Virus record (IMG/VR): IMGVR_UViG_3300042559_000447
Coordinates: 7,662-71,661 of that record
Strand: one strand, 5' to 3'
DNA length: 64,000 nucleotides
DNA from: a virus
Part shown: positions 1 through 64,000 of the stretch, in pieces
How the letters are laid out: the number at the start of each line of letters is the position of its first letter
Numbering within the stretch: the first letter of the stretch is position 1
Notes under the pieces: model-generated
What the model saw: the letters and a program-made list of their open reading frames with translations, nothing else
Database searches by the model: none
Told to the model about the DNA's origin: nothing
Made by a program: the position numbers and the translations under genes

Positions 1-960
1 GGTCGCAGCAAGTGATGGAACACCGTTGTTGTTGTAGTACCACTTAAGTTTGTTGGTTGTGATGTTGTCTTCTCCAAGTAACTTGTCGATATTGTCTGGA
101 GTTAGCTTTTTGATTTCTTCTAACTGTTCGCTAGTCAATTGACGGCTGTAGTAAGGATTAGAAATTACCTCACCTGGAGTTACCCAATCAATCTTACCTG
201 AAAATCTAGCACCTTCGTTTAAATCGTCATCAAAGGTGTTATCCCAGATCAAGTTGTAAGGGAGTATAATTTTCTTTACCTGCTTTTTGTTTACGATTAG
301 GTTTTCGATTCCGACAACCCCACCCAAAAGCGTATAGAAGAATGCTTGTTTATATTTATCTAAGAACCTGTTTCTGTGCAAGATATCCATAACCATGTCA
401 TATGCTACTTCTTCGCCTTGTTGTTTGTAGTCATACTGCATGAATCTCATTACATCTTCAGGCATTTCAAAGTCTTGTTTGCCTAATGGGTTAACTGAAA
501 CCCCCATATCTTTTTCCATTTCTTCAAAGATGTTCTTGAACTCTGTCTTCAACAAAGCAATAGTCATCTGAAGAGTCTTTTTGTTTACTGCGGTTCTTGA
601 AATAGCCTTAGTTGTAGGTTCGATATTTTCGATCATCTTAATACCAGTACCCAACATAAAGTCGATCATCGATGTCAACTTTTGTCCAGCTATCCATACT
701 GTAGGAAGTTCGCAACCGGTCTGGTCTTGAGTGGTATAGTAGTAGTCTCTGTTTTCCTGTTTGCCTAGGTAATACGTAAACATACGAAGCATTTCATCAA
801 TTGGCTTATCATAGTTTACAGTATTATTTCTAAATCCAAGAGAGTTGAATTGAGTATTATACTTAGATGCCACATATCTAACGTTCTCCGCAAACCATTC
901 CTGGTCTTTTTTATTTTCGGGGACGAACTGATTTGGTTGCTCTCTGAGGTCGTGTCTCAT
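1..960 (-). CDS. Portal protein, N-terminal part (runs off window start; absent from ORF track)
   Basis: Open frame from ATG at 960 (MRHDLREQPNQFVPENKKDQEWFAENVRY...) to position 1; resembles crAss-like/Bacteroidota podovirus portal N-termini; upstream TATATTTG box. Confidence 0.7.
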   Translation of the reverse strand, partial: MRHDLREQPNQFVPENKKDQEWFAENVRYVASKYNTQFNSLGFRNNTVNYDKPIDEMLRMFTYYLGKQENRDYYYTTQDQTGCELPTVWIAGQKLTSMIDFMLGTGIKMIENIEPTTKAISRTAVNKKTLQMTIALLKTEFKNIFEEMEKDMGVSVNPLGKQDFEMPEDVMRFMQYDYKQQGEEVAYDMVMDILHRNRFLDKYKQAFFYTLLGGVVGIENLIVNKKQVKKIILPYNLIWDNTFDDDLNEGARFSGKIDWVTPGEVISNPYYSRQLTSEQLEEIKKLTPDNIDKLLGEDNITTNKLKWYYNNNGVPSLAAT

Positions 961-972
961 GTTATTTAAATA

Positions 973-980
973 CAAATATA
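973..980 (-). promoter_or_regulatory. Bacteroidota -7 promoter box for portal/late operon
   Basis: TATATTTG on minus strand, 12 nt before portal ATG. Confidence 0.65.
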
Positions 981-1021
981 CAATTTTTTATCAACATTGC
1001 AACAGATTACGAAATTTGTAT

Positions 1022-1029
1022 TATATTTG
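1022..1029 (+). promoter_or_regulatory. Bacteroidota -7 promoter box, divergent from portal promoter
   Basis: TATATTTG with TTG upstream at ~997. Confidence 0.6.
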
Positions 1030-1386
1030 CAAAAAACAAAGTAAAAATAAGGACCTGATGTCGGACGGTGAATTACGGTGGCGGCCTCAGAAACGACTCT
1101 ACCACGGGAACCCAATAAAGAGTCAACTCCGGTACTAAGACATGGGGAGTAGATTGGGTGGGAGGCACAACTCTCAAAAGCAGATGTCACGTTGTAGCAC
1201 TTGTGTGATTGACTACAATTTCTGAAAGGGGTATACGAAGCAAGTATATAAGCCAAGAAGAAGGTGAAAACTCATACTGTGGGTATGGGGAAGTATTCGT
1301 ACTCTTCTTCTTGGGATACCAAAGCAAGCTAATTACTAGTAATTGTATTAAAATGTACTAAAAATGTATTTAAGAATGTATTTTAT

Positions 1387-1899
1387 ATGCAAAAAGACCC
1401 TAAAATTGTGAAAAAATCACAAAAAATGCTTTCGATCAATGAAATATTTGAACTTAAGCCATCAGAGTTTGTACCAACAATCCTAAAACAGGGCAGAGCA
1501 ACAAACGTACAGCAGCAAATGTTGCTTAGAGCCAAGCGCAAACTATTCCTTTTGGCTCGTGATAAGTTCTATGAAAGCATCACCCGGAACGTTTTGAACA
1601 ACACAGACTACTTGAAGAACAAACACAACATGACTTTTGAGGAGTTTGATAGGTACGTTTCAAAAAACACGGTGATAAATAACATATCTAAGTACGATGC
1701 CAACACGATCAGGAAAGGATTCACTAGGCTTTCTGATGCCTATGAGTTTGCTTTTGTAGTTGGCTATGCTTTTAACGTGGACACCGACATCCTTTTACAC
1801 CAAAATCTAGAATACTTAGATATGAAAGGCTTTGTAAGTGACTTTAAACAGTACGCTGCTAATGTTGAGGACATGAAAAAACTCAATAAAATGACATAA
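1387..1899 (+). CDS. Hypothetical protein, possibly DNA-binding
   Basis: 170-aa ORF, preceded by AATGTA repeats. Confidence 0.6.
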   Translation: MQKDPKIVKKSQKMLSINEIFELKPSEFVPTILKQGRATNVQQQMLLRAKRKLFLLARDKFYESITRNVLNNTDYLKNKHNMTFEEFDRYVSKNTVINNISKYDANTIRKGFTRLSDAYEFAFVVGYAFNVDTDILLHQNLEYLDMKGFVSDFKQYAANVEDMKKLNKMT

Positions 1900-1927
1900 C
1901 TGTGACAATTGAACTAAATTTATAAAC

Positions 1928-1935
1928 TATATTTG
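1928..1935 (+). promoter_or_regulatory. -7 promoter box 4 nt before ATG
   Basis: TATATTTG-AATT-ATG. Confidence 0.6.
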
Positions 1936-1939
1936 AATT

Positions 1940-2236
1940 ATGGAACTAAAAGGAAAACTAGAAAGAGTAAAATCACGAGAAGTCGCAAGACGGATTGGTG
2001 ACGAGCTTGTTCCTACTATGCGTAAAGAAATCAATGTGTGGAAGTGCTGCGATATGATCCTAAAGTGTTTGGCTGTAGGAAAAGTAGAAGAAGCCGTAGA
2101 GATGTGTAACGTGTTATACAGAGAGAACACCATTGACCCAGTATCTGAGAATTTCTCAGACGTTAAAAGCAAGAAAATCAACGAGACCAGAAACATTGTA
2201 AACTTTTTTATCAGAGAAATATATAAAACCAATTAA
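1940..2236 (+). CDS. Hypothetical protein
   Basis: 98-aa ORF in operon. Confidence 0.6.
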   Translation: MELKGKLERVKSREVARRIGDELVPTMRKEINVWKCCDMILKCLAVGKVEEAVEMCNVLYRENTIDPVSENFSDVKSKKINETRNIVNFFIREIYKTN

Positions 2237-2247
2237 TTTAAAATAAT

Positions 2248-2880
2248 ATGGCATTCGGAAAAAACACAAACTCACTTTACTTTTCTGTTAGAAATGGTAA
2301 GGTAATGCGCTACTCAAAAACGCAGGAAGACGGAACTACAGTAATCCCAACCAAAGAGGGTCAACCAAGATTTTATTTTGTTTACGATTACATTGAGGGT
2401 TTGATCACCGGTTTCAGAACCAAAGAGGGAGAAATCATGGGTAAAACCAAAATGTTCTTTCAGATTTCTATGTCTGATAACGGAGAGAACTACACTGTAG
2501 AATTAGATGTAGACTCAAATTATTTCAGAGCGTTTGCAATGACAGTATTGTCTGCTGATTCAAATCATCCTGTAAGACTTGCGCCATTCCAAAGAGAAGA
2601 GAACGGTGTAAAGAAAACAGGCTTATTTGTTATTCAGCACGGTAAGCCCTGCAAGTACAAGTACACCAAAGAGAATCCAGGTAACATGCCTGACATCGAG
2701 GTGACTAAGAACAAAAAAGGAGAGATCGTTGATGTAGATAGTGAAAAAAGAAATCATTTCTTGTTCAGTGAATTGAACACTTGGTTATCAGAAGCTATCG
2801 GTATGTCTTCTAAAACTTTCAAGGCTCCTGTAGTTTCTGAAAGTGAATTTGATGACATGGACTCAGATCTTCCATTTTAA
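2248..2880 (+). CDS. Putative single-stranded DNA-binding protein
   Basis: Beta-rich, acidic tail ending DDMDSDLPF, next to YqaJ nuclease. Confidence 0.6.
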   Translation: MAFGKNTNSLYFSVRNGKVMRYSKTQEDGTTVIPTKEGQPRFYFVYDYIEGLITGFRTKEGEIMGKTKMFFQISMSDNGENYTVELDVDSNYFRAFAMTVLSADSNHPVRLAPFQREENGVKKTGLFVIQHGKPCKYKYTKENPGNMPDIEVTKNKKGEIVDVDSEKRNHFLFSELNTWLSEAIGMSSKTFKAPVVSESEFDDMDSDLPF

Positions 2881-2882
2881 TC

Positions 2883-3146
2883 ATGGCATCTAGAAAGATT
2901 CAAAATACTGAGTTAGCCAATCAGATTGCTGGGGTTTTGCAAAAAAGTGCAGAACCTTCGGCTTCTGAAGCCCCAACACACATTAAGCACTACCGCAACG
3001 AACAGCAGGCTATCATTAGACAGAGTTGTTTAAAGTCTGCTGTGCAGTTGATGGAAAGTAAGATAAACGGCAAAAGCAACATGCAGACTGCCATTCAAAA
3101 CACATTAGAAATTGCCGAGATATTCGAGGCTTGGGTAAACAGATGA
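2883..3146 (+). CDS. Hypothetical protein
   Basis: 87 aa with IIRQSCLKSA motif common in phage proteins; ATGA overlap with next gene. Confidence 0.6.
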   Translation: MASRKIQNTELANQIAGVLQKSAEPSASEAPTHIKHYRNEQQAIIRQSCLKSAVQLMESKINGKSNMQTAIQNTLEIAEIFEAWVNR

Positions 3147-4135
3147 TAAGACTAGTTAACATTGACAAAGAAAAAGACTACGACGGGTGGTTAAACTTTC
3201 GTAGTTCTGGTATCGGTGCTTCCGATGTGGGAACGATATTGGGCTTGAACCCATATAAATCATCTGCTGAACTATTCTATCAAAAGATAGGAAAGATCCC
3301 ACAGAAGATCCAGGAGAACTTGGCCATGTTTATGGGAACAAGGATGGAGCCATTAGTTGCTAGTCTTTGGGAGTACTATGACGTTGATGAGGACAAGATG
3401 ATCCAAAACTACAACACCGGTGTGAAAACAAGACACGGTTCTGAGATTGTGGGATACTTGATCAACGACAAATACCCTCACTTGTTCTTTTCCCCCGACC
3501 GTCTTATTTGTAATAATTCTAAATTACCTGCTTATAGTATTGATGGTGACATAGTTAGCCTAGATAATGTAAGGGGTATCTTGGAGATAAAGACCATTAG
3601 TGGGTTTGCCAGTAAGCAGTGGGAGGGTGGAGTACCGCCTTCATACGTGACGCAGCTGATGACATACTTGATGGGCTTGGAACTTAATTATGGCGAGATC
3701 GCCTTTTTTGAGGACGGTCGTAAGTTAAATGTCATAGAAATGTCATTTAATGAGTCAATTGGGTCTCAGATCCTACAAAAAACAACCGAATTCTGGGAAA
3801 GAGTACAAGGAGCATTAGAAGACATAGAGAACTGCGAATTATACGAACCAGAACCAGACGGAACAGAAGCATACGAATCATTCTTAAACAAGAAGTATTC
3901 ACAGAGCCAAGAGTTAAAGATAAGTGGAACAGACGAGATGTATCAGATAGCCCACAACCACAAGTTAATCTTAGACGAAATAAAAGACAAGGAATACGAA
4001 GCCAGAGAATGCACTAACAGGTTAAAGGACTTCATGGGAGAAGCTGAGGTGTTAGACTTCGGTGATTCTGGAAAGGTAACTTGGAAGAGCACAGTAAAGG
4101 GCAATCGTTTATTCAAAAACTCAATCAAATTATAA
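3143..4135 (+). CDS. YqaJ-like (lambda exonuclease family) recombination nuclease
   Basis: WLxxRxxGIGASD, GxRMEP, SPDR, LEIKT, YxxQLxxY motifs; start moved to ATG 3143. Confidence 0.9.
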   Translation: MIRLVNIDKEKDYDGWLNFRSSGIGASDVGTILGLNPYKSSAELFYQKIGKIPQKIQENLAMFMGTRMEPLVASLWEYYDVDEDKMIQNYNTGVKTRHGSEIVGYLINDKYPHLFFSPDRLICNNSKLPAYSIDGDIVSLDNVRGILEIKTISGFASKQWEGGVPPSYVTQLMTYLMGLELNYGEIAFFEDGRKLNVIEMSFNESIGSQILQKTTEFWERVQGALEDIENCELYEPEPDGTEAYESFLNKKYSQSQELKISGTDEMYQIAHNHKLILDEIKDKEYEARECTNRLKDFMGEAEVLDFGDSGKVTWKSTVKGNRLFKNSIKL

Positions 4136-4136
4136 T

Positions 4137-4391
4137 ATGGAAGGAACTTTAAAAGCAGACGGATTTGACGATGCGATAATCGGTGTAGACTTTAATTACG
4201 AACCGGCAAAGCTAGTGTACAGTAAGCAGGCAATGATCGAGGTGTTAATTGAAGACGGAATGTCTTTGGATGACGCTATTGAGTATTTAGAATACAATGT
4301 ATTTTGTGCATATATCGGAGAAGGTACACCTATTTACATAGACACCGGTACTCCAGGTGAGGTGTTGGATTTATTGGAGGCGTATTCATGA
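4137..4391 (+). CDS. Conserved phage hypothetical protein
   Basis: ADGFDDAIIG...AIEYLEYN...YIGEGTP family common in aquatic phages. Confidence 0.7.
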   Translation: MEGTLKADGFDDAIIGVDFNYEPAKLVYSKQAMIEVLIEDGMSLDDAIEYLEYNVFCAYIGEGTPIYIDTGTPGEVLDLLEAYS

Positions 4392-4633
4392 CACAAAAGA
4401 TACACAAGAAGCAGTACTTAAGGTACATGAAGACCTTTGTCTGGGCGATGAAGAAAAGCGCAGAGGATCTTAATAAGTCTATAGTTGACGGAAGGATGAC
4501 AGACTACCCTGTTGACGCTGTGACGGTGGAAAATGCGATCACTTTGGTGGAGGCAGGAGATTGTTTGCGTGAGACGAGAATGAGTAAGACGGATGTTTAT
4601 GCCATAAAAGAGGCAATGAAACATTTGAATTAG
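4388..4633 (+). CDS. Hypothetical protein
   Basis: ATGA-coupled ORF. Confidence 0.6.
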   Translation: MTQKIHKKQYLRYMKTFVWAMKKSAEDLNKSIVDGRMTDYPVDAVTVENAITLVEAGDCLRETRMSKTDVYAIKEAMKHLN

Positions 4634-4659
4634 TCAAAATAAAGCCGTAAATTGTAGCC

Positions 4660-4992
4660 ATGTCTACTAGATTTTCTTTCGGTGCCGAATTCGTTGAAAC
4701 TGAGCGCACTAACACTGAGGTTACGTTTAAATATGAAAACTTGGTGGTTAAGATCTACAAATCTTGGCTACACGAGTTTGGTGGAATTGTGGGGGAGGAC
4801 TCAGAACCCCTTTATTTCGACCTAACCCCCCACCTAAAAATAATAACCGTAGTAGATAAAACACTAGTAGAAGAGATACTGCCATTCAATACCCTAGACA
4901 AAGCAAAAGACTTCTACAATAACATAACCCCAGACCAAATACTAATCCTATACACAGCAATACTAGCATTCCAAACAGAACTACCAGAATAA
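4660..4992 (+). CDS. Hypothetical protein
   Basis: 110-aa ORF with abrupt codon-usage switch mid-gene. Confidence 0.55.
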   Translation: MSTRFSFGAEFVETERTNTEVTFKYENLVVKIYKSWLHEFGGIVGEDSEPLYFDLTPHLKIITVVDKTLVEEILPFNTLDKAKDFYNNITPDQILILYTAILAFQTELPE

Positions 4993-4993
4993 T

Positions 4994-5323
4994 ATGTTAT
5001 CCAAAGATCAAAAACAAGAAATATTCAACAAGGTATGCGACTACCTACTATTAAAGCCCTATGAAGCAGGTGAACTAAATGTCGCAAATGAGCTGTTTAC
5101 ACGCCATTATATCATCCACGTGGTAGGAATGCCCATAGACGCAGTTATATTGTCCTCAGAGGAAGAAAACGTGGTCTGTTTGACCAAGTATTCATCTCTG
5201 TTCAGAGTGTGGCCGGTAGACAATCGCTGGAACGCCATAAAATTCTTCTTTAAAGCCTGGAGAAAGGGTGCTTATTTTACCCATGTTTCCGTGACTTGGG
5301 AAGAAATCTACAAGTTTGGCTAA
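4994..5323 (+). CDS. Hypothetical protein
   Basis: 109-aa ORF, last gene before non-coding region. Confidence 0.55.
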   Translation: MLSKDQKQEIFNKVCDYLLLKPYEAGELNVANELFTRHYIIHVVGMPIDAVILSSEEENVVCLTKYSSLFRVWPVDNRWNAIKFFFKAWRKGAYFTHVSVTWEEIYKFG

Positions 5324-5442
5324 AAGTTTGTCTCCACCGTGTGCAATTGTGTAAAACATCTGTACAACCTGTTGATAAACGCCCCCATTTTTAAAATATC
5401 CCCCCAACTGCCCCCAGAATTATTACACTGCGCCCAGAATTC

Positions 5443-5470
5443 CCCCCTAATTACCCATAGGGGGTTTTTT
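5443..5470 (+). terminator. Intrinsic terminator
   Basis: CCCCCTA-loop-TAGGGGG followed by TTTTTT. Confidence 0.7.
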
Positions 5471-5760
5471 ATGTCCCCCTGTCCCCCGAGATATATTGTC
5501 CAAATTTAATAGTCGTGCAGGTGGTGGAGTCTAACGCTAGCGGATCGGGTCGATGGCGTCCAAAAAAATAGACCCCCCGTGTCTAATCGAGTGGACACGC
5601 CATTCCAATTTATTGGACAGTGGGCTGCAATTGTCCATTAAAATAGAAAATCGAAACGGCAAATGTCTACTTTATTGGTGTATACTGTGCTATACGAACA
5701 AATGTTAGTTTACCTGAGCGGTCGTATACGAAAAAAGAATGAGATAAACAAGCCCAAAAA

Positions 5761-5912
5761 GAAATGTGACAGAAATGTGACAAAGCATATATATATATAA
5801 GGAACACGCGACGCGCGTATGATACTATCTAACAACCAAACAACCAAATTTGGATCGTCAGTTTAATGTCACATTTTATTATTTTATATAGTTTTGTCAG
5901 AGTTGTGTCACA
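5761..5912. repeat. Direct and inverted AAATGTGACA boxes around an (AT)n and CG-rich core
   Basis: GAAATGTGACA x2 (5761-5782), inverted TGTCACATTT (5867-5876), TGTCACA (5906-5912). Confidence 0.6.
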
Positions 5913-5930
5913 AAAACATTTTTTTAAAAT

Positions 5931-5959
5931 TGTAAGTTATTGATTTTCAATTACTTACA
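5931..5959. promoter_or_regulatory. 29-bp palindrome (operator-like)
   Basis: TGTAAGTTATTGA-TTT-TCAATTACTTACA, one mismatch between arms. Confidence 0.6.
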
Positions 5960-6022
5960 GATTAATTTCAAATTTCTTTAAAAATAATTTAAAAAAGTAT
6001 TTGGTGATTCAACTTCTATACC

Positions 6023-6030
6023 TATCTTCG
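6023..6030 (+). promoter_or_regulatory. Probable early promoter -7 box
   Basis: TATCTTCG (variant of TAnnTTTG) with TTTG at 6000-6003 and AT-rich upstream DNA. Confidence 0.5.
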
Positions 6031-6039
6031 TAGTGTTGA

Positions 6040-6571
6040 AATAGAGTAAAGGAATTCATAAAGGTAGTGAGTAGTAAGTTTAGCCCGCAAGCGAGACCGA
6101 AAAACAGCCGATGGTTGAGGTGGGATTTCTATGTTCGTTTCACAAGTAAGGATAAGGGGTGACCTATCCCGGCAGGGATACCTATGCCTATAAATCTTGG
6201 CAGGTTTGCATACGACCTGGGCGGAAAAAGTATGCAGGTTTTATAAAGTATTGTACCTTACTAGTATGTGAGATATCAGTGTATTGCCTATCGGATAGGA
6301 AACACGCGTGTTGCAGCGTTGACATACTAAACAATAATTGATATATCCGTTGTGCATTAAAACAAATGCAGTGTGTAGACCGATGTCTAATTTATTGGAC
6401 AACTCTATGCTATCGTTAGCCGATAGGGGCAACCGCTTGTAGTAAGCGAGTGTATGTAATAAACCATAATACATACCTGTAGAAGTATGCCTATCCCGTG
6501 TGGGTAGTGTGTATCGTAGTGACCAATCTACTTATTCTATAAATACCTATAATATTTTATCTTATTCTATT
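6040..6571 (+). ncRNA. Candidate large structured ncRNA (~530 nt)
   Basis: No credible ORF; 5' end pairs with 3' end; about ten internal hairpins. Confidence 0.5.
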
Positions 6572-6743
6572 GTTAGGGTGTTGGATATGTTCTGACACCC
6601 CAACAACTATTGGTGTACGTGGTATCTAGCGTTTAATTGTTGACAGGTCAACAGCATCAACTATTTTACCATCGGGGTAGGGACTGAACTATGTCAGTAT
6701 GTGTCGAACGCACCCTATCCCACAACCATAAAACAAAAACATC

Positions 6744-7139
6744 ATGGAAACATCAAAAGTAATTGTGTCTAACAACGGCACTGATTGGGTATTTACCCTA
6801 GAACACGCAAGCAATCGTTCAGTGGACAGATTGCGTAACAGGTTTGCCTATGAATTCATGGCTTATTACGACCTATGCCGCAAAATCAAAGCCAAAGGGT
6901 TTAATGCTACACTCCCCTTTGATTTCAAGATAGTCAGGAACGGGTCTCTTGTGTTGGATACCCAAACTATGATCTCTACTGAGGCTAGACTGACCCTCAA
7001 GTTACAAAACAATGAGGTCGGTCGGGCTAGGTTTATCAACAAATTAAAACTTATCTCTGACTATGCTCACAGACCGACCGATGAGAAGCAATTGCAAGAC
7101 CAACTATTGGGTGAGGCAAAAGCACTATTAACCAAGTAA
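6744..7139 (+). CDS. Hypothetical protein (first early gene)
   Basis: 131-aa ORF with A-rich leader. Confidence 0.65.
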   Translation: METSKVIVSNNGTDWVFTLEHASNRSVDRLRNRFAYEFMAYYDLCRKIKAKGFNATLPFDFKIVRNGSLVLDTQTMISTEARLTLKLQNNEVGRARFINKLKLISDYAHRPTDEKQLQDQLLGEAKALLTK

Positions 7140-7146
7140 TCACCCA

Positions 7147-7199
7147 ACCTACACTACTATAAAGTAGGAGTACTACCTGTTCGAGTCAGGTTGTAGGTT
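7147..7199 (+). ncRNA. Minimal tRNA-like element (acceptor stem, one arm, T-arm)
   Basis: ACCTACA/TGTAGGT stem, CTACT-ATAA-AGTAG hairpin, ACCTG-TTCGAGT-CAGGT T-arm. Confidence 0.6.
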
Positions 7200-7217
7200 C
7201 AACCATAAAACAAAACT

Positions 7218-7400
7218 ATGTCAACCAACATTCATTTCGTGAAGTGTTATGCCGATGCGTATGACCTCACAGACATCAAACAAGCCAGAAAAGTTAAACG
7301 TATGATCAATGCTCGTGAGAGATTTGGTCGCTCATCTAATGGCAAGCAAACCAAGTTAGTTAAATTAGGGTACAAAGGGTTCGATTTCTTATCTAGATAA
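7218..7400 (+). CDS. Hypothetical protein
   Basis: 60-aa basic ORF with A-rich leader. Confidence 0.55.
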   Translation: MSTNIHFVKCYADAYDLTDIKQARKVKRMINARERFGRSSNGKQTKLVKLGYKGFDFLSR

Positions 7401-7402
7401 TT

Positions 7403-7621
7403 ATGGAACGTACTATTAAAGAACTTGCAAAGATCGTGATATTGTTCTTTGCTACCTGTGTATTTACTGCACTGTTTAATGTTATCATCTCCGGGCTTAT
7501 TGCCTTTGTCACATGGTCTTGGATGCCTGACATTATGAGGTCTGAAGGTATACTTGCCTTTACGGTATTGATATTCATTCTCTCTGGTATATTTTCTATA
7601 GCAAGATTAGGAGAAAAATAA
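7403..7621 (+). CDS. Small membrane protein (2 TM)
   Basis: Two hydrophobic segments. Confidence 0.6.
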   Translation: MERTIKELAKIVILFFATCVFTALFNVIISGLIAFVTWSWMPDIMRSEGILAFTVLIFILSGIFSIARLGEK

Positions 7622-7647
7622 AATTGTTGTTTTAGTTCATATGGTTT

Positions 7648-7679
7648 AGCCTCACTCTTTTATTAGGGTGGGGCTTTTT
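7648..7679 (+). terminator. Intrinsic terminator
   Basis: AGCCTCACTCT-loop-AGGGTGGGGCT then TTTT. Confidence 0.6.
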
Positions 7680-7710
7680 ATGTTCTGAGACCCCCAATAA
7701 AAATATTATC

Positions 7711-8013
7711 ATGAAAAAAATAACACAAAAAGCAATTGAAGCATTCTTGAATGCAAAGTCATTCAAAGGGTCAAACACACGAGTAGAAGTGCTACCAAAT
7801 GTTACAGTTCTAAAACTATTTGGTAACGAAATCGCTTATCTTTATAATGATCCAGAACGAACTCTGAGTATAACCAATGCAGGTTGGAAGTCTGTTACCA
7901 CAAAAGAACGTCTCAATGCTATACCAAACGTATCAATTAGACAAATAAAAGGAAACTGGTATCTCAATGGTTTACTTTGGGATGGAAAACTAATCAACAT
8001 TGGAGGCAAATAA
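7711..8013 (+). CDS. Conserved phage hypothetical protein
   Basis: 100 aa, LFGNEIA...GWKSVTTKERLN. Confidence 0.65.
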   Translation: MKKITQKAIEAFLNAKSFKGSNTRVEVLPNVTVLKLFGNEIAYLYNDPERTLSITNAGWKSVTTKERLNAIPNVSIRQIKGNWYLNGLLWDGKLINIGGK

Positions 8014-8015
8014 GT

Positions 8016-8327
8016 ATGAAAAACTACATTGAAAAAGACGGCTATCACTTGAAGGTTCAAGTTGATTACGAAAAAGGCGGCATGAATTATTTCTCAGGTC
8101 AGGAAAGTAGACGTGGGTACTACCTGTATGTATATCCTGTACAATTAGAGACCGTTGACGGTCGAGTTACTATTGAGTCCTTCACTATGTTTAGAGGCGG
8201 CAAGAAATTATTACTCGAAGTTACTCGCCAATCACAAAAGGCTTATGATAAAGCGTGCGCAATGTTACACGAACATCAAGATTTTATAGACAGAATAGAT
8301 AACAAATATAAAAACCAAGAAGTATGA
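8016..8327 (+). CDS. Hypothetical protein
   Basis: Start moved to ATG 8016; YEKGGMNYF...RGYYL. Confidence 0.6.
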   Translation: MKNYIEKDGYHLKVQVDYEKGGMNYFSGQESRRGYYLYVYPVQLETVDGRVTIESFTMFRGGKKLLLEVTRQSQKAYDKACAMLHEHQDFIDRIDNKYKNQEV

Positions 8328-8545
8328 TAAACAAGACAGAACTAAAACCTAACTACAGCCTTTTCGGTGGAAAGGGTGATGTATGGAGTAACACAGCTCA
8401 CATCTACGAGAGCGGTAAAGGTAATCTATGTGGCAAACCTGCACTCAGTACTAACTGGGTTAGAATAGAAGAGATCGAAGTCGCAGGTTGTGAGCATTGT
8501 ATCAAGTTATATAAAGAACAAAACAATTTAATTGAACAAGACTAA
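8324..8545 (+). CDS. Hypothetical protein, possible Zn-binding
   Basis: H...C...CxxC residues. Confidence 0.55.
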   Translation: MINKTELKPNYSLFGGKGDVWSNTAHIYESGKGNLCGKPALSTNWVRIEEIEVAGCEHCIKLYKEQNNLIEQD

Positions 8546-8650
8546 TGCAGAACGCACCTAAAGACCTACTCGATATCATTCATCAACATATCGAATCAGA
8601 GAAAAGATTAAATAAAATCATAGAAGAACTACAAAAAACAATTGAACAAT

Positions 8651-9352
8651 ATGAAAACACTATTGAGCAATGGCAACAGCAACGCCAAGACAAAGAAGAA
8701 TCACAGACCGACCAGGATTCTGTACCTACATCCATCTAATGTAGACGGCAAAGAGATGTGTCCTCATGCGTCCGACGGATGCCGGGCATCATGTCTCAAC
8801 ACTGCCGGTCGTGGGGCATTTAGTAATGTACAACTCGCACGTGTCAATCGTACCAAGTTCTATGTCAATCATAGGCTTGAGTTCTACAACCTATTGCACA
8901 GCGAGATTTTAAAATTCGCACACTCATCTTCGCAGCCTGTCGCTATTCGTCTTAACGGTACATCTGATCAGCCTTTTGTTGAGACCTTAGTTGTGGCTCA
9001 GATGCGTGAGATACCTAGCAATGTTTTCTTCTACGACTATACTAAGAATCCTAAAAAAGCAGGTACTCGTATCCTACCTAGTGGGCATCGTTATACTGTA
9101 GCGTATTCGTATTCAGAGAAAGAGGGTTCTGAGACCCACGCCAAAAATATACTAGCCGACGGTGGTATTGTTGCAGTCGTATTCGACGAACTACCTGCCA
9201 CACATTGGGGTTATCCAGTTGTTGATGGCGATGAGCGAGACGATCTCATGCTAGACATTATGCCTAATATTGGAGGCACTATACTCGGACTCAAAGCAAA
9301 GGGTAAAGCCCGTAAAGATGTATCAGGATTTGTAATTAAATTAAAAAGATAA
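8651..9352 (+). CDS. GP88-like phage protein (radical-SAM-like Cys motif)
   Basis: CPHASDGCRASCL, RLNGTSD, FYDYTK, VDGD, GLKAKG. Confidence 0.75.
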   Translation: MKTLLSNGNSNAKTKKNHRPTRILYLHPSNVDGKEMCPHASDGCRASCLNTAGRGAFSNVQLARVNRTKFYVNHRLEFYNLLHSEILKFAHSSSQPVAIRLNGTSDQPFVETLVVAQMREIPSNVFFYDYTKNPKKAGTRILPSGHRYTVAYSYSEKEGSETHAKNILADGGIVAVVFDELPATHWGYPVVDGDERDDLMLDIMPNIGGTILGLKAKGKARKDVSGFVIKLKR

Positions 9353-9356
9353 TACC

Positions 9357-9713
9357 ATGAATCAAAATTTAGATCAAACATTTAACACCCTGTCAGTGGA
9401 ACTGAACAAGGCAGAGAACTCAATTGCTGATGCGTTGTACCTATGCAACAAAATCAGAAGAACTAACTATTTTCAACAGGAAGAACTACCCTCTTTTGAA
9501 AGTCAAGAACTCACTAGACAAATGTTCATGCAACTCAGAGATGATTTGCTAGACACTATCGAACTAGTAGACCCGGCAGGAATTGTAGAAATAAATACAA
9601 TGATTGACCGTGACAATACTATTAGAATAGATCTTGAGTGGAGTTTGCTTAGAGAGGAACTTGCTGACAAAATATTAAACACCCTTATCAATTATTACAA
9701 CCAAACAAAATAA
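9357..9713 (+). CDS. Hypothetical protein
   Basis: 118-aa ORF. Confidence 0.6.
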   Translation: MNQNLDQTFNTLSVELNKAENSIADALYLCNKIRRTNYFQQEELPSFESQELTRQMFMQLRDDLLDTIELVDPAGIVEINTMIDRDNTIRIDLEWSLLREELADKILNTLINYYNQTK

Positions 9714-9717
9714 CATC

Positions 9718-10632
9718 ATGACAAATTTAAATTCACAAATCGAACAGTTTGAAAAAACTATGGCTCTCCTTATGGAGACAGGTCTTAATTGGGAAATTAA
9801 GAAAGAACAATTCACTCACCCTACTGGGTTGATTACTGATCACTATGGTATCTTTAGATACGATCATGGTTCTGACACCCCCACATCTTGCCTTGGCTCT
9901 GTCAAGGGTAGGTACACAGAGTTATCTAACTTTGATTTAGCCGAGACTATCGTTAAGGCTACCGATTCAATTGGTATCAGTACCAATAGAGGTGGAGAAC
10001 TACAAGGCGGTCGCAAGGTATTCCTTCAGGCACAGCTGCCCGACGAATACATTGGTAAGTCAGGCGTTAAGCGTTGGGTTACTGTACTTAACTCACACGA
10101 TGGTTCATCTTCTATCTCGTTTGGTTCTAGTAACACAGTTGTTGTATGTGAGAATACATTCCATGCCGCACACAAAGAGGGTAGCAGGTTCAGACACACA
10201 GCCTCATCTAAAGAACGTATCGATCAGGCTATCAAAGACTTCCGTCAGACAATCAAAGCCGACGAGCAGATGATGAAAGTATTCCACATCATGTCTGAGC
10301 AGAAGCCTACTGAATCACTGGTTACAAAAGTAATCGAGTCCATGTTTGAGATTGGCTCAGTTAAAGAAAGTGCAGATACCATCTCTACTCGTAAGAAGAA
10401 TCAAGTACTTCAGTTTGCTGAGGCATACAACATCGAACGTCAACTTGAGGGCGATACAGTATGGGGATTGTTTAATGCGGTCACACGTTACACTAATCAC
10501 ATGGTCAGTACGTCTGATAGAAATCAGTACCTTATGACAGGCGGTGGAGCAGACATCAATAACAGCTCATACCAAACTATCTTGGCTTGGTTGGAACAAC
10601 ACACTATGTATAACGATCTTGTAACTATCTAA
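9718..10632 (+). CDS. DUF932 family protein (TIGR03299-like)
   Basis: GLNW, GGRKVF, NSHDGS, VVCENT, RHT, WGLFNAVT. Confidence 0.85.
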   Translation: MTNLNSQIEQFEKTMALLMETGLNWEIKKEQFTHPTGLITDHYGIFRYDHGSDTPTSCLGSVKGRYTELSNFDLAETIVKATDSIGISTNRGGELQGGRKVFLQAQLPDEYIGKSGVKRWVTVLNSHDGSSSISFGSSNTVVVCENTFHAAHKEGSRFRHTASSKERIDQAIKDFRQTIKADEQMMKVFHIMSEQKPTESLVTKVIESMFEIGSVKESADTISTRKKNQVLQFAEAYNIERQLEGDTVWGLFNAVTRYTNHMVSTSDRNQYLMTGGGADINNSSYQTILAWLEQHTMYNDLVTI

Positions 10633-10677
10633 TTAAAATTCAGGGGGGTTTCTGACCCCCCATTTAAAATTAAAACT

Positions 10678-11307
10678 ATGGCAAATCATTGTTGGAACTA
10701 CGCAGTATTCACAGGAAGCGAGTCAGCGTTACAAAAACTTATTGACAACCTCAACAAAGTTAGAGAAGACTTTATCAAAGAACATCGTCCGCTACCGGAA
10801 CAACAGGCTTGGATATACGGACAGAACGGACACATTGTTGCGTTAACTGAAGAACCACCTATCGTTGATGGTATCTTTTCAATTGATCCTTATGATGCTT
10901 ACGGAAGTAAGTGGTATGAGTGTGACTGGGAGGTTGAGGAGGACGACGGAAAGATAAAGTCAGTTACATTACAAGGTTCAAGTGCATGGAGTCCTGCTCA
11001 CCCTTTGTTTGAGAAGATATGTATCAACTACGGCTTGAGTTGTTGGGGTAATTACGATGAGTCAGGCAATGACTTTGCAGGAGACTTTGAGATAACTCCT
11101 AATGGAACTACAACACATAACGAAATGACCTATCGTCAGTACATGGCTACCAATCACCCAGAAGCATTTTGGGAAGACAGAGTTAACGACATAGTTGATG
11201 GGGCATACGATTCTTTCGAGGATGTCCTTGCTGACTTTGAACACGTTGATTGGACACTGACAATGGCAGAGCAATCAGAACTAGAACAATTATTTAATAA
11301 AGATTAA
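10678..11307 (+). CDS. DUF1281/YubB ferredoxin-like protein
   Basis: MANHCWN start, GSKW, SAWSP, YDESG motifs. Confidence 0.65.
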   Translation: MANHCWNYAVFTGSESALQKLIDNLNKVREDFIKEHRPLPEQQAWIYGQNGHIVALTEEPPIVDGIFSIDPYDAYGSKWYECDWEVEEDDGKIKSVTLQGSSAWSPAHPLFEKICINYGLSCWGNYDESGNDFAGDFEITPNGTTTHNEMTYRQYMATNHPEAFWEDRVNDIVDGAYDSFEDVLADFEHVDWTLTMAEQSELEQLFNKD

Positions 11308-11308
11308 T

Positions 11309-11497
11309 ATGCAACTAAGAGAAGGAACTTTAGAAAACGCAGCGGCTTGGTTTGAGTCGTTAGGGTATTCGGTAACATTAAATGAAGCTTATGATACAAT
11401 GTATCTTGAACTTGATGGGTTCTCAGTAGAACTATCTCAATCAGAGATTGTATGTAGAGCCAATCAATGGGTACAACATCTTAAAAGAGAGGATTAA
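11309..11497 (+). CDS. Hypothetical protein
   Basis: Tightly packed small ORF. Confidence 0.55.
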   Translation: MQLREGTLENAAAWFESLGYSVTLNEAYDTMYLELDGFSVELSQSEIVCRANQWVQHLKRED

Positions 11498-11498
11498 T

Positions 11499-11750
11499 AT
11501 GAATGCAATAGAAACCTGTACTATTTACTACAACGAGGTTGAATACGATTGCTATACTGTTTTCACCCCTGATGGCAGTGTGTATGGTATGTCACGAGAT
11601 CCTTACTCTCCATTAGGATTCAACAACTACATCGGAGAATCTGATGAGTATCTACACAGACACCATCTTGGCGAGATAGTACGATTAGAAGATTTAGAAG
11701 CAGATGTAATCAAAGCAATAACACACAGACTAGAACATGAGAACAATTAA
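11499..11750 (+). CDS. Hypothetical protein
   Basis: Start moved to ATG 11499. Confidence 0.55.
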   Translation: MNAIETCTIYYNEVEYDCYTVFTPDGSVYGMSRDPYSPLGFNNYIGESDEYLHRHHLGEIVRLEDLEADVIKAITHRLEHENN

Positions 11751-11985
11751 AATCACAACAACACAACACTACACTAAGACAGCAGTAGTAGAAATTCCAT
11801 TTCCAGATGATATTCACAATTTGGATGAGGTAGCAGACTTTCTATATGACAATGAATATTTGTATAGAGATAAATTAGAAAAAGAATTTGCATCAATTCA
11901 ACCTGAGTTTGATGCAGAACAATCTCGCTACGATGTAATTGAAGAAGTAAAACTAACTAGACATTTATGGGGCGGTACACTATAA
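11737..11985 (+). CDS. Hypothetical protein
   Basis: Small acidic ORF in array. Confidence 0.55.
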   Translation: MRTIKITTTQHYTKTAVVEIPFPDDIHNLDEVADFLYDNEYLYRDKLEKEFASIQPEFDAEQSRYDVIEEVKLTRHLWGGTL

Positions 11986-12133
11986 AAAGAATAGTCTATG
12001 TATCTGAGAATCTCATAAAGTATGGGAAGAAAGAACAACTCAGATCTTTCACTTGTGATTGCGGTGAATCGAAGGCTTTAGAAACTAAACGTACCGTGTG
12101 GGTACAATGTGCAACTTGTAAAAAACAATACCA

Positions 12134-12403
12134 ATGAGAACTGAAACATTAATCGCCAAAGTAAAAGAAAAGGGATTTGTTTTCCCAACTTGTTTACAAT
12201 GGACCGGAGCCGACATTGATGCACGACTCCGGGCAATCGGACAAGGTGACCAAGTCAAATGCATCAGCCTAGAGAATAAGCAAATGCTTCTAGAAGATTT
12301 CTTCAACGAGTACGAAGATCAGATTTGTGAGTTCATAAATCAGCAACTCGAAGAACATTTAGACAACCTAACAGATTTCAATCCATCAGATAAACCATTT
12401 TAA
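12134..12403 (+). CDS. Hypothetical protein
   Basis: 89-aa ORF. Confidence 0.55.
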   Translation: MRTETLIAKVKEKGFVFPTCLQWTGADIDARLRAIGQGDQVKCISLENKQMLLEDFFNEYEDQICEFINQQLEEHLDNLTDFNPSDKPF

Positions 12404-12404
12404 T

Positions 12405-12719
12405 ATGAAGTACGACATCACCCAACTCAAACGCAACAGAATCTTAGATGTTGCTCTTAACTATACGAATGTATCAAAAGAAGATTTCTTTCAGCTCAGA
12501 AATAAAAAGAAATATGCCGGTATCAGAAATGTGTGTATACATTTGATGTATGACAACGGAGTACACTACGAGGAGATTGCCAAGAGTTTGGGGATGTCGA
12601 TACAAAACGTATACTACCAACTCAGAACCAAAGACAAGTGGAAACAATTCGAGAAGGATTTGTATGACACCATTGGTCAAGAGATCAAGAATGAAAAATC
12701 AGAACTAAGCCTATACTAA
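12405..12719 (+). CDS. HTH protein, DnaA C-terminal-like
   Basis: IRNVCIHLM...YEEIAKSLGMSIQNVYY helix-turn-helix. Confidence 0.55.
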   Translation: MKYDITQLKRNRILDVALNYTNVSKEDFFQLRNKKKYAGIRNVCIHLMYDNGVHYEEIAKSLGMSIQNVYYQLRTKDKWKQFEKDLYDTIGQEIKNEKSELSLY

Positions 12720-12720
12720 T

Positions 12721-13239
12721 ATGTTATTGATAGATAAAGACTTACAAATATTTGAGGGTAAGCAAATCAAAAGACTCAGACCCTTTAAAAGATTAAGATA
12801 TTTTGTTTACATTTCTGTGACAATAAATATCATACTTATTGTAACTTTGTACAAGAGTTGCAATCAACAACCTGTTGTTATGGAGAGAATCATTAGAGAT
12901 ACTGTAATAAAACATCATGACATTACTCTGACAGACTCGGCTATACTTGATGAGTTAGTTGCACAGAAGTGCGTACTTCCTGCTGTTGCACTGGCTCAAT
13001 TTAAAATAGAATCATCTCATTTCAAATCTGATATTTGCAAGGAGAATAAAAACATTGCTGGTATAAAGACCAGTAGATCTAAGTTTGTAGTAGGTACAAA
13101 CAGAGGACACTGTGTATATAATACATATAGAGATTGTATCAAAGATTATGTACGTATACAAAATCGTTATTTAAAATCCATCGAAGGCAAGTATGCTGAA
13201 GCCGGTGGATATGTAGAACTAATTAAAAATTTAAGATGA
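12721..13239 (+). CDS. Membrane-anchored glucosaminidase (GH73-like) peptidoglycan hydrolase
   Basis: N-terminal TM; ALAQFKIESS, NIAGIK, KYAE motifs. Confidence 0.65.
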   Translation: MLLIDKDLQIFEGKQIKRLRPFKRLRYFVYISVTINIILIVTLYKSCNQQPVVMERIIRDTVIKHHDITLTDSAILDELVAQKCVLPAVALAQFKIESSHFKSDICKENKNIAGIKTSRSKFVVGTNRGHCVYNTYRDCIKDYVRIQNRYLKSIEGKYAEAGGYVELIKNLR

Positions 13240-14048
13240 GCAAATTGTTTGATTTGTTGTTTTGTTGTTTTCATGGTTTAATGTCTAAGGGGTCTTGTTC
13301 TGAGGCCCCCGACGACATTATGATACCAAGAGCAATGAGAACAACTCACCCAGACGAGCCGGTTGGCTATAATGAATTTCACACTAACTTAAGAGACCAA
13401 ATTAAAAAACAATATGACACAGAAAGAAGCAATTAGAATAGCCAAGGAGTTTGGCTTTCAAAAGATCACTGTTCTCCCAGAAGAATCTGGGCAGTCAACA
13501 TTTCATTATTTCGTACTAAAGCTAAAGGAAAAGCAGATTGAGTTTATGTTACACAACGATTGTTCATTTGATGACTGGGGTATGACAATAGAATTAGGAG
13601 ATTATATTTACTATGACTATGAGTCTTGTATAAATATTTTAGTTGCGATTATTAATGGTCAGTAAAGATATATATCAAAACATTGCAGAGTTAAATGCGT
13701 CAGTTAAGTATGACCCGATAACTTTGCTGGGTCTCAGAGTCGTACCTGCATTTGTAAATGGAGATTTTGTATATCGAATTTATAAAGACGCAGAACACAG
13801 AGCTGATCTCAAAACACTTACTGAAGCTAAGGTAACAATTGAAGTATTAAAGAATGAGGATAGAAGTTTATAGAAGTCAGATGCAAACCCCAATGGGAAC
13901 GTACTATCTAAACCTTACACACCCTGTACCCATGCGGTATGTAATGAAAGGAGAAGATGATATTGATACAGACTGGATTGAACAGAGACTGAATTTAATT
14001 GACGATGACATTTTAGAATTACAAGAATTAATAGAAGACTTACAATAA
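13236..14048 (+). CDS. Four overlapping small hypothetical ORFs (13236-13436, 13414-13665, 13655-13873, 13854-14048)
   Basis: Head-to-tail plus-strand ORFs. Confidence 0.5.
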
Positions 14049-14052
14049 ACAA

Positions 14053-14283
14053 ATGAAACTATACACAGAAGAACAAGTAAAAACAATGCTAATTAAGATG
14101 GATGAATTTACGCTACTGCATATTAACCGTCTTATGGATGAATTGACACCCATCGAACTACCAAGTGATGAGGGTGTAGAGGAAATGGGCAAAGATGTAA
14201 TTGTTTACAACGATACCAAGCGTGGTTGGTTTGTAGAGGGATTAAGGTTTATGCGTGATAAAATACAAGGAGGTAACAAGTGA
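14053..14283 (+). CDS. Hypothetical protein ending GGNK
   Basis: MKLYTEEQV...PIELPSDE small-ORF type. Confidence 0.6.
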   Translation: MKLYTEEQVKTMLIKMDEFTLLHINRLMDELTPIELPSDEGVEEMGKDVIVYNDTKRGWFVEGLRFMRDKIQGGNK

Positions 14284-14654
14284 ATAAAGAATTTATACCC
14301 TACAAAGAAGCATTCGAGTTAAAGCAACTTGGATTTGATGAACCTTGTTTAAGTTATTATGAAGGAGAGTCATTCTCATATCATTTAGCATCAATAAAAG
14401 GAGATGATTACATTATCCCAGCACCACTATTCCAACAAGTCTTTCGATGGTTTAGAGATAAAAAACTATCAGATATGTGTGTTTGTAGGTATCAAGGTCG
14501 AGACGATGGTGGTGTTTATTATTATTACTCTATAACAAAAGATTTTGGGATTGAAGAAACAAGACACTTCAAAGAAGGGTTTTTTACCTACGAAGAAGCC
14601 GAACTTGCTTGTCTTAGAGCAATGATTAAACTAGTTAAAGGAGGCAACAAATGA
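14280..14654 (+). CDS. Conserved hypothetical protein ending GGNK
   Basis: EFIPY...LKQLGFDEPC...APLFQQVFRWFR...TYEEAELACL. Confidence 0.7.
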   Translation: MNKEFIPYKEAFELKQLGFDEPCLSYYEGESFSYHLASIKGDDYIIPAPLFQQVFRWFRDKKLSDMCVCRYQGRDDGGVYYYYSITKDFGIEETRHFKEGFFTYEEAELACLRAMIKLVKGGNK

Positions 14655-14887
14655 CACCAAAAGAACAAGCAAAAGAACTAATAAATAAATTTCAAATACA
14701 ATATGTAAGCCCAATGTATCTATTATCAGCAAAAGCCCATTCTAAACAATGTGCATTAATTGCAGTAGATGGGATAATTGATGCACTTTCAGAATATGAC
14801 AATAGAAATAATACTTATGAACTTCAAAATATGGATAGGGATTTTAATTATTGGCAACAAGTAAAACAAGAAATAGAAAAACTATGA
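14651..14887 (+). CDS. Hypothetical protein, paralog of 22425-22667
   Basis: KAKEL / CALIAVD / YWxxVKQEIEKL shared. Confidence 0.7.
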   Translation: MTPKEQAKELINKFQIQYVSPMYLLSAKAHSKQCALIAVDGIIDALSEYDNRNNTYELQNMDRDFNYWQQVKQEIEKL

Positions 14888-15093
14888 CAAATAACAAACA
14901 ACAAACAACAGTAGATTGGATTGAACAAGAAATGTTGAAAGGAAATTTAAGCCTGAAAGAAATACTTGAACAAGCCAAAGAAATGGATAAAAAACAAAGT
15001 ATCAATGACTTTGTTGCGGGGAATAAATTGGACTTTTACGATGGTACAGAAAAAGAATGTGCCGAACACTACTACAACGAAACATTTAAATAA
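14884..15093 (+). CDS. Hypothetical protein
   Basis: Start moved to ATG 14884 (MTNNKQQ...EQAKEM...YYNETF). Confidence 0.6.
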   Translation: MTNNKQQTTVDWIEQEMLKGNLSLKEILEQAKEMDKKQSINDFVAGNKLDFYDGTEKECAEHYYNETFK

Positions 15094-15095
15094 AT

Positions 15096-15595
15096 ATGAA
15101 ATACCCAGAACTATTTTATTACGACGGAAAAAACGTAGAAGATCTAGCACAGTTCATAGGCTTAGATGAAGATGACTACACAACACAGGAACTTAAAGAT
15201 GGATTGTTTATGCTATTCTTTGATGGTCTGTATGTAGCACCCATGAGTGTGGTAAGATACGACCCAGAGACAGACATGTTAGATTTGTTTGTATATGAGA
15301 AAAGCAACAGATGAAAAAGATATTTAACTACATTAAGATGATTCCACATAACCATGTGGATTGGGTTCCTTTTGAACCAAAACCCATGCCTTACTTTACT
15401 TTAGATGTAGACGCAAGAGATGACTGGTATGCAAGACAACACACAGAACATTGTAAAAAACTAACTCTCAAAAAGCCTCTTAGGGCCAAGATAGATAGAA
15501 CAATTTGGTTTTTGGTTTATTCGTCGTTTATGTTAGGTATTATGTTTCTCACAGAATATCTATTTGAAATGCTGTACAAATATTATCATCCATGA
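15096..15595 (+). CDS. Two hypothetical ORFs (15096-15314; 15311-15595 with C-terminal TM)
   Basis: ATGA-coupled ORFs. Confidence 0.55.
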
Positions 15596-16284
15596 AAAGA
15601 GCAGCGATTTACACAAGGGTATCTCACACTAACCAGGTGGAGGACGGATCATCTATAGAGAATCAAACAGAAAAGTTAAATGCTTTCTGTAAGGTAAAGA
15701 ACTATAAAATAGTTGCAGACCTGAGCGATGCCGGTATCTCTGGTAGAAAGTTTGAAACTCGCCAAAACTTCATGAAGATGATGGATATGGCGAAGAATAA
15801 ACAGATAGACGCTGTAGTTGTTTACTCTCTATCTCGTTTTGGTAGAAACTTAAAGGATACACTTAAGTGGATTGAATATCTAGAGAAGCTAGGGGTATCG
15901 TTCTACACACAAGACTTTCAGGTAGACACCACAACATCTCATGGTAAACTGATGCTTCAAATGATAGCAGCCTTTGCAGAGTTTGAGTCTAATCAGAGAT
16001 CTGAACTTATTACATCTGTAATGTCTCATCTTAAGAAGAACAAGAAAGTGTACTGTGGTCCTACTCCATTAGGCTTTGATAAAGTTGGAGATGATTTGGT
16101 TCCGAACCCCCAGGAACTTTTGATAGTCAGAAGGATTTACCGGATGCGAGAAGAAGGCGATCATCTTGAGGTTATAGCCAATACTCTTAATGATGAAGGC
16201 TTAATTGGTAAAAAGGGTGGGCGGTTTCAGAAGATGACAATATCAAAAATATTAAACAACAGCATTTATAATGAATACAGATAA
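15592..16284 (+). CDS. Serine recombinase (resolvase domain plus short recombinase domain)
   Basis: IYTRVS catalytic Ser, DAGISG, LSRFGR, G-PLGF, IANTLN. Confidence 0.9.
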   Translation: MKRAAIYTRVSHTNQVEDGSSIENQTEKLNAFCKVKNYKIVADLSDAGISGRKFETRQNFMKMMDMAKNKQIDAVVVYSLSRFGRNLKDTLKWIEYLEKLGVSFYTQDFQVDTTTSHGKLMLQMIAAFAEFESNQRSELITSVMSHLKKNKKVYCGPTPLGFDKVGDDLVPNPQELLIVRRIYRMREEGDHLEVIANTLNDEGLIGKKGGRFQKMTISKILNNSIYNEYR

Positions 16285-16598
16285 TGGAAGAGTTAGTAAT
16301 GCACCTAGCAAGAATCATCTACAGGTTAAATGGTCTTTCACAAGAAGATAAAGATAAAATTATTGAACTTGTAGAGGAAACTAAAAAGAAAAGTAGTAAA
16401 TTTGTCCCCCCTACAATAGAGGAGGTAACACAATATCTTAAATCAGAAAACTATTCAAGCCCATATAAATATGCAGAGCAGTTTGTATCTTTCTATGGAG
16501 CGAAGGGTTGGATGATAGGGAAAAACAAAATGAAAAATTGGAAATTAGCAACTAAACAATGGAAAGAATGGGAGAAGAAAACAAAAGTATTGGTTTAA
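16284..16598 (+). CDS. Replication-initiator C-terminal-like protein
   Basis: FVPPTIEEV...FYGAKGWMIGKNKMKNWK motif. Confidence 0.6.
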   Translation: MEELVMHLARIIYRLNGLSQEDKDKIIELVEETKKKSSKFVPPTIEEVTQYLKSENYSSPYKYAEQFVSFYGAKGWMIGKNKMKNWKLATKQWKEWEKKTKVLV

Positions 16599-16978
16599 TC
16601 GTGGAAGCGTTAACCAAAAAAGTAGACGAGCTTAACAAGAGAATCGCAGAACTTGAATCAAAAACAAACATCATTCCTGATGTCTTTAACTTTCAAATGA
16701 AGTTTGATCAGCTGGTCGATGAAACCTGTAAGGTTATTTCAATTAGTAGAGAAGAACTAATGACTAGAAAAAGAACCAGGCATGCTGTATTGGGTAGACA
16801 GATCATCAGTTACATCGCTGTAAGACATATGGCAATGGCCACTACTGAAGTTGCCAGACGTATAAACAGAGATCACAGTAGCATCATACATCTTAAGAAT
16901 ACATTTTCAGATTATTTAGATGCTGAGTATGACATGGAAACAAAGTATTATAGGGCTGTGCTTAATGCAATAGTGTAA
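16559..16978 (+). CDS. DnaA C-terminal (domain IV)-like DNA-binding protein
   Basis: RxxxxVxxRQIxxY...EVARxxNRDHSSIIH signature. Confidence 0.75.
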   Translation: MERMGEENKSIGLIVEALTKKVDELNKRIAELESKTNIIPDVFNFQMKFDQLVDETCKVISISREELMTRKRTRHAVLGRQIISYIAVRHMAMATTEVARRINRDHSSIIHLKNTFSDYLDAEYDMETKYYRAVLNAIV

Positions 16979-17139
16979 TGAAAGAACTAATGTTTATCGT
17001 ACTGAGTATCGGGGGGTTGTCAGAATCTAAAATGAAAACCTGCACAGCAGTAGAAATAACCTCTAAAGATACCGGTACTCTTTTTATACAAAAAAGTAAT
17101 TTACATGTTGGGGATACAATTGTAATTACAAAAAGATGA
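16978..17139 (+). CDS. Small hypothetical protein (53 aa, below ORF-track cutoff)
   Basis: Fills gap, coupled to neighbours. Confidence 0.45.
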   Translation: MKELMFIVLSIGGLSESKMKTCTAVEITSKDTGTLFIQKSNLHVGDTIVITKR

Positions 17140-17789
17140 ACAAGTTTTACATAAAAAAGACAAAAAGAAATAGGATTGAAGACATTAAATACCTATTTTT
17201 GTTCTGGAAAGGTAGAAAAAAAGGAATGATATACACTAGAGACATAACATTAAGTGACTTGAGGCTTATATTCTTTCCTAAAAACTTCTACGAGAAGTAT
17301 AGCTACTTGGGTTCTGTTCCTTACCTTGAGGAAAAGAATATGCTACACGCCCTGACAATGGCTTTAGACGGTGAGGCTAAGCCAGGTTGGTGTCCGAGAT
17401 GGTTCCTCAGGTTTACTCATTTGTTTGGTAACGACAAATCATTAGTAAGAGTTCGCAACTGGTTCTGGCATAATCTACACCGCAAGATAACTAAGGGCGT
17501 TGTGTTCTTTGACTACAAGACTAAGTGGTCTCACTATGACTTGAGGCTTAGCGTACACGGACCAATGTACTTGCAGGATTTGGCTGAAGCTATCGAGTTG
17601 TACACCTACAGGACCGGAAGAAGAGAAGAGCTGTTGAGTATACTTTCTAACATCTCTGAGATGGAGGGGAAGTATAATCATTTCGACACACTAAGAGACC
17701 TTGAGAATAAGTATGAAGAGTATCTGAATAAGTATGAAGAGTATCTTGACAAAGAAGTGCAAAGCGTGCAGTCAGACAAAAACAACTGA
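17136..17789 (+). CDS. Hypothetical protein
   Basis: 217-aa ORF, contains 21-nt tandem duplication. Confidence 0.65.
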   Translation: MNKFYIKKTKRNRIEDIKYLFLFWKGRKKGMIYTRDITLSDLRLIFFPKNFYEKYSYLGSVPYLEEKNMLHALTMALDGEAKPGWCPRWFLRFTHLFGNDKSLVRVRNWFWHNLHRKITKGVVFFDYKTKWSHYDLRLSVHGPMYLQDLAEAIELYTYRTGRREELLSILSNISEMEGKYNHFDTLRDLENKYEEYLNKYEEYLDKEVQSVQSDKNN

Positions 17790-17958
17790 CCTGTTCTATA
17801 GGCACAAGTTTAATCTGGACGGACTCATGGGTAAGTGTATCGACTGCTTCAACAAGGCAAACAAGTTATACTACATCGAGCACAAGTGTACGCCAGAGCA
17901 GAGAATGAGGCAGAGAGAACGTTCTAGAATTTATAGAGAAAAAACAAACCAAAAATAA
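17734..17958 (+). CDS. Zn-finger protein
   Basis: KKCKAC...FY...DGL..KCIDC. Confidence 0.6.
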   Translation: MKSILTKKCKACSQTKTTDLFYRHKFNLDGLMGKCIDCFNKANKLYYIEHKCTPEQRMRQRERSRIYREKTNQK

Positions 17959-17959
17959 T

Positions 17960-18268
17960 ATGTTTACATTAAAAATTACAAACAAAAATGGATTTGTAGA
18001 ACAAATCTTATTAGGGACAAAGTATCATTACATCCTAAAATCAGACAGAGAGCAATTCAATGATTGGGAAACTATCTTTGGAGAGCAATCAAGAGAAGAC
18101 AGACCACCATTTGACGATGAGTATGGGGTTTTATGTGCAGGAGTACAGCGCATTATTCTTACGGAAGGGAATCTATATGAAATTAATGTATGGGATTCGC
18201 ATTACAAAGAAGAGGGTGCAGACTTTAACACTATTTATGATGGATTTGCAAGGGGTTGCGTTGAGTAA
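17960..18268 (+). CDS. Hypothetical protein
   Basis: 102-aa ORF. Confidence 0.5.
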   Translation: MFTLKITNKNGFVEQILLGTKYHYILKSDREQFNDWETIFGEQSREDRPPFDDEYGVLCAGVQRIILTEGNLYEINVWDSHYKEEGADFNTIYDGFARGCVE

Positions 18269-18300
18269 CCCCCTATTAAAAAAACACGCGGAGGTAACAA

Positions 18301-18660
18301 ATGAGCAATGAGAAAGAAAAGGAATTAATTTTTCACATAGCAATAGTTTGCCATCAAGCCAACAAACAATGGTGTGAATCTAATTATGACTATTCACAAA
18401 AAGATTGGAAAGATGCGGAACAATGGCAAAGAGATTCGGCTATTAAAGGAGTTAAATTCCGTTTAGAAAATCCAAATGCTAAAGAAGATGCTCAACACAA
18501 TGCTTGGATGGAAGACAGAATCAAAGATGGTTGGGTCTATGGAGATGTTAAGGATGCTGAGAAAAAAACTCACCCTTGCTTAGTTCCATTTGACCAATTA
18601 CCTTTGTTTCAGCAAAAGAAAGACAAGCTATTCTGTGCAATAGTTGATGCTTTAAAATAG
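18301..18660 (+). CDS. RyR-domain protein
   Basis: HNAWM..R..DGWVYG..KD..KKTHPCLVPFDQLP. Confidence 0.85.
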   Translation: MSNEKEKELIFHIAIVCHQANKQWCESNYDYSQKDWKDAEQWQRDSAIKGVKFRLENPNAKEDAQHNAWMEDRIKDGWVYGDVKDAEKKTHPCLVPFDQLPLFQQKKDKLFCAIVDALK

Positions 18661-18780
18661 TTAGCCAGCAGGCCACTGGATCGAAAACAAGGAAGCTTCC
18701 CATAAGAACAGCAGACCTTCTGAATCGTTAGTCAGCATAGTTATCAGGTTCTATGGATGCTTAATGCAAAAACCTGGCAT

Positions 18781-18866
18781 ACCAGAGTGGTGGAATTGGT
18801 AGACACATGCGGTGGATTTTAATTGGAATTGCTGCTAAATTACAGGTTCGAGTCCTGTTTCTGGTA
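18781..18866 (+). ncRNA. tRNA-like RNA 1 (Leu-type D arm, anticodon arm replaced by irregular hairpin)
   Basis: ACCAGAG/TTCTGGT; GTGGAATTGGTAGACAC; ACAGG-TTCGAGT-CCTGT. Confidence 0.7.
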
Positions 18867-18867
18867 C

Positions 18868-19006
18868 AAAAAGAATTAGAAGGTAAACGTGAAATGAAGA
18901 ATTGGAGAATAGGAAGCTGATATTAGTATCAGAAGTTCGCTGGGCTACCCATCCAGACTGCTAAGCAGATAAATCCTCTCACCTATAAGGAATCTAATTC
19001 TTTTTT
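18868..19006 (+). ncRNA. Candidate structured RNA with long closing stem
   Basis: AAAAAGAATTAGA pairs with TCTAATTCTTTTT; internal CTGATA/TATCAG, CTGG/CCAG, CTGC/GCAG hairpins. Confidence 0.5.
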
Positions 19007-19011
19007 TAAAT

Positions 19012-19186
19012 AGTCAGGTGGCGGAATTGGTATACGCAGTGGTGTGTTAAATGTGGGAATAGACATAATCCCTAACCTGATTAACCAACCGATACAACAT
19101 AAGAAATTAGGTTGTTCATTTGCAGGAAGGTTATTCAGGCTAACTGCTTGTCTTTTATGTAGGTTTGAATCCTACCCTGACTGCCA
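19012..19186 (+). ncRNA. tRNA-like RNA 2 with ~120-nt structured central domain and encoded CCA
   Basis: AGTCAGG/CCTGACT-G-CCA; GCGGAATTGGTATACGC; GTAGG-TTTGAAT-CCTAC. Confidence 0.7.
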
Positions 19187-19237
19187 AGTTAACCCACTAA
19201 GACAAGAAACGGGTGACTGCTGGAAAGACAGCAAATT

Positions 19238-19341
19238 CTATAGGTAGTTTAACATGGTAAAACACTATGACACTTGTATCGCCTGGTGAGTACTAACCCG
19301 AATACAAGAAGAGTATGCTGGTTCAATCCCAGCCCTATGGA
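19238..19341 (+). ncRNA. tRNA-like RNA 3 with ~50-nt central domain
   Basis: CTATAGG/CCTATGG; GTTT...AAAC D arm with GG; GCTGG-TTCAATC-CCAGC. Confidence 0.7.
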
Positions 19342-19415
19342 CAAAAAATCGTAGTACCGTGAGGGAACAATATGGTAGAAATAACCATAGCAGGTTAAGC
19401 GATATCCTGCAACAT

Positions 19416-19485
19416 AGCCAGGTGGTGTAATGATAAACACAACCAGTTTTTGGGAGGGTAGCAGGTTTAATTCCTGCCCTGGCTA
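19416..19485 (+). ncRNA. tRNA-like RNA 4 with truncated anticodon arm
   Basis: AGCCAGG/CCTGGCT; GTGT...ACAC; GCAGG-TTTAATT-CCTGC. Confidence 0.65.
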
Positions 19486-19601
19486 CGAGTGGTGAGAACA
19501 TCAGTTGCAGCCATAATAGATAAGAGGAAAAGCTTTTAGGAAGCAAGTCCAAATTGATGCGCAAAATGCGAGGTGTGACGAACGGGGAGAGACCCGTACA
19601 T

Positions 19602-19764
19602 AGTCAGATAGCACAGGAGTGCACACAATAGACCGCAAGTCTTTTATTACTGAAGGGAGGTAAGCGGACCTTCAGTAGGAGTGGCCAAACGCTGGTGGTA
19701 CCTTTGCAAGGGTAGATTAGAGAAAACCACAAATGGTGTGGGGGTTCAAGTCCCCCTCTGACTT
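19602..19764 (+). ncRNA. tRNA-like RNA 5 with ~115-nt multi-hairpin central domain
   Basis: AGTCAGA/TCTGACT; GCAC-AGGA-GTGC; GGGGG-TTCAAGT-CCCCC. Confidence 0.7.
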
Positions 19765-20033
19765 CAAAGAGAAGTAGTGAAGCTGTAGTAGTATTTAGTA
19801 GGCCCCAGCATGAAAAAGGGTTTAGAGTAATGTGCCAACCGTTAACTAATACTATCAGTAACCCTGAAAGACCCGAAGCTTCTTTTAAATAGGTGATCTG
19901 ATACTGACATTAAGTTGGGTGTGAAAGCAGATTAATGACTACATCGTAACAGCCTATTTTATTTATAACCCCGCCAAAACTCATAAAATTTGTTTGTTTT
20001 GGCGTAAAATAATGAACAATAAATACAGAAATT

Positions 20034-20465
20034 ATGGCATCAATAAGATTAACAGAAGAACAATTAAGAATTATTCAAGAAGCACTTGACTTTTACTCAC
20101 GAGTGGGTATAGGTCAATTTAATGTAATTAAGGAACATCCTACATTTGAAAATCAGTTAAAAAAAGAATTTAGAGATGAAGAAGGAAAAGTAGACTACAA
20201 TAGATATCATGAAGTAAGAGACAATGTAGATTTAATGTTAGTACAACCAAGAAACATGCTACTTAATGACCTTACTTTACCTAAAAATGCAAGTTGGGGT
20301 ATATATAACCCAGATGTAGATGAATCATGTAGAGTTGCTTATGACTTAATACAAGTAATTAGACATGAATTTTGGTTAGCAAACCCAGATAGATCAGAAC
20401 ATGTTGTAATGGCATCTGTACATTTAACAACTGAAGATTCATATAAAATAAAAGTAAAATTATGA
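20034..20465 (+). CDS. Hypothetical protein
   Basis: 143-aa ORF. Confidence 0.65.
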   Translation: MASIRLTEEQLRIIQEALDFYSRVGIGQFNVIKEHPTFENQLKKEFRDEEGKVDYNRYHEVRDNVDLMLVQPRNMLLNDLTLPKNASWGIYNPDVDESCRVAYDLIQVIRHEFWLANPDRSEHVVMASVHLTTEDSYKIKVKL

Positions 20466-20752
20466 TATACCCACACGGATTTACGCAACAAGGATGGGAG
20501 TGTCCTAAATGCGGCAGAGTTTATTCACCAACCACAATAATGTGTTTAGGTTGTCCACAAGAGGTAAAAACCAATATCACTACTAATACTCCTTGGAAGA
20601 CAGTTACAGTACCAAATAATACTAGTAGAACTACTACTCACACTACTGCCACTTGTTCTGGTTTTGTAAATGATACAGTAAACACAAGTAGCACTAAATG
20701 TATGAAATGTGGTTTGGAAAAATGGCAACATCCTATCATTACTAATTTATGA
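20462..20752 (+). CDS. Zn-ribbon protein
   Basis: QGWECPKCGRVYSP...C..C; C..C.....H. Confidence 0.65.
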   Translation: MIYPHGFTQQGWECPKCGRVYSPTTIMCLGCPQEVKTNITTNTPWKTVTVPNNTSRTTTHTTATCSGFVNDTVNTSSTKCMKCGLEKWQHPIITNL

Positions 20753-20982
20753 ATAAAGACATACAAGTAATAAATACAGCTTTTGGACATACAACTATAG
20801 GACCTTCACAACTAGTTTTTTATACTATAACACCATACCTTAGATATGCTAAAAAATTAATAATTGAAGGTGAAAACTCTAGAGAAGAATTAAGATTAGA
20901 GCAAAAATGGATAGGTAGAGATGGAAGTGAAGAATGGAGGTGGGTTGAAGAAGTTAAAATTAATGAAGGAGGTAACAAATGA
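20749..20982 (+). CDS. Hypothetical protein ending GGNK
   Basis: LEQKW...EEWRWV. Confidence 0.6.
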   Translation: MNKDIQVINTAFGHTTIGPSQLVFYTITPYLRYAKKLIIEGENSREELRLEQKWIGRDGSEEWRWVEEVKINEGGNK

Positions 20983-21554
20983 AACTATTACAATTAATAA
21001 ACAGTCCCTTTAAAAGACCAAAATTAAAATGGTATTTTGGTAAGATTGTTATTGGTACACCATACTTTCTTCCTAGAAGATTTGTAAACCCTACACATGA
21101 GATGGTAATGGAAGCAGCTATGGCTGAAATTGCAGACGCTGAAGATTGGAATAATGAAAATCCAAACTCTACTTTTAAGCGCACGGTAAGACCATTAGAT
21201 GAAGTCTATGAAGAAAAGTTAAGACATCAATTTGCAATACCCAAGAAAATAGGATTTGACTTTGTTGGGCTGGGATGGAAAACAAAATGGGATGATACTG
21301 ACTACAGATTTGAGTGGGCACCATTAGCATCTTTTGTATTCTTTAAGTGGCAATTTGCTGTTATTGTAAGTGCACCAGAACCATCTAGATTCTGGGAAAC
21401 ATGGTTATACTATTGTAGAAACACTAAAGGAACTAAGCGTGAAAGGATTGAGCAATGTAAAAAAGAATTTCCATTAGACTATACAGTTACAAAAGATGGT
21501 GTAACAACAAAAGTAAACTACTATGATTTAATTTTAAAAGATAAATACAAATGA
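20979..21554 (+). CDS. Hypothetical protein
   Basis: 191-aa ORF. Confidence 0.65.
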   Translation: MKLLQLINSPFKRPKLKWYFGKIVIGTPYFLPRRFVNPTHEMVMEAAMAEIADAEDWNNENPNSTFKRTVRPLDEVYEEKLRHQFAIPKKIGFDFVGLGWKTKWDDTDYRFEWAPLASFVFFKWQFAVIVSAPEPSRFWETWLYYCRNTKGTKRERIEQCKKEFPLDYTVTKDGVTTKVNYYDLILKDKYK

Positions 21555-21558
21555 AATT

Positions 21559-22061
21559 ATGACAAATGATAATAAAAATTTTCAAGTTTATTCTTTACAA
21601 ACAGTAGACGAAGGTAAAGAAAATAAGTATGTGCATTGGGCTGATGGCTTAACCATGTACATTATTAAAGATAATGTAACAATGAAGTTGAATGAAAATG
21701 AAATTCAGCAATTAATTAAAGCATTACCTAAAACAATAGGAGGAACATATTAATGACAAACGATAAACAACAACGAGAAATGACATCTTTTAGAGAATTC
21801 AAAAAGCAGCATAAACTGAAATACTATCTTGGAGAAGATAGTGTTGGAAACAAGCTATATGCCGGAGATGAAGTAGAGCTTTCTGTGCCGTTTGAAACAA
21901 GAACTCCTTGGAAAAGTAGAATCTATTGGAACCCTATTGATGGTGCATTTGTAGATGCTCATCCTGCTCATAAACAAATGGGTATAGGTGATGATAGAGG
22001 ACTAAGAGGAATTCTTGTAAACGGAAAAGTAGTTAAGGTAAAAGAATTTTATAAGCTTTAA
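21559..22061 (+). CDS. Two hypothetical ORFs (21559-21753; 21753-22061, possibly YopX-like)
   Basis: Both start MTND; second has EDSVGNKLYAGD. Confidence 0.55.
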
Positions 22062-22101
22062 CACCAACAAAAATGAAAAACGAAACATACGGAGGTGACA
22101 A

Positions 22102-22428
22102 ATGAGCGGAGGACACTTTAACTACGACCAGTACAAAATCGGTTACATAGCCGATAGCATAGAGCAGGAGATAGAACGCAACGGAAGAGAGAAGACTCGT
22201 GAGGAAATGAAAGCCGAAGGGTGGAAAGATCCTAATTGGTATGAAAGATACCCAGAAGATAAGTTCTACTATGAATATCCTCCAGAGGTAATAGAACAAT
22301 TCAAGATAGCAGTACAGAAACTTCGTGAGGCCCAAGTATATGCACACAGGGTAGACTGGCTATTATCATCGGACGATGGAGAGGAATCATTCTTGAGCAG
22401 ACTAAAAGAAGACTTAAAGAAATTATGA
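22102..22428 (+). CDS. Conserved phage hypothetical protein
   Basis: MSGGHFNY...RVDWLLSSDDGEESF. Confidence 0.7.
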   Translation: MSGGHFNYDQYKIGYIADSIEQEIERNGREKTREEMKAEGWKDPNWYERYPEDKFYYEYPPEVIEQFKIAVQKLREAQVYAHRVDWLLSSDDGEESFLSRLKEDLKKL

Positions 22429-22667
22429 GCAGCCCACAAGAAAAAGCGAAAGAGTTAGTATCGGCATACGCAAGGATTGACGGCTACATTGATAGCATTG
22501 ATTTGAGCAAGTGCGAGTTTGAAAAGAAATGTGCATTGATTGCCGTTGATGAGATATTGGAATTAACAAAAAGACCAACATACAACCCATTTGATTGGAA
22601 TGAGGTAACGGGAGTGCGTTATGATAAATATTGGCTTGAAGTTAAACAAGAAATAGAAAAACTATGA
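22425..22667 (+). CDS. Hypothetical protein, paralog of 14651-14887
   Basis: Shared motifs and near-identical 3' nucleotide end. Confidence 0.7.
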   Translation: MSSPQEKAKELVSAYARIDGYIDSIDLSKCEFEKKCALIAVDEILELTKRPTYNPFDWNEVTGVRYDKYWLEVKQEIEKL

Positions 22668-23617
22668 GCAAAATACCACAAAATAAAATACCTATAGCGG
22701 ATTTCAAGGTAAACTGGAAGCTTGTTAGGGAAAGCGATGGACTAACTAAAGCATCGGAAGACATTGGATGGATAGAGTTTGACGATACAGGGAGGGCAAA
22801 GAAAATACACAAGTACCCTGCTGTTGGATATTCACTTATCATGTCTCCATTTAACTGGTTCTTCACCTGGCAGACAACTGTTTTAACGGAAATCCTATAT
22901 ATGGCAGAGGATGGATCAATGAGATTCAAAACAGAAAACTCAGTTTACACACTAACTAAAATAGAAGATGAAAGCAATACTTGAATTTGATTTTGACAAA
23001 GAGGACAGCGATGACCGTTCTCAGTTTCAGGATGCCGTAAACGGTAGTAAAATGAAAGCAATGATGTGGGAGTTCGACCAGTGGCTTAGGTCTAAGACTA
23101 AGTATGCAAGCGATGCAACCCCAGAAGACTATACACAAGCACTGTATGATGCAAGAGATAAGTTCTATGAATTTTTAGGAAAGTACTCAATAGACATAAA
23201 CGAATGATATTTATAAATAGATACGGAGACAGATTCAGATTTGAATTAGACTCTGACGGAAACATCTTATGGAAAGGTGATTTTAAACATTGCAGATTTG
23301 GCTGGCCAAATGATTACACAGAAGCATATAACAAGTATGTAACTGAAGATTGCGATAGTAGTTCTATGATGACAATGGGAGAATTTAAAACTGCGGTACA
23401 CGAATACAAGGACGGAGAGTTTACAGACCTTGCTAAAAAGTATATGGGTTACGTTAAATCTAATATGTCTGTAATAGATATGTTAGATCCCAGCGGAGGA
23501 CCTTACCTTGCAGCAGGAAGAGATATGGGTTACATCGATGACTCATTTGAAGGAATGAAAGTAAAAGAATTTCAACTTGTCGATGACAACACTTGGAAAA
23601 TAATTATTGAAAAATGA
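22664..23617 (+). CDS. Three hypothetical ORFs (22664-22984, 22968-23207, 23204-23617)
   Basis: Coupled plus-strand ORFs. Confidence 0.6.
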
Positions 23618-25299
23618 GCCATTACAAAGAACTACAACAATTAGGAATAGATACAAAAAATCAGTTCTCCGGTACAATTAAGACGAAATGTCCAAAGTGT
23701 TCTGGAGAACGTAAGAAACAAAGCGACCCAGCTTTGTCAGTAAACATAGACACTGGTTTATACAAGTGTCACCATTGCGGATGGAAGGGTTCTGTTACAA
23801 GTAAACAGTATGCTCTTCCAGAAGCTAGAAAGGAGGGCCCTGATGGTAAAATAGGCAAATACTTTGAGGCTCGGAAGATTAATATGGACACAGTAGTCCA
23901 CTTCCGAGTTACTCAGGGTAACGAACTGATGCCGCAAGACGGACAGTATTACAAAGTTATTTGCTTTAACTATTACCAAGATGACCTATTGGTCAATATA
24001 AAGTTTAAGACTGCCGATAAGAAATTTAAAATGGTATCGGGAGCAAGAAAGATTCCTTATAATCTTAATTCGATTAAGGGGTCTGACTATGTTATTATTT
24101 GTGAGGGAGAAGAGGAATGTATGGTATGGCATCAGTGCGGTTATCCACACGTTGTGTCTTGTCCAAACGGAGCGAGCCCTAATGCGAACAATCTTGAGTG
24201 GCTAGATGCTACCTATGATTACTTTAAAGATAAGAAAGTTATACTAGCCACAGACAACGATGTTCCTGGTAAGAAATTAAGAGAAGACTTGTCTAGACGA
24301 TTTGAATCTACAGATGTTTACATAGTAGAGTTTCCAGAAGACTGTAAGGATAGCAATGATGTTCTGAAAAACCACGGAGAATCTGCGGTACAGGAGATGT
24401 TCAATAATGCTAAGCCTATACCAATCAAGGAGTTAGCCGAAGCAATAGACTTTAGAGAAAGCATCTTTCAGTACTGGCAAGAAGGTTATCCCAAGGGACA
24501 AGAGGTCGGGATGTCTGATACAGATAAGCTGATGAGTTGGAGCAGAGGAGAACTTGTAACCGTAACAGGTGTACCGGGGTCATCAAAGAGTACGTACTTG
24601 GATTACGTATTTATACGTATGGCTCTGATGTGTGACTGGAAGGTTGGTATCTTTTCTCCTGAGAATGAGCCTAGCCTAAAGATAATGAGAATGGTTGAGC
24701 AGTTCTTGGGCGTACCGATATCTAGAGTAAACGAAGACCAAGTAGAGTTTGCCGTTAACTTTATTCAGAATCATTTCTATTTCTTTAACGTACAAGAAAT
24801 GGATTCGTTTAAGGTTGGTCACATCCTTGACTTGGGTAAGACAATGATTAAGAGATATGGTATAGATTGTCTTTGTCTCGACCCGTTTAACTATTTGGAG
24901 CTGGAGGGAAGCAAAGACACGCAGCACGAGAACATAGGAGAACTGCTAAGATCTCTCAAGAAGTTTGCAGTCAGACACAATGTAAACGTAACGCTTGTGG
25001 CTCACCCAAGAAAGATGGAGAAGAACGCAGGAGAATATAAAGTTCCTACCCTATACGACATAGCACAGTCTTCTCACTTCTTCAACGCCACAGATGTAGG
25101 TATGGTTATCCACAGAAAGTTTAACGCAGACCCGGGGGAGCCTCAGAACCAAATGTACATACAGAAAATGAAGTACCACTTCAGAGGTAAACTAGGAATG
25201 GTAGAATACTTCTTTGACCCAGAAACAGGAAGATACTCAGAGACAGGGATGTACGATAACTTAACAGATGTTCTATTTAAACAAAACTCATTGTTCTAA
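23614..25299 (+). CDS. Bifunctional primase-helicase (T7 gp4/Twinkle-like)
   Basis: Zn finger CPKC...CHHC, TOPRIM (EGE, DND, KDSND), SF4 helicase GVPGSSKST, LVAHP. Confidence 0.92.
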   Translation: MSHYKELQQLGIDTKNQFSGTIKTKCPKCSGERKKQSDPALSVNIDTGLYKCHHCGWKGSVTSKQYALPEARKEGPDGKIGKYFEARKINMDTVVHFRVTQGNELMPQDGQYYKVICFNYYQDDLLVNIKFKTADKKFKMVSGARKIPYNLNSIKGSDYVIICEGEEECMVWHQCGYPHVVSCPNGASPNANNLEWLDATYDYFKDKKVILATDNDVPGKKLREDLSRRFESTDVYIVEFPEDCKDSNDVLKNHGESAVQEMFNNAKPIPIKELAEAIDFRESIFQYWQEGYPKGQEVGMSDTDKLMSWSRGELVTVTGVPGSSKSTYLDYVFIRMALMCDWKVGIFSPENEPSLKIMRMVEQFLGVPISRVNEDQVEFAVNFIQNHFYFFNVQEMDSFKVGHILDLGKTMIKRYGIDCLCLDPFNYLELEGSKDTQHENIGELLRSLKKFAVRHNVNVTLVAHPRKMEKNAGEYKVPTLYDIAQSSHFFNATDVGMVIHRKFNADPGEPQNQMYIQKMKYHFRGKLGMVEYFFDPETGRYSETGMYDNLTDVLFKQNSLF

Positions 25300-25610
25300 T
25301 GAACTACTTCGTACTAAAGGCTATAAGACTAGCCAAACATATCATAGAGTATAACCTATCGGTAGAGTATGTATCAATGAACGATTACCTCTTCCACGAA
25401 TTCAAAACACACGTTACTAAAAAGGATGACATTTTTGTGACAGAAGAAGGTAGCTTCTGGTATGTACTTTCAATAAAGGGGATTGAAATCCGTTTCGTTT
25501 GCGAAAACTGGCATCATGACCCAGTAAATAAAATATCAACTAAAAAGATATCTACACCTGCCAACACATATCTTGTTATGGATATGTACATTAAACTATT
25601 AGAAGAATGA
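25299..25610 (+). CDS. Hypothetical protein
   Basis: Coupled between helicase and polymerase. Confidence 0.6.
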   Translation: MNYFVLKAIRLAKHIIEYNLSVEYVSMNDYLFHEFKTHVTKKDDIFVTEEGSFWYVLSIKGIEIRFVCENWHHDPVNKISTKKISTPANTYLVMDMYIKLLEE

Positions 25611-27475
25611 AAAAAGTTATTTATGACATTGAAACGCTGAGTAATTTATTCAGCTATACAGACATTGACCTAGAAGACAATGTAAATGTATTTGTTGTAC
25701 ACGAATCTAGAAACGAACTACCTCAGTTCTTTGAGTACTTACTTGAGGACTTAGAGCAGATAGGGTATAACAACTTAAGGTTTGACTCTGTTGTTCTGGC
25801 TTGGATGTTTGGTAATCGTAAGGTCCTACTTGAATGTTCAGCTTCTGAGGCCACCCGTAAGATTTATAACTTTGTTCAATCGTTTATCAACTCGGACGAA
25901 CCTTTAAACATAAAACCTTTACACAAACAAATTGATTTGTTTTTAATCAATCACTTCAACAATAGGGCAAGGTCTACATCTCTTAAGGCGTTGCAATGCT
26001 CTATGTACTGGCACAATGTACAGGACATGCCATTCTCTCACAATCATCATGTGTTGGACAGCGAGGTTGAAGATGTACTGTCGTATAATATGAACGATGT
26101 ACTTTCAACAAGAGCGTTCTACTATCTTAACGAACAAAACATTTCTATCAGAGAGACGTTCTCAGAACTATACGGAAAAGACTTTACCAATAAATCTAGC
26201 ATTGCCATAGGAGAGGAAATCTTTTTGTACTACATCAAGAAGGCCGGAGGGATGACAAAGAAAGATCTACAAGAAAAAGTAATTCATCACAAGAAAATTA
26301 TTCTTTCGTACTGCATTCTTCCGTACATTAAGTTCAATAGTCCTCAATTCAAAGCCCTCTTACAGGACATTAAGAAAACGGTAATTGATTCTGAGACCAA
26401 ATTTAAACAGAAGATTAAGTATAAAGGCTTTCACTTTGACTTTGGCGTAGGTGGTATTCACGGATGCGTACCGTCTGGGGTATACAGAGCCGAAGAAGAT
26501 GAGGTTATCATTGACTATGATGTGAAGTCTTACTACCCTAACTTGGCTATCCAAAATGGATTTCATCCAATGCACATAGACAAGGAGGTATTTTGTAGTA
26601 CATACAGCCAGATATTTGAGGAGAGGGTTCAGAAACAAAAAGAAGGTAAGGATGCGGAGCAAGCAGGACTAAAGTTGTCACTAAATGGAATCTTTGGAAA
26701 AAGCGGAGAAGATACCAGCGCATTCCACGACAGGTACTTTTTCTACAAGATTACACTTAACGGACAGCTGTCTTTGGCAATGTTAGCTGAGGCATTCTTG
26801 GACTTTGTTCCCGGTCTTCAGTTGTTGCAAATCAACACAGATGGTCTTACTGTAAAGATAAAGAAGTCTGAGTTAGCAAAATGCGACCACATAGTAGAGA
26901 AGTTTATGGAGAAAACCAAACTAATTATGGAGCAAGTGGAGTATAAAGCAATGTATATCAGAGATGTAAACAATTACATAGGTCAATATGCAGACCCCTT
27001 GAAAAAACCAAAATTAAAAGGTATCTTTGCAACCTCTGTCGAGTGGCATCAGAACAACTCTTTCTTAGCAATACCAAAAGCTGTAAATGAGTACTTCCTG
27101 AACGGAACCCCGATAGAGAAAACCCTAAAAGAAAATACTAATATATATGATTTTTGTGGCAGATATAAAGCGACTAAGGGATGGTCAGCCCGTTACCAAA
27201 CGACTAAAGAGGACCAAAATGGCGACTTCAATCTGCACATTGAAAACTTTGGTAAAATTCTTAGGTTTTACCCGACAACAGAAAAGAAAGGAACTGCGGT
27301 AAAAGTGCACAACGACGGTAGAGTAATCAGTTTATTGTCTGGCTGGTCAACACAACCATTCAATGTTTACGAAGAAAAACCATTTGACCAATACAAGGTT
27401 GATTATAGATACTTTATCTCAGAATGTAAAAAGACTATTGGAGAGATAGAATCACAACAACTAACCCTATTTTAA
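25607..27475 (+). CDS. Family B DNA polymerase
   Basis: Exo DIET, GYN..RFD, Y..ND; pol DVKSYYP, KLSLNGIFGK, NTDG. Confidence 0.92.
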   Translation: MKKVIYDIETLSNLFSYTDIDLEDNVNVFVVHESRNELPQFFEYLLEDLEQIGYNNLRFDSVVLAWMFGNRKVLLECSASEATRKIYNFVQSFINSDEPLNIKPLHKQIDLFLINHFNNRARSTSLKALQCSMYWHNVQDMPFSHNHHVLDSEVEDVLSYNMNDVLSTRAFYYLNEQNISIRETFSELYGKDFTNKSSIAIGEEIFLYYIKKAGGMTKKDLQEKVIHHKKIILSYCILPYIKFNSPQFKALLQDIKKTVIDSETKFKQKIKYKGFHFDFGVGGIHGCVPSGVYRAEEDEVIIDYDVKSYYPNLAIQNGFHPMHIDKEVFCSTYSQIFEERVQKQKEGKDAEQAGLKLSLNGIFGKSGEDTSAFHDRYFFYKITLNGQLSLAMLAEAFLDFVPGLQLLQINTDGLTVKIKKSELAKCDHIVEKFMEKTKLIMEQVEYKAMYIRDVNNYIGQYADPLKKPKLKGIFATSVEWHQNNSFLAIPKAVNEYFLNGTPIEKTLKENTNIYDFCGRYKATKGWSARYQTTKEDQNGDFNLHIENFGKILRFYPTTEKKGTAVKVHNDGRVISLLSGWSTQPFNVYEEKPFDQYKVDYRYFISECKKTIGEIESQQLTLF

Positions 27476-27478
27476 TTT

Positions 27479-27886
27479 ATGCATATTAAACAACTAATCA
27501 AGAAGAGCCACGACATGGCTAGGGAGAAGGGCTTCTGGGAAGACCCCAATCGAAATGTCTCTGAAATGTTAATGTTAATCGTAAGTGAACTTGCTGAGGC
27601 TCAAGAAGCGTTAAGAAAGGATCACTATGCTGTACAAACAACAGCTTCAGATCTTCACAGGGACCTAGAGGTAAAACTTTATGATGAAGAATTTGATTAC
27701 AACCCACAACAGTGGAAAGAAGCATTTGAATCAACTATCAAAAACAGCTTTGAAGATGAGTTGGCAGATGTGGCAATCCGCTTGTTTGACTTGTGCGGAG
27801 GATTAAATATCGATCTATTTAAGCACATCGAGTTGAAGATGCACTACAACTCCACGAGAGGACAGAAGCACGGTAAAAAATTCTAA
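27479..27886 (+). CDS. MazG-like nucleotide pyrophosphohydrolase
   Basis: LIVSELAEAQEA...EDELADVAIRLFD...KM.YN. Confidence 0.85.
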   Translation: MHIKQLIKKSHDMAREKGFWEDPNRNVSEMLMLIVSELAEAQEALRKDHYAVQTTASDLHRDLEVKLYDEEFDYNPQQWKEAFESTIKNSFEDELADVAIRLFDLCGGLNIDLFKHIELKMHYNSTRGQKHGKKF

Positions 27887-27887
27887 C

Positions 27888-29759
27888 ATGAATAAAGAAC
27901 ACGAAATATTATCAGAGGTTGTTACTTGGATGAAATACTCCAAGTACATACCTGAATTGAATAGAAGAGAGACCTGGGAAGAACTGATAACCAGGAACAT
28001 GAACATGCACATCGCAAAGTTCCCAGATTTGGAACTTATGATTAGAGCAAACTACAAGTATGTATTTGAGAAGAAAGTATTGCCTTCAATGCGTTCTTTA
28101 CAGTTCGCTGGTAAGCCAATCGAAGTAAACAATGTTCGTTTGTTCAACTGTAGTTATTTGGCTATTGACGATTACAGAGCCTTCAGTGAAACAATGTTTT
28201 TGTTGTTGAGCGGAACTGGTGTAGGATATTCTGTTCAGAAACATCACATTGCCAAACTTCCACCAATCAAGCATGCTGAGAAACACAGAAGATATTTGAT
28301 CGGAGATAGCATTGAGGGATGGGCTGATGCAATTAAAGTAATGGTAAAGAGCCACTTTGGATTAAGTTCTTGGAAGCCCAACTTTGACTTCAGAGCTATT
28401 CGTCCAAAGGGAGAAAGACTAATCACATCAGGTGGAGTTGCTCCCGGTCCCGAACCATTGCGTATCTGCTTGGCTCATATCGAATCAATTTTTGAACGCA
28501 AAAAAGATGGAGAAAAATTAACTCCTCTTGAGTGTCACGATATTCTTTGTCACATTGCCAATGCTGTTTTGGCTGGGGGCATCAGAAGATCAGCAATGAT
28601 ATCGTTGTTTGATAAGGACGATGAAGAGATGTTGACTTGTAAGTTTGGTAAGTGGTACGAGACCAACCCACAACGTGGACGCGCTAACAACTCTGCTGTA
28701 TTACTTCGTGGGAACATCTGTCCTACAAGCGAAACAATTAGCAAAGAGCAGTTCTTAGATCTTTGGAAGAAAGTAGAACTATCCAACAGCGGAGAGCCAG
28801 GGTTTTACTTTACAGACAATAAAGAACTTGGAACCAACCCTTGCTGTGAGATTAGCTTGAACTCTTTTCAGTTCTGTAACTTAGTGGAAATCAATGCGTC
28901 AGACATCAAAGACCAAGATGATTTAAACGAAAGAGTAGAGGCTGCTGCCTTCATCGGTACTCTACAGGCTTCTTATACAGATTTTCATTATCTGAGACCC
29001 CAGTGGAAAAAGGTAACCGAGAAAGAAGCACTGCTTGGAGTTGGTATGACAGGTATCGCTAGCGGAAAGGTTTTAAAGTTAGACCTAGAAGAGGCTGCTG
29101 AAAGATCAATCAACATGAACCGCTTTGTAGCCAAGATGCTTAAGATTAAACCGGCAGCTCGTGTAACTTGCATTAAGCCTTCTGGAACATCTTCTTTAGT
29201 GTTGGGTACATCTAGTGGAGTGCATGCATGGCATGACCAGTACTACATTCGTCGTATCAGAATCGGAAAGAACGAAGCAATCTACACCTATCTTTCTATC
29301 TATCACCCAGATATGATCGAGGAGGATGCTTTGAATAGTTCACAAGTAGTATTCTCTGTTCCTGTTGCTGCGCCACAAGGTGCGATAACTAGGTCTTCAG
29401 AAACCGCTATCGACTTCTTAGAGAGAGTTAAGTTCCTTCACGGGGCTTGGATTAAACCGGGTCACAATTTTGGGGACAATACCCACAATGTGTCGGCAAC
29501 TGTCACAGTTAAGTCACACGAATGGGAAGAAGTTGGAGAATGGCTATGGGCTAACCAAGACCACTACAACGGATTGTCTTTCCTTCCAGAAGATCTAGGT
29601 TCATATCCTCAGACTCCTTTTGAAACAATTACAAAAGAGCAGTATGAAGAACTTGTAACAAATGTTCACAGTTTGGATGTAACTAAAATCATCGAGACGA
29701 GCGACAACACAAATCTCAATGACCAAGTTGCCTGCGGCGGAGCAGGATGCGAAATTTAA
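27888..29759 (+). CDS. nrdJ: Class II (adenosylcobalamin) ribonucleotide reductase
   Basis: RRETW, FNC, RRSA, GTNPCCEI, CNL.E, KPSGT, C-terminal CGGAGCEI. Confidence 0.92.
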   Translation: MNKEHEILSEVVTWMKYSKYIPELNRRETWEELITRNMNMHIAKFPDLELMIRANYKYVFEKKVLPSMRSLQFAGKPIEVNNVRLFNCSYLAIDDYRAFSETMFLLLSGTGVGYSVQKHHIAKLPPIKHAEKHRRYLIGDSIEGWADAIKVMVKSHFGLSSWKPNFDFRAIRPKGERLITSGGVAPGPEPLRICLAHIESIFERKKDGEKLTPLECHDILCHIANAVLAGGIRRSAMISLFDKDDEEMLTCKFGKWYETNPQRGRANNSAVLLRGNICPTSETISKEQFLDLWKKVELSNSGEPGFYFTDNKELGTNPCCEISLNSFQFCNLVEINASDIKDQDDLNERVEAAAFIGTLQASYTDFHYLRPQWKKVTEKEALLGVGMTGIASGKVLKLDLEEAAERSINMNRFVAKMLKIKPAARVTCIKPSGTSSLVLGTSSGVHAWHDQYYIRRIRIGKNEAIYTYLSIYHPDMIEEDALNSSQVVFSVPVAAPQGAITRSSETAIDFLERVKFLHGAWIKPGHNFGDNTHNVSATVTVKSHEWEEVGEWLWANQDHYNGLSFLPEDLGSYPQTPFETITKEQYEELVTNVHSLDVTKIIETSDNTNLNDQVACGGAGCEI

Positions 29760-29763
29760 ATTT

Positions 29764-29791
29764 AAAGAGGGGTCAAATATGGCCCCTTTTT
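29764..29791 (+). terminator. Intrinsic terminator
   Basis: AAAGAGGGGTC-loop-GGCCCCTTTTT. Confidence 0.7.
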
Positions 29792-29807
29792 ATTATCTTT
29801 GTAGCAT

Positions 29808-30269
29808 ATGTCAAGAAATAAATATAAGTCCTATACCTACCTTTTTATTGTAGGATATTTGGCCGCAATTCTAATTGCTGTTTTCTCTAGTTGTCAGATG
29901 ACTTATCCTAGAGCAAAAAAAAAGTTCGACAAACTCGTCATCCTCTACCCGGAGCTTATCACAAAAGATACCTTTATAATCAGAGATACGATTATATCCC
30001 TGAAGAAAGTGGTTGTCCCTAAATACAGAGATTCTTTTATAATTAAAAAAGATACGATCATTGAAACAAAGAAATTTATCATAGAAAAAAGAGGAGATGA
30101 ATTTGATGTAACTGTAAAGCCAGATACAATAGAATTAAAAGATACACTTTATTTAAGCCTTCCTGTTCCAGGGATAGTTATAAAAGAACGCAACTGGACA
30201 GAGTTAATTTACGCCTTTGTTGCAGGCATTCTTTTACTACTCCTACTCTACTTCATCAGGGGGAAGTAG
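29808..30269 (+). CDS. Lipoprotein with C-terminal TM, putative unimolecular spanin
   Basis: Signal peptide ending FSSC, beta-rich DT repeats, C-terminal TM; own TATCTTTG box at 29794-29801. Confidence 0.55.
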   Translation: MSRNKYKSYTYLFIVGYLAAILIAVFSSCQMTYPRAKKKFDKLVILYPELITKDTFIIRDTIISLKKVVVPKYRDSFIIKKDTIIETKKFIIEKRGDEFDVTVKPDTIELKDTLYLSLPVPGIVIKERNWTELIYAFVAGILLLLLLYFIRGK

Positions 30270-30327
30270 TGCTTGCTTTTATCGGTAAAAGGCTTTATAT
30301 TTGTAAAGTCAACATTCAATTTTACAA

Positions 30328-31335
30328 ATGAATTCTTTGAAAAACGATATAGTTAAGAACTATATCAACCAGTTCCCAGAGATTCCAAACAAGTTATTAG
30401 CCGAGCTAATCTTCACAAAGGAAGAGGGATTATTTTCCACGAAAGAAGCAGCTAGATCTGCAATTCGTTATTTAAAAGGTGCAGCAGGGGAGTTCAATAG
30501 AGTTTCTGCAAAAAACGCTGGACACTTTGAAGAACCCACAATCTCAACCATCAAGGAAGGGTTACACAAACTAGGAATTATTTCTAGAGCGGAGGCCCCA
30601 GAACATCTTGAACTTGGCGAAGGAAAATATCTGATCCTTTCAGACGTACACATTCCTTTTCAAGACGACGATGCCTTAGCTTGTGCTTTAGAGTGGGGTC
30701 TCAAAAATAACGTAACAAAAATTATCTTAAATGGAGACATCATGGATACCTACGGGGCATCTAGATATCCAAAAGAAATCAAGAGACCAACAATCTCAGA
30801 AGAACTGGAAATGACCAGAAACTTCTTCACCTATTTAAGAGGAATCTTTATTGATCAGCCGATCTATTACAAGATGGGCAATCACGAAGAAAGGATGAGG
30901 GCTTTTGTGTTGAGAAACGCAAGAGAACTTGCCGACCTAGAAGACATCTCATTGGAGGCTCTTTTGAAAATAGAAGAGTTTGGTATTCAATCTGTTGGAA
31001 GAGAGATGATTAAGATAGGTAAGCTGATTGTAATTCACGGACACGAACTAGGAGAATCAGTTTTCAGCCCAGTAAACCCTGCAAGGGGAATGTTCTTGAA
31101 AGCAAAGGCTTCTGTTCTGTTTGGTCACAATCATCAAGTGTCTCACCACAGTGAGAATAATTTACACGCAGAGCAAGTAGGTGTATGGTCTACCGGCTGT
31201 CTGTGTGAATTGACTCCAGAGTACAGACCTTACGGATATACAAAGTGGAGCCACGGATTTGCTTGCGTTGATGTAAACGCAGACGGAACCTTCCACGTTA
31301 ACAACATGAAGATTCTTAATGGAAAAATTATATGA
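30328..31335 (+). CDS. Calcineurin-like metallophosphoesterase
   Basis: SDVH, NGD..D, GNHE, HGHE, GHNH; promoter box 30296-30303. Confidence 0.88.
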   Translation: MNSLKNDIVKNYINQFPEIPNKLLAELIFTKEEGLFSTKEAARSAIRYLKGAAGEFNRVSAKNAGHFEEPTISTIKEGLHKLGIISRAEAPEHLELGEGKYLILSDVHIPFQDDDALACALEWGLKNNVTKIILNGDIMDTYGASRYPKEIKRPTISEELEMTRNFFTYLRGIFIDQPIYYKMGNHEERMRAFVLRNARELADLEDISLEALLKIEEFGIQSVGREMIKIGKLIVIHGHELGESVFSPVNPARGMFLKAKASVLFGHNHQVSHHSENNLHAEQVGVWSTGCLCELTPEYRPYGYTKWSHGFACVDVNADGTFHVNNMKILNGKII

Positions 31336-31622
31336 CAAAAGACAACATTAATCCATCACACTACAAGAAGGGAAAGATAGAAGCTATCGACGCAATTGAA
31401 GCAGCAGTAGTTGGTAAGTCTGGCCCAGAGGCAATAAACGTGGCAAATGTAATCAAATACTTGTGGCGTTACGAAGACAAGAACGGTCTTGAGGATGTAA
31501 ATAAAGCCAAATGGTATCTGGAAAGATTGATCACAGTACTAGAACAAATGCCCAAAGAAAGCAACACAAGATTTGTTAAAATTGAACCATCTTCAACCGA
31601 ACACATATGGAGCAAATTATAA
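31332..31622 (+). CDS. DUF3310 (SaV-like) protein
   Basis: INPSHY..G.IEAID...NVIKYLWRY..KNGLED..KA.WYL. Confidence 0.88.
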   Translation: MTKDNINPSHYKKGKIEAIDAIEAAVVGKSGPEAINVANVIKYLWRYEDKNGLEDVNKAKWYLERLITVLEQMPKESNTRFVKIEPSSTEHIWSKL

Positions 31623-31780
31623 GAAACGAACTGACTAAGCTAGAGAAACTGTTCTGCTGGTTTGAATTTTACAGCCAGAACAACAACGAGATAGAAGCAA
31701 ACAAATGCCAAAAGCAAATCGAAGAGCAGAAGCGCAATTTGAAAGTCTTAAAGTCTTCTCGTCATGCAAAGTTTAAGTAA
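31607..31780 (+). CDS. Small hypothetical protein (57 aa, below cutoff)
   Basis: MEQIIRNELTKLEKLFCWFEFY... fills gap. Confidence 0.5.
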   Translation: MEQIIRNELTKLEKLFCWFEFYSQNNNEIEANKCQKQIEEQKRNLKVLKSSRHAKFK

Positions 31781-32087
31781 ATACATGAAAGAAAATAACC
31801 TGTCTGAGCAAGATGTCTTGGACAGGTTAAAGATACAGGAGTTAGATCCAGCAAAGGATCTTTATACCACATTGGTCGAGGCATCAAAAGACTTAACGAA
31901 ATCCGTTAAGAATAAGACCCTTGACCTTATAGATGATACATATTTTAAGAGTTTGTTTCAACTTCTTCAAGCCGGAGATAAGATTAATAAATCTTTGAAG
32001 CTGGCAAAACTTGAGGCGTATGCTTCACAGGAGGAAGAAGATGATGATGACTCTTCGTTTTTAGATAGAACCGCAAGCAAAAGATAA
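31764..32087 (+). CDS. Putative terminase small subunit
   Basis: Helical ORF coupled directly upstream of TerL; position only. Confidence 0.4.
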   Translation: MQSLSKYMKENNLSEQDVLDRLKIQELDPAKDLYTTLVEASKDLTKSVKNKTLDLIDDTYFKSLFQLLQAGDKINKSLKLAKLEAYASQEEEDDDDSSFLDRTASKR

Positions 32088-33949
32088 TGGAAATACTACC
32101 AAGTTTACTAGACAGACATCCGAAGTTTGACTTCGACGTATGGAATAAAAAGTTCGGATTAGACCCCAACGCAACCCGTAGAGAGAAAGACGTATGGTGG
32201 GGAAATGAAAGAGAGCATTGGATGAAAGGTAGATTTGGTTTGACTGGTCCGCATTACTTTGCGCTGACACAAGCCACGATTAAGGATGCAACTGGTTACA
32301 GGATGAAACCCGTTTGGAGGGATCTTGATGATCTTATCTATGGGGCTTATGATAAAGCCAGATCAACATCGTGGGACTTGATGGTAACAAAGCGTCGTGA
32401 GGCAGGACTTTCATTAACTTTTGGGGGCATCATTCCTACATGGGTAGCATTGACTCACCCGGGTTCTACGTCTCTATTGACATCTGCTGACAAGACTCGT
32501 CTAGAGGAAATGTACAAAGACAAGCTTCGTGTAGTGTATGACGGACTAGATGATTACATCCGACCGGGAGTTATCTCTACTCGTCAGGCTGGTTATTTAC
32601 ACATGGGTAAACTAGATAACAAGACAGGGGGAATCTCTGGACTTGACTCTAAGATAGTAACTCGTGAAACTGTAGATAGTCCAACTGCACTTGAGGCGTA
32701 TCGTGCAATGCACATTTTCTTGGACGAGTTCTTCCTTCACCCTAAAGCAGATAAGGTTTATAGATCTGCACAGGCATCTGCCAAAAAGGGATTCTTAAAA
32801 GTGGCTCCTATTGTTATGGGAGGAAGTGCCGGGGAATCATCGGTAGAAGGTCAAAAGAAAGGAGCTGAACTTTGGAAGAACGCTGAGATAATCAAGATGC
32901 TCACAGTATTCCTTCCGGGGTGGATGGGAATCATGGCTGCTCCAGAACTTGATGACACAGGAAAAGAAACAGGTAACATTGTTAACTTCTGTCCTAATGG
33001 TCACTCAGATCAAAAAGCAGCTACCGAATGGATTGAAAAAACCAGAGATAATTTAAATAAACTTGAAGACAAGTCTCACTTAGAGAACTTTATTAAGCAG
33101 TACCCCATAGATATTCAAGAAGTATTTAACGCCAATGCTAAAGGAGCACTTCCACAGGACGTTATTCACCGCTTGAATGAGCAAGAAAGGATACTGCTCG
33201 GAAACCCCCCACCAGTCGAAAGAGCAAACATTATATTAACAAATGATGCGTCTGAGAATCGAATATTTAATATTCACCCGAGTAAGAGTGGGAAGTTTGT
33301 AATTCTTGAAAGGCCCAAAAATGACCATTTTTACATAGCTGGGATGGACCCGATTCCATTTACGAGTGCGAAGCTAAATGATGGGTCTGACAACTGTATT
33401 ACCATAAAAGATGTCGATACAAATCGTTATGTGGCTTTCTATAAAGAACGAGCCATCGATCCAGATGTCATAATGGAAAACAACATCCGACTTCAGGATG
33501 CTTATCTTGGGGCTAAGGTTATGGTCGAGGCAAACAGAGGAGGAGTTATCATCGATCAGTACAAGCAAAGAGGAAGAACTGACTTACTTGCCAGAAGACC
33601 TACGTTATTGGGTAAGACATTTGCAGCGACAATGAACGATGCTCTTGCTTGGGGTTGGCATAAGAACGATCACACAGCGGAGAGGGCAAACTCATACATC
33701 ATCGATTACCTCAGAAAGAACTGGGACCAAGTATACTTCCAAGAAATAATCGACGAGGCCAAAAACTATTTGGTTGATAATACGGACTTATTAGATGCCG
33801 TGATCTCTTGTGAAATCTATCATAAGAACTTGGTAGAGAAGAATAAGAAAACCGTCCCAGTTGAGACGGTTAAAAAGATGATTCCGGTTATTGAGTATAT
33901 TAATGGTAGAGCCGTGAAGGTCTGGAAAGAGGTAAGGATTACTTCTTAG
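32087..33949 (+). CDS. terL: Terminase large subunit
   Basis: KRREAGLS Walker-A-like, IFLDE Walker B, YIAGMDP nuclease Asp, EANRG, DLLDA. Confidence 0.85.
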   Translation: MEILPSLLDRHPKFDFDVWNKKFGLDPNATRREKDVWWGNEREHWMKGRFGLTGPHYFALTQATIKDATGYRMKPVWRDLDDLIYGAYDKARSTSWDLMVTKRREAGLSLTFGGIIPTWVALTHPGSTSLLTSADKTRLEEMYKDKLRVVYDGLDDYIRPGVISTRQAGYLHMGKLDNKTGGISGLDSKIVTRETVDSPTALEAYRAMHIFLDEFFLHPKADKVYRSAQASAKKGFLKVAPIVMGGSAGESSVEGQKKGAELWKNAEIIKMLTVFLPGWMGIMAAPELDDTGKETGNIVNFCPNGHSDQKAATEWIEKTRDNLNKLEDKSHLENFIKQYPIDIQEVFNANAKGALPQDVIHRLNEQERILLGNPPPVERANIILTNDASENRIFNIHPSKSGKFVILERPKNDHFYIAGMDPIPFTSAKLNDGSDNCITIKDVDTNRYVAFYKERAIDPDVIMENNIRLQDAYLGAKVMVEANRGGVIIDQYKQRGRTDLLARRPTLLGKTFAATMNDALAWGWHKNDHTAERANSYIIDYLRKNWDQVYFQEIIDEAKNYLVDNTDLLDAVISCEIYHKNLVEKNKKTVPVETVKKMIPVIEYINGRAVKVWKEVRITS

Positions 33950-34214
33950 TAGATTTCCCATTAGAACCGTTACGAGCACGATTCTTGCTTCTAGATTCGG
34001 TTACAAGTTTACCACTTTTTGTATGGCTAAGATCTACGCCACTAGCATGACGCTTTCCATATATTCCACGCTTGCGAGCCTCACGATTTAGTTCAACTCT
34101 TTTCTTAACCTCAGAAGGTTTCTTGTTGTATTCCTTCTGATAGGACAAATCTCTACCAGTAGCTTTATTGCTTCCTGGTCTAGTATTCTTTCCAACAATC
34201 TTATTTCGTGGCAC
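33939..34214 (-). CDS. Small basic protein, degenerate HNH-like
   Basis: DLSH...SRSKNRARNG; converges on TerL. Confidence 0.6.
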   Translation of the reverse strand: MPRNKIVGKNTRPGSNKATGRDLSYQKEYNKKPSEVKKRVELNREARKRGIYGKRHASGVDLSHTKSGKLVTESRSKNRARNGSNGKSTKK

Positions 34215-34545
34215 TTATTATCTCCTTTTGATTAGTTGCTAACTTAAAAGTTATATCGGCTTCCCATCTCTTTACTTCTTTACCGTCCTTATAAAGAATC
34301 AAAGTAGGTAAGGAGTGAATGTTTGCCAATTTCTTAAACTCTGGTCTCTTGTCTAAATCTACATAGTGATAACGCACAAAGGCACTATTCTGCCAAGCGT
34401 AATCATTTTTCTTATTGAATGATGCGTTATATTGTACTACCCATAGACCTTGTCTGAAGTTAGGCTCAGGTTGTTTCTGAGACCCCCCTACAAACACTAG
34501 TGCAGCAAGTGTTGCACTAATTGCAAAAGCAAGTATTGTTTTCAT
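34201..34545 (-). CDS. Exported thioredoxin-fold protein lacking CxxC
   Basis: Signal peptide; VVQYNASFN, VDLD, SLPTLILYKDGKEV. Confidence 0.65.
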   Translation of the reverse strand: MKTILAFAISATLAALVFVGGSQKQPEPNFRQGLWVVQYNASFNKKNDYAWQNSAFVRYHYVDLDKRPEFKKLANIHSLPTLILYKDGKEVKRWEADITFKLATNQKEIISATK

Positions 34546-34817
34546 TTGAGTAGTTTTTCCTCTATGCGATCTAGTCTCTTATTGATTTCCTCAATATTCT
34601 TTTGAGTATTCATAACAGACTCACGAATCAATTGGTCTTTCAACTCCCACTCTGTTTTCGTGACAGGAGGTTGTGGTAAACGCTTTGCTTCATCGATGTC
34701 TTGACTCAACTTGTAGTAGACACCCATAGTTGAGATGACCCCGGAGATAATTACGATGAGTAATTCCAAAGTAATGTTAAAGCGAGTGCCTTTGTCAAGT
34801 TTTATTTCGTTTTCCAT
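34542..34817 (-). CDS. TM plus coiled-coil protein (holin-like)
   Basis: One TM then heptads. Confidence 0.55.
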   Translation of the reverse strand: MENEIKLDKGTRFNITLELLIVIISGVISTMGVYYKLSQDIDEAKRLPQPPVTKTEWELKDQLIRESVMNTQKNIEEINKRLDRIEEKLLK

Positions 34818-34822
34818 AGTTA

Positions 34823-35077
34823 TTATTGAGAAATGTAATCAGGTCCGCTAAAAACAACATCAAACTCTTCTGGTTCTCCCAGGATTTCCAACATTGATTT
34901 GTCGTACCGTATAAAGTAGAAAATTGGATTGTTTAGATTTGCGATTTCATATTCGCACCAATTCTTTGTTACTGAATCTTCAGAAACTGGTATGCCATAA
35001 AATACATCTAGTTGCTCTATAGCAGCCGATGCACTTTCAGAATCATTATACTTATAACCAGTTATTTTCTGTATCAT
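34823..35077 (-). CDS. Small acidic fibre-associated protein
   Basis: Follows lectin-like gene, same position as 36301-36528. Confidence 0.55.
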   Translation of the reverse strand: MIQKITGYKYNDSESASAAIEQLDVFYGIPVSEDSVTKNWCEYEIANLNNPIFYFIRYDKSMLEILGEPEEFDVVFSGPDYISQ

Positions 35078-35907
35078 ATTCTATAGTAAGTTTTTTGATT
35101 TATCATTATGTCAGAATGTTCTGCTCCCACTTTCTTATCTGAATACCCAATTATCTCTGGCATCCACCCTGTAAGCGGAGACCCTGCCCAAAACGACATA
35201 ACCCCTACAATGTTAAATGATGCATTGGCGTTTATTGAGTATCCGAATACACCATCCTTCCACCCTTCTACAGTAGTTCCATTTGATAAGGCAGATAGTC
35301 CTGCTAGGTAGTTTTCACCCTTATCTATTATTAGTTGATATGAGCCACCAAACCAAAAATAACCACCAAAATTATGAAATATAAAACCATTACCTCCATT
35401 ATCACTTACAATACCTCCAAATCCAGACGCAAATGCCTCAAACTGAATATTCAACACAGGATAAAAAGACCAAGTATTTCTAACTTGTGGGGTCACAAAT
35501 GTTAAAAATGAATTACCAAAAAAATATGGAGAATTTACAAAATTCCCTTTTTTGTTTTGTATACCAATTACCCCACTTGAATAAATCAAGGGTTGTTGTA
35601 ATACATTTGTTTGTTGGAGATCATTTCCTACAGTACTCTGATCATAAAACCTTACTAAATATCCTTCACCGGCCCCACAAAAACTGACAAGGTCGGCAAT
35701 GTCTAAATACCCATCAGAAAATCCAATATTTTTTTCAGTATTGTCTGTTGATCTTCTTATCCTTATGCAACTACCAGTATATGCAGTTCTCAGTTTTCTA
35801 TATGAGAATCCAAATAACTGGTTGGAAGAAACAACATCAAAAACAGGAGAAACCTCTAGAGAGTTTCTGTAGCGATTTAAACCAAGACCTACACCAACTC
35901 CAATCAT
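35074..35907 (-). CDS. Concanavalin/LamG-like virion protein (putative receptor binding)
   Basis: SYRKLRTAYTGSCIRIRRSTDNTE.IGF...YDQS motif. Confidence 0.65.
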   Translation of the reverse strand: MIGVGVGLGLNRYRNSLEVSPVFDVVSSNQLFGFSYRKLRTAYTGSCIRIRRSTDNTEKNIGFSDGYLDIADLVSFCGAGEGYLVRFYDQSTVGNDLQQTNVLQQPLIYSSGVIGIQNKKGNFVNSPYFFGNSFLTFVTPQVRNTWSFYPVLNIQFEAFASGFGGIVSDNGGNGFIFHNFGGYFWFGGSYQLIIDKGENYLAGLSALSNGTTVEGWKDGVFGYSINANASFNIVGVMSFWAGSPLTGWMPEIIGYSDKKVGAEHSDIMINQKTYYRI

Positions 35908-35955
35908 CTTAACGAATTATTATATTACATGAACCAATTCTGAAACCCATGTTCA

Positions 35956-36231
35956 TTAGATTCCGTAAGCAATTAAAGACCCACTTAATAAGGTGATTGA
36001 TGTTAAATAGCTTCCTTTTGGCATTACCCAATATGCTCCTTGGTAAAGGGTCTGAGACCCAAACTGAGATACGATATTGTTTCCATTTCTATCGATTGCT
36101 GCTGCAATAACTGCATCACTATTGACAATGAAACTCTGGAAAGATCCTGTAATTGCAGATGTGCCATATACCATTGTAGAACCTGTTAGTCCAGCTGAGT
36201 AATCTAGAGTTCTTGAAAATACTTCTTGCAT
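35956..36231 (-). CDS. Small structural protein, paralog of N-terminus of 36525-37586
   Basis: Start moved to ATG 36231 just after TATCTTTG; ends TSITLLSGSLIAYG. Confidence 0.7.
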   Translation of the reverse strand: MQEVFSRTLDYSAGLTGSTMVYGTSAITGSFQSFIVNSDAVIAAAIDRNGNNIVSQFGSQTLYQGAYWVMPKGSYLTSITLLSGSLIAYGI

Positions 36232-36233
36232 AA

Positions 36234-36286
36234 TAACAAAGATAATAAATTTATACAAAAAAGAAAAGCGAGATTATCCTCGCTTC
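36234..36286 (-). repeat. Terminator-plus-promoter cassette, copy 1
   Basis: 53 nt, 2 mismatches to 37588-37640; AGCGAG-loop-CTCGCT-U tract then TATCTTTG. Confidence 0.85.
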
Positions 36287-36300
36287 CTTATGTGGTTTTA

Positions 36301-36528
36301 TTATTCGTTGCTGGGGAAAGGTGGTGATGGTTTAGGGATGTACTCGCCTTCGGACAAGTTTAGAATCCAAGACCACTCGGTTGACGCTATTTGCTCTTTA
36401 TCTTGGTCAGATAAAAACAAAAACCAAATATCATTGATGTCCTGTACACAATTAAAGAGCTCATAAGGCGCATAAAATTGACCTTGTACTTGAGTGTATT
36501 GTTCAGTAGTTAAAATATATCCTATCAT
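36301..36528 (-). CDS. Small acidic fibre-associated protein
   Basis: FNCVQDIND.WF...YIPKPSPP. Confidence 0.6.
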   Translation of the reverse strand: MIGYILTTEQYTQVQGQFYAPYELFNCVQDINDIWFLFLSDQDKEQIASTEWSWILNLSEGEYIPKPSPPFPSNE

Positions 36529-37586
36529 ACCACTTGTCTTGTTAAGGTTGTTTGGAATGCCTGTACCGCATCGTAGAACTTTTCAGCCTCTAGATCACTT
36601 AGTCCTTCCCCTATTGAAGCAAAGCTAATTTGGTAGGCTGCACTATTTCCGTGAGATATTGAGTCAAAAAAAGCCCCGATTGGTATATTTGTGTTAGGAA
36701 GATACGCCTGAGTTTGTGTTGATGTGTTTGAACCAAATAAATTCCTGTTCTTAAACACCTTAGCCATTGAAGCGGATGTTCTAGTTGCTATATAAAATCC
36801 TTTTGTTACAGTGTTTGTAACCGAAATTCTGTTGTTAAAGTCAGAAAGGTCTACCAATAAATTTCCATTTGTAAACCTTGGATATAGCTGAATAATTGGC
36901 AAATATGTAGTATTGTTATCAGAGTTACCCATTAATACGCCACTAGAAGCAGGAGCATCTGTTCTTGTGTATATTGAAATATGAAAATCATTAACCGCCA
37001 AATTGTTTCTAGTATTTAAACCGGTGAGCATATATGTACTCGCTCCGTTACCCTCTACTCCTTGCTCACTTATTGCCCAACCACTGCTAAAAGTTCCGGT
37101 AAAGTCAGAACTCATTAAATTCTGCGCACATGATGCTGCACTTGCCCCTACCATAGGATATACGGCTTTCATTTTACTCCAAATACCATCAGCTTTCATT
37201 TGAATCACAATGGTATCAATAGCCGCTTGTTGAGTTGTCGATAACGTACCTCCAGCCGTTGCAACTCTATTAAAAAATGCTTGTGCGTCAGCATCGAACG
37301 GAGAAGTTGTCCGAACTCCATAAGCAATCAATGAGCCACTTGAAAGAGTTATCGATGTGAAATATTTGCCCTTGGGTAATCCCCAGTATAACCCTCGCTT
37401 TAAGGTCTGACCACCAAACTGAGACACGACATTATTTCCATTTTCATCCAATGCGGCTGAAATTATTGCATTGTTGTTAACACTAAAACCTTGAAATACT
37501 CCGGTAACAGGAGAAGTTCCGCTTATTACAACAGAACCTACTAACCCTACTGAATAATCTAAACTATTAGAAAAGATTTCTCTCAC
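36525..37586 (-). CDS. Virion protein: small structural domain fused to lectin-like domain
   Basis: GTG start; FDADAQAF...KADGIW.K..AVYP.VG; FQTTL.R end. Confidence 0.7.
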   Translation of the reverse strand: MREIFSNSLDYSVGLVGSVVISGTSPVTGVFQGFSVNNNAIISAALDENGNNVVSQFGGQTLKRGLYWGLPKGKYFTSITLSSGSLIAYGVRTTSPFDADAQAFFNRVATAGGTLSTTQQAAIDTIVIQMKADGIWSKMKAVYPMVGASAASCAQNLMSSDFTGTFSSGWAISEQGVEGNGASTYMLTGLNTRNNLAVNDFHISIYTRTDAPASSGVLMGNSDNNTTYLPIIQLYPRFTNGNLLVDLSDFNNRISVTNTVTKGFYIATRTSASMAKVFKNRNLFGSNTSTQTQAYLPNTNIPIGAFFDSISHGNSAAYQISFASIGEGLSDLEAEKFYDAVQAFQTTLTRQVV

Positions 37587-37587
37587 T

Positions 37588-37640
37588 TAACAAAGATAAT
37601 AAATTTATGTAAAAAAGAAAAGCGAGATTATCCTCGCTTC
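37588..37640 (-). repeat. Terminator-plus-promoter cassette, copy 2
   Basis: Near-identical to 36234-36286. Confidence 0.85.
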
Positions 37641-37777
37641 TTTGCTGTCTTTGCAGACTGCTTAAATGCTTTGCTTGTGGGAGCACCTTTTGAACCAGGC
37701 TTTCTCATCTTCTCCCCACTACCTTCTGCTATTCTTTTGCGTTTGGCGTGGATGTTTGCGTATAGTCCTGCTTTCAT
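37628..37777 (-). CDS. Small basic protein (49 aa, below cutoff)
   Basis: MKAGLYANIHAKRKRIAEGSGEKMRKPGSKGAPTSKAFKQSAKTAKKRG. Confidence 0.75.
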   Translation of the reverse strand: MKAGLYANIHAKRKRIAEGSGEKMRKPGSKGAPTSKAFKQSAKTAKKRG

Positions 37778-37911
37778 TTGCCTTGCCCATTATATGGTTT
37801 TACATAGTTTTTGCTAGACTTAGACTTACTAGCCTTTGTCTTAGCATGGACTCCGGGTCTCTTGATAGAGGGTTTCGGAGTCCACTTGCTGACAGAAGTG
37901 GTTTTTGCCAT
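37774..37911 (-). CDS. Small basic protein (45 aa, below cutoff)
   Basis: MAKTTSVSKWTPKPSIKRPGVHAKTKASKSKSSKNYVKPYNGQGK; coupled both sides. Confidence 0.7.
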   Translation of the reverse strand: MAKTTSVSKWTPKPSIKRPGVHAKTKASKSKSSKNYVKPYNGQGK

Positions 37912-38033
37912 TACTTCTTTTTAGACATTTTCTTAGCCATTACTTTCTTAGCAGCAGCTTTAGCCATTGGCTTTTCCATCATCTTACCAGGCTTAGACAT
38001 CATCTTAGCACTAGTTTTCTTACCGTACATCAT
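37911..38033 (-). CDS. Small K/M/A-rich protein (40 aa, below cutoff)
   Basis: MMYGKKTSAKMMSKPGKMMEKPMAKAAAKKVMAKKMSKKK; TATATTTG 3 nt upstream. Confidence 0.65.
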   Translation of the reverse strand: MMYGKKTSAKMMSKPGKMMEKPMAKAAAKKVMAKKMSKKK

Positions 38034-38045
38034 ATACAAATATAA

Positions 38046-38237
38046 TTATTTTTTTCGTTTAGAAAGCCCTTTTGAAACAGCGGAGGTAATCATCTTCTCC
38101 ATCTTCTTCATCTTAGCTGCTTTTTCTGCCTTTTCTTTCTTCTTGTAGGCAGCACTTTCTTCTTTCTCGATCTCGATTTTCATACCCTTGGGTACGCTAA
38201 TGGATCTACTTGCGGATTTCTTTATAGATTTTTTCAT
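38046..38237 (-). CDS. Small lysine-rich protein
   Basis: 63 aa, about one-third Lys. Confidence 0.6.
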   Translation of the reverse strand: MKKSIKKSASRSISVPKGMKIEIEKEESAAYKKKEKAEKAAKMKKMEKMITSAVSKGLSKRKK

Positions 38238-38238
38238 A

Positions 38239-38544
38239 TTAACTTCCCTTCTTCCATTTTTTGCTTGGAGAAGCAGTCTTACTCGGACTCCATTTTACTT
38301 TGTCAGCCCAATAGGCAGCAGACATCTTTCCCTTAGAAATGTTCTTGGCATGACGAGATTTAAACGCCTCACGCTGACCAGCAGTTTGATTTGTTTTAAC
38401 GCCTTGTTGTCCAAAGCGAAGAGTCTTCACTTTGTCACCTTCTTTTGCCACTACTATGTGACTTTTCTTGGGATGACTAGGAGTGGCCTTGGGTTTATTA
38501 TAACCTGAGACCCCAGCCCTTGCTAATCTAGGATCCTTTTTCAT
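38239..38544 (-). CDS. Conserved basic phage protein
   Basis: NKPK.TP.HP.KSH.V...RFGQQG...FK.RH...SAAYWA..VKW. Confidence 0.75.
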   Translation of the reverse strand: MKKDPRLARAGVSGYNKPKATPSHPKKSHIVVAKEGDKVKTLRFGQQGVKTNQTAGQREAFKSRHAKNISKGKMSAAYWADKVKWSPSKTASPSKKWKKGS

Positions 38545-38737
38545 ATCTTCTTACAAATTTTTCTGCAACAGAACCGGCAACCATTGTCATGGTCACAAAC
38601 TCAACAGCCTCTACAGCTTCATTCTTTTCTGTTTTAAACATAAAAACAATGATGCATAGAAACCCAATAGTCCCTAAAACTCTCTTATGTGACACACCGT
38701 CACTCCCAGAGAACATTTCTTTTATAAATTGTTTCAT
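38528..38737 (-). CDS. Putative holin
   Basis: SHKRVLG followed by two hydrophobic segments. Confidence 0.5.
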   Translation of the reverse strand: MKQFIKEMFSGSDGVSHKRVLGTIGFLCIIVFMFKTEKNEAVEAVEFVTMTMVAGSVAEKFVRRYEKGS

Positions 38738-38738
38738 A

Positions 38739-40556
38739 TTATAATAATGCCGATAATTGGTCTCCGGTACTATCTACAGTAGCAGCATTCTTTAAACGCT
38801 TTCCTATAGATCCAGCCGTATTTAATGTACTAGTCTGCACGTTCCACACGTCTTGAGGTGAAAGCACAGCCGTTCCAATTGTGTTGTCTACAGGTACACC
38901 GAACGCTACAGACGCAGGACTAGGCATCCGCAATGTCCCTGTCAATGTTCCAGACGCATACACAGTATTAAATCTTACGTTATTTACAGCAGGAGCATCT
39001 ACAGCATAACCGGGTTGTAACATCCGTGCGGCTGGGGCAATTGCACCAGGCTGTACCGCACCATTAGTGGTTTCATCTCTAAACTCAAAGTAAGAAGTAT
39101 TTGATGGTATTAAGTGCATTCGGACACATTGAAATGGCACGAATCCATATTCATTACACACAAACGGCCCCGACAATAAGTTTATAGCAGAGGCGTTAGA
39201 CGAAACAAAACCTACCGAGTTTCTACCTGCATAAATAGCACCTACTTGATTTATGTAAGAGGCGGTGGTACAGTTTATTGCTTGATAATTATTTGTACCG
39301 GCAGAGTTTCCTGCATATAAATTACCTGTAATATAAACAGTTGCAATCCCTGTTATTTGTATTCCCCAATCACTAGCCCCAAGATTTTCACCGCCATATA
39401 CGTTCCCAGTAATATTTAAATTACCTACGTTAAAAATAATTCCGTAACCATTATTATTAAATGAAGAACTTCCATAAACATTTCCGGTAACATTCAATGT
39501 GCCTCCTGCACCAAACCAAATACCTGCTACTGGTCCGTTAGTTATAGACCCCAGCACATTACCAATAACAGTCAAAGTGCAAGACACATCTGTAAATATA
39601 GCATTTGAAAATCCACCGTATACTCTTCCTGTTACATTGACAACTGCTCCTGCTGTTGTTGTAATATATAAATTTCTACTATTGCCGTTAGTAGCAGCTG
39701 GCTCTAAATTACCTGTTATATTTAATGTTCCTCCCGCTGTTACCTTTATTGTAGATGCCACAGTTGTATTTATTGTAGGTCTAAGTATATTTCCAGTACC
39801 ACAGTTTATTGTTGCCGTACCATTGCTTGAAAAAGTAATTAAGTCAGTAGACGCAGCAGATAATCCTGTTGTTCCTGTAGTAGTTACTGTAATGCCAGAA
39901 GGTAATATAAATCCCCCTCCTGCTACTGCATTTTGCATATAGGAGGCACTACTAAACATTCTAATTTCACTAATACCGTAGTTACTAATTGAATTATCTC
40001 TTGCAGAAGTGAACACAATTCTATATTTAAAATAAGAAGTAGTGTTGGTTATGGTATAACTTAAGGTAGTAGCTGAATTAAATAGTTGGTTTATTTGCGT
40101 ATCTAGTATAACCCAATCAGTCCCATTCCATGCTTGAAATGTCCAGTTCCTAGGGTTTAAATTACTGTAACCTGCCACACTTACACTGTAAATTGTAATC
40201 GTTTTTGCAATTGGAAATTCATAACCAAGCCATACTGTCCCCCCACTGAGTGATGTCCAGTTGTTTCCGATTCCGCTAGCAGGTGCTGGAGTATCAAAAG
40301 CCGCAAAGGGGTTATTACCATACCCCACATCACTAGCAGTTACAATTCCTGACGGAGTAGTATTGCTAGTCATTGCTGGATTCTCACTCGTATAATTTTG
40401 TGCTGTATTTGTTAGTCCCAGAGCGGTTATATTCTGGTCTATAGTTACCGTAAAACCATTTGTTGCTACAAAGTCATCAGACAAGGGTAATATGCCTGCA
40501 CTCCACGTTGCTGGGTTAGACCAGTTTCCATTTGCAACTGCTACTTTTAATCCCAT
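38739..40556 (-). CDS. Tail fibre/spike-like protein with discoidin (F5/8-like) and beta-helix regions
   Basis: MTSNTTPSG...AFD...W.FQAWNG.DW; G/N/T-rich repeats; paralog of next gene. Confidence 0.7.
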   Translation of the reverse strand: MGLKVAVANGNWSNPATWSAGILPLSDDFVATNGFTVTIDQNITALGLTNTAQNYTSENPAMTSNTTPSGIVTASDVGYGNNPFAAFDTPAPASGIGNNWTSLSGGTVWLGYEFPIAKTITIYSVSVAGYSNLNPRNWTFQAWNGTDWVILDTQINQLFNSATTLSYTITNTTSYFKYRIVFTSARDNSISNYGISEIRMFSSASYMQNAVAGGGFILPSGITVTTTGTTGLSAASTDLITFSSNGTATINCGTGNILRPTINTTVASTIKVTAGGTLNITGNLEPAATNGNSRNLYITTTAGAVVNVTGRVYGGFSNAIFTDVSCTLTVIGNVLGSITNGPVAGIWFGAGGTLNVTGNVYGSSSFNNNGYGIIFNVGNLNITGNVYGGENLGASDWGIQITGIATVYITGNLYAGNSAGTNNYQAINCTTASYINQVGAIYAGRNSVGFVSSNASAINLLSGPFVCNEYGFVPFQCVRMHLIPSNTSYFEFRDETTNGAVQPGAIAPAARMLQPGYAVDAPAVNNVRFNTVYASGTLTGTLRMPSPASVAFGVPVDNTIGTAVLSPQDVWNVQTSTLNTAGSIGKRLKNAATVDSTGDQLSALL

Positions 40557-40557
40557 A

Positions 40558-42294
40558 TTATATTAGTGCTGCTAGTTGATTCCCTGTTGAATCAACAGTA
40601 CTTGTATTTTTTAATCTTTCGCCTATACTACCAGAAGTGTTTAAACCGCTAGTCAAAACATTCCAAACATCATCCGCTGTTATTGCCCCTGTACCTATCG
40701 TATTGTCAACGTCTACACCTAATCTTACATTGCTAGCTGCTGGTACTCTCATCGTTCCTGTAAATGAACCTACGCCATATACTACCCCAAATCTCACGTT
40801 AGATACAGATGGTAAGTCTGATACCACTTCTGGAGAACTCATCCGTATTGCAGGGGCAGGAGCAGCAGGAGGCAATGCTCCGTTGGTAGAACTGTTTCTA
40901 AATTCGTAGTAGGAGCCAAGGGTTCTTTGGTAGTTCATCCGAGTAACGTACAAAGGAAGAATTGCATTTGAGCTAGAAATAAAAGGCCCTGTCAATATAT
41001 TAATGGCACCAGCTCCTATAGAGAAAAATCCAGATCGTGCCGGGCCTGCTTGTATTGTCCCAATGACTTTAATATAACTATTTGCGGTTGCATTTATACC
41101 TGAATAACTACTGTTTGAAGTTCCACAAACATTACCCACAACATTGAGAGTACTATTGTTATTCAAATTAATACCGTGAGATATACTGTCAGTAGTATTA
41201 AGCGGAAATACATTTCCCGTCATATTAACGATAGCACTTACCGCAGTGATGTTAACAATAGCAGTAAATGTACTACCTCCTGCTACTGGAAAAATATTGC
41301 CTGTAATGTTGACAGTTGCATTACCACTTATAGTAACTCCAATGCCAGAGTTACCCCCATAAATATCTCCAACTATATTACAAGTACTTATATTCGTAAT
41401 GCTTAAAGCGGTGTTAACTTGAAGACCAAAAATAGTTCCAGTAAAATTTAATGTCCCTGTTCCTGAAAACAAAACAGTAGGACCTCTTGTTACGCTTGTC
41501 GCAATATTTAATATGTTACCATTAAGATTTAGAGTACCCGAACCGCTATAAATTAATCCAGAGACCCCTGCTGCATTGTTATTTGCAGGAAGTATACTAG
41601 CATTAATAGTAGATATTCCTGAACCAGAGTATCTTAAACAAGTAGTAGTACCCGTAATCACCCCATTAGTACCAGTACAAGTAACAGTTAATCCATCATT
41701 AAGTATAAATCCTCCTCCTGCTACTGCTGGTGATGTACATAGGTATTCGTAAAAATTTATCTCCCTTATCCTTCTACTAGTACCACTATTTGTAATATTT
41801 AGTCGGTATTTTGCATATGGAGTAGAGTTTCCAATTAACGGACTAGTATATGTGCTTGCGTTTGTACCCGAATGTAAAACAATCCAATTTGTACCATCCC
41901 ATGCGTCAAAAGTCCAAGATGGAATTGTTGTCTCTGAAAAGAAATAGTATTGGTCAATTGCTATAGGAGCAGCAAACTCGTAAGCTACCCATGCACTATT
42001 ATCATACCTCCACTCCAAGGAGTTGCCGCCATCAAAAGCGTGCCAACCGGGGTAACCAGAAACCGACATAGACTCTGTGACTACTCCGATAGGAGTGGTA
42101 TATCCAGTCATATTTGGAACTGCATCAACTATAGCCTGTGCGGTATTTGTAAGAGTATCTACATTTATATTTTGATCAATAGTTACAGTAAAGTTATTGG
42201 ACGCAACAATATCTCCAGAATTAGGTAAAACGCCTCCATTCCAAGTAGATGGATTACTCCAGTTACCATTTGCAACAGCTACTCTTAATGCCAT
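40558..42294 (-). CDS. Tail fibre/spike-like protein, paralog of 38739-40556
   Basis: Shared VAVANGNWSNP.TW start and TVDSTG.QL.AL end. Confidence 0.7.
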   Translation of the reverse strand: MALRVAVANGNWSNPSTWNGGVLPNSGDIVASNNFTVTIDQNINVDTLTNTAQAIVDAVPNMTGYTTPIGVVTESMSVSGYPGWHAFDGGNSLEWRYDNSAWVAYEFAAPIAIDQYYFFSETTIPSWTFDAWDGTNWIVLHSGTNASTYTSPLIGNSTPYAKYRLNITNSGTSRRIREINFYEYLCTSPAVAGGGFILNDGLTVTCTGTNGVITGTTTCLRYSGSGISTINASILPANNNAAGVSGLIYSGSGTLNLNGNILNIATSVTRGPTVLFSGTGTLNFTGTIFGLQVNTALSITNISTCNIVGDIYGGNSGIGVTISGNATVNITGNIFPVAGGSTFTAIVNITAVSAIVNMTGNVFPLNTTDSISHGINLNNNSTLNVVGNVCGTSNSSYSGINATANSYIKVIGTIQAGPARSGFFSIGAGAINILTGPFISSSNAILPLYVTRMNYQRTLGSYYEFRNSSTNGALPPAAPAPAIRMSSPEVVSDLPSVSNVRFGVVYGVGSFTGTMRVPAASNVRLGVDVDNTIGTGAITADDVWNVLTSGLNTSGSIGERLKNTSTVDSTGNQLAALI

Positions 42295-42296
42295 GA

Positions 42297-42587
42297 TTAA
42301 AGACCTTTATCAGTTATAAATTCTTGTAGTATATTCATAATCCCTGTCACCGCTTTCTCGAATGCAGGGTCGCTCTCTGCTACCTCGAATACGTCTAGTA
42401 TGGACACAGCCTTAGCGTAGTCAGGTTGAGCCTCTATTCCTCCCAGCTCCAAGTCTCTATATGGAGTTAATCTCAACGCAACAGACGCTCCCCTTGGAGG
42501 ATCGTATGGGCTGATAGAAAGGTTTACCAAAAAGTAAGGGTACTCTACCCCGTCTACTATTGTTGGATTTGAACTTATTAATGGCAT
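42297..42587 (-). CDS. Hypothetical fibre-associated protein
   Basis: 96 aa in late operon. Confidence 0.6.
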   Translation of the reverse strand: MPLISSNPTIVDGVEYPYFLVNLSISPYDPPRGASVALRLTPYRDLELGGIEAQPDYAKAVSILDVFEVAESDPAFEKAVTGIMNILQEFITDKGL

Positions 42588-42589
42588 AA

Positions 42590-42991
42590 TTATGTGTATA
42601 TATGTGTGTATCTTCCGGTCCAGTTTACGTTATTTGCTGTTGTAACAGTTGTTGTTCCGTCATCTAGTATCTGTATTCTTGTTACAAGCCATACATTTGA
42701 TGATTCTGAGGCCCCAGCATCTGCCTTACCACAATAAGAGTAAGGAGACACAAAATCTTGTCTCAATTCCTTTTCTAGAGCAGGAGGTGGTCCACCATAT
42801 GTCAACTCACCAGTTGCTGGATTATAGTAAACCAAACTTCCGGTTGTGCCAGATGGTAGATTTGTACTAGTCTCGTCAGTAACGGCCAAAGATCCACCGA
42901 CAGTCATCTGACCAGCAACATCCATCTCACCGCCAACGTTTACCTGACCTTCGACTTCTAGCTGTCCATATAGTTTATGTCTCTGTCCCAT
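42590..42991 (-). CDS. Structural protein
   Basis: Y.G.A..G..ES..W.I.RI C-terminal motif. Confidence 0.6.
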   Translation of the reverse strand: MGQRHKLYGQLEVEGQVNVGGEMDVAGQMTVGGSLAVTDETSTNLPSGTTGSLVYYNPATGELTYGGPPPALEKELRQDFVSPYSYCGKADAGASESSNVWLVTRIQILDDGTTTVTTANNVNWTGRYTHIYT

Positions 42992-44313
42992 TAGTATGTA
43001 GCCTCCACTATTTCTAGTTTAGATATTGCATTTATCTGTACTGATCCTGCTCCTGCAAAGGTAGGGAATTGGAATTGTAAGTTCAAGTTCTGAGACCCCC
43101 CGACAGAATAGTTCATCAATGCTGTGGTCATAGACGCATCAAATCCAGCCTCAGAAGACACGATAGCAACCAAAGTGGATATTCCACCTATTCTCTTAAA
43201 CACAAGCCTTGTGGTCTCAGAATAAGTATCCCCAATTGACATCCCAGGAGCATCACCAATAACATTTATTACCGTAGCAATAGTATCAATGGTTACATTC
43301 CAAGTGGCGTTGGGAACTGATGGTTCTATCAGCCCAGTAACTCCTGTACCATCTAAACTCAAATCCATAAATGTTCCACTCGGTTGTAACATGGTTCTAT
43401 AAGCAACCAAGGTCTTTGTGTAAAGGACGCTACCCCCGTCCCCATTCTCCCATACACCAAGAGACTGATTATACTTTAATACCTGTCCGTCCGTTGGAGA
43501 ACTTATTAATACGTTGTGTAACTCGTCTAGCTCATAACCGTTATCTACCTTTACGAATATCTTACCTTGATTGGCATGAGCGTAAACAACATATCCAACA
43601 ATAAGGGTATGCTGTGGGGCTTGTGGCTTTACTTTAGTAAGAGCACCTGGGGTTGTTGGACTTAAATAAAGAACATCTCCGTCCACCCAAGTCTCACCCT
43701 GAAGAGAACCTGTAGTGTTTATCTTGTTTACGTTTCCAAAGACGGTTATAAAACCTTCTTGGTTATTATCTATGTTTTCAGTAACAATCCCTAATGTAGT
43801 TGCTGAGTCTGGATCATTGTCACCCTGTGCTAAAACAACAGCAAGTCTTTGACCCTGAGCCCCACCCTCTGAGGCAAGCCTGACCCTAACTACTTTGTAC
43901 TGAGACTCTAATAAATTAGCACCTGTTTTATTTACAACACGAACTACAGTTTCTTGACCTACCTGTAATGTAACATTGCCTCCCTTTAATCTCAAGTCAG
44001 CAGTTCCGTCTACATCATTCCAAGCAAACATACCGGTCTGAAGTGCAGGGGTTGCTGCCGTGTCTAACTGAACATAGTCGGTAGTAATTCCACCCGTATC
44101 AATAGCATTAGTTGTGGTCGAACCTAAGTCAGTTACGTCTTGTAGGTCCTGAGTCCCACCCCCACCGCCTATTACAATGGTTTCTAACTCAGCAACAATT
44201 CGTCTGAGTCTATTCTCTTCGTCTTTGTATTTTTGGTCACGAGTCTGCTTGTATAATCTTAAAAGATCATTAGCCTGTTTTAGTATCTCTTGTCTCGTAA
44301 CATCAAACGCCAT
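42991..44313 (-). CDS. Fibre/structural protein
   Basis: LQDVTD.G.TT, GD.LYLS..PG.LT..P, ELDELHNV.I..P..GQVL.Y...W.N. Confidence 0.7.
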   Translation of the reverse strand: MAFDVTRQEILKQANDLLRLYKQTRDQKYKDEENRLRRIVAELETIVIGGGGGTQDLQDVTDLGSTTTNAIDTGGITTDYVQLDTAATPALQTGMFAWNDVDGTADLRLKGGNVTLQVGQETVVRVVNKTGANLLESQYKVVRVRLASEGGAQGQRLAVVLAQGDNDPDSATTLGIVTENIDNNQEGFITVFGNVNKINTTGSLQGETWVDGDVLYLSPTTPGALTKVKPQAPQHTLIVGYVVYAHANQGKIFVKVDNGYELDELHNVLISSPTDGQVLKYNQSLGVWENGDGGSVLYTKTLVAYRTMLQPSGTFMDLSLDGTGVTGLIEPSVPNATWNVTIDTIATVINVIGDAPGMSIGDTYSETTRLVFKRIGGISTLVAIVSSEAGFDASMTTALMNYSVGGSQNLNLQFQFPTFAGAGSVQINAISKLEIVEATY

Positions 44314-44963
44314 TATAAAGTTTTAAGCATTTCAATCAATTCGGGCTGAGGAAACACATCGCTCTTATCGTAGCGGACACTAACGTGGGAGTAAACTCCG
44401 GGTTCACCACGTAACGCCTTAGGATATACGTCCCAAATCTTTTCGTCATACGTAAGAGGAATATTTAACTTCTGACCCCAGAATAATAATAATTTGCGAG
44501 TACTCTCGATTTGTTCTTTTGTATACTTGTGCCAAAATCTGCTACCTCTGAACTCAAATGGTAAAACGCAAACATCGTCTGGTTCTATTATCTGTCCGTA
44601 AATAGTTTTATAATTCAAACCAAATGGAACAACAGGACCGTAAGAACATAACTCTATACCTATGGATATTTTGTCCAAAGAAACATAAGGTAAACCGTGC
44701 TTCTCAAATACGCCTTCTTTTAAGCCTAAATGAAATGCCCAATACTTAGATGAGAACGCTTGAACAATCTTACCATCACGGGATATGCACACCGCTGTTC
44801 CGATTTTAATCTTATCGTTTTTCCAAATATCAATAGTCTTCTCACCGCTTGGGCCTCCGACTGTATGATGCAAGTAAATCTGTTTCTTAACAGTCTCCTG
44901 CTTCACGTACTGATCGTCTGGAAGCGGATGCATTACGATATTTAATTCTTCAAACTTTATCAT
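44313..44963 (-). CDS. N-acetylmuramoyl-L-alanine amidase (Amidase_2) endolysin
   Basis: IYLHHT, WAFH, SIGIEL, YT.EQ, SH...R.DK.D. Confidence 0.85.
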   Translation of the reverse strand: MIKFEELNIVMHPLPDDQYVKQETVKKQIYLHHTVGGPSGEKTIDIWKNDKIKIGTAVCISRDGKIVQAFSSKYWAFHLGLKEGVFEKHGLPYVSLDKISIGIELCSYGPVVPFGLNYKTIYGQIIEPDDVCVLPFEFRGSRFWHKYTKEQIESTRKLLLFWGQKLNIPLTYDEKIWDVYPKALRGEPGVYSHVSVRYDKSDVFPQPELIEMLKTL

Positions 44964-45667
44964 AATACGTCTCCTGATACCATAAATGTATTTGCATCAA
45001 TGCACACAATCTCAACTCTTCTACCACCAGTTATTCTTCCGGGAAGAGATACGTTACCTGTTGTGTTAGGTCCTAAAATCAAACCTGCTGCGCTGCTAAT
45101 CAAAACATCTCCTACCGATCTTGTACAAATGGTAAAGAAAGCACCAGGGCTTATTGTGGGTTCTAATGTAAATATTGCTGTTCCTGTAGTATGACTAGTT
45201 ACAAATACCACACGACTTTGCAAGTCTGTAAGAGATACGCCTGTACCAGTTAGAACAGGAGTTACTACTCTTCTATTTCTTGCTACAATTGAAGGGATAC
45301 GATTGTTGTCTATCTCTCCACTTGCTATGTTACTAGCGTTTAGGTTAGTGATCTGAGACCCATCGTTAGATGGATACTTACCTGTGTTATCTAGTTTAAC
45401 TAGTTGATTAGTGCCGTTGAAAGTATTTCCTTGAAGAGTTACACTTGCGCTCAAACGAGAGTTTGATAACGTACCACTTGTAATGTCACCAGCATCAATT
45501 GGACCACCTCCACCGAATAAAACGAGTAAATCGGCATGGCTTATCTTTTTAGTCTTACCTTGAATTCCTTCTGTGTTATCAGAAGAATCAAGAATTATAT
45601 AGTAGTCATCATTTGCTACTACACTTATTGAGTCTAACTCGCTTATTCTTTTTGGTTCAAATGCCAT
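44960..45667 (-). CDS. Structural/fibre protein
   Basis: Start moved to ATG 45667 (MAFEPKRISEL); ITSGTL.N.RL and LNASNI.SG repeats. Confidence 0.65.
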   Translation of the reverse strand: MAFEPKRISELDSISVVANDDYYIILDSSDNTEGIQGKTKKISHADLLVLFGGGGPIDAGDITSGTLSNSRLSASVTLQGNTFNGTNQLVKLDNTGKYPSNDGSQITNLNASNIASGEIDNNRIPSIVARNRRVVTPVLTGTGVSLTDLQSRVVFVTSHTTGTAIFTLEPTISPGAFFTICTRSVGDVLISSAAGLILGPNTTGNVSLPGRITGGRRVEIVCIDANTFMVSGDVL

Positions 45668-46053
45668 TATAATATAATTTGATATCCGTTTTCTTGTAAC
45701 AACCAAGTTCCGTTCTGTAGAAGAATGAATCCTCCAAGATCTGCCTTAGCCGCAAGTTCCTCGCCCTTCTCTGTTAAAAGAAAAGCATCTATTTCTGCCT
45801 GACTAACTGAGCAGCTAGCACAATTCTTACTCCATCTATTGGCCACAGAGATTACCTTGTCCACACTCTCATCATAGCAGTCTATGTTTTCTAAACACCA
45901 AAGTAAGAACAAACCTTTCTTTTGGCTTTTTTCAATTTCACAACAAGGCTTGTCATACTTCTTAGCAGTCGAAATTTTCTGCTCGGCTTCCACCAAAGCA
46001 TTACGAACAACCAAGTAAGTTCCAATATAGCTATATAGAGTAGCAAAAATCAT
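45667..46053 (-). CDS. Hypothetical structural protein
   Basis: Ends ILLQNG..LLQENG..I.L. Confidence 0.6.
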   Translation of the reverse strand: MIFATLYSYIGTYLVVRNALVEAEQKISTAKKYDKPCCEIEKSQKKGLFLLWCLENIDCYDESVDKVISVANRWSKNCASCSVSQAEIDAFLLTEKGEELAAKADLGGFILLQNGTWLLQENGYQIIL

Positions 46054-46598
46054 TAGCAGTTACAATTGTAGGAATAGGGTGAACAATCTGTGAGCATATC
46101 ACTAATCTCCTCATACAACTCTTGCGCTAGTATATACTCTTCGCATAGGAACGCCTGAACCATTTTATCGTACATTGTCTTAATCTCCTCGAAGTTGTTT
46201 GTATCCATATCTCCGAGAGCTAAGGCTCCAATTTGGCACTTCAAGTCGTTATCACGCAATGCATACTTTGTTACTGTATAGGCTACTGAGCTTATTGTGT
46301 AAGTTACTACGTATCTCCATACTCCGTCTTGTACTGTTACACCAGAGGTTAAGTTATACGCTCTGTCTACAGTTGTGAAGAATGATGTTGACAATAAGTT
46401 TAAAGCCGTTATGTTTGGAGTTGCGCTTCCTGGATAAAAGATATTTAAAGTTATTGCTGTTACCGGAGGGTTGGTGTAGGCAGGGTTCGGAGACCCCCAC
46501 CCACCTACGTTAGTTACCGCATTATAGTTGCCAGTATCCTCAGTGATAATGATGCTATCTTTATTGTTGAGGATACCTATTTTCAAATCGAGTGCCAT
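46053..46598 (-). CDS. Hypothetical structural protein
   Basis: DTG.Y....N..GWG.PN; TATATTTG 4 nt upstream. Confidence 0.6.
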   Translation of the reverse strand: MALDLKIGILNNKDSIIITEDTGNYNAVTNVGGWGSPNPAYTNPPVTAITLNIFYPGSATPNITALNLLSTSFFTTVDRAYNLTSGVTVQDGVWRYVVTYTISSVAYTVTKYALRDNDLKCQIGALALGDMDTNNFEEIKTMYDKMVQAFLCEEYILAQELYEEISDMLTDCSPYSYNCNC

Positions 46599-46634
46599 AG
46601 TACAAATATAATCAATTTTGTTTCAAATACCAAC

Positions 46635-49600
46635 CTAGTCAACAATCTCGTCTGTGATAGTAGTTCCGAATTCGTCTTCCGGCATTTGTTGTTGACCTTG
46701 TTGTTCTGGTTGCTCAGATAACAATTCAGATTTAACAATTTCCTTCAATTGAGAGATAGCGTCTTTATCTTCATAAAACTCTCCAATTAAATCCCCTAAA
46801 ACATTTTCCTTCTTGATTTTATCAATCACCGCTTTTTCTTCGGGGGTCAATTCAGAAAGTCTCTTATTTACAATTACCGGACCAAGTGTTTCCTTTATTA
46901 CATTGTCAACAGAAGAGTATATCTTTCCGAGCATTTTACCAGCAATCACATAACCAAGGAGTTGATTTTTATCTCCATAAGTTATCCTAGATCCGTCTTC
47001 ATTTCTGTTTTCTGGGCCGTTTAAATCCAATAGTTGTTTGAAGATATCGCTATCTGACTCAAATATAGAACCTATGATTTCATTTCTCAAAAAGTTTCTT
47101 TTATTTCTAAACTCATCCATCTCCTCCTTGTTTAAAGAAACTCGGAACAATTCAGTTTCAATTGACTTTGGTACGTCTGGAGGAATAACTTCTTTTACGT
47201 TACCGTATGCGAAAGTCAAGTAGATTACATCTTTCCAATCTAAATCTTTTTTAGAATTGTTTATCTTCTCATAGATTTGTTTTGTGTAATCGAAAGCCCC
47301 ACCGTCTTTTGAAATACCTCTATAGTCTCTTCTTGGAACGTCTACGCCCATTAGTTCAAAAACAGAATCTAATGTTTTAGGAGTCTGTCTTCTCGGCATT
47401 CCTGTGATGTCGTACTGATAAAGATAATTGTTATCAAAATAGAAAGGAACCTTTTCCTTTAAACGATTGCTCAGAGTGTTTACAGTAAGTTCTCCAAATC
47501 CCATGCTTGCTTTTTCATCTGGTGTAGCCTTGTAGCTAGATTCAAACTCTCTGTTGAACTTAGTAAAAGTATTCAAGTGATTTGGGGCAAAAGCAGTAAC
47601 CACAGTATTAAAATACCCTGCTGCAAAATCAGAAAATGCATTTATGTTTCCACTCTTTGTGATTTCAGTTATTGCTGTAAACGCATCCCCTAAGTTTTTA
47701 ACCATTGTTTGGTCTAAAAGATAAGGGAAAATTAAAGCACTACCCATCATCGAAACAGAACCCTCTCCAACTTCTGTATTTATTTTAGATAGATTTATTT
47801 TTTCTTCAGATCTGTTTTTTGTTTCAACCTCTGTTTTCTTCATTGAAAGAATTGCACCAAATACACCAAAGGTTCTCAAGTCAAAAGTCTGATCCCCTTT
47901 AATCCAGTCCTTAGATTTATTTTTCTTGCCCCAGTTTCTCATCAACAATGAAACGTTTATTTGATCAGCCGGCATGAAGTCTTTCTTCCATTGTCTTTCT
48001 TTTTCGTCAACCCCTGCGGCAGGAGAAGCCGATCCAGAGACAGCGAGATTTTCAATAATTAAAGTAGCAGCATACTGAAGACCTATTGAAATTAGCATTC
48101 TAGACATTGCCATATCAGAATCTCTTAGAGCCTTTCTTCTATCTTCAATTAGTTTTTTCTTTGTGCTTGGATTTCTAGTTTTTTCTATTTCATCCTTAAG
48201 TTCTGATGCTTTTCTCATATGATAAATACTAGCAACAAAAGAAACGGTAGGAGATGCAAATTGAACAAATTCTTCAGCAACGTTTGTTGGAATCTTCTGA
48301 TAAGGAACAAGAGTTGTAACAGCTGATTTTCCAAGATCTTCACTTCCGTATGTTTTCTTAACTCCACCAAAGAATTTTTGAATTACGTTCTTATACAATA
48401 GACCATCGTTGGCGTAAATCAATCGCATTGCCTCGTCCATTGCTGGTTGATTACTATAGTCAGAGTTTAATTTGATAAATATTTCCATTTCTGACATTCC
48501 ATTTAAGGATGGTTTTTTTTCTTCGCTTAGACCCAATACTTTTCCTTGTTCATACAACGCACCAAAGTATGCAGTAGTTCTAAAGAAAGCATCTGGCCCA
48601 CCCAAAAGTCTAAAGTTTGCTTCAGCAACCGCCCCGAAAGTTCCTTCCATTGCTCTTAAAATTTTGTCCTTTGTTGGTATCTTTCCAGCTTTGTTTAGTG
48701 GATAGTTGTATTTGGTAGCCATTTCCTCTTCGCTCATATTACTAAGAGCATAGTCATACAACATACCAAAGGTATCTCTGAATGCCCTGAAACCATTAAA
48801 TCCTCTTGAGATTTGTAATCCGTTTGCATCCTCAACAACAGAACCTTGACTTATTGCTTTCCAACCTTCCTTGAACGCCTGTTTGTATTTACTAGTAATA
48901 GATCCATAATAACCGGCTCCTCTGTAGGTAACTCTCTCAGATTGTTTACCCCTAAGAGCATTAACTTGGTTTCTTGTGATACCAACTCCCGTTGCCACAA
49001 TGTTCAAAGGCAAGTTGATTAATGTCTTAATCGCACTCGATGTTAAGTTGATAACTTGAGAACCAAGAGTCAAGAGGTTACCTCTAACCAAAGTATCATA
49101 AAGATCTGTGAAAGAAGAATTTCTAGCATATGGTTTCAATGCTTTGTAGAAAGCAATTCTAGCAGCATCATAGTTTTGTTGAGCAACAAAAGCATACTCC
49201 AAGTTTGTCATGTTTGGATTGTTTCTGTTCATCTGTGTTGGATACAATGTTGCTTCTGACTTGGCCTGCTCATACTCTGCTTTCTTTTTGTCCATATCTA
49301 CAGCCAATATCTTTAATTCTTTTTCTTTAGCTGTTGGAATCTTTCTATCTGCCTTGTTGTATTTTTTAATTGCCTCGTACAACTTATACTGACCTTGTTG
49401 CTGAGACAATAATTTCATTCTTTGTAAGACACGACCAGCATTTGTTCCTGTTTGAACCGCTTGAGCAAATAAAGAAGTTACATCTGTTCCAGCATTCAGA
49501 CCCTCTTGTATCTTTTGGATAAGGGCAACTAGAGCAACGTCCATGTTCTCCATGTCTTTTAGGTCTGACATTAGATCGTTTAGTTCTGTAGGACTCAATT

Positions 49601-52600
49601 CATTTAGAATAGAAACTACCTCTCCGAGTGTTCTTTGGATTGTTACTGCATCTTGTTCAATGCTTCTAGCTAATCCTTGGAATTCGTTTGATTCTTTCTC
49701 TAGTATTTTTGCTACTGTTTGTTTTGTTCTTGCTTGGAAGAACTCTGTTACGTCTTGAGGAGTGAATCCTGCTTTTATTAAGCCGTAGTAAATGTCTTGT
49801 TCTGAGACCCCGGCCGCTCTTTGCTGATTGATGATGTCTTCTATCTCTTTATCTTGCGGATCAATCTCTTCTTCGATCTTCTCCTCTGTTGCGCCTTCAC
49901 CAAAGATAGTATTGTAGATAGACTTCATCTGTGGGTTCAACTCTTTACCAAGATTACCCAAGCCCAAAGCAGTGTAGATTTCTGTTAACCACGCTTTAAA
50001 CTTTTCAAACACCGCTTTTAGTTTGTTATTTGGAGCAACGCCCTCGTAAAGGTATCTCTCAAAGCCTCTAGCAAATGTCTCAGACGCATTAGTATTCCAA
50101 TCAGTTTCACCAGCAAAGTCTAGAACGGTCTGCTTTTCTTCATCAGAAAGGTAGTTTTCTAAAACGTGAGCCATCTCGTGTAAAGGTGAAGATACGTTAG
50201 GGTCAGTAACTGCATAAATAATTGCTGTACCGTCGTCTTTCAAATGCACCGCTGCACGAATAGTTCCTGGATCTTTTTGGAATAAAGTATAGTCTTTTAA
50301 TAAAACCTGATCATTTTTATAGGTTATGTAAACATTTCCTGGGGTTTGAGATCTTCCAACTTTTCCATATTGAGCATAGTCAACGACATTCTTAATGATA
50401 ACACCATCTGGGGCTTTGTTTGGGTCTTTTACTTTAGTTTTAACCCAATTAGTTAACTCCACAGGACTAAGACCAAATCTATTCTGAAGTTTTTCAAAAT
50501 CATTGTCATTTAAACCCAACAAAAGAATATCTAAATCTCTTGTTGTAAGATTATAATTTTGACTACCTTTTCCAAATAAATTGTATACAGTGCTGACATT
50601 TTGCCAATCGTTACCCTTAGCGTCTATAACAATTGGATTTTCTATTTTTAAATATGCCCTTCTTATGTTGTTTCTAGCGTCAGAATTATCTTTTAAATAA
50701 GAAAACGCCTTAGTTGGTAGGTCCGAATAATAGATTGCCCCACCAATATCTCCAGCATTATGATCCAATACACCGTAGTTTTCTTTTCCGTAAAGTTTTG
50801 CAGTACCCCTAAATGCATCTAAAGGTTCTCCGTTTTCATCAAGCACTTCAGAATTTCCAAACCAATTCTTGAATTCTTCGCTTTTTGTATCCTTAGCTAG
50901 TTTGACTTGTTCTTCTAATTCTTCAAGCAATTGTTCTCTTATTGCTTTATTTTCCTCTTGTTTTTTTGTTAACTGGTCTTTGAATGGAATTTTTTCTCCT
51001 ATCCTTTTGTTTTTAATAAATTCAATAGGATCTTTTATAATTGCCGAATTTGCTTTTTCTGGATTTATAACAACATATTCGTTCTCAGATACACTAAAAG
51101 CATCGTAACCAGCATCTTTGAACATTTGCGACCACAATTTATTATAATCCCACTTTATAAAATCTCCCATTCTAAGCCTAGCTTCGTTCAATGTCATACC
51201 CTCGAAGTCCTTTAACTTAGACAAAAATAAATCATAGTATGGGTTTTGTATAGAATTTTCTTCTAGTGCTTGTTTTATTTCAAACACAAAGCCTGAAGGT
51301 ATTCTGTCGTTTACGTTTAAAGAATTTAATTTATTTCTATCTACAAATGTTACGGTTTTTCCGTATTCACTTGCCTTGTATGGCACAGGTGTAAAATATA
51401 TACCCCAGCCATAATTTGCTCTAACTCCTCCTTTTACTTTATCAGGGTCAAAAGATTTTATTTTTTGATCACCACCATGAAAAACTACACCTTCTTTTGA
51501 TAATTCAGAAAATAATTTTTGCTTGTTTTCATCCTTCATGTAATCCTCAAGAGTAAGTTCTTCAGGCATTAAATCATTTGATAGTTTCACCATCTCCTTA
51601 TAGATAATATCGGAGTTTGAAAATTCACCACCTAAATCTCTTCTTGCGATAAAGTCAATTCCCATACCGCTACCGGACACCTCTATCAAATAATTATATT
51701 CAATATCTTGAAAAGCCTTTATTAGAGGGTACAACTTAGAATCTTTTCCTAGTTCGAGAATATCAAAATCATTAAGAGTTGTTTTTCCTATTTCGTATTC
51801 ATTTTCAATTCTTTCGGAAAGCTTCAAAAGATTTTCTTTTTGTATTGCTGTTAAATCGCCTTTCGGTGTTGTGGCGTTTATTAATTGTATAATATCTCTC
51901 TTTGTTTTAAAATCTGCATCTCTTAGTTTACCCAAAGCCTCTTTATAATTTTTAACCAACTCTCCAAAATTGCTTTGCATTTCTTCATACGTAGCCGGTC
52001 TTTCATATATTAATTCTAAAGCACTTTCCATACTCGAAATAAACCCATTCGATTTCATATAAGAAATAGGGTCTGCTTTATACTTTGGATCGGATCTTTT
52101 AAAGTTAAAGTTGATTTTTACAGCGTATAGTTTATTTACAATATCAGACAATATCAATACGGCTTCCTTGTCCTTATTTAAAAGAGGTTCTATTTTTTCA
52201 TGCAACTGCTCAATAAGTTCATCTGTATTGTATCCAAAGCTAGTATACCTATACTCATCAATAAGTTCGTCCGTTATTTTTTGTACGTTTTGGTTATTTG
52301 AATTTTCATAAGGAACCATTAATTGACTCAACATTGGACCAAGTTCTTTTTCTGAAATAAGGTTTTTTAATCCAATTTGTTTCTTTATTTCATATCTTAT
52401 AATTCCATTTAATATGTTATTCCTAATCTCTATGGGTTTAGAGTTAAAACTAAAATCTACTGGTAGATTTATTTTAACATTCTCAAGTTCTGGGAACAAC
52501 TCAAAAAGAGCATCTGCTTCTAATACATCACCCCAAGTAGATACTCCAGGTTGAATATCAACCCCCTCTTTTAATTTAGGATATGCAGGATGAGTATCTC

Positions 52601-55600
52601 CATACATCCAAATACCATCTTTACTTTGAAACCAACCTCTAGCAAAATAAACCGTAAGAGGATCTACCCCGTTCTTAAGATCTTCTTCTGCCAATATTTT
52701 ATCATCCAATGCTCTTCCAGAAGAAAGTTCTGGGTCATTTTTAACTGTATTCTGAAGAGCGATCCTTCCCTGATTAGATTGAATCACCTGAGACATACCT
52801 GCAACAATTGTTTGCTGGTCTATCTTTTCAAATGACAACATTGTTTCCAAGAACACATCGGGATCCAAACCTGAACGAATAGCAGCGAACTCAATCATTG
52901 TATTCATCAAGTTTGCAGCGTAGTTCTTTTGTTGTCTTAGTTTTCTAGGACCGGTAACTTTAGATTTAATTGCTGCAACGATAGGGTTGTCGTTTGGATT
53001 TGCAGCATCTGTTCCGTATAACTTTAAATCAAATGCCTTATCGAAGGCGGCTGTTTTAAGTCTCTTAATTCTTTCTTTTCTGGTAGATGCAAATGATTCA
53101 TACTTTTCTTTGAAGTCCATGAATGTGTCATATACACCAAGAGCATCAGCTTTTTGTTTAGCTATATCTTGTATCTGCTGTTCTGTAAGATTAGTTGTAT
53201 CTTGTCCTATGATATCTAGAAAGTCTTGTGCAGGAATCTTTCCTTGTAGGAATCTGATAGCCCCCACTTCTTCTGGCTTATACTCAGTACCCCTAGCTGT
53301 CTTAGAAATATTCTGAATCTGTTGCTTCTCCTGTTGTGCAAGAACAAATTCCTTCGCCTTCATGTTCATCTCACGCTTAGATAAGCCAGCACGAACATCT
53401 TTCATCTTTGTATTGTAGAAAGCGTAGGTATTGTTTGCAGTTTCCTTACCGGTATATTCTCTAGCAACAAACTCGTTTAAACTTTGTCTAAATGCCAACA
53501 AATCATTTTTCTGCAATTGTTCATCACCGAACACCTCAGACAATACTGACTCGTGATTGATAAGTAGGTTTGCAATGAATGTATCAGCGGCATCTGACAT
53601 TAAATTAGCACCGTTCAAAAAGTTAAGGTCTGAAGTAGAGAAAGCCTTTGTAAAGAAATCAGAGGATAACACAGCAGCCTTAACTTTGTTAAACATTGCT
53701 GTATTTTCAGTACTCATACTATTGAACTTCTCGATAAGGGGAGCCATATAGTTTGATACCCTAGCCATACCCTTTTGTCCGTCCGTATTTATCTTTGATC
53801 CTCCTAAAAAGAAAGAACCAAGATCCAATCTCATTTTACCACCAAACGCATTACGAAGAGCATTCGCAAAAGCATTTGCCTGTGGGTCGTTTGTGTTCAC
53901 CTGATCAACACCCTCAAACACATCAGAATCAACTTTTTGACGATACTGCTTTATCTTACCCATAACGCCAGACGCTGTATTCTTTACTGTGGTTGCGTTT
54001 CTCTCGCTAAGTTGATTTACTGTATCTCTACTGTATAATAACTTTCCGTCTTTCCAGATTAATTTAGAGTCATCCTCTATACCTAAATTAACCTTAGCAA
54101 TTTCTTTAGCCTTGTCAGAAGAAAGCATTCCGTTATCTGTAACCTTTTGCTCTACTTGTGCCTTTAGGTCAGAGTTTACATCTTGCCAAGACTCATTGAA
54201 TGAGCTGTATCCTTTTGATTGTAGGTTTCCTGTCTTAGGGTCGTATCTGTAAGTAGCACCTTTCTGAATCTCTCCGTCTGCCTCTACTACATAGAACTCT
54301 TCTCCTATGTCTGCTACTCTCTTTTCTACTTCTAGTTTTTCTTGTTTCTTTGTCTCTTCTACTTTTTCTTGAGGTATCTCTTGTTCTGAGGCCCCCGGCT
54401 CTTGTATAGGAGCGTCGCTCATAGGCGCAGGACCTGCTGGTACAGGAGGCTCTTCAATGTCAGTTACCAACGGACTAGGTTGTGACTTCTGATATTTGTT
54501 TTGTTCAATAGCAGCGTCCAACTGTCTGTCCATATCCAAAATCAAGGGATCAATAGATTGACCTTGTCTTGCTGCAATGTAATCAGTAAACTTTTGTTTT
54601 GATTTGACAAGCAAAGCGATATCACCAGGGGCGGTCAACATCAAAGAGGTAATACCAATTACTTCTAACTGACCTTCTTGTGTTGTTAAATCAAATGCCT
54701 TTTTAAAGTCGTACCCCTCGTTTGCCATTAAGTCAGCAATACCACCAGAAACCTCAGCCAACGTTTCACCGACTGCTCCACTCAAATACTTACCAAGAAC
54801 ATATAACGCTCTGTTTCTTCCCTTGAGTAGTTTCTCCATGCTCACTTTGCTCATTCCTGCCTCGTACAAAGACTCCGAAGCAATCTCACCCAATCCACCA
54901 GCAGCACTTTGGTCTGCTGCAACGTACGCCCCAGTTTTTGCTGCGGTTTTAAGTCCACCCTCTACGAATATCTCAAACGCTTTTACTGCTGTACTGTTAG
55001 TGCCATATCTTAACTTAAAGAATTCTTTAGCCTTTGTAAAGTATCTAGATGCAGCAACTACTCCACCTGCCTGATTTCCGATTGCCTCATATGCACCAAT
55101 CTCAACCATTGCGCCCAAAGTAGGCAATAACCCATAACCAACTTGTTCACCAATGCTCATCCTAGTTGCTTCCATGTCCTGCTCGCTAACATAGTAGCCG
55201 TTCTTCTGCATGAACTCAGCAAAGTTTCCTGCCTCTTCTGCATAGGTAAGAGCCTGACTAGATTTCTTTAGTCCACCAAATGTATTGATTGCAACATATT
55301 GCTCAACACCAGAGGTAAAAGATGCATTCTGTCTCTTTAATGGGTTTGAGTTGGTATAGATCCCTTTATTCAAAACGGAAAGTTCTGCTGTCTTTTCAGC
55401 AAATAACTTTTGGTTTGACTGTAATGTAATTAATTCTTCTTGTGAAGGTTGCCCAAAACCAGATGCAACTTTCTTTTCAATCTTTGCAGATTGGTCTAAA
55501 ACCATTTGGCGAAGATCTTCAACATCATTAAATAGGATGTTTCTTTCTTTAACCATTGCACCTAAAAGATTTGAATTATAATATTCCTTTGAGTATTTTT

Positions 55601-56855
55601 GATTTGCCTTTGCGAATGCTGCACTTGTAACAGCTGGATCCATTGGAAGCCTTGTTGTTGGATCATAAATAATCCCAGTAGCAATGTCTTCGTCTTTCTG
55701 TAACTTTTCAATTACTGATTTCTGCTGTTGAATTCTAGCATTTACTTCGTTAAGTTTATCTACATTTGTGAATCCACTTACTGTCTTTTCAATTGCCTTT
55801 TTCTCAGCGTTTAATTGATCCAACTTAGTATATTCTTGTGATATTTTTTTGAGGGGCTCAGATAACATCTCAAAGCCTTTTTTATTCATATCGAATTGAT
55901 ACGAATTACCCTCTTTTGCACCGAGAGTAAAATCTGATTCTATTGCCTCTTGGTTCTTTTGTAAATCTAATTCAGCAAACTTTTGTTTTCTGTAAGCATC
56001 ACGCTTTCTATTTATAAAGTTAAAGGCTTTCTCTTCGCTATAACCTAGACTCTGAGCCGTAGCAAATACTTGCTCTATACCTACAGTATACTTTGTATTG
56101 AAGTCTCCCTCTTTTTCTAAACGATAAGCAGCGTCCTTGGCTATGTTATCAGACAACTCACCAATCTGTAAATCAGTTAAGCCATACTCAGTGGCTATTG
56201 TATTGGTAAGTTCTGCGTCTGGAAATTCTTGTTGAGTTGGTTGTACTGCTTTCTTTTCTGTTCTAGTATCAAACTCTCTATTTAAAACAAGACCCCTGTC
56301 TAATAACTCTTTTTGGTTTTGTTTTCTCCACTGTTCAAATTTGTCTGGATCAACTGCTTTAAACTCTTCAAACTCGTCTACTGTGTTTAACTCCACCCCA
56401 TCAGGAGTTACGTTTAAACCAGCAGCTGCTACTTTAGAAAAAGTATTTATTGCTTTATTTCTTCCCTCTTCTTGGTCTTTTGCTAATTGTGCAGAAGGGT
56501 CGAATTTTGGTAATCCAAATGTGTTCTCTACCTTTACATTTCCGGCAGGTATCCAAGGCATTCTATCGCCTTGTACTTTTGTTTTGAATTGATCGTATGA
56601 GCTTATTCCAAACTTCTTGAAGTTCTGAGACCCCCCGAACTCTGAAAAGAATTCCTTCTGGTTTTTCTCTACTTGAAGATATTTTTCTAAATCGGTTGGG
56701 GTTGAAAAGAATTGACCATTCTTCATTGAGACAGTAGCAGGAAGAATCCCACTCTGTACTTTCAATGCGTCGTATAAGTTCTGATATGAAAAAGGCTGAG
56801 GGTTTTTTGGACTTGGTTGAGAACCCTCTGGAACAATATTAAAGTCTTCTGCCAT
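46635..56855 (-). CDS. Giant (3406 aa) polyvalent/ejection protein with LPD23-like, two ADP-ribosyltransferase-like and HExxH zincin-like domains
   Basis: GWF...DG.W (~52.6 kb); FHGG...G.GIYFT (~51.4 kb); FKNWFG.S.V.DENGEP...RGT...IYYS (~50.8 kb); HEMAH (50166-50180). Confidence 0.75.
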   Translation of the reverse strand: MAEDFNIVPEGSQPSPKNPQPFSYQNLYDALKVQSGILPATVSMKNGQFFSTPTDLEKYLQVEKNQKEFFSEFGGSQNFKKFGISSYDQFKTKVQGDRMPWIPAGNVKVENTFGLPKFDPSAQLAKDQEEGRNKAINTFSKVAAAGLNVTPDGVELNTVDEFEEFKAVDPDKFEQWRKQNQKELLDRGLVLNREFDTRTEKKAVQPTQQEFPDAELTNTIATEYGLTDLQIGELSDNIAKDAAYRLEKEGDFNTKYTVGIEQVFATAQSLGYSEEKAFNFINRKRDAYRKQKFAELDLQKNQEAIESDFTLGAKEGNSYQFDMNKKGFEMLSEPLKKISQEYTKLDQLNAEKKAIEKTVSGFTNVDKLNEVNARIQQQKSVIEKLQKDEDIATGIIYDPTTRLPMDPAVTSAAFAKANQKYSKEYYNSNLLGAMVKERNILFNDVEDLRQMVLDQSAKIEKKVASGFGQPSQEELITLQSNQKLFAEKTAELSVLNKGIYTNSNPLKRQNASFTSGVEQYVAINTFGGLKKSSQALTYAEEAGNFAEFMQKNGYYVSEQDMEATRMSIGEQVGYGLLPTLGAMVEIGAYEAIGNQAGGVVAASRYFTKAKEFFKLRYGTNSTAVKAFEIFVEGGLKTAAKTGAYVAADQSAAGGLGEIASESLYEAGMSKVSMEKLLKGRNRALYVLGKYLSGAVGETLAEVSGGIADLMANEGYDFKKAFDLTTQEGQLEVIGITSLMLTAPGDIALLVKSKQKFTDYIAARQGQSIDPLILDMDRQLDAAIEQNKYQKSQPSPLVTDIEEPPVPAGPAPMSDAPIQEPGASEQEIPQEKVEETKKQEKLEVEKRVADIGEEFYVVEADGEIQKGATYRYDPKTGNLQSKGYSSFNESWQDVNSDLKAQVEQKVTDNGMLSSDKAKEIAKVNLGIEDDSKLIWKDGKLLYSRDTVNQLSERNATTVKNTASGVMGKIKQYRQKVDSDVFEGVDQVNTNDPQANAFANALRNAFGGKMRLDLGSFFLGGSKINTDGQKGMARVSNYMAPLIEKFNSMSTENTAMFNKVKAAVLSSDFFTKAFSTSDLNFLNGANLMSDAADTFIANLLINHESVLSEVFGDEQLQKNDLLAFRQSLNEFVAREYTGKETANNTYAFYNTKMKDVRAGLSKREMNMKAKEFVLAQQEKQQIQNISKTARGTEYKPEEVGAIRFLQGKIPAQDFLDIIGQDTTNLTEQQIQDIAKQKADALGVYDTFMDFKEKYESFASTRKERIKRLKTAAFDKAFDLKLYGTDAANPNDNPIVAAIKSKVTGPRKLRQQKNYAANLMNTMIEFAAIRSGLDPDVFLETMLSFEKIDQQTIVAGMSQVIQSNQGRIALQNTVKNDPELSSGRALDDKILAEEDLKNGVDPLTVYFARGWFQSKDGIWMYGDTHPAYPKLKEGVDIQPGVSTWGDVLEADALFELFPELENVKINLPVDFSFNSKPIEIRNNILNGIIRYEIKKQIGLKNLISEKELGPMLSQLMVPYENSNNQNVQKITDELIDEYRYTSFGYNTDELIEQLHEKIEPLLNKDKEAVLILSDIVNKLYAVKINFNFKRSDPKYKADPISYMKSNGFISSMESALELIYERPATYEEMQSNFGELVKNYKEALGKLRDADFKTKRDIIQLINATTPKGDLTAIQKENLLKLSERIENEYEIGKTTLNDFDILELGKDSKLYPLIKAFQDIEYNYLIEVSGSGMGIDFIARRDLGGEFSNSDIIYKEMVKLSNDLMPEELTLEDYMKDENKQKLFSELSKEGVVFHGGDQKIKSFDPDKVKGGVRANYGWGIYFTPVPYKASEYGKTVTFVDRNKLNSLNVNDRIPSGFVFEIKQALEENSIQNPYYDLFLSKLKDFEGMTLNEARLRMGDFIKWDYNKLWSQMFKDAGYDAFSVSENEYVVINPEKANSAIIKDPIEFIKNKRIGEKIPFKDQLTKKQEENKAIREQLLEELEEQVKLAKDTKSEEFKNWFGNSEVLDENGEPLDAFRGTAKLYGKENYGVLDHNAGDIGGAIYYSDLPTKAFSYLKDNSDARNNIRRAYLKIENPIVIDAKGNDWQNVSTVYNLFGKGSQNYNLTTRDLDILLLGLNDNDFEKLQNRFGLSPVELTNWVKTKVKDPNKAPDGVIIKNVVDYAQYGKVGRSQTPGNVYITYKNDQVLLKDYTLFQKDPGTIRAAVHLKDDGTAIIYAVTDPNVSSPLHEMAHVLENYLSDEEKQTVLDFAGETDWNTNASETFARGFERYLYEGVAPNNKLKAVFEKFKAWLTEIYTALGLGNLGKELNPQMKSIYNTIFGEGATEEKIEEEIDPQDKEIEDIINQQRAAGVSEQDIYYGLIKAGFTPQDVTEFFQARTKQTVAKILEKESNEFQGLARSIEQDAVTIQRTLGEVVSILNELSPTELNDLMSDLKDMENMDVALVALIQKIQEGLNAGTDVTSLFAQAVQTGTNAGRVLQRMKLLSQQQGQYKLYEAIKKYNKADRKIPTAKEKELKILAVDMDKKKAEYEQAKSEATLYPTQMNRNNPNMTNLEYAFVAQQNYDAARIAFYKALKPYARNSSFTDLYDTLVRGNLLTLGSQVINLTSSAIKTLINLPLNIVATGVGITRNQVNALRGKQSERVTYRGAGYYGSITSKYKQAFKEGWKAISQGSVVEDANGLQISRGFNGFRAFRDTFGMLYDYALSNMSEEEMATKYNYPLNKAGKIPTKDKILRAMEGTFGAVAEANFRLLGGPDAFFRTTAYFGALYEQGKVLGLSEEKKPSLNGMSEMEIFIKLNSDYSNQPAMDEAMRLIYANDGLLYKNVIQKFFGGVKKTYGSEDLGKSAVTTLVPYQKIPTNVAEEFVQFASPTVSFVASIYHMRKASELKDEIEKTRNPSTKKKLIEDRRKALRDSDMAMSRMLISIGLQYAATLIIENLAVSGSASPAAGVDEKERQWKKDFMPADQINVSLLMRNWGKKNKSKDWIKGDQTFDLRTFGVFGAILSMKKTEVETKNRSEEKINLSKINTEVGEGSVSMMGSALIFPYLLDQTMVKNLGDAFTAITEITKSGNINAFSDFAAGYFNTVVTAFAPNHLNTFTKFNREFESSYKATPDEKASMGFGELTVNTLSNRLKEKVPFYFDNNYLYQYDITGMPRRQTPKTLDSVFELMGVDVPRRDYRGISKDGGAFDYTKQIYEKINNSKKDLDWKDVIYLTFAYGNVKEVIPPDVPKSIETELFRVSLNKEEMDEFRNKRNFLRNEIIGSIFESDSDIFKQLLDLNGPENRNEDGSRITYGDKNQLLGYVIAGKMLGKIYSSVDNVIKETLGPVIVNKRLSELTPEEKAVIDKIKKENVLGDLIGEFYEDKDAISQLKEIVKSELLSEQPEQQGQQQMPEDEFGTTITDEIVD

Positions 56856-56891
56856 ATTACAAATATAGCAAAAAAGATCAACTAATCAAAG

Positions 56892-58376
56892 CTACTTGAC
56901 TTTCTTACCTTGGCTCTTAAGTTGATTTGAATGTTCTTTCATATCCTTTAAAGCCTGATTGTAAGACGCTCTTTCTTTGTCTGTCATTTTCTGAGTATTT
57001 AATATTTGCTTAACTTGCTCTAAAGGCATCAAGATTGTTTTTTGGGTAATTGCATCTACTGTTTTGTCACCAATATCAAGTCTTGAAAATGTAACCTCAA
57101 CCATTGGTTCGTAAGCAATACCTGCCCCTGTTTCTGACTCTCCAGCAAATGTTTTTTTATTTCCTTGCCCTGTCTTTGTTTTTACCATGTAAATATTTCC
57201 AAATCCATAATCTGTTGCCTTTCCGACATTTGATTTTGGTTCAAAAGACTTACCGTTTGTCTCAATGGCTCCAGACAACAAAAAGGTCTTTGCTGTTTTC
57301 GATTGAACATTTTGATTTAAATAAGAAATACCTTCGTATTTAATTTGAGTACCTGGAACTTGGTCTTTTTTCTTTTCATAAACGAAAGCGCGACCGGGTT
57401 GATCTGGACCCATCACTGTAAAATTATTAACAAGTTTTCCCTCTTTGAATGTTTTAGGATCTTCTTTAAATGGGGTGTAAGGATCGTAGAAGTTCTTCAA
57501 GAAATGCTCAGTCAAATCTGCATCTGACATATTTGCTGTCTCTGGATATCTATTTACATACTGCTCTAATCTTTGTGGGTCGGACAAATAAAGTTCTGCA
57601 ACATCTTCTCCAGAATAAGCAGGAGCAACTCCTATTGCGCTTCCTCCTCTTGCTATAATTTCATCCTCTCTTATTTGTTGAGCCTGTTCTTTAGTTCTTG
57701 GCAAACCATAACTAGTTGTTATTATCTCAAAGTTAGATTCACCAACCTTCATGCTTTTTTTCTTCTCAGACAAAGGAGTATCTTTTCTCTGCTTGTAAAC
57801 CTCTTGTGAAAACTTGACAGGATCAAACGCTGGTTGAAATTTAAAGCCTATTTCTTTTGTCTCTGGGTCCACTGCAAAATAGTTATCGGAGATACCTTGT
57901 TTTGTAAGACCATTAATCCAAGAGTCATAGTCTGAACTATTTCTCATTAACTCGTATGCCTTTTTTTGGCTGGGAGAAATGAACATTCCTTTCTTTTCCT
58001 CTTCTGTTAGTTTTTCAAATTGCTTTAGCTGCTCTGTTCTTGTCATTGCAATATCCAATTCTTGCTTCAAGCCGCCATATATTTCGTAAACATCTGAAAG
58101 GTAATTGGTTGGATTTTCAGCCTGTGCCTTGGCCATGTCCAACATAGCCTTAGTTGTTTTATCGTTCACATCTTTTGTAAAGAGTCTATGATATTTATTG
58201 CGATCTTGCAATATCATTTTCTTTACGGCCTGTGCACCAGCATCTTCTGCGTCTTGTTTTGCCTGAGCAACTTTTCTTTTGTATTGCTCTTCTTGTTGGT
58301 CAGCAGCAAATATTCTTGCTGTGGCATCAAGTTTGCCAGAAAGCCCTATACCTAAACCTACATTTACGTCACTCAT
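56892..58376 (-). CDS. Putative internal virion/ejection protein
   Basis: Helical 494 aa between muzzle and giant protein. Confidence 0.55.
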   Translation of the reverse strand: MSDVNVGLGIGLSGKLDATARIFAADQQEEQYKRKVAQAKQDAEDAGAQAVKKMILQDRNKYHRLFTKDVNDKTTKAMLDMAKAQAENPTNYLSDVYEIYGGLKQELDIAMTRTEQLKQFEKLTEEEKKGMFISPSQKKAYELMRNSSDYDSWINGLTKQGISDNYFAVDPETKEIGFKFQPAFDPVKFSQEVYKQRKDTPLSEKKKSMKVGESNFEIITTSYGLPRTKEQAQQIREDEIIARGGSAIGVAPAYSGEDVAELYLSDPQRLEQYVNRYPETANMSDADLTEHFLKNFYDPYTPFKEDPKTFKEGKLVNNFTVMGPDQPGRAFVYEKKKDQVPGTQIKYEGISYLNQNVQSKTAKTFLLSGAIETNGKSFEPKSNVGKATDYGFGNIYMVKTKTGQGNKKTFAGESETGAGIAYEPMVEVTFSRLDIGDKTVDAITQKTILMPLEQVKQILNTQKMTDKERASYNQALKDMKEHSNQLKSQGKKVK

Positions 58377-58377
58377 T

Positions 58378-59349
58378 TTATATTGGGGTATAAACTATTT
58401 CTCCGTTAGCGTTCATTGATGCATCATAACTGTTCATAAAACCACGATTCATCATATAAGGATTTGAAAATCTTAAAGCGTTTGGATTATAAACTTGATT
58501 ATAAAAAGGATCACCGCTCATATCAGAATAACTTGCTGGATTTCCAGTTCTTTGTCCATCAGGAACCGAAATCATTTTTTGTGGTAAATAATTTGAAAAC
58601 GATGGAGTTGTACTAAATCTAGATCTAAAACTAGCCCCCATATTAACTCCTCCCATACTTGGGGGAAAATTTAAAGGATTTGTAGTTGGTACGTAATCAC
58701 TTGGTCCATATGGTTGTGAATTAGCAAATGTTCCGGGTTGTCCGACTAAACTCAGTGCGTTCGTACTACCAGAGTTTGGCGTTCCTGTTGCCCCTGTATT
58801 TAAATTTCCCATTGCTCCCCCATTTGCCATACCGGAAGCAATTCCATAAGTTGCTCCAGTCATTGCGTTATAAAGACCAGACTGCATGGCTTGCCCCAAT
58901 GCCCTTTCTGCTGAATCTCTTCTCTGCATTTGATATGCTGTCTGTCTGTTCTGTTGACCCATCAAAGTATTTCTAGCACCAGCAAGACCACCCATAGCTG
59001 CTCTTCTTTCTTGAGCCATCATAGACCCCATTTGAGTTGCGTACTTAATTCTGTCTAATGCACTTATTCTTCCTAAGAAGTTAGAAAGAGATCCTCTTGA
59101 TTGTTCTGAGGCCGATCTGTAAAATCCAGCTCTTGCGCCAGCAAATTGCTGATCCATCGCTGCTCTTTCTTCCGCAGAAAGACCTTCATTAAATCTTTTT
59201 TGATACATTGAAACATTCTTCTCTGCTTGAGTCATATCGTACTCGGGGAGAGGTTGTTTCTTCAAATCGTAAAGGCCTTTTAAAGCGGCTCCTGTTTGAA
59301 CCGCTCCTAATGCCATTTGGGGAGCATACGCTAAAGCACTAATTGCCAT
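58378..59349 (-). CDS. Putative ejection (pilot) protein
   Basis: A/G/Q/M-rich with hydrophobic N-terminus; TATATTTG 4 nt upstream. Confidence 0.55.
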   Translation of the reverse strand: MAISALAYAPQMALGAVQTGAALKGLYDLKKQPLPEYDMTQAEKNVSMYQKRFNEGLSAEERAAMDQQFAGARAGFYRSASEQSRGSLSNFLGRISALDRIKYATQMGSMMAQERRAAMGGLAGARNTLMGQQNRQTAYQMQRRDSAERALGQAMQSGLYNAMTGATYGIASGMANGGAMGNLNTGATGTPNSGSTNALSLVGQPGTFANSQPYGPSDYVPTTNPLNFPPSMGGVNMGASFRSRFSTTPSFSNYLPQKMISVPDGQRTGNPASYSDMSGDPFYNQVYNPNALRFSNPYMMNRGFMNSYDASMNANGEIVYTPI

Positions 59350-59369
59350 AATGCAAATATAACATTTTT

Positions 59370-62300
59370 TTAAGTATTATACAAACGCGGAGACGGTCTG
59401 AACTTAACGATTGCGTTTATAAGTTTCTGAGTACCAGCTGCGCTTGCTAAAAATACTTTCATTTTAATCCAACGCCCAAACAGACGAGAGGTATCTCCAC
59501 TGTTTAGACCAGTTCCTGTAGAATCGTTCTTTATTGTACTATAGAACAAATCCTCTCTCAATTCCATATCGGAATTATCCAAATAACTTGTGTGATTCTT
59601 TGTATTGAAGTACACAGGTTTGTTTGCTGAAGCATAAGGAATCAACTCAGAGTTTATTTGAATCGCTTCAAATATCTTCGGTAGATTCGGATCGTAATTC
59701 ATTACGAACTCAATATAAGGTTCGTAATCGCCAATAACACCGTAAAAGGAATAGTTAAGACCAGTATCGTGAAGGTAAAGAGTGTTTTCAAAGCCGGCTT
59801 CTGGATCAGGCGAGAAAAAGGTGTTGTTATAAGGCAAGTAAATGTTAGGTGTATAGCTATGAAAAGATACAAAGCCGTTTTTAATTTCGTCATACGCTAC
59901 TGTAAATGATTTGTTTGAGACCCCATCGTTATACTTAAATGTAAAGATTGCCTCACCATATCTGTCATTCCACACCCCATGCACACCCTTACCACTAAGA
60001 GGATAAAACTCGTTTGAAACATATTTTCCGTTGTTGACAAAGAAAGTAGATAACCCACGATCGCTTAGCACCTGTACCCCGTCTCCAGCAAGTCTTAATA
60101 ACTTCTGAAGCCTGTCGTTATACCAGTAAACAACGTCTTTACCATTTGGGTTCTTTCCTTTAACTACAGACTCTTTCTTAGACGTTCCTATGGATGTCAA
60201 TTCGACACCAGGAGCACCAAGTATAGAACCACTACCAACCACAATGTCCGTACCCTCTTGAGCACCAACCAAAGACGCATCTCTAAAGTATTGTCTTTGA
60301 ACTGAAAATTCTTGGAAGGTATAAAATGAATTGTTGATTACTTCGTGATGTGAGATTTCACCTCTTGTCAAGTCAAGGTCAGCGAAATCTAAAGGTTTAA
60401 ATACACGATAATTATCTTTAAGAGAACCAGTTATTTTCTTTGCAGACCAAGTAATTCTTACAGGAGACGAACCATCAAACTCATTATTTTCATCGAACGC
60501 TTGAACATCGCTTGCTTGATATACAGCAGAATAACTTTCATCGTATTCTAATTGTTCATAAGTATCATAGCCCTCTTCAATCCAAGCAATAAGACCAGTT
60601 CTCCACTCACCAACATTCATAACCGCACCTGTTGGCAAGGGAGGATTTGAATCTATAATTTGAGGAAAAACACTACCAGGAGAAACACCATAACTAACAT
60701 ACTCCAAAACAGAAATCAATTGAGAGTTTCTGGTATTTTGTGAATAAAAACTTATAGCATTACCGTCCTGTTTACTTGGTCTCTTTCCTTTTTGTTTTAA
60801 ATAACATTTTTGATTAAAGATATCTCCACCAAAAACACTCTGGGCATTTATTGTTCCGTTCGATGTTTCTTCAACAATAAACAAATGACCAACCGACTGA
60901 TAAAAACTTAGTTCTTTATTTCTTGGATATTTTAAATTTCCACCAAGATCTCTAAAGACTTGTCCATAATAAAGACCTTTGTCATTTGAAGACATTGATG
61001 CGTGAGGCGCACTTATCGCAGAAGTCAAATCAAAATAATAAGAACTCCTAACAGATCCGTTCCTACCCAAGCCAATTGCTGTAGCATCTGTTTCTGTTCT
61101 AAATCTATTTGACCCACTAATTTTTTTACCCCCGGCTTCAATAAAATAAGCATCATCTATACCATAATCAGAATACTGAGCATCATGCGTAAGAGGATCT
61201 ACAAAAAATCCGTTAGATTGTACGTATAAACTAGTTGATGAGGCAACTGCTTTATTTGCTTGTTCTAAATTATTTTTAAATGGACCTAAAACTTTTATCT
61301 TATCTCCAGGTAAGTATTCGTACTGCCCTCCAAAATATAAGTCAGAAGACAAGAAATTTACATACTTTCTAGAACTAATTTTACTTGGGTTATCTGCTGT
61401 ACCGTAAGGAATAGAGCCTTCTATATAAATAGGCATGATATCCTCATATGTTGCATAGATTACTCTTATAGAACTAGAAAACAAACCAGTTGCCATGACT
61501 TCTGGTATTCTTTCACTTCTTACAATTTTAAACGCCTTTATTAATTTTTTAAGAGGCGTATCACCAGTTCCGTCTCCGTTTGTATCAACTAAATACTCTA
61601 AGTCAATATTGTAAAACTTTGGATAAAATACCTTTGCTCTGTTTTCAGTATCACTTAAGGGCTCAGCGAGATTATTATCTATTTTCTTTTTAATTACCGT
61701 AACTGCTGTTCCGCTTGTTGTCAAATTCAAAACTGTTGTTGGATTTGGGTCTTGAGCGACTTGAAATGTGTTTGCTGTTACATTTATGGCGTAGTAGTAA
61801 ACATTGAAGAATAAAGGACTTGGGGGAGTTGTTCCAGAAAAGATAATTCTTTGCCCTTCATAAAATCCATGATTATTTACAGTTATTGTATCCGTTCCTG
61901 TATTTACAGATGTAACCGAACCACCAAATGTTTTTCTTCTATTGTCTGATGCATTTACGTTTGTATTACTTCCATCAAAACGTATATCATCTACCCAAAA
62001 AGCATTACTCCATTTTCCTGTGTTTTTCCATTGAACCTGAATACCAAAACGATACGTATCGTTTATCATATAGCCAGTATAGTCTCTTACGTTTTCAGGA
62101 ACAGCGTATTCTCCATAGTTTATGTTTGGAGCAGGAGTATCTGCCCATTCTAATATACCAGTTCCTTCAATAAAAGTTTCTTCGATAGAGTGTTCTATCT
62201 GAGTTGCCCAATCGTTAAGGTTATAATCTACCTGCTCCTTAAGATTACTCAACACCATTCTGTTATCGTGCTGAGTTATGTTCTTAACAGCAATATATTT

Positions 62301-63692
62301 TGTAGTAAGAGCGAGAAGTTCTTCAGCCGATATCTGAATAAGTTCCTGACCTATTTCTGTATGATCTACAACCAACTCCGTTTCCGCACCGCTCAAAGTA
62401 AATCTTTGAACCACAGAAGCAGTAAATGAAGTTCCTTTATATTCAACAACAACCAACTCAAAGTATTTGTAAATACCAGGAGTAAAATTTTTAACAGTTA
62501 GTTTTACCGCTTTGTTTGTAACTGTATCCGCAGGGTCACCGTAAATTTCATAAGCCTTGTCCTTAGTTTTAGAATAAATAGGAAAAGGATTTGTTATTTC
62601 TATAAAGTCTTGATATACGAAATCTTCGGTTAAGAATCTTCCTGTATATCTTTTGTTTCCTGCTTTTATTTTACCCTTACCTTCTATGATTTCTATGTCC
62701 TCGAAATAAGAAGTTTCGTTTGGTAAGAAGAACAATGTTTCAAAATCAACATTGGCCAAATCATATCTTCCCTCTGTTACATTTAGAGCACCATTGATTG
62801 TCTTTCTATTATTGTAGTTTAAGTATAATACTCTTGGAGGATTTAGGTTGTCTGTCCAGTATATGTTAATCTGAGGCCCCACCCTTTCGATTTGCATTTC
62901 TGCTTTTCTCTGAGGATGAAATTTTAATTTCTTTGAGCGAAGGAGTTTAGTATATGAATAACCTGTAGCGTTAGGATATATTACACCAATTTCTGAAGTG
63001 CGAGATGTTCCGTCTGGGTTTAAGTTATCTCCGGCAAGTAACACATACATTTCGTCTCCCAACTGAGTAGAACCGATAAATGTAAACTTACCAGAATCTG
63101 AACGGTACTCAGAGATTTGTGCGAACTTTGCATACTCCCCTTGAGTATTTGTAATCAAGAAGAAGAACTCAGTTGTAAGAGTTGTTGTTACATCAAAGTA
63201 ACCAGCAACAGCGGTTCCAGATATTGTTTTAGTTGTAGTAGTTGCGCTGTAGGTAAATAAGCCACCAAGCCACGCATTAAGAATGTTGTCGAGATCTGCT
63301 TTGATTACAGTAACCGCACTGGCCAAGTTGGTTGAACTATAGCTTACAAAAGGTCCTGTTGTCTTAGTGTGCAACACACCAGTGGTATCCTCGATGTAAA
63401 TTGTTGCATCGTGTGAAGCAACAGAGCCATTGTAGATATCTTCTACGTCTACAAATACACGATATGTTTGGGTCTCAGATGCAAATGTTAAAGCAGTTCC
63501 GGGAACACCATTGACAGTATTCAACAAGTTAGAGTTTCCCTTAACAGGAACAATGCCTGCAAAGTCTCCACCGTTTGAATCTATTGCCCTGTGACGAATA
63601 TTTCGAGCGTCAATATAATTACCTTTACCAATGTATGAAACATCGGTATCCTTGTCCATAAAACCAGTTGGAGATACTCTTACTTGTGACAT
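59370..63692 (-). CDS. Tail muzzle/stabilisation protein (P22 gp10/crAss muzzle-like)
   Basis: M.KDTD......Y.DA.NIR start, YWTDN.NPPR, GEI, FHSY.P, R.FG.W.K. Confidence 0.7.
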   Translation of the reverse strand: MSQVRVSPTGFMDKDTDVSYIGKGNYIDARNIRHRAIDSNGGDFAGIVPVKGNSNLLNTVNGVPGTALTFASETQTYRVFVDVEDIYNGSVASHDATIYIEDTTGVLHTKTTGPFVSYSSTNLASAVTVIKADLDNILNAWLGGLFTYSATTTTKTISGTAVAGYFDVTTTLTTEFFFLITNTQGEYAKFAQISEYRSDSGKFTFIGSTQLGDEMYVLLAGDNLNPDGTSRTSEIGVIYPNATGYSYTKLLRSKKLKFHPQRKAEMQIERVGPQINIYWTDNLNPPRVLYLNYNNRKTINGALNVTEGRYDLANVDFETLFFLPNETSYFEDIEIIEGKGKIKAGNKRYTGRFLTEDFVYQDFIEITNPFPIYSKTKDKAYEIYGDPADTVTNKAVKLTVKNFTPGIYKYFELVVVEYKGTSFTASVVQRFTLSGAETELVVDHTEIGQELIQISAEELLALTTKYIAVKNITQHDNRMVLSNLKEQVDYNLNDWATQIEHSIEETFIEGTGILEWADTPAPNINYGEYAVPENVRDYTGYMINDTYRFGIQVQWKNTGKWSNAFWVDDIRFDGSNTNVNASDNRRKTFGGSVTSVNTGTDTITVNNHGFYEGQRIIFSGTTPPSPLFFNVYYYAINVTANTFQVAQDPNPTTVLNLTTSGTAVTVIKKKIDNNLAEPLSDTENRAKVFYPKFYNIDLEYLVDTNGDGTGDTPLKKLIKAFKIVRSERIPEVMATGLFSSSIRVIYATYEDIMPIYIEGSIPYGTADNPSKISSRKYVNFLSSDLYFGGQYEYLPGDKIKVLGPFKNNLEQANKAVASSTSLYVQSNGFFVDPLTHDAQYSDYGIDDAYFIEAGGKKISGSNRFRTETDATAIGLGRNGSVRSSYYFDLTSAISAPHASMSSNDKGLYYGQVFRDLGGNLKYPRNKELSFYQSVGHLFIVEETSNGTINAQSVFGGDIFNQKCYLKQKGKRPSKQDGNAISFYSQNTRNSQLISVLEYVSYGVSPGSVFPQIIDSNPPLPTGAVMNVGEWRTGLIAWIEEGYDTYEQLEYDESYSAVYQASDVQAFDENNEFDGSSPVRITWSAKKITGSLKDNYRVFKPLDFADLDLTRGEISHHEVINNSFYTFQEFSVQRQYFRDASLVGAQEGTDIVVGSGSILGAPGVELTSIGTSKKESVVKGKNPNGKDVVYWYNDRLQKLLRLAGDGVQVLSDRGLSTFFVNNGKYVSNEFYPLSGKGVHGVWNDRYGEAIFTFKYNDGVSNKSFTVAYDEIKNGFVSFHSYTPNIYLPYNNTFFSPDPEAGFENTLYLHDTGLNYSFYGVIGDYEPYIEFVMNYDPNLPKIFEAIQINSELIPYASANKPVYFNTKNHTSYLDNSDMELREDLFYSTIKNDSTGTGLNSGDTSRLFGRWIKMKVFLASAAGTQKLINAIVKFRPSPRLYNT

Positions 63693-64000
63693 TATGCGTT
63701 AGCTGCTTTCTGTTGAGCGAATTCTCTCTTATAATCTTGAATGATATAAGCAGGATAGTCTTTGTGGTATTTTCTAGAGTACTTCCAAGCCAAATAAGCT
63801 ACAAGCATACGCTCCCACTTTTCTGGAATGTAAACCTCATCTTCTGAATCAAGAGCCAGCCCTTTATATGTAACTACCACTTCCCAATCTTCTGGTAGAT
63901 CTAAAAGACTAGAGAATATAATATATCTACCTTGAATCATATAATCAGGACCTTCAAAGTAGCAAGAACCTGCTGTATTTTTTACTGATACCAATTTAGC
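63692..64000 (-). CDS. Tail ring/adaptor protein, C-terminal part (runs off window end)
   Basis: Frame open to 64000; V.Y.GL.LD.E...IP.....L.AY; upstream of muzzle. Confidence 0.55.
   Translation of the reverse strand, partial: AKLVSVKNTAGSCYFEGPDYMIQGRYIIFSSLLDLPEDWEVVVTYKGLALDSEDEVYIPEKWERMLVAYLAWKYSRKYHKDYPAYIIQDYKREFAQQKAANA

What the first reader, a model, noticed from the sequence alone, without database searches (positions are those of the whole stretch)
6040..6571. Candidate ~530-nt ornate ncRNA as the first early transcript
Seen: about 10 nt after a promoter-like box (6023-6030), AATAGAGTAA pairs with TTATTCTATT (6562-6571), AGGTA with TACCT and TAAGT with ACTTA, closing a long basal helix. 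Inside are many hairpins: TATCCC-GGCA-GGGATA, CAGGT/ACCTG, TAGTATGT/ACATACTA, TGCATT/AATGCA, TGTCTAA/TTGGACA, CTATCG/CGATAG, CGCTT/AAGCG, GTATGTA/TACATAC, several with a recurring CTATC arm and G-U pairs. Known: large phage-associated RNAs of unknown function (ROOL, GOLLD) are of similar scale. Inference: a large ncRNA, possibly a new class, expressed immediately on entry.
Basis: partly seen in the sequence, partly recalled or inferred. Interest (0 to 1): 0.75.

Follow-up and report, generated by a model that had tools for sequence, protein, structure and literature searches.

The report
Structured leader in phage control region
The proposed 530-base phage RNA is not one closed molecule, but its last third and the 230 bases after it form a chain of sense-strand hairpins kept in related phages, most likely a structured non-coding leader of the next gene block.

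Summary
The minimum folding energy (MFE) of 6040-6571 has z -1.08. The 10-bp closing helix is matched in 30 of 300 shuffles. Hairpins with stems of 6 bp or more number 8, against 4.6 expected. No Rfam family matches.

The interval lies in a 1.42-kb ORF-free region (5324-6743) of a circularly assembled 71.5-kb lake phage with a crAss-type muzzle protein. Only two relatives were found. In them 6040-6404 cannot be aligned, and in the window it shows no excess structure.

From 6405 to 6722, however, sense-strand helices are conserved: 68 pairs, 16 of them compensatory, with column-shuffle z about -10 against -1.2 to +0.3 in coding controls. The chain ends in a Y-shaped element 22 nt before the first ATG.

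The left half (5503-6040) looks like a DNA-level origin or operator. My best reading (0.45) is a structured non-coding leader acting in cis. Rivals are an origin with single-strand hairpins and a discrete non-coding RNA (ncRNA) like the early long RNAs of phage phi14:2. No expression data exist.

The parts
5324..6743 (.). ORF-free control region of 1.42 kb between a 109-aa gene and a 131-aa gene. It is the largest gap in the genome; the next largest (18661-20033, 1.37 kb) holds the tRNA genes.
   Evidence: ORF lists under table 11, table 4 and TAG=Q; gap list; no Pfam or PHROG hit for its short ORFs beyond one sub-threshold Pfam match, TraS, E 0.048
5443..5470 (+). Terminator-like hairpin CCCCCTAATTACCCATAGGGGG followed by T6. 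It ends the upstream gene block.
   Evidence: Terminator scan. In G001 I read a comparable hairpin with a T-run after its last upstream ORF by eye in the alignment.
5503..5540 (.). Conserved box A (GTGCAnGTGGTGGAGTCTAACGC); function unknown
   Evidence: Pairwise alignment with G001; a 25-mer pattern found only G001 in viral contigs and a 21-mer found nothing in genome contigs
5663..5712 (+). Conserved bipartite box B (TGTCTAnTTTATTGGTGTA ... CAAATGTTAG). Degenerate copies lie at 6383-6413 and 6606-6645, all on the + strand.
   Evidence: (repeat families D1, D14). The motif is confined to this region of the genome.
5760..5907 (.). Two direct AAATGTGACA sites (5762, 5773) and two inverted TGTCACA sites (5867, 5906) around an (AT)n plus ACGCGACGCGCG core. 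This is an iteron- or operator-like array.
   Evidence: (D12, I1, I7). G001 has the same layout with a changed site (AAATGACAAAG twice, plus an inverted TGTCAT).
5910..6040 (.). Tract of 80% A+T with a long imperfect hairpin (arms 5914-5928 and 5988-6002)
   Evidence: Composition; inverted repeat I3; window 5900-6049 gives z -3.4 (+) and -3.95 (-). The G001 contig breaks at the matching place.
6040..6404 (+).
   Evidence: Hairpins listed; z of 0 or above in sliding windows; not alignable with G001 (13% column identity, alignment-fold z -1.8)
6405..6520 (+). Conserved hairpin cluster. Helices are 6415-6421/6428-6433, 6434-6438/6444-6448, 6452-6458/6470-6476, and 6485-6490/6509-6514 enclosing 6492-6496/6502-6506 (loop CGUGU).
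   Evidence: RNAalifold on window plus G001; helix map; column-shuffle z -4.8 (+) against -3.2 (-); z -5.4 for 6405-6571. Single-sequence z is only -1.28 for the window and -0.47 for G001.
6576..6601 (+). Hairpin of 10 bp with no U-tract. G001 and L072 carry a different strong hairpin at the same place.
   Evidence: Fold gives -15.1 kcal/mol, z -3.2; three-way alignment
6610..6660 (+). Conserved stem (6610-6616/6654-6660) enclosing the hairpins 6617-6619/6630-6632 and 6638-6643/6648-6653. It overlaps a sigma-70-like TTGACA-16-TATTTT (6640-6667).
   Evidence: It is also in the three-sequence consensus, z -9.0 (+) against -4.25 (-).
6674..6721 (+). Y-shaped element: a 9-bp outer stem GGGGUAGGG/CCCUAUCCC, inner hairpin 6683-6687/6694-6698 and inner hairpin 6700-6703/6709-6712. 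It ends 22 nt before the ATG at 6744.
   Evidence: 54 of 54 cells paired in three sequences; 5 of 18 pairs changed on both sides against 0-1 in slid controls; fold z -3.07
7146..7199 (+). Second element with the same Y-shaped fold, followed by the same CAACCAUAAAACAAAA leader before the 60-aa gene
   Evidence: Fold (z -2.0). The covariance model of the first element did not find it, so the likeness is in shape only.

Best explanation
The interval 6040-6571 is not one RNA closed by a basal helix. It is the middle of a 1.42-kb control region that opens a new rightward transcription unit after a terminator-like hairpin at 5443-5470.

The left half (5503-6040) carries DNA-level signals: conserved boxes, two direct and two inverted AAATGTGACA sites around an (AT)n/GC core, and an 80% A+T tract.

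From about 6405 to 6722 the sense strand folds into a chain of hairpins whose pairing, more than their sequence, is kept in the two known relatives. The chain ends in a Y-shaped three-helix element 22 nt before the first ATG.

Most likely this chain is the structured non-coding leader of the operon that starts at 6744. It would act in cis on its own transcript, by protecting or processing the 5' part, or by controlling read-through and access to the A-rich start region. The recurring CUAUCC:GGRUAG helices may serve as repeated binding modules or offer alternative pairings. The stretch 6040-6404 would be a fast-evolving spacer of that leader.

Shown: absence of coding, conservation, compensatory changes and strand asymmetry. 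Inferred: transcription, the start point, and action in cis.
For: The region is ORF-free under three genetic codes.

The window and G001 were aligned by sequence alone over 6405-6745:
- RNAalifold finds 68 pairs, 16 of them changed on both sides and still paired.
- The consensus energy is -59.6 against -20.0 +/- 4.0 for column shuffles, z -9.8, 0 of 200.
- Four other MAFFT settings give z -10.1 to -11.6.
- The same test on 4 windows of the YqaJ coding alignment gives z -1.16 to +0.32 on the + strand and -2.10 to +0.62 on the - strand.
- Slid-partner controls give 0-1 compensatory pairs against 16.

Strand asymmetry:
- The minus strand is weaker (E -38.6, z -4.6).
- By my count from the table, 15 of 136 paired cells are G-U.

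Other evidence:
- With the third sequence (L072) over the last 233 columns, z is -9.0 on the + strand against -4.25 on the - strand.
- In the Y element 54 of 54 cells pair and 5 of 18 pairs are compensatory.
- The MFE of window 6340-6745 has z -3.64, 0 of 100 shuffles.
- All flanking genes are on the + strand, and a terminator-like hairpin precedes the region.
- Precedent: in the crAss-like phage phi14:2 two long intergenic regions of the rightward early arm are transcribed above most genes (bioRxiv 10.1101/2020.03.07.982082, passages read).
Against: - There are no transcript data of any kind.
- No promoter has been identified upstream of 6405.
- A conserved TTGACA-16-TATTTT lies inside the conserved structure at 6640-6667. 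If it fires, the mRNA starts near 6674 and the hairpins at 6405-6605 lie outside it.
- Only two relatives exist, and one of them covers only the last 230 nt or so, so no proper covariation statistic is possible. The tested structure was derived from the same alignment.
- Single-sequence stability of the 6405-6520 cluster is unremarkable (z -1.28 in the window, -0.47 in G001).
- The minus strand also beats its shuffles (z -4.6), so part of the signal is strand-symmetric palindromes.
- Single-stranded DNA hairpins would give the same pattern.
- The G001 sequence was bridged across its contig ends, so bases may be missing at the junction.
Confidence: 0.45

Rival explanations
1. Replication origin. 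The repeated AAATGTGACA sites bind an initiator and the 80% A+T tract melts. The strand-specific hairpins to its right work as single-stranded DNA signals, for example loading or priming sites for the phage Toprim-DnaB primase-helicase, or as an origin-primer RNA.
For: - There are two direct and two inverted sites around an (AT)n/GC core followed by an A+T-rich tract. The layout is kept in G001 with a co-changed site sequence.
- The motifs are confined to this region of the genome.
- The left block 5503-5990 shows strand-symmetric conserved pairing, z -3.6 (+) and -3.45 (-), as DNA inverted repeats would.
- A primase-helicase and a DNA polymerase are encoded in the same arm.
- G-T pairs are tolerated in DNA hairpins.
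- The likeness to iteron origins with adjacent hairpin signals is recalled, not tested.
Against: - No initiator gene is recognisable next to the region; the neighbours have no informative family hits.
- The hairpin chain runs without a break into the Y element and the start region of the first gene, and a second Y-shaped fold sits between two genes. That fits RNA better than an origin.
- GC skew follows gene direction only.
Confidence: 0.2
2. One reading: a discrete, abundant, trans-acting non-coding RNA of 0.4-0.9 kb, a counterpart of the early long non-coding RNAs of phage phi14:2. It would end at the 6576-6601 hairpin, before the promoter of the next operon.
For: - phi14:2 transcribes two long intergenic regions of its early arm at a high level from the earliest time point sampled.
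- This phage has a crAss-type muzzle protein (Pfam crAss_MUZ, E 4e-43).
- A strong hairpin occupies the same place in all three sequences just upstream of a conserved promoter-like TTGACA-16-TAyyTT.
- The G001 counterpart (674 nt) folds far better than shuffles, z -5.35, 0 of 20.
- An earlier scan note describes helix-clamped non-coding modules in the early arm of a soil crAss-like phage (a lead only).
Against: - The MFE of 6040-6571 has z -1.08 and the closing helix is at chance level.
- 6040-6404 is not conserved.
- No U-tract terminator lies within 6040-6640.
- There is no sequence similarity to the phi14:2 intergenic regions.
- The strong structure in G001 (3800-4050) is nearly as strong on the minus strand.
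- No Rfam family matches.
Confidence: 0.12
3. Double-stranded DNA palindromes only. The CTATC-type inverted repeats are operator sites for a dimeric DNA-binding regulator, with no role for RNA structure.
For: - Several are perfect palindromes (TATCCC-GGCA-GGGATA, CCTATC-G-GATAGG, CTATCG-TTAGC-CGATAG).
- The inverted-repeat excess is slightly clearer on the minus strand (9 against 3.8, 4 of 300).
- The CTATCCC word is clustered in both phages.
Against: - Spacing between half-sites varies (1, 4, 5, 5 and about 30 nt).
- In G001 the order of the arms flips (GGGATA...TATCCC).
- Arms change in a compensatory way rather than keeping one recognition sequence.
- 15 of 136 paired cells are G-U (my count), which would be mismatches in duplex palindromes.
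- The + strand consensus is 21 kcal/mol better than the minus strand.
Confidence: 0.08

Closest known systems
Early long non-coding RNAs from the long intergenic regions of crAss-like Cellulophaga phage phi14:2 (bioRxiv 10.1101/2020.03.07.982082; passages read)
   Same: A long ORF-free stretch (0.5-0.7 kb there, 1.4 kb here) inside the rightward, replication-side arm of a podophage with crAss-type virion parts. It is in sense orientation with the flanking genes, and its function is unknown.
   Different: There is no sequence similarity and no expression data here. This phage is only distantly crAss-like: muzzle identity is about 25% and no DFDxD motif was found in its 3405-aa protein. No family model exists to test membership. 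Which GenBank intervals correspond to the paper's junctions is my inference from the annotation. The paper's supplementary tables could not be seen.
ROOL and GOLLD large RNAs (Rfam families; the names and their phage association are recalled)
   Same: A size of several hundred nucleotides and an association with phage genomes.
   Different: No cmscan match at gathering score or at E up to 10. No conserved multi-branched core. The first two thirds are not conserved even in the nearest relative.
Cis-acting leader RNA elements of lambdoid phages (HK022 put, lambda nut) (recalled, not tested)
   Same: Hairpin elements in the transcribed leader just downstream of an operon promoter that act on their own transcript. 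Stems covary while loops stay fixed; here the loops are NNUAUG and NCGAA.
   Different: There is no sequence or shape match, no antitermination factor or downstream terminators have been identified, and the host and polymerase are unknown.
Iteron-type origins with adjacent hairpin priming signals (for example RSF1010 oriV; recalled, not tested)
   Same: Repeated short sites, a GC-rich core, an A+T-rich tract, then strand-specific hairpins.
   Different: No neighbouring initiator gene is recognisable. The hairpin chain continues into the translation start region of a gene.
Earlier scan note e1-5879767: helix-clamped non-coding modules in the early arm of a soil crAss-like phage
   Same: Gene-free segments in the early arm. 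The outer helix is kept in relatives while the inside is swapped; here that holds for the Y element at 6674-6721.
   Different: It is a different genome with no sequence link tested. The long 'clamp' proposed for 6040-6571 is not better than chance.

Membership tests
ROOL / GOLLD / any Rfam family | Covariance-model match at the family's gathering score | tested here: not met
   cmscan of the whole window at gathering score found only two tRNAs, at 18781 and 19416. For 5300-6800 at E up to 10 there were three hits at 9.5-13.6 bits, far below their cut-offs.
   z -1.08, with 17 of 100 shuffles as good. Sliding windows across 6000-6350 give z of 0 or above.
   30 of 300 shuffles give a helix of 10 bp or more. 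The flanks of the helix have no alignable counterpart in G001.
   6040-6404 cannot be aligned (13% identity). 6405-6571 gives alignment-fold z -5.4, 0 of 200. Only one relative spans it.
Conserved sense-strand RNA structure 6405-6722 | Consensus fold better than column shuffles and than coding controls, with compensatory pairs | tested here: met
   z -9.8 to -11.6 against -1.16 to +0.32 in coding windows. There are 16 compensatory pairs of 68, against 0-1 when partners are slid. The three-sequence z is -9.0. Caveat: only 2-3 sequences, and the structure was derived from the same alignment.
Conserved sense-strand RNA structure 6405-6722 | A transcript covering it | not testable with these tools
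   No RNA run was listed as a holder. The four runs laid were kept only as contigs.
phi14:2-type early long non-coding RNA | Sequence or model similarity to the phi14:2 intergenic regions | tested here: not met
   blastn with word size 7 of 5324-6743 against phi14:2 1-12000 gave only A+T-rich chance matches, best E 0.007 in a coding part.
phi14:2-type early long non-coding RNA | High, early and persistent transcription of the intergenic stretch | not testable with these tools
   There are no expression data for this uncultured phage.
Iteron-type replication origin | Clustered repeated sites next to an A+T-rich tract, confined to one locus and conserved in relatives | tested here: met
Iteron-type replication origin | Initiator binding and the start of DNA synthesis at the site | not testable with these tools
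   This needs replication assays or read-depth profiles from raw reads of infected cells.
Independent gene with an intrinsic terminator | GC-rich hairpin plus U-tract at the 3' end | tested here: not met
   The scan finds + strand terminator-like sites only at 5443-5464 and 5589-5605. The 6576-6601 hairpin has no U-tract.

The most novel reading that the evidence does not exclude
The right half of this control region encodes a long (0.35-1 kb) sense-strand structured RNA, conserved in a so far unsampled freshwater lineage of crAss-related phages. It would be a counterpart of the abundant early long non-coding RNAs seen in phi14:2. It would be built from repeated CUAUCC:GGRUAG helices and a Y-shaped element that recruit a phage or host factor, for example to take over transcription or RNA decay, or to prime replication at the adjacent iteron and A+T-rich origin.
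Probability: 0.3. Interest if true: 0.65.

Novelty: new variant of a known kind. Interest (0 to 1): 0.4.

Why it matters
Long gene-free stretches in the early arms of crAss-type phages are transcribed at very high levels in the one case studied (phi14:2), and nobody knows why. This locus gives a second, unrelated example. Here comparative data separate a DNA-level part (repeated sites and an A+T-rich tract) from an RNA-like part (a hairpin chain with compensatory changes and a Y-shaped element right before the first gene). That yields concrete elements to delete or probe.

These are the closing helix, the total count of hairpins and the 530-nt size. The useful signal lies partly outside the given coordinates.

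Tried and rejected
**Hidden coding.** Table 4 and TAG=Q open no convincing frame. The short ORFs have no PHROG hit and only one sub-threshold Pfam hit, TraS at E 0.048.

**Known RNA families.** cmscan found nothing at gathering score or at E up to 10. ARAGORN finds tRNAs only near 18.8-19.8 kb.

**More homologues.**
- blastn against GenBank phages gave only A+T-rich 64-nt matches to Lak phages.
- All 8 viral-contig scans gave a single relative, G001.
- In one search, 7 of the 8 stretches were unrelated hairpins and the eighth was G001.
- The one metagenome scan gave 5 stretches, of which 1 (L072) is a true relative and 4 are chance matches.
- The two genome-contig scans gave nothing.

**Expression.** No RNA holder was listed. 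Four runs were laid, all kept as contigs. They gave short, nearly identical pieces and no joints or ends of use.

**Extra copies of the Y element.** Covariance model R1 was searched over the window, all of G001 and L072. It found only the three input copies, one of them twice because locus L001 duplicates the window. The second Y-shaped fold at 7146-7199 was not detected.

**Virion-polymerase hairpin promoters.** Neither DFD.D nor D.D.D is present in the 3405-aa protein, so I dropped the idea.

**Box A as a tRNA-like 3' end.** Its minus strand reads ...GACTCCACCA, but the pairing I drew for the window does not hold in G001 (by eye) and ARAGORN is silent.

**Bacteroidota-type TAnnTTTG boxes.** They occur at the chance rate, 45 and 46 per strand in 64 kb.

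**The 60-aa downstream protein.** The atlas gave no usable hit.

**Earlier notes of this scan.** There was none for this genome or sequence.

**Literature.** Three searches gave only the phi14:2 preprint as relevant. PMC7886860 holds none of the four terms searched.

Full report
**Context**

The window is bases 7662-71661 of a 71,661-bp virus record. Its 127-bp terminal repeat cuts through a gene and equals a common assembler word length (recalled). I therefore read the record as a circular assembly with unknown physical ends.

Genes run rightward from about 1387 to 34 kb and leftward elsewhere. The rightward arm holds:
- a YqaJ exonuclease, GP88 and DUF932;
- a Toprim-DnaB primase-helicase;
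- a family A DNA polymerase;
- a ribonucleotide reductase.

The leftward arm holds tail proteins, a 3405-aa protein and a 1439-aa protein with the crAss muzzle domain (Pfam crAss_MUZ, E 4e-43). That protein is only about 25% identical to gut crAss phages. No cultured phage is close: the best DNA polymerase match is 35%. Near-identical DNA occurs in lake-water metagenomes.

**The observation**

As a whole they are not clearly more than chance.
- The MFE of 6040-6571 is -139.4 kcal/mol against -132.6 +/- 6.3 for shuffles, z -1.08, with 17 of 100 shuffles as good. The minus strand gives z -1.78.
- A closing helix of 10 bp or more arises in 30 of 300 shuffles of the two end zones.
- Hairpins with stems of 6 bp or more number 8 against 4.6 +/- 2.0 (25 of 300) on the + strand, and 9 against 3.8 (4 of 300) on the - strand.
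- Six of the eight crowd into 6353-6507.
- Sliding windows give z of 0 or above over 6000-6350 and about -1.5 over 6300-6600.
- No Rfam family matches at gathering score or at E up to 10.

**The surroundings**

The interval sits in a 1.42-kb gap without ORFs (5324-6743) under table 11, table 4 and TAG=Q. The gap's short ORFs hit no protein family beyond one sub-threshold Pfam match. It is the largest gap in a tightly packed genome; the next largest holds the tRNAs.

A terminator-like hairpin with a T-run at 5443-5470 closes the upstream gene block. The region therefore opens a new unit about 4 kb inside the rightward arm. It is not at the arm's beginning, which is the divergent gap at 961-1386.

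**Relatives**

Eight scans of viral contigs, one metagenome scan and two scans of prokaryote genomes gave two relatives.
- G001 is a 69.7-kb viral contig with a YqaJ 70% identical in protein. Its ends fall inside the matching gap.
- L072 is a 2.6-kb metagenome contig that starts about 150 nt before the conserved anchor.

I bridged the ends of G001 in a script. Bases may be missing at that junction, which lies in the most A+T-rich part.

G001 also has a long gap without convincing ORFs, about 1.7 kb up to its homologue of the 60-aa gene. The small flanking genes differ between the two phages; G001 lacks the 131-aa gene. Several non-coding blocks are nevertheless kept. One exact 20-mer is among the 100 exact shared runs of 16 nt or more in the two genomes.

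**Left half (5503-6040)**

This part looks like a DNA-level device. It contains:
- conserved box A (5503-5540);
- box B (5663-5712), with degenerate + strand copies at 6383 and 6606;
- two direct AAATGTGACA sites and two inverted copies around an (AT)n plus ACGCGACGCGCG core;
- an 80% A+T tract.

G001 keeps the layout with a changed site, AAATGACAAAG. Conserved pairing here is equal on both strands (z -3.6 and -3.45), as expected of DNA inverted repeats. This is an origin-like or operator-like array.

This stretch cannot be aligned with G001 (13% column identity, alignment-fold z -1.8) and has no excess structure in the window.

The G001 counterpart does fold strongly (674 nt, z -5.35, 0 of 20). 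That signal sits in a few perfect hairpins just after the contig junction and is nearly as strong on the minus strand. One of them reads by eye as an intrinsic terminator.

One feature is shared. The word CTATCCC is confined almost entirely to this region in the window: 3 of its 4 genome-wide copies lie here, all on the + strand. G001 has 3 copies in its gap. In each case the word forms one arm of a local helix with GGGATA or GGGTAG.

**Last third and beyond (6405-6722)**

Here the comparison is clear. MAFFT alignments made from sequence alone give an RNAalifold consensus of 68 pairs in 14 helices. All 136 cells are paired, and 16 pairs changed on both sides.

| Test | + strand | - strand |
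|---|---|---|
| Window + G001, 6405-6745, column shuffles | z -9.8 (E -59.6 vs -20.0 +/- 4.0; 0 of 200) | z -4.6 (E -38.6) |
| Same, four other MAFFT settings | z -10.1 to -11.6 | not run |
| Coding control, 4 windows of the YqaJ alignment | z -1.16 to +0.32 | z -2.10 to +0.62 |
| Window + G001 + L072, last 233 columns | z -9.0 | z -4.25 |

By my count from the table, 15 of the 136 paired cells are G-U. The signal therefore favours a single-stranded + strand molecule.

The conserved helices are:
- 6415-6433;
- 6434-6448;
- 6452-6476;
- 6485-6514, enclosing 6492-6506 with a fixed CGUGU loop;
- a hairpin at 6576-6601, which has a different sequence in each phage;
- a stem 6610-6616/6654-6660, enclosing two hairpins;
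- a Y-shaped element at 6674-6721.

In the Y element the 9-bp outer stem is fixed, the two inner stems are swapped by compensatory changes (5 of 18 pairs; 54 of 54 cells paired), and the loops are kept. It ends 22 nt before the ATG at 6744.

A second stretch at 7146-7199 folds into the same shape before the next gene and is followed by the same A-rich leader. The covariance model built from the first element does not find it.

**Reading**

The simplest account is that 6405-6722 is transcribed with the rightward genes as a structured non-coding leader and acts in cis. The stretch 6040-6404 would be a fast-evolving spacer, and 5503-6040 a DNA-level origin or operator.

Points against, told in full:
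- There is no expression evidence.
- No promoter is defined upstream of 6405.
- A conserved TTGACA-16-TATTTT lies inside the conserved structure. If it fires, the mRNA would start at the Y element, leaving the upstream hairpins unexplained.
- The sample is two to three sequences.
- The tested structure came from the same alignment.
- The hairpin cluster is not unusually stable on its own (z -1.28 and -0.47).
- The minus strand also beats its shuffles.
- Single-stranded DNA hairpins next to an origin would look the same.

I therefore hold the leader reading at 0.45, an origin with single-strand signals at 0.20, a discrete trans-acting RNA at 0.12 and duplex operators at 0.08.

**What is known**

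The closest precedent is phi14:2. There, two long intergenic regions of the early arm are transcribed above most genes from the earliest time point sampled and do not decline, and their function is unknown (bioRxiv 10.1101/2020.03.07.982082; passages read).

The phi14:2 stretches share no sequence with this region. Which GenBank intervals they are is my inference from the annotation. The paper's supplementary tables, which could fix their coordinates, were not available.

ROOL and GOLLD membership was tested and not met. I used it only as a lead. The long clamp here fails the chance test, while the Y element does show a fixed outer helix with a swapped interior.

**Verdict**

I rate it a new variant of a known kind (phage non-coding leader or early-region RNA), with moderate interest.

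Noticed in passing
window 5503-5540: Box A is 25 of 26 identical between the window and G001, although flanking small genes are not even shared. Its minus strand ends in ...GACTCCACCA like a tRNA or tmRNA 3' end, but ARAGORN finds nothing and the pairing I drew does not hold in G001.
   Followed up: partly
window 18661-20033: The second large ORF-free gap (1.37 kb). It holds tRNA-Ser at 18781-18867, a tRNA seen only by Rfam at 19416-19485, and an odd ARAGORN call with a two-base anticodon at 19674-19765.
   Followed up: no
window 1040-1340: The divergent gap between the two gene arms holds a G+C-richer stretch with an 11-bp stem (CCAAGAAGAAG/CTTCTTCTTGG). Its folding is not better than shuffles (z -0.92 on the + strand, -1.26 on the - strand).
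   Followed up: partly
L074 (phi14:2, KC821624) about 4462-4500: One of the long intergenic regions of phi14:2 contains a stretch that reads like a T-arm plus acceptor 3' strand (GGGGGTTCGAATCCCCCC then GACTCCAC). This may be a tRNA-like or tmRNA-like piece inside the reported non-coding RNA.
   Followed up: no
window 6744-7139 and 7218-7400: The 131-aa gene is absent from G001 and L072. In them the Y-shaped leader directly precedes the homologue of the 60-aa basic protein (conserved GRSSNG and GYxGFDFL). In the window each of the two genes has its own Y-shaped fold.
   Followed up: partly
window 5524-5811: A wastewater run labelled RNA-Seq (the tool marks it as probably DNA) holds contigs identical or nearly identical to this part of the control region, outside the lake samples.
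   Followed up: no
window 46635-56855: The 3405-aa protein has only a weak ART-PolyVal hit (below Pfam's cut-off) and a PHROG of unknown function. It has neither a DFDxD nor a DxDxD motif, so there is no sign of a crAss-type virion RNA polymerase.
   Followed up: partly
window 15592-16284: A small (230-aa) serine recombinase (Resolvase plus Recombinase domains) sits in the replication arm.
   Followed up: no
L080 (reverse strand) about 3992-4050: An unrelated viral contig uses a hairpin with the same arms (GGGGTAGGG...CCCTATCCCAC), followed by a T-run right after a gene. It looks like a plain terminator.
   Followed up: partly
G000 1-127 and 71535-71661: The 'direct terminal repeat' is 127 bp and cuts through a gene. 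It looks like an assembly overlap, so the physical genome ends are unknown.
   Followed up: partly

Follow-up and report, generated by a model that had tools for sequence, protein, structure and literature searches.

A strand-polarised DNA word of 12 to 14 nucleotides in a lineage of uncultured crAss-like lake phages, a possible recognition site of a phage-encoded strand-specific enzyme

Sequence words confined to one strand are known from no more than a few groups of cultured phages, and according to the available text of one account their purpose has been unclear since the work on T5 in the 1960s (PMC3517423). Within the literature consulted here, part of it available as excerpts, the documented cause of such a signature in phage genomes is a nick-site motif. 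The tf genome, in which the arms converge, carries 14 TACT/RTGMC sites, all of them on its top strand and 11 of the 14 in the left half, and relatives of tf carry 8-9 sites, likewise on one strand (excerpts of PMC3517423). WACTRTGAC coincides with 13 strand-specific drops in coverage, shows enrichment on a single strand in 61 phages and has 88% of its sites in genes (excerpts of PMC11780129). The nick consensus of phiKMV is long (CGACxxxxxCCTA/CTCCGG), and the short consensus of T5 is found on the un-nicked strand too (both from the portion of PMC3517423 at hand). Here we compare with these systems a word that recurs along the genome of a crAss-like phage.

The sequence analysed (the window) is a 64-kb stretch out of a 71.7-kb (71,661-bp) record of an uncultured crAss-like phage from lake water, termed G000 in our genome comparison, whose host is presumed to be a member of the Bacteroidota. 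Its nearest relative, G001, has a TerL that is 86% identical and DNA that is 65-79% identical. Two gene arms converge in the window, the direction switching at about 34.0-34.2 kb, and all relatives retain a T7 gp4-like primase-helicase and a DNA polymerase. Rfam and tRNA scans yielded solely tRNAs, at 18.8-19.8 kb, and returned no RNA carrying or complementing the word; searches of GenBank phages gave neither a nucleotide match to the gene for a 3406-aa protein nor a protein match to TerL (E up to 1e-10). The 24 public runs listed as holding the phage are all DNA, with no RNA run among them, and all are kept as Logan contigs. Comparison of window positions 42600-62599 with contigs from four runs gave 590 differences.

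The word TTCTGASRCCCC occurs in ten exact copies in the window, 10/10 on the + strand and none on the - strand (Table 1), and the whole record again gives 10:0. An initial annotation made from the letters of the window had placed ten full + copies at exactly these coordinates and had found no full - copy, and both statements hold. It had also put the chance expectation far below one copy in 64 kb, which is borne out by 100 dinucleotide shuffles (0.01 copies expected, largest value 1); with 300 codon-preserving shuffles, a check that it had proposed, the eight exact copies inside ORFs compare with a mean of 0.18 and a maximum of 2. Copies lie in spacers and in coding DNA, sense as well as antisense, and are read in several frames (GGSQ, G[VA]SE, S-E/D-T), and their orientation stays constant across the flip in gene direction, as had been noticed from the start. 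The analysis supports the word as a DNA-level, strand-polarised, selected signal that is independent of gene direction and reading frame. Its full consensus is G-TTCTGAGACCCC-C, with information content spanning 12-14 positions, and weak conservation about 6 nt further downstream extends the element to about 20 nt.

Imperfect copies behave differently from perfect ones. In the 300 codon-preserving shuffles, seven one-mismatch + copies compare with 1.17 expected and six one-mismatch - copies (at 1081, 17014, 25137, 28576, 30695 and 43211) with 0.35 (maximum 3), and 15 copies with up to two mismatches lie on the - strand; the near copies listed initially are real, with one or two mismatches and offsets of 1-2 bases, but the statement that the - strand holds only shorter copies was an under-count. 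Polarity is absolute for perfect copies only, because the one-mismatch copies stand at 7:6 (+:-) in the window. The C run is the damaged part in four of the six one-mismatch - strand copies. The 9-mer core is found 22:8, against 5.4 and 1.4 expected from codon-preserving shuffles.

In the left arm the motif lies on the sense strand, and its densest group stands at the start of that arm. The initial annotation had located this maximum just after a putative genome end: the clustering stands, with four of the ten exact copies within 6.6-13.3 kb, whereas the end is not established, the record's 'terminal repeat' being a 127-bp assembler overlap in another location. The linear contig of G001 breaks in the non-coding region equivalent to window positions ~6050-6400. 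The spacers of the early arm hold more than their share of perfect copies, and there an inverted half copy forms a hairpin; hairpins occur only at such intergenic copies, and four copies end 16-22 nt upstream of an ATG. Outside ORFs of at least 70 aa lie 3/10 perfect copies in G000, and 3/9 in G001 lie outside ORFs of at least 100 aa. Copies in coding DNA arose through protein-altering changes, and the site at 49800 was gained or lost in this way, because G001 has other residues there.

Table 1. Copies of the word and associated features, in window coordinates.
Feature	Position	Strand	Context
Long non-coding region	5324..6743	.	Cluster of C5-6 runs; immediately left of the dense motif group; equivalent region is the G001 contig break
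Exact copy, TTCTGACACCCC	6590..6601	+	Intergenic; 142 nt before ATG at 6744; 3' arm of a long inverted repeat; hairpin MFE -19.1, z -4.2
Exact copy, TTCTGAGACCCC	7683..7694	+	Intergenic; 16 nt before ATG at 7711; hairpin z -2.2
Exact copy	9870..9881	+	In DUF932 gene (9718-10632), sense, read S-D-T-P; other residues in relatives
One-mismatch copy, TTCTGACCCCCC	10650..10661	+	Intergenic; hairpin GGGGGGT-TTCTG-ACCCCCC; 16 nt before ATG at 10678
Candidate reader, 104-aa HTH protein	12405..12719	+	Weak Bac_DnaA_C and Sigma70_r4 matches below cut-off; in G000, G001 and G009
Exact copy, TTCTGAGGCCCC	13298..13309	+	Downstream of stop at 13239; preceded by inverted half copy GGGGTCT; hairpin z -3.2
Candidate reader, 139-aa protein with DnaA domain-IV helix-turn-helix	16559..16978	+	Pfam Bac_DnaA_C, E 9e-12, 45.3 bits against a cut-off of 31.5
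Exact copy	34475..34486	+	Antisense in - strand ORF 34201-34545 (GGSQ)
Exact copy	42704..42715	+	Antisense in - strand ORF 42590-42991 (GASE)
Exact copy	43088..43099	+	Antisense in - strand ORF 42991-44313 (GGSQ); one-mismatch - copy 123 nt off at 43211
Exact copy	49800..49811	+	Antisense in 3406-aa gene (GVSE); G-V-D-D in G001
Exact copy	54384..54395	+	Antisense in 3406-aa gene (GASE); sole site position kept in G001; surrounding stretch 51% protein identity
Exact copy	56623..56634	+	Antisense in 3406-aa gene (GGSQ); position empty in G001

The search among related phages that the initial annotation had suggested showed the same polarity in G001, with nine copies, all on the strand equivalent to the + strand of G000 (9:0), and in two same-clade fragments (2:0 and 2:0). 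G000 and G001 have only one site position in common, so about 18 sites are independent in the two genomes, a pattern best explained by selection that keeps the sites in number and orientation, not in position. Multiple 12-mers are confined to the clade with TerL identity of at least 86%, and relatives at 70% lack the word; in other IMG/VR contigs the 14-mer gave single chance matches, with more than one copy only in G001's contig among the 40 stretches matched. More distant relatives show the same direction of polarity for the core TCTGA[ACG][AG]CC (22:5, 11:0 and 11:5, with the genomes oriented by their replication genes), one relative, G005, being without polarity, and the lineages thereby grade from a loose 9-mer core to the strict 14-mer. 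Polarity tracks the replication genes and the structural arm, not TerL, even where the terminase module is inverted; an opposite polarity of G003 in a TerL-based orientation was an artefact of its inverted TerML module. Tallied over G000, G001 and G003, the structural arm gives about 37:6 and the other arm about 28:13. Core sites recur about every 3 kb, and in G003 the densest copies lie beside a hairpin array. In G001, a repeat considered as a promoter of Bacteroidetes type proved to be a 15-bp tandem array.

Bacterial genomes gave a different picture from the phage clade. The 12-mer was not enriched in a sample of 401 genomes belonging to the same phylum as a Bacteroidetes-labelled MAG (at most four copies per genome, equal to the reversed-pattern control), in 81 genomes from that phylum the 10-mer core reached at most 30 copies in one 4.4-Mb genome, and bacterial species genomes held single copies only among the matches listed. 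A host-genome lead with the top 10-mer count (G035) was dropped, its copies belonging to an unrelated palindromic repeat.

We tentatively read the word as the recognition site of a phage-encoded strand-specific enzyme, closest to the nick motifs of T5, phiKMV and tf, a reading that we hold to be plausible rather than probable. A phage-encoded activity would read one DNA strand, or DNA in one direction, at G-TTCTGA[G/C][A/G]CCCC-C, and a phage endonuclease may nick one strand at or beside each perfect copy, either when DNA is packaged or at a late stage of infection, so that virion DNA would carry about ten ligatable nicks on one strand, as in these three phages. Perfect copies on the opposite strand would not be tolerated, for opposed nicks would break the genome, and damaged copies alone would survive there. 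The contrast between perfect copies (10:0) and one-mismatch copies (7:6), together with the damage to the C run, looks like enzyme-type recognition with avoidance of the wrong strand; the nicks, the enzyme and their timing are what we infer by analogy only.

The analogy is closest to the tf/LUZ24-like phages (TACT/RTGMC; WACTRTGAC), which, in the excerpts available, share with the present phage a short, asymmetric word that is degenerate at two positions and numbers about 9-14 copies per genome, all on one strand, its occurrence in genes and spacers, convergent arms, an uneven density and its retention across relatives (PMC3517423, PMC11780129). Seven of nine positions match between TTCTGAGAC and the tf word TACTGTGAC, which may be chance (about 1 in 100 by a rough estimate that allows offsets). 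The differences are several. The present word has 12-14 nt where theirs has 9, its nicks are putative, and the full word is carried by only a narrow clade within an uncultured crAss-like lineage. Here both strands show an excess of degenerate copies, whereas the single-substitution variants of tf are described in the excerpts as few and all on one strand; intergenic copies are embedded in hairpins near start codons, whereas the tf-group motif is given there as unenriched outside genes; and positions are hardly conserved (one site between G000 and G001), whereas those of the tf group are there called similar. The bias towards early-arm spacers, the proximity to ATG codons and the hairpins point to gene expression or protein binding and count against nicks. 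T5/BF23 and the phiKMV-like phages likewise combine strand-specific nick sites with their own T5- or T7-type replication genes, although their sequences are unrelated to the word and the present phage is known from sequence alone. In titles and abstracts of the literature we found no description of nicks or polar motifs in crAss-like phages.

As possible nicking enzymes, the 40 window ORFs scanned (Pfam, PHROGs or both) yielded only a YqaJ/RecE-type exonuclease, a metallo-phosphoesterase with a weak match to DNA-repair exonucleases and the N-terminal domain of a serine recombinase; each of the three also occurs in relatives that lack multiple 12-mers. These ORFs gave no match to the HNH or GIY-YIG families. 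A comparison of the relatives for genes present in G000 and G001 and missing in G002-G007 turned up no nuclease that co-occurs with the motif, and the genes common to motif-rich genomes only are small unknowns of 143, 109, 72 and 60 aa; clade-specific unknowns lie at 20034-20465 and 4994-5323. Most genes listed in this comparison also occur in G009, which is without the 12-mer, a weak comparison as G009 is only 69% complete. The 143-aa protein has no Pfam or PHROGs family match and no match in GenBank phages, and its look-alikes in the Atlas are only 'hypothetical viral' proteins. The 170-aa first gene of the + arm was set aside as a correlate of polarity, having weak homologues in all relatives.

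A second account, possible but unlikely, is that the copies are one-way roadblock or loading sites, at which a phage DNA-binding protein such as a DnaA-domain-IV-like HTH protein binds the word and stops or admits a fork or RNA polymerase from one side, like Tus on Ter, giving unidirectional replication from the non-coding stretch at about 5.3-6.7 kb or a late shut-off of rightward transcription. Ter sites number about ten, are asymmetric with a strict core of 11-14 bp and act in one direction, and the present sites, asymmetric, 12-14 bp long and about ten in number, resemble them; they differ in sharing a single orientation, Ter sites being arranged in two groups that face each other. Such a role would suit the two phage HTH proteins of DnaA_C type, the position of the densest copies directly beside the long non-coding region (or, in G003, the hairpin array), the graded weaker copies on both strands, the inverted half site at intergenic copies and the stronger polarity of the structural arm. 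However, no protein is tied to the motif and no Tus-like protein was identified in this phage, the better of the two DnaA_C proteins (16559-16978) has a tblastn match also in G005, the relative without polarity, a binding protein would not usually separate perfect from one-mismatch copies so sharply, and the literature consulted offered no example of a phage with one-way barriers throughout its genome. In its full form this account would make the word the target of a DNA-binding protein of the phage, perhaps DnaA-domain-IV-like, and not a nick site, with one-way barriers along the whole chromosome forming a viral Ter-like system for single-direction replication or transcription across two opposed arms or, in a variant, pacing stepwise genome entry from the early end; we regard this as doubtful.

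A third account, which we consider improbable, is that of one-direction transcription signals: the copies would be rightward promoters, factor-dependent terminators or pause/antitermination sites that serve the left-arm early genes and suppress or drive antisense transcription in the late arm, perhaps linked to entry of the genome in steps. The fraction of perfect copies outside ORFs in both genomes, the four copies shortly before an ATG, the restriction of hairpins to intergenic copies and the downstream conservation that lengthens the element all fit such signals. Yet orientation ignores gene direction, with six perfect copies antisense in late genes, and therein the word differs from the promoters of phage RNA polymerases (T7-, N4- and crAss-type). 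A phage RNA polymerase was not found, the 3406-aa protein having neither a DFDxD motif nor an RNAP family match, and the early transcripts of the crAss-like phage phi14:2 are described, in the available part of a preprint, as being without a common upstream motif (10.1101/2020.03.07.982082).

Very unlikely, in our view, are preferred priming or complementary-strand initiation sites of the T7-gp4-like primase-helicase, on the lagging-strand template of one fork that crosses the whole genome one way. The conservation of this enzyme and of the DNA polymerase in all relatives would agree with it, as would a polarity that follows the replication genes and not TerL and the spacing of the core sites, and the complement of the word contains GGGTC or GTGTC, which are T7 primase sites. 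Known primases, however, recognise about 3 nt and not 12-14, the GAGGCC variant is without GTC, and the perfect-copy threshold and the hairpins are left unexplained.

The least probable reading is the Chi-like or KOPS-like signal that the initial annotation had favoured, read by a host helicase-nuclease or translocase. Chi (RecBCD/AddAB) and KOPS (FtsK) are, like this word, polar, over-represented and read one way by a translocating enzyme, and the genome-wide polarity, the G-rich complement facing the presumed first-entering end where copies are densest and the partial core bias of about 3:1, similar to Chi skew, agree with it; but Chi and KOPS are host-genome signals of 5-8 nt, known Chi sites having that length, whereas the word is longer and belongs to one phage lineage, no FtsK-like gene was among the scanned ORFs, and such a signal is unlikely because the sampled genomes and other viral contigs show no enrichment. 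For a sample that represents only the phylum of a presumed host, this is strong evidence, not proof, against host machinery. No description of a Bacteroidetes Chi sequence was found in titles and abstracts.

The signature of the cultured phage groups is now seen in an uncultured crAss-like lake phage lineage, and the link between polarity and gene arm, together with the gradient from 9-mer to 14-mer, provides a comparative handle on the process that reads the word and on the protein that varies with it. If the nicks are real, nicked genomes would extend to a crAss-like lineage with a presumed Bacteroidota host, and the long-read sequencing and assembly of such genomes would be affected. If they are not, the system would be something new.

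Our sequence analysis recovered the 12-mer TTCTGASRCCCC ten times in the window, with all ten copies lying on the + strand where the initial annotation had placed them, compared with an expectation of 0.01, in agreement with its claim that far below one copy would occur by chance. When synonymous codons were shuffled inside each ORF, with proteins and codon usage kept, exact in-ORF copies averaged 0.18 and none of 300 shuffles reached the eight observed. Polarity is unaffected by the switch in gene direction at 34 kb, and copies within genes are read in several frames, as the peptide S-E/D-T in sense and as GGSQ or G[VA]SE in antisense; both points had been made from the sequence alone, and both held. 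The word is a DNA-level signal, with one perfect copy per 7 kb of the phage. Alignment of the ten copies with nine from the nearest relative (G001) shows a preceding G in 15/19 and a following C in 14/19, with weak C/A-rich conservation over approximately six more bases downstream.

Copies with one mismatch number seven on the + strand and six on the - strand, compared with approximately 0.5 expected (both strands summed, exact copies included) and with means of 1.17 (+) and 0.35 (-) under the codon-preserving shuffles. The polarity originally described is therefore strict for perfect copies, whereas imperfect copies are far above chance on both strands and unpolarised, which had been overlooked. 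In four of the six - strand copies the damaged part is the C run. Conserved peptides account for some near copies (YLRP and GGIRR in the reductase, WGSPN in a structural protein). The 11-mer TCTGAGACCCA, present three times per strand (9127, 36050 and 45351 on +; 3760, 13728 and 63469 on -), forms a non-polar sub-family of the word in which a CCCA end replaces CCCC.

The 71,661-bp IMG/VR virus record, of which the window is bases 7662-71661, carries a 'direct terminal repeat' that is a 127-bp end overlap, which we take to be an assembler overlap and not a genome end. No close match was found among GenBank phages, and the runs holding the sequence are labelled as lake-water or freshwater metagenomes. 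Rightward genes (approximately 1.4-33.9 kb) encode a YqaJ/RecE-type exonuclease, a serine-recombinase N-terminal domain, a T7-gp4-like primase-helicase, a DNA polymerase, ribonucleotide reductase and TerL, while structural genes, including those for a 3406-aa protein and a crAss-type muzzle protein of 1440 aa, form a leftward block that extends from 34.2 kb through the end and on into the record's first 8.6 kb. All relatives have the 230-aa serine recombinase (Resolvase domain and start of a Recombinase domain; region 15592-16978), conserved at 62-78%. A 104-aa ORF and then a DnaA_C-type HTH protein come after it, and it may represent a split large serine recombinase; the lineage carrying it is apparently lytic.

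Three of the ten perfect copies lie outside ORFs of at least 70 aa, and three of nine in G001 outside ORFs of at least 100 aa; these intergenic copies all lie where the rightward arm begins. A start codon lies 16-22 nt past the end of four copies (window 7683, the near copy at 10650, and G001 2565 and 4214). An inverted partial copy precedes the intergenic copies, so that the strand can fold (z-scores of -4.2, -3.2 and -2.2 against 48-nt genome windows), and copies within genes are without such folding (-1.8 to +0.7). A 1.4-kb non-coding region with many C5-6 runs lies immediately left of the dense group of copies, and the linear contig of G001 both ends and starts in the equivalent region. 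Other repeats of the phage and its relatives are included in the table; of these, the 16-mer may serve two genes as a common leader or translation-initiation element, and the hairpin array, absent from the phage and G001, may be an origin or early regulatory array.

Coordinates of features in the window and, where named, in other genomes
Feature	Position	Strand	Remarks
Non-coding region, 1.4 kb	5324-6743		Ten C5-6 runs in 5382-5574; AATTTATTGGACA twice; TGTGACA repeats around TATATATATA/GC-rich element, conserved in G001
16-mer CAACCATAAAACAAAA	6723-6738; 7200-7215		Identical; directly upstream of start codons 6744 and 7218
DnaA domain-IV-type HTH protein	12405-12719		Below Pfam cut-off
DnaA domain-IV-type HTH protein	16559-16978		Above Pfam cut-off
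tRNA region	18660-19800		Rfam tRNAs at 18781-18866 and 19416-19485; ARAGORN calls tRNA-Ser(GGA) and an odd one at 19674-19765
Apparent tRNA-like halves	~19014-19190		Long insert between; CCA at end
3406-aa protein	46635-56855	-	Sub-threshold ART-PolyVal match only, residues 1790-1844; no DFDxD motif
Tandem 15-bp units, TAGGTTTGCA-YCGCT	G001 3240-3600 (replication-oriented)		~25 units between two motif copies, early region
CAACC-TTY-GGTTG hairpin arrays (5-bp stem, 3-nt loop)	G003 66903-67355; G004 56886-58281; G005 8593-11416 (TerL-oriented)	One strand	7-17 short hairpins within 0.5-3 kb; in G005 in leftward block, ~5-7 kb from divergent gene switch
Palindrome GGAGACGGGTCTGAGACCCGTCTC	L240 (G035:C11) 2400-12200; L241 6400-6850		Bacterial DNA; repeated, intergenic, at gene ends

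A TerL search of IMG/VR gathered 38 loci. G001 (TerL identity 86%, DNA identity 65-79%) has nine perfect copies, all on the equivalent strand, and the count is 2:0 in each of two fragments from that clade; more distant relatives (~70-76% TerL identity) have 0-4 copies of the 12-mer. Only one site is common by position (window 54384, G001 43006), where GGGGCCTCAGAA is kept although the surrounding protein stretch is only 51% identical, and elsewhere the partner genome codes other residues (e.g., GVSE vs. GVDD); selection thus acts on the number and orientation of sites without keeping their places.

In G002-G007 and G010, further relatives, TerL and the two genes upstream of it form a small module that is inverted with respect to the replication and structural arms alike; in the phage (G000; window 29808-33949 compared), G001 and G009 it is co-oriented with the replication genes. 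TerL is therefore a misleading guide to the orientation of these genomes. An apparent opposite-strand core in G003 arose in this way and was ruled out by synteny. Oriented by replication genes, the 9-mer core TCTGA[ACG][AG]CC has the direction of polarity seen in G000 (+:-; G000 22:8, G001 21:7, G003 22:5, G010 11:0, G009 11:6, G002 11:5, G004 9:4, G007 7:5, G005 3:3, G006 6:8), with 0.5-1.4 expected per strand from dinucleotide shuffles. The + sites of G003 are present in both arms, and the consensus in G003 and G010 is W-TCTGA-VR-CC-S-M-A. Orientation was possible for 36 of the 38 TerL-centred loci, and over these, which overlap each other and the listed genomes and are non-independent, the sum is 91:31 compared with 12:9 for the reversed-pattern control. 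Polarity of the core in distant relatives argues that the word is an old feature of this phage group, of which the G000/G001 clade would read a longer, stricter version.

Genome-wide polarity regardless of gene direction implies a process that either reads a single strand or travels the full molecule in one direction. The cause documented for exactly such a signature, in two reports on phages, is site-specific nicking (PMC3517423; PMC11780129). Phage tF is reported to have 14 sites, on the top strand only and mostly in the left half, with convergent arms, and in its relatives 8-9 sites are confined to a single strand (PMC3517423). Thirteen strand-specific drops in coverage fall at WACTRTGAC, a word for which 61 phages show one-strand enrichment and which lies within genes at 88% of its sites (PMC11780129). 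A sharply specific enzyme would act at perfect copies, and opposed sites would be harmful; such an enzyme fits both the strict strandedness of perfect copies, lost with a single mismatch, and the damage seen in copies on the opposite strand, and on this basis we tentatively rank nick sites first. Against this, no nuclease was found to track the motif (HNH and GIY-YIG families had no match among 40 window ORFs scanned, and the genes unique to the two genomes rich in the 12-mer are small unknowns), enrichment of degenerate copies extends to both strands, and the copies between genes resemble expression or binding elements. Less probable is that the word serves a phage HTH protein, for which the DnaA domain-IV-type proteins are candidates, as a loading site or one-way roadblock, and a directional transcription signal is somewhat more doubtful again; an RNA polymerase was not found, and the 3406-aa protein, without an RNA polymerase family match, may not be a crAss-type virion RNA polymerase. 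That the word marks preferred priming sites of the gp4-like primase is improbable.

A host Chi-like site is the least probable reading, and the host Chi- or KOPS-type signal initially proposed found no counterpart in the bacterial genomes sampled: the 12-mer is present in 145 of 401 genomes (an even draw from the phylum of a Bacteroidetes-labelled MAG, which may not be that of the phage host) at a maximum of four per genome, the level of the reversed-pattern control, and in a set of 81 genomes none has more than 30 copies of the 10-mer core. This evidence against such a signal is strong but not final. The genome with 30 copies (G035, a MAG) was rejected as a host lead, since its copies are a palindromic repeat, GGAGACGGG-TCTGA-GACCCGTCTC, between genes and without homology to the phage; TCTGAGACC is apparently common to palindrome and word by chance. 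Among the matches listed, the 14-mer (the word with its flanking G and C) gave single matches in bacterial species genomes across many phyla; in other viral sequences, 39 stretches have a single copy apiece, and multiple copies are confined to the contig of G001.

The word itself is real, strongly selected, phage-intrinsic and polar, and represents a new version of the one-strand motifs already known from a few phage groups.
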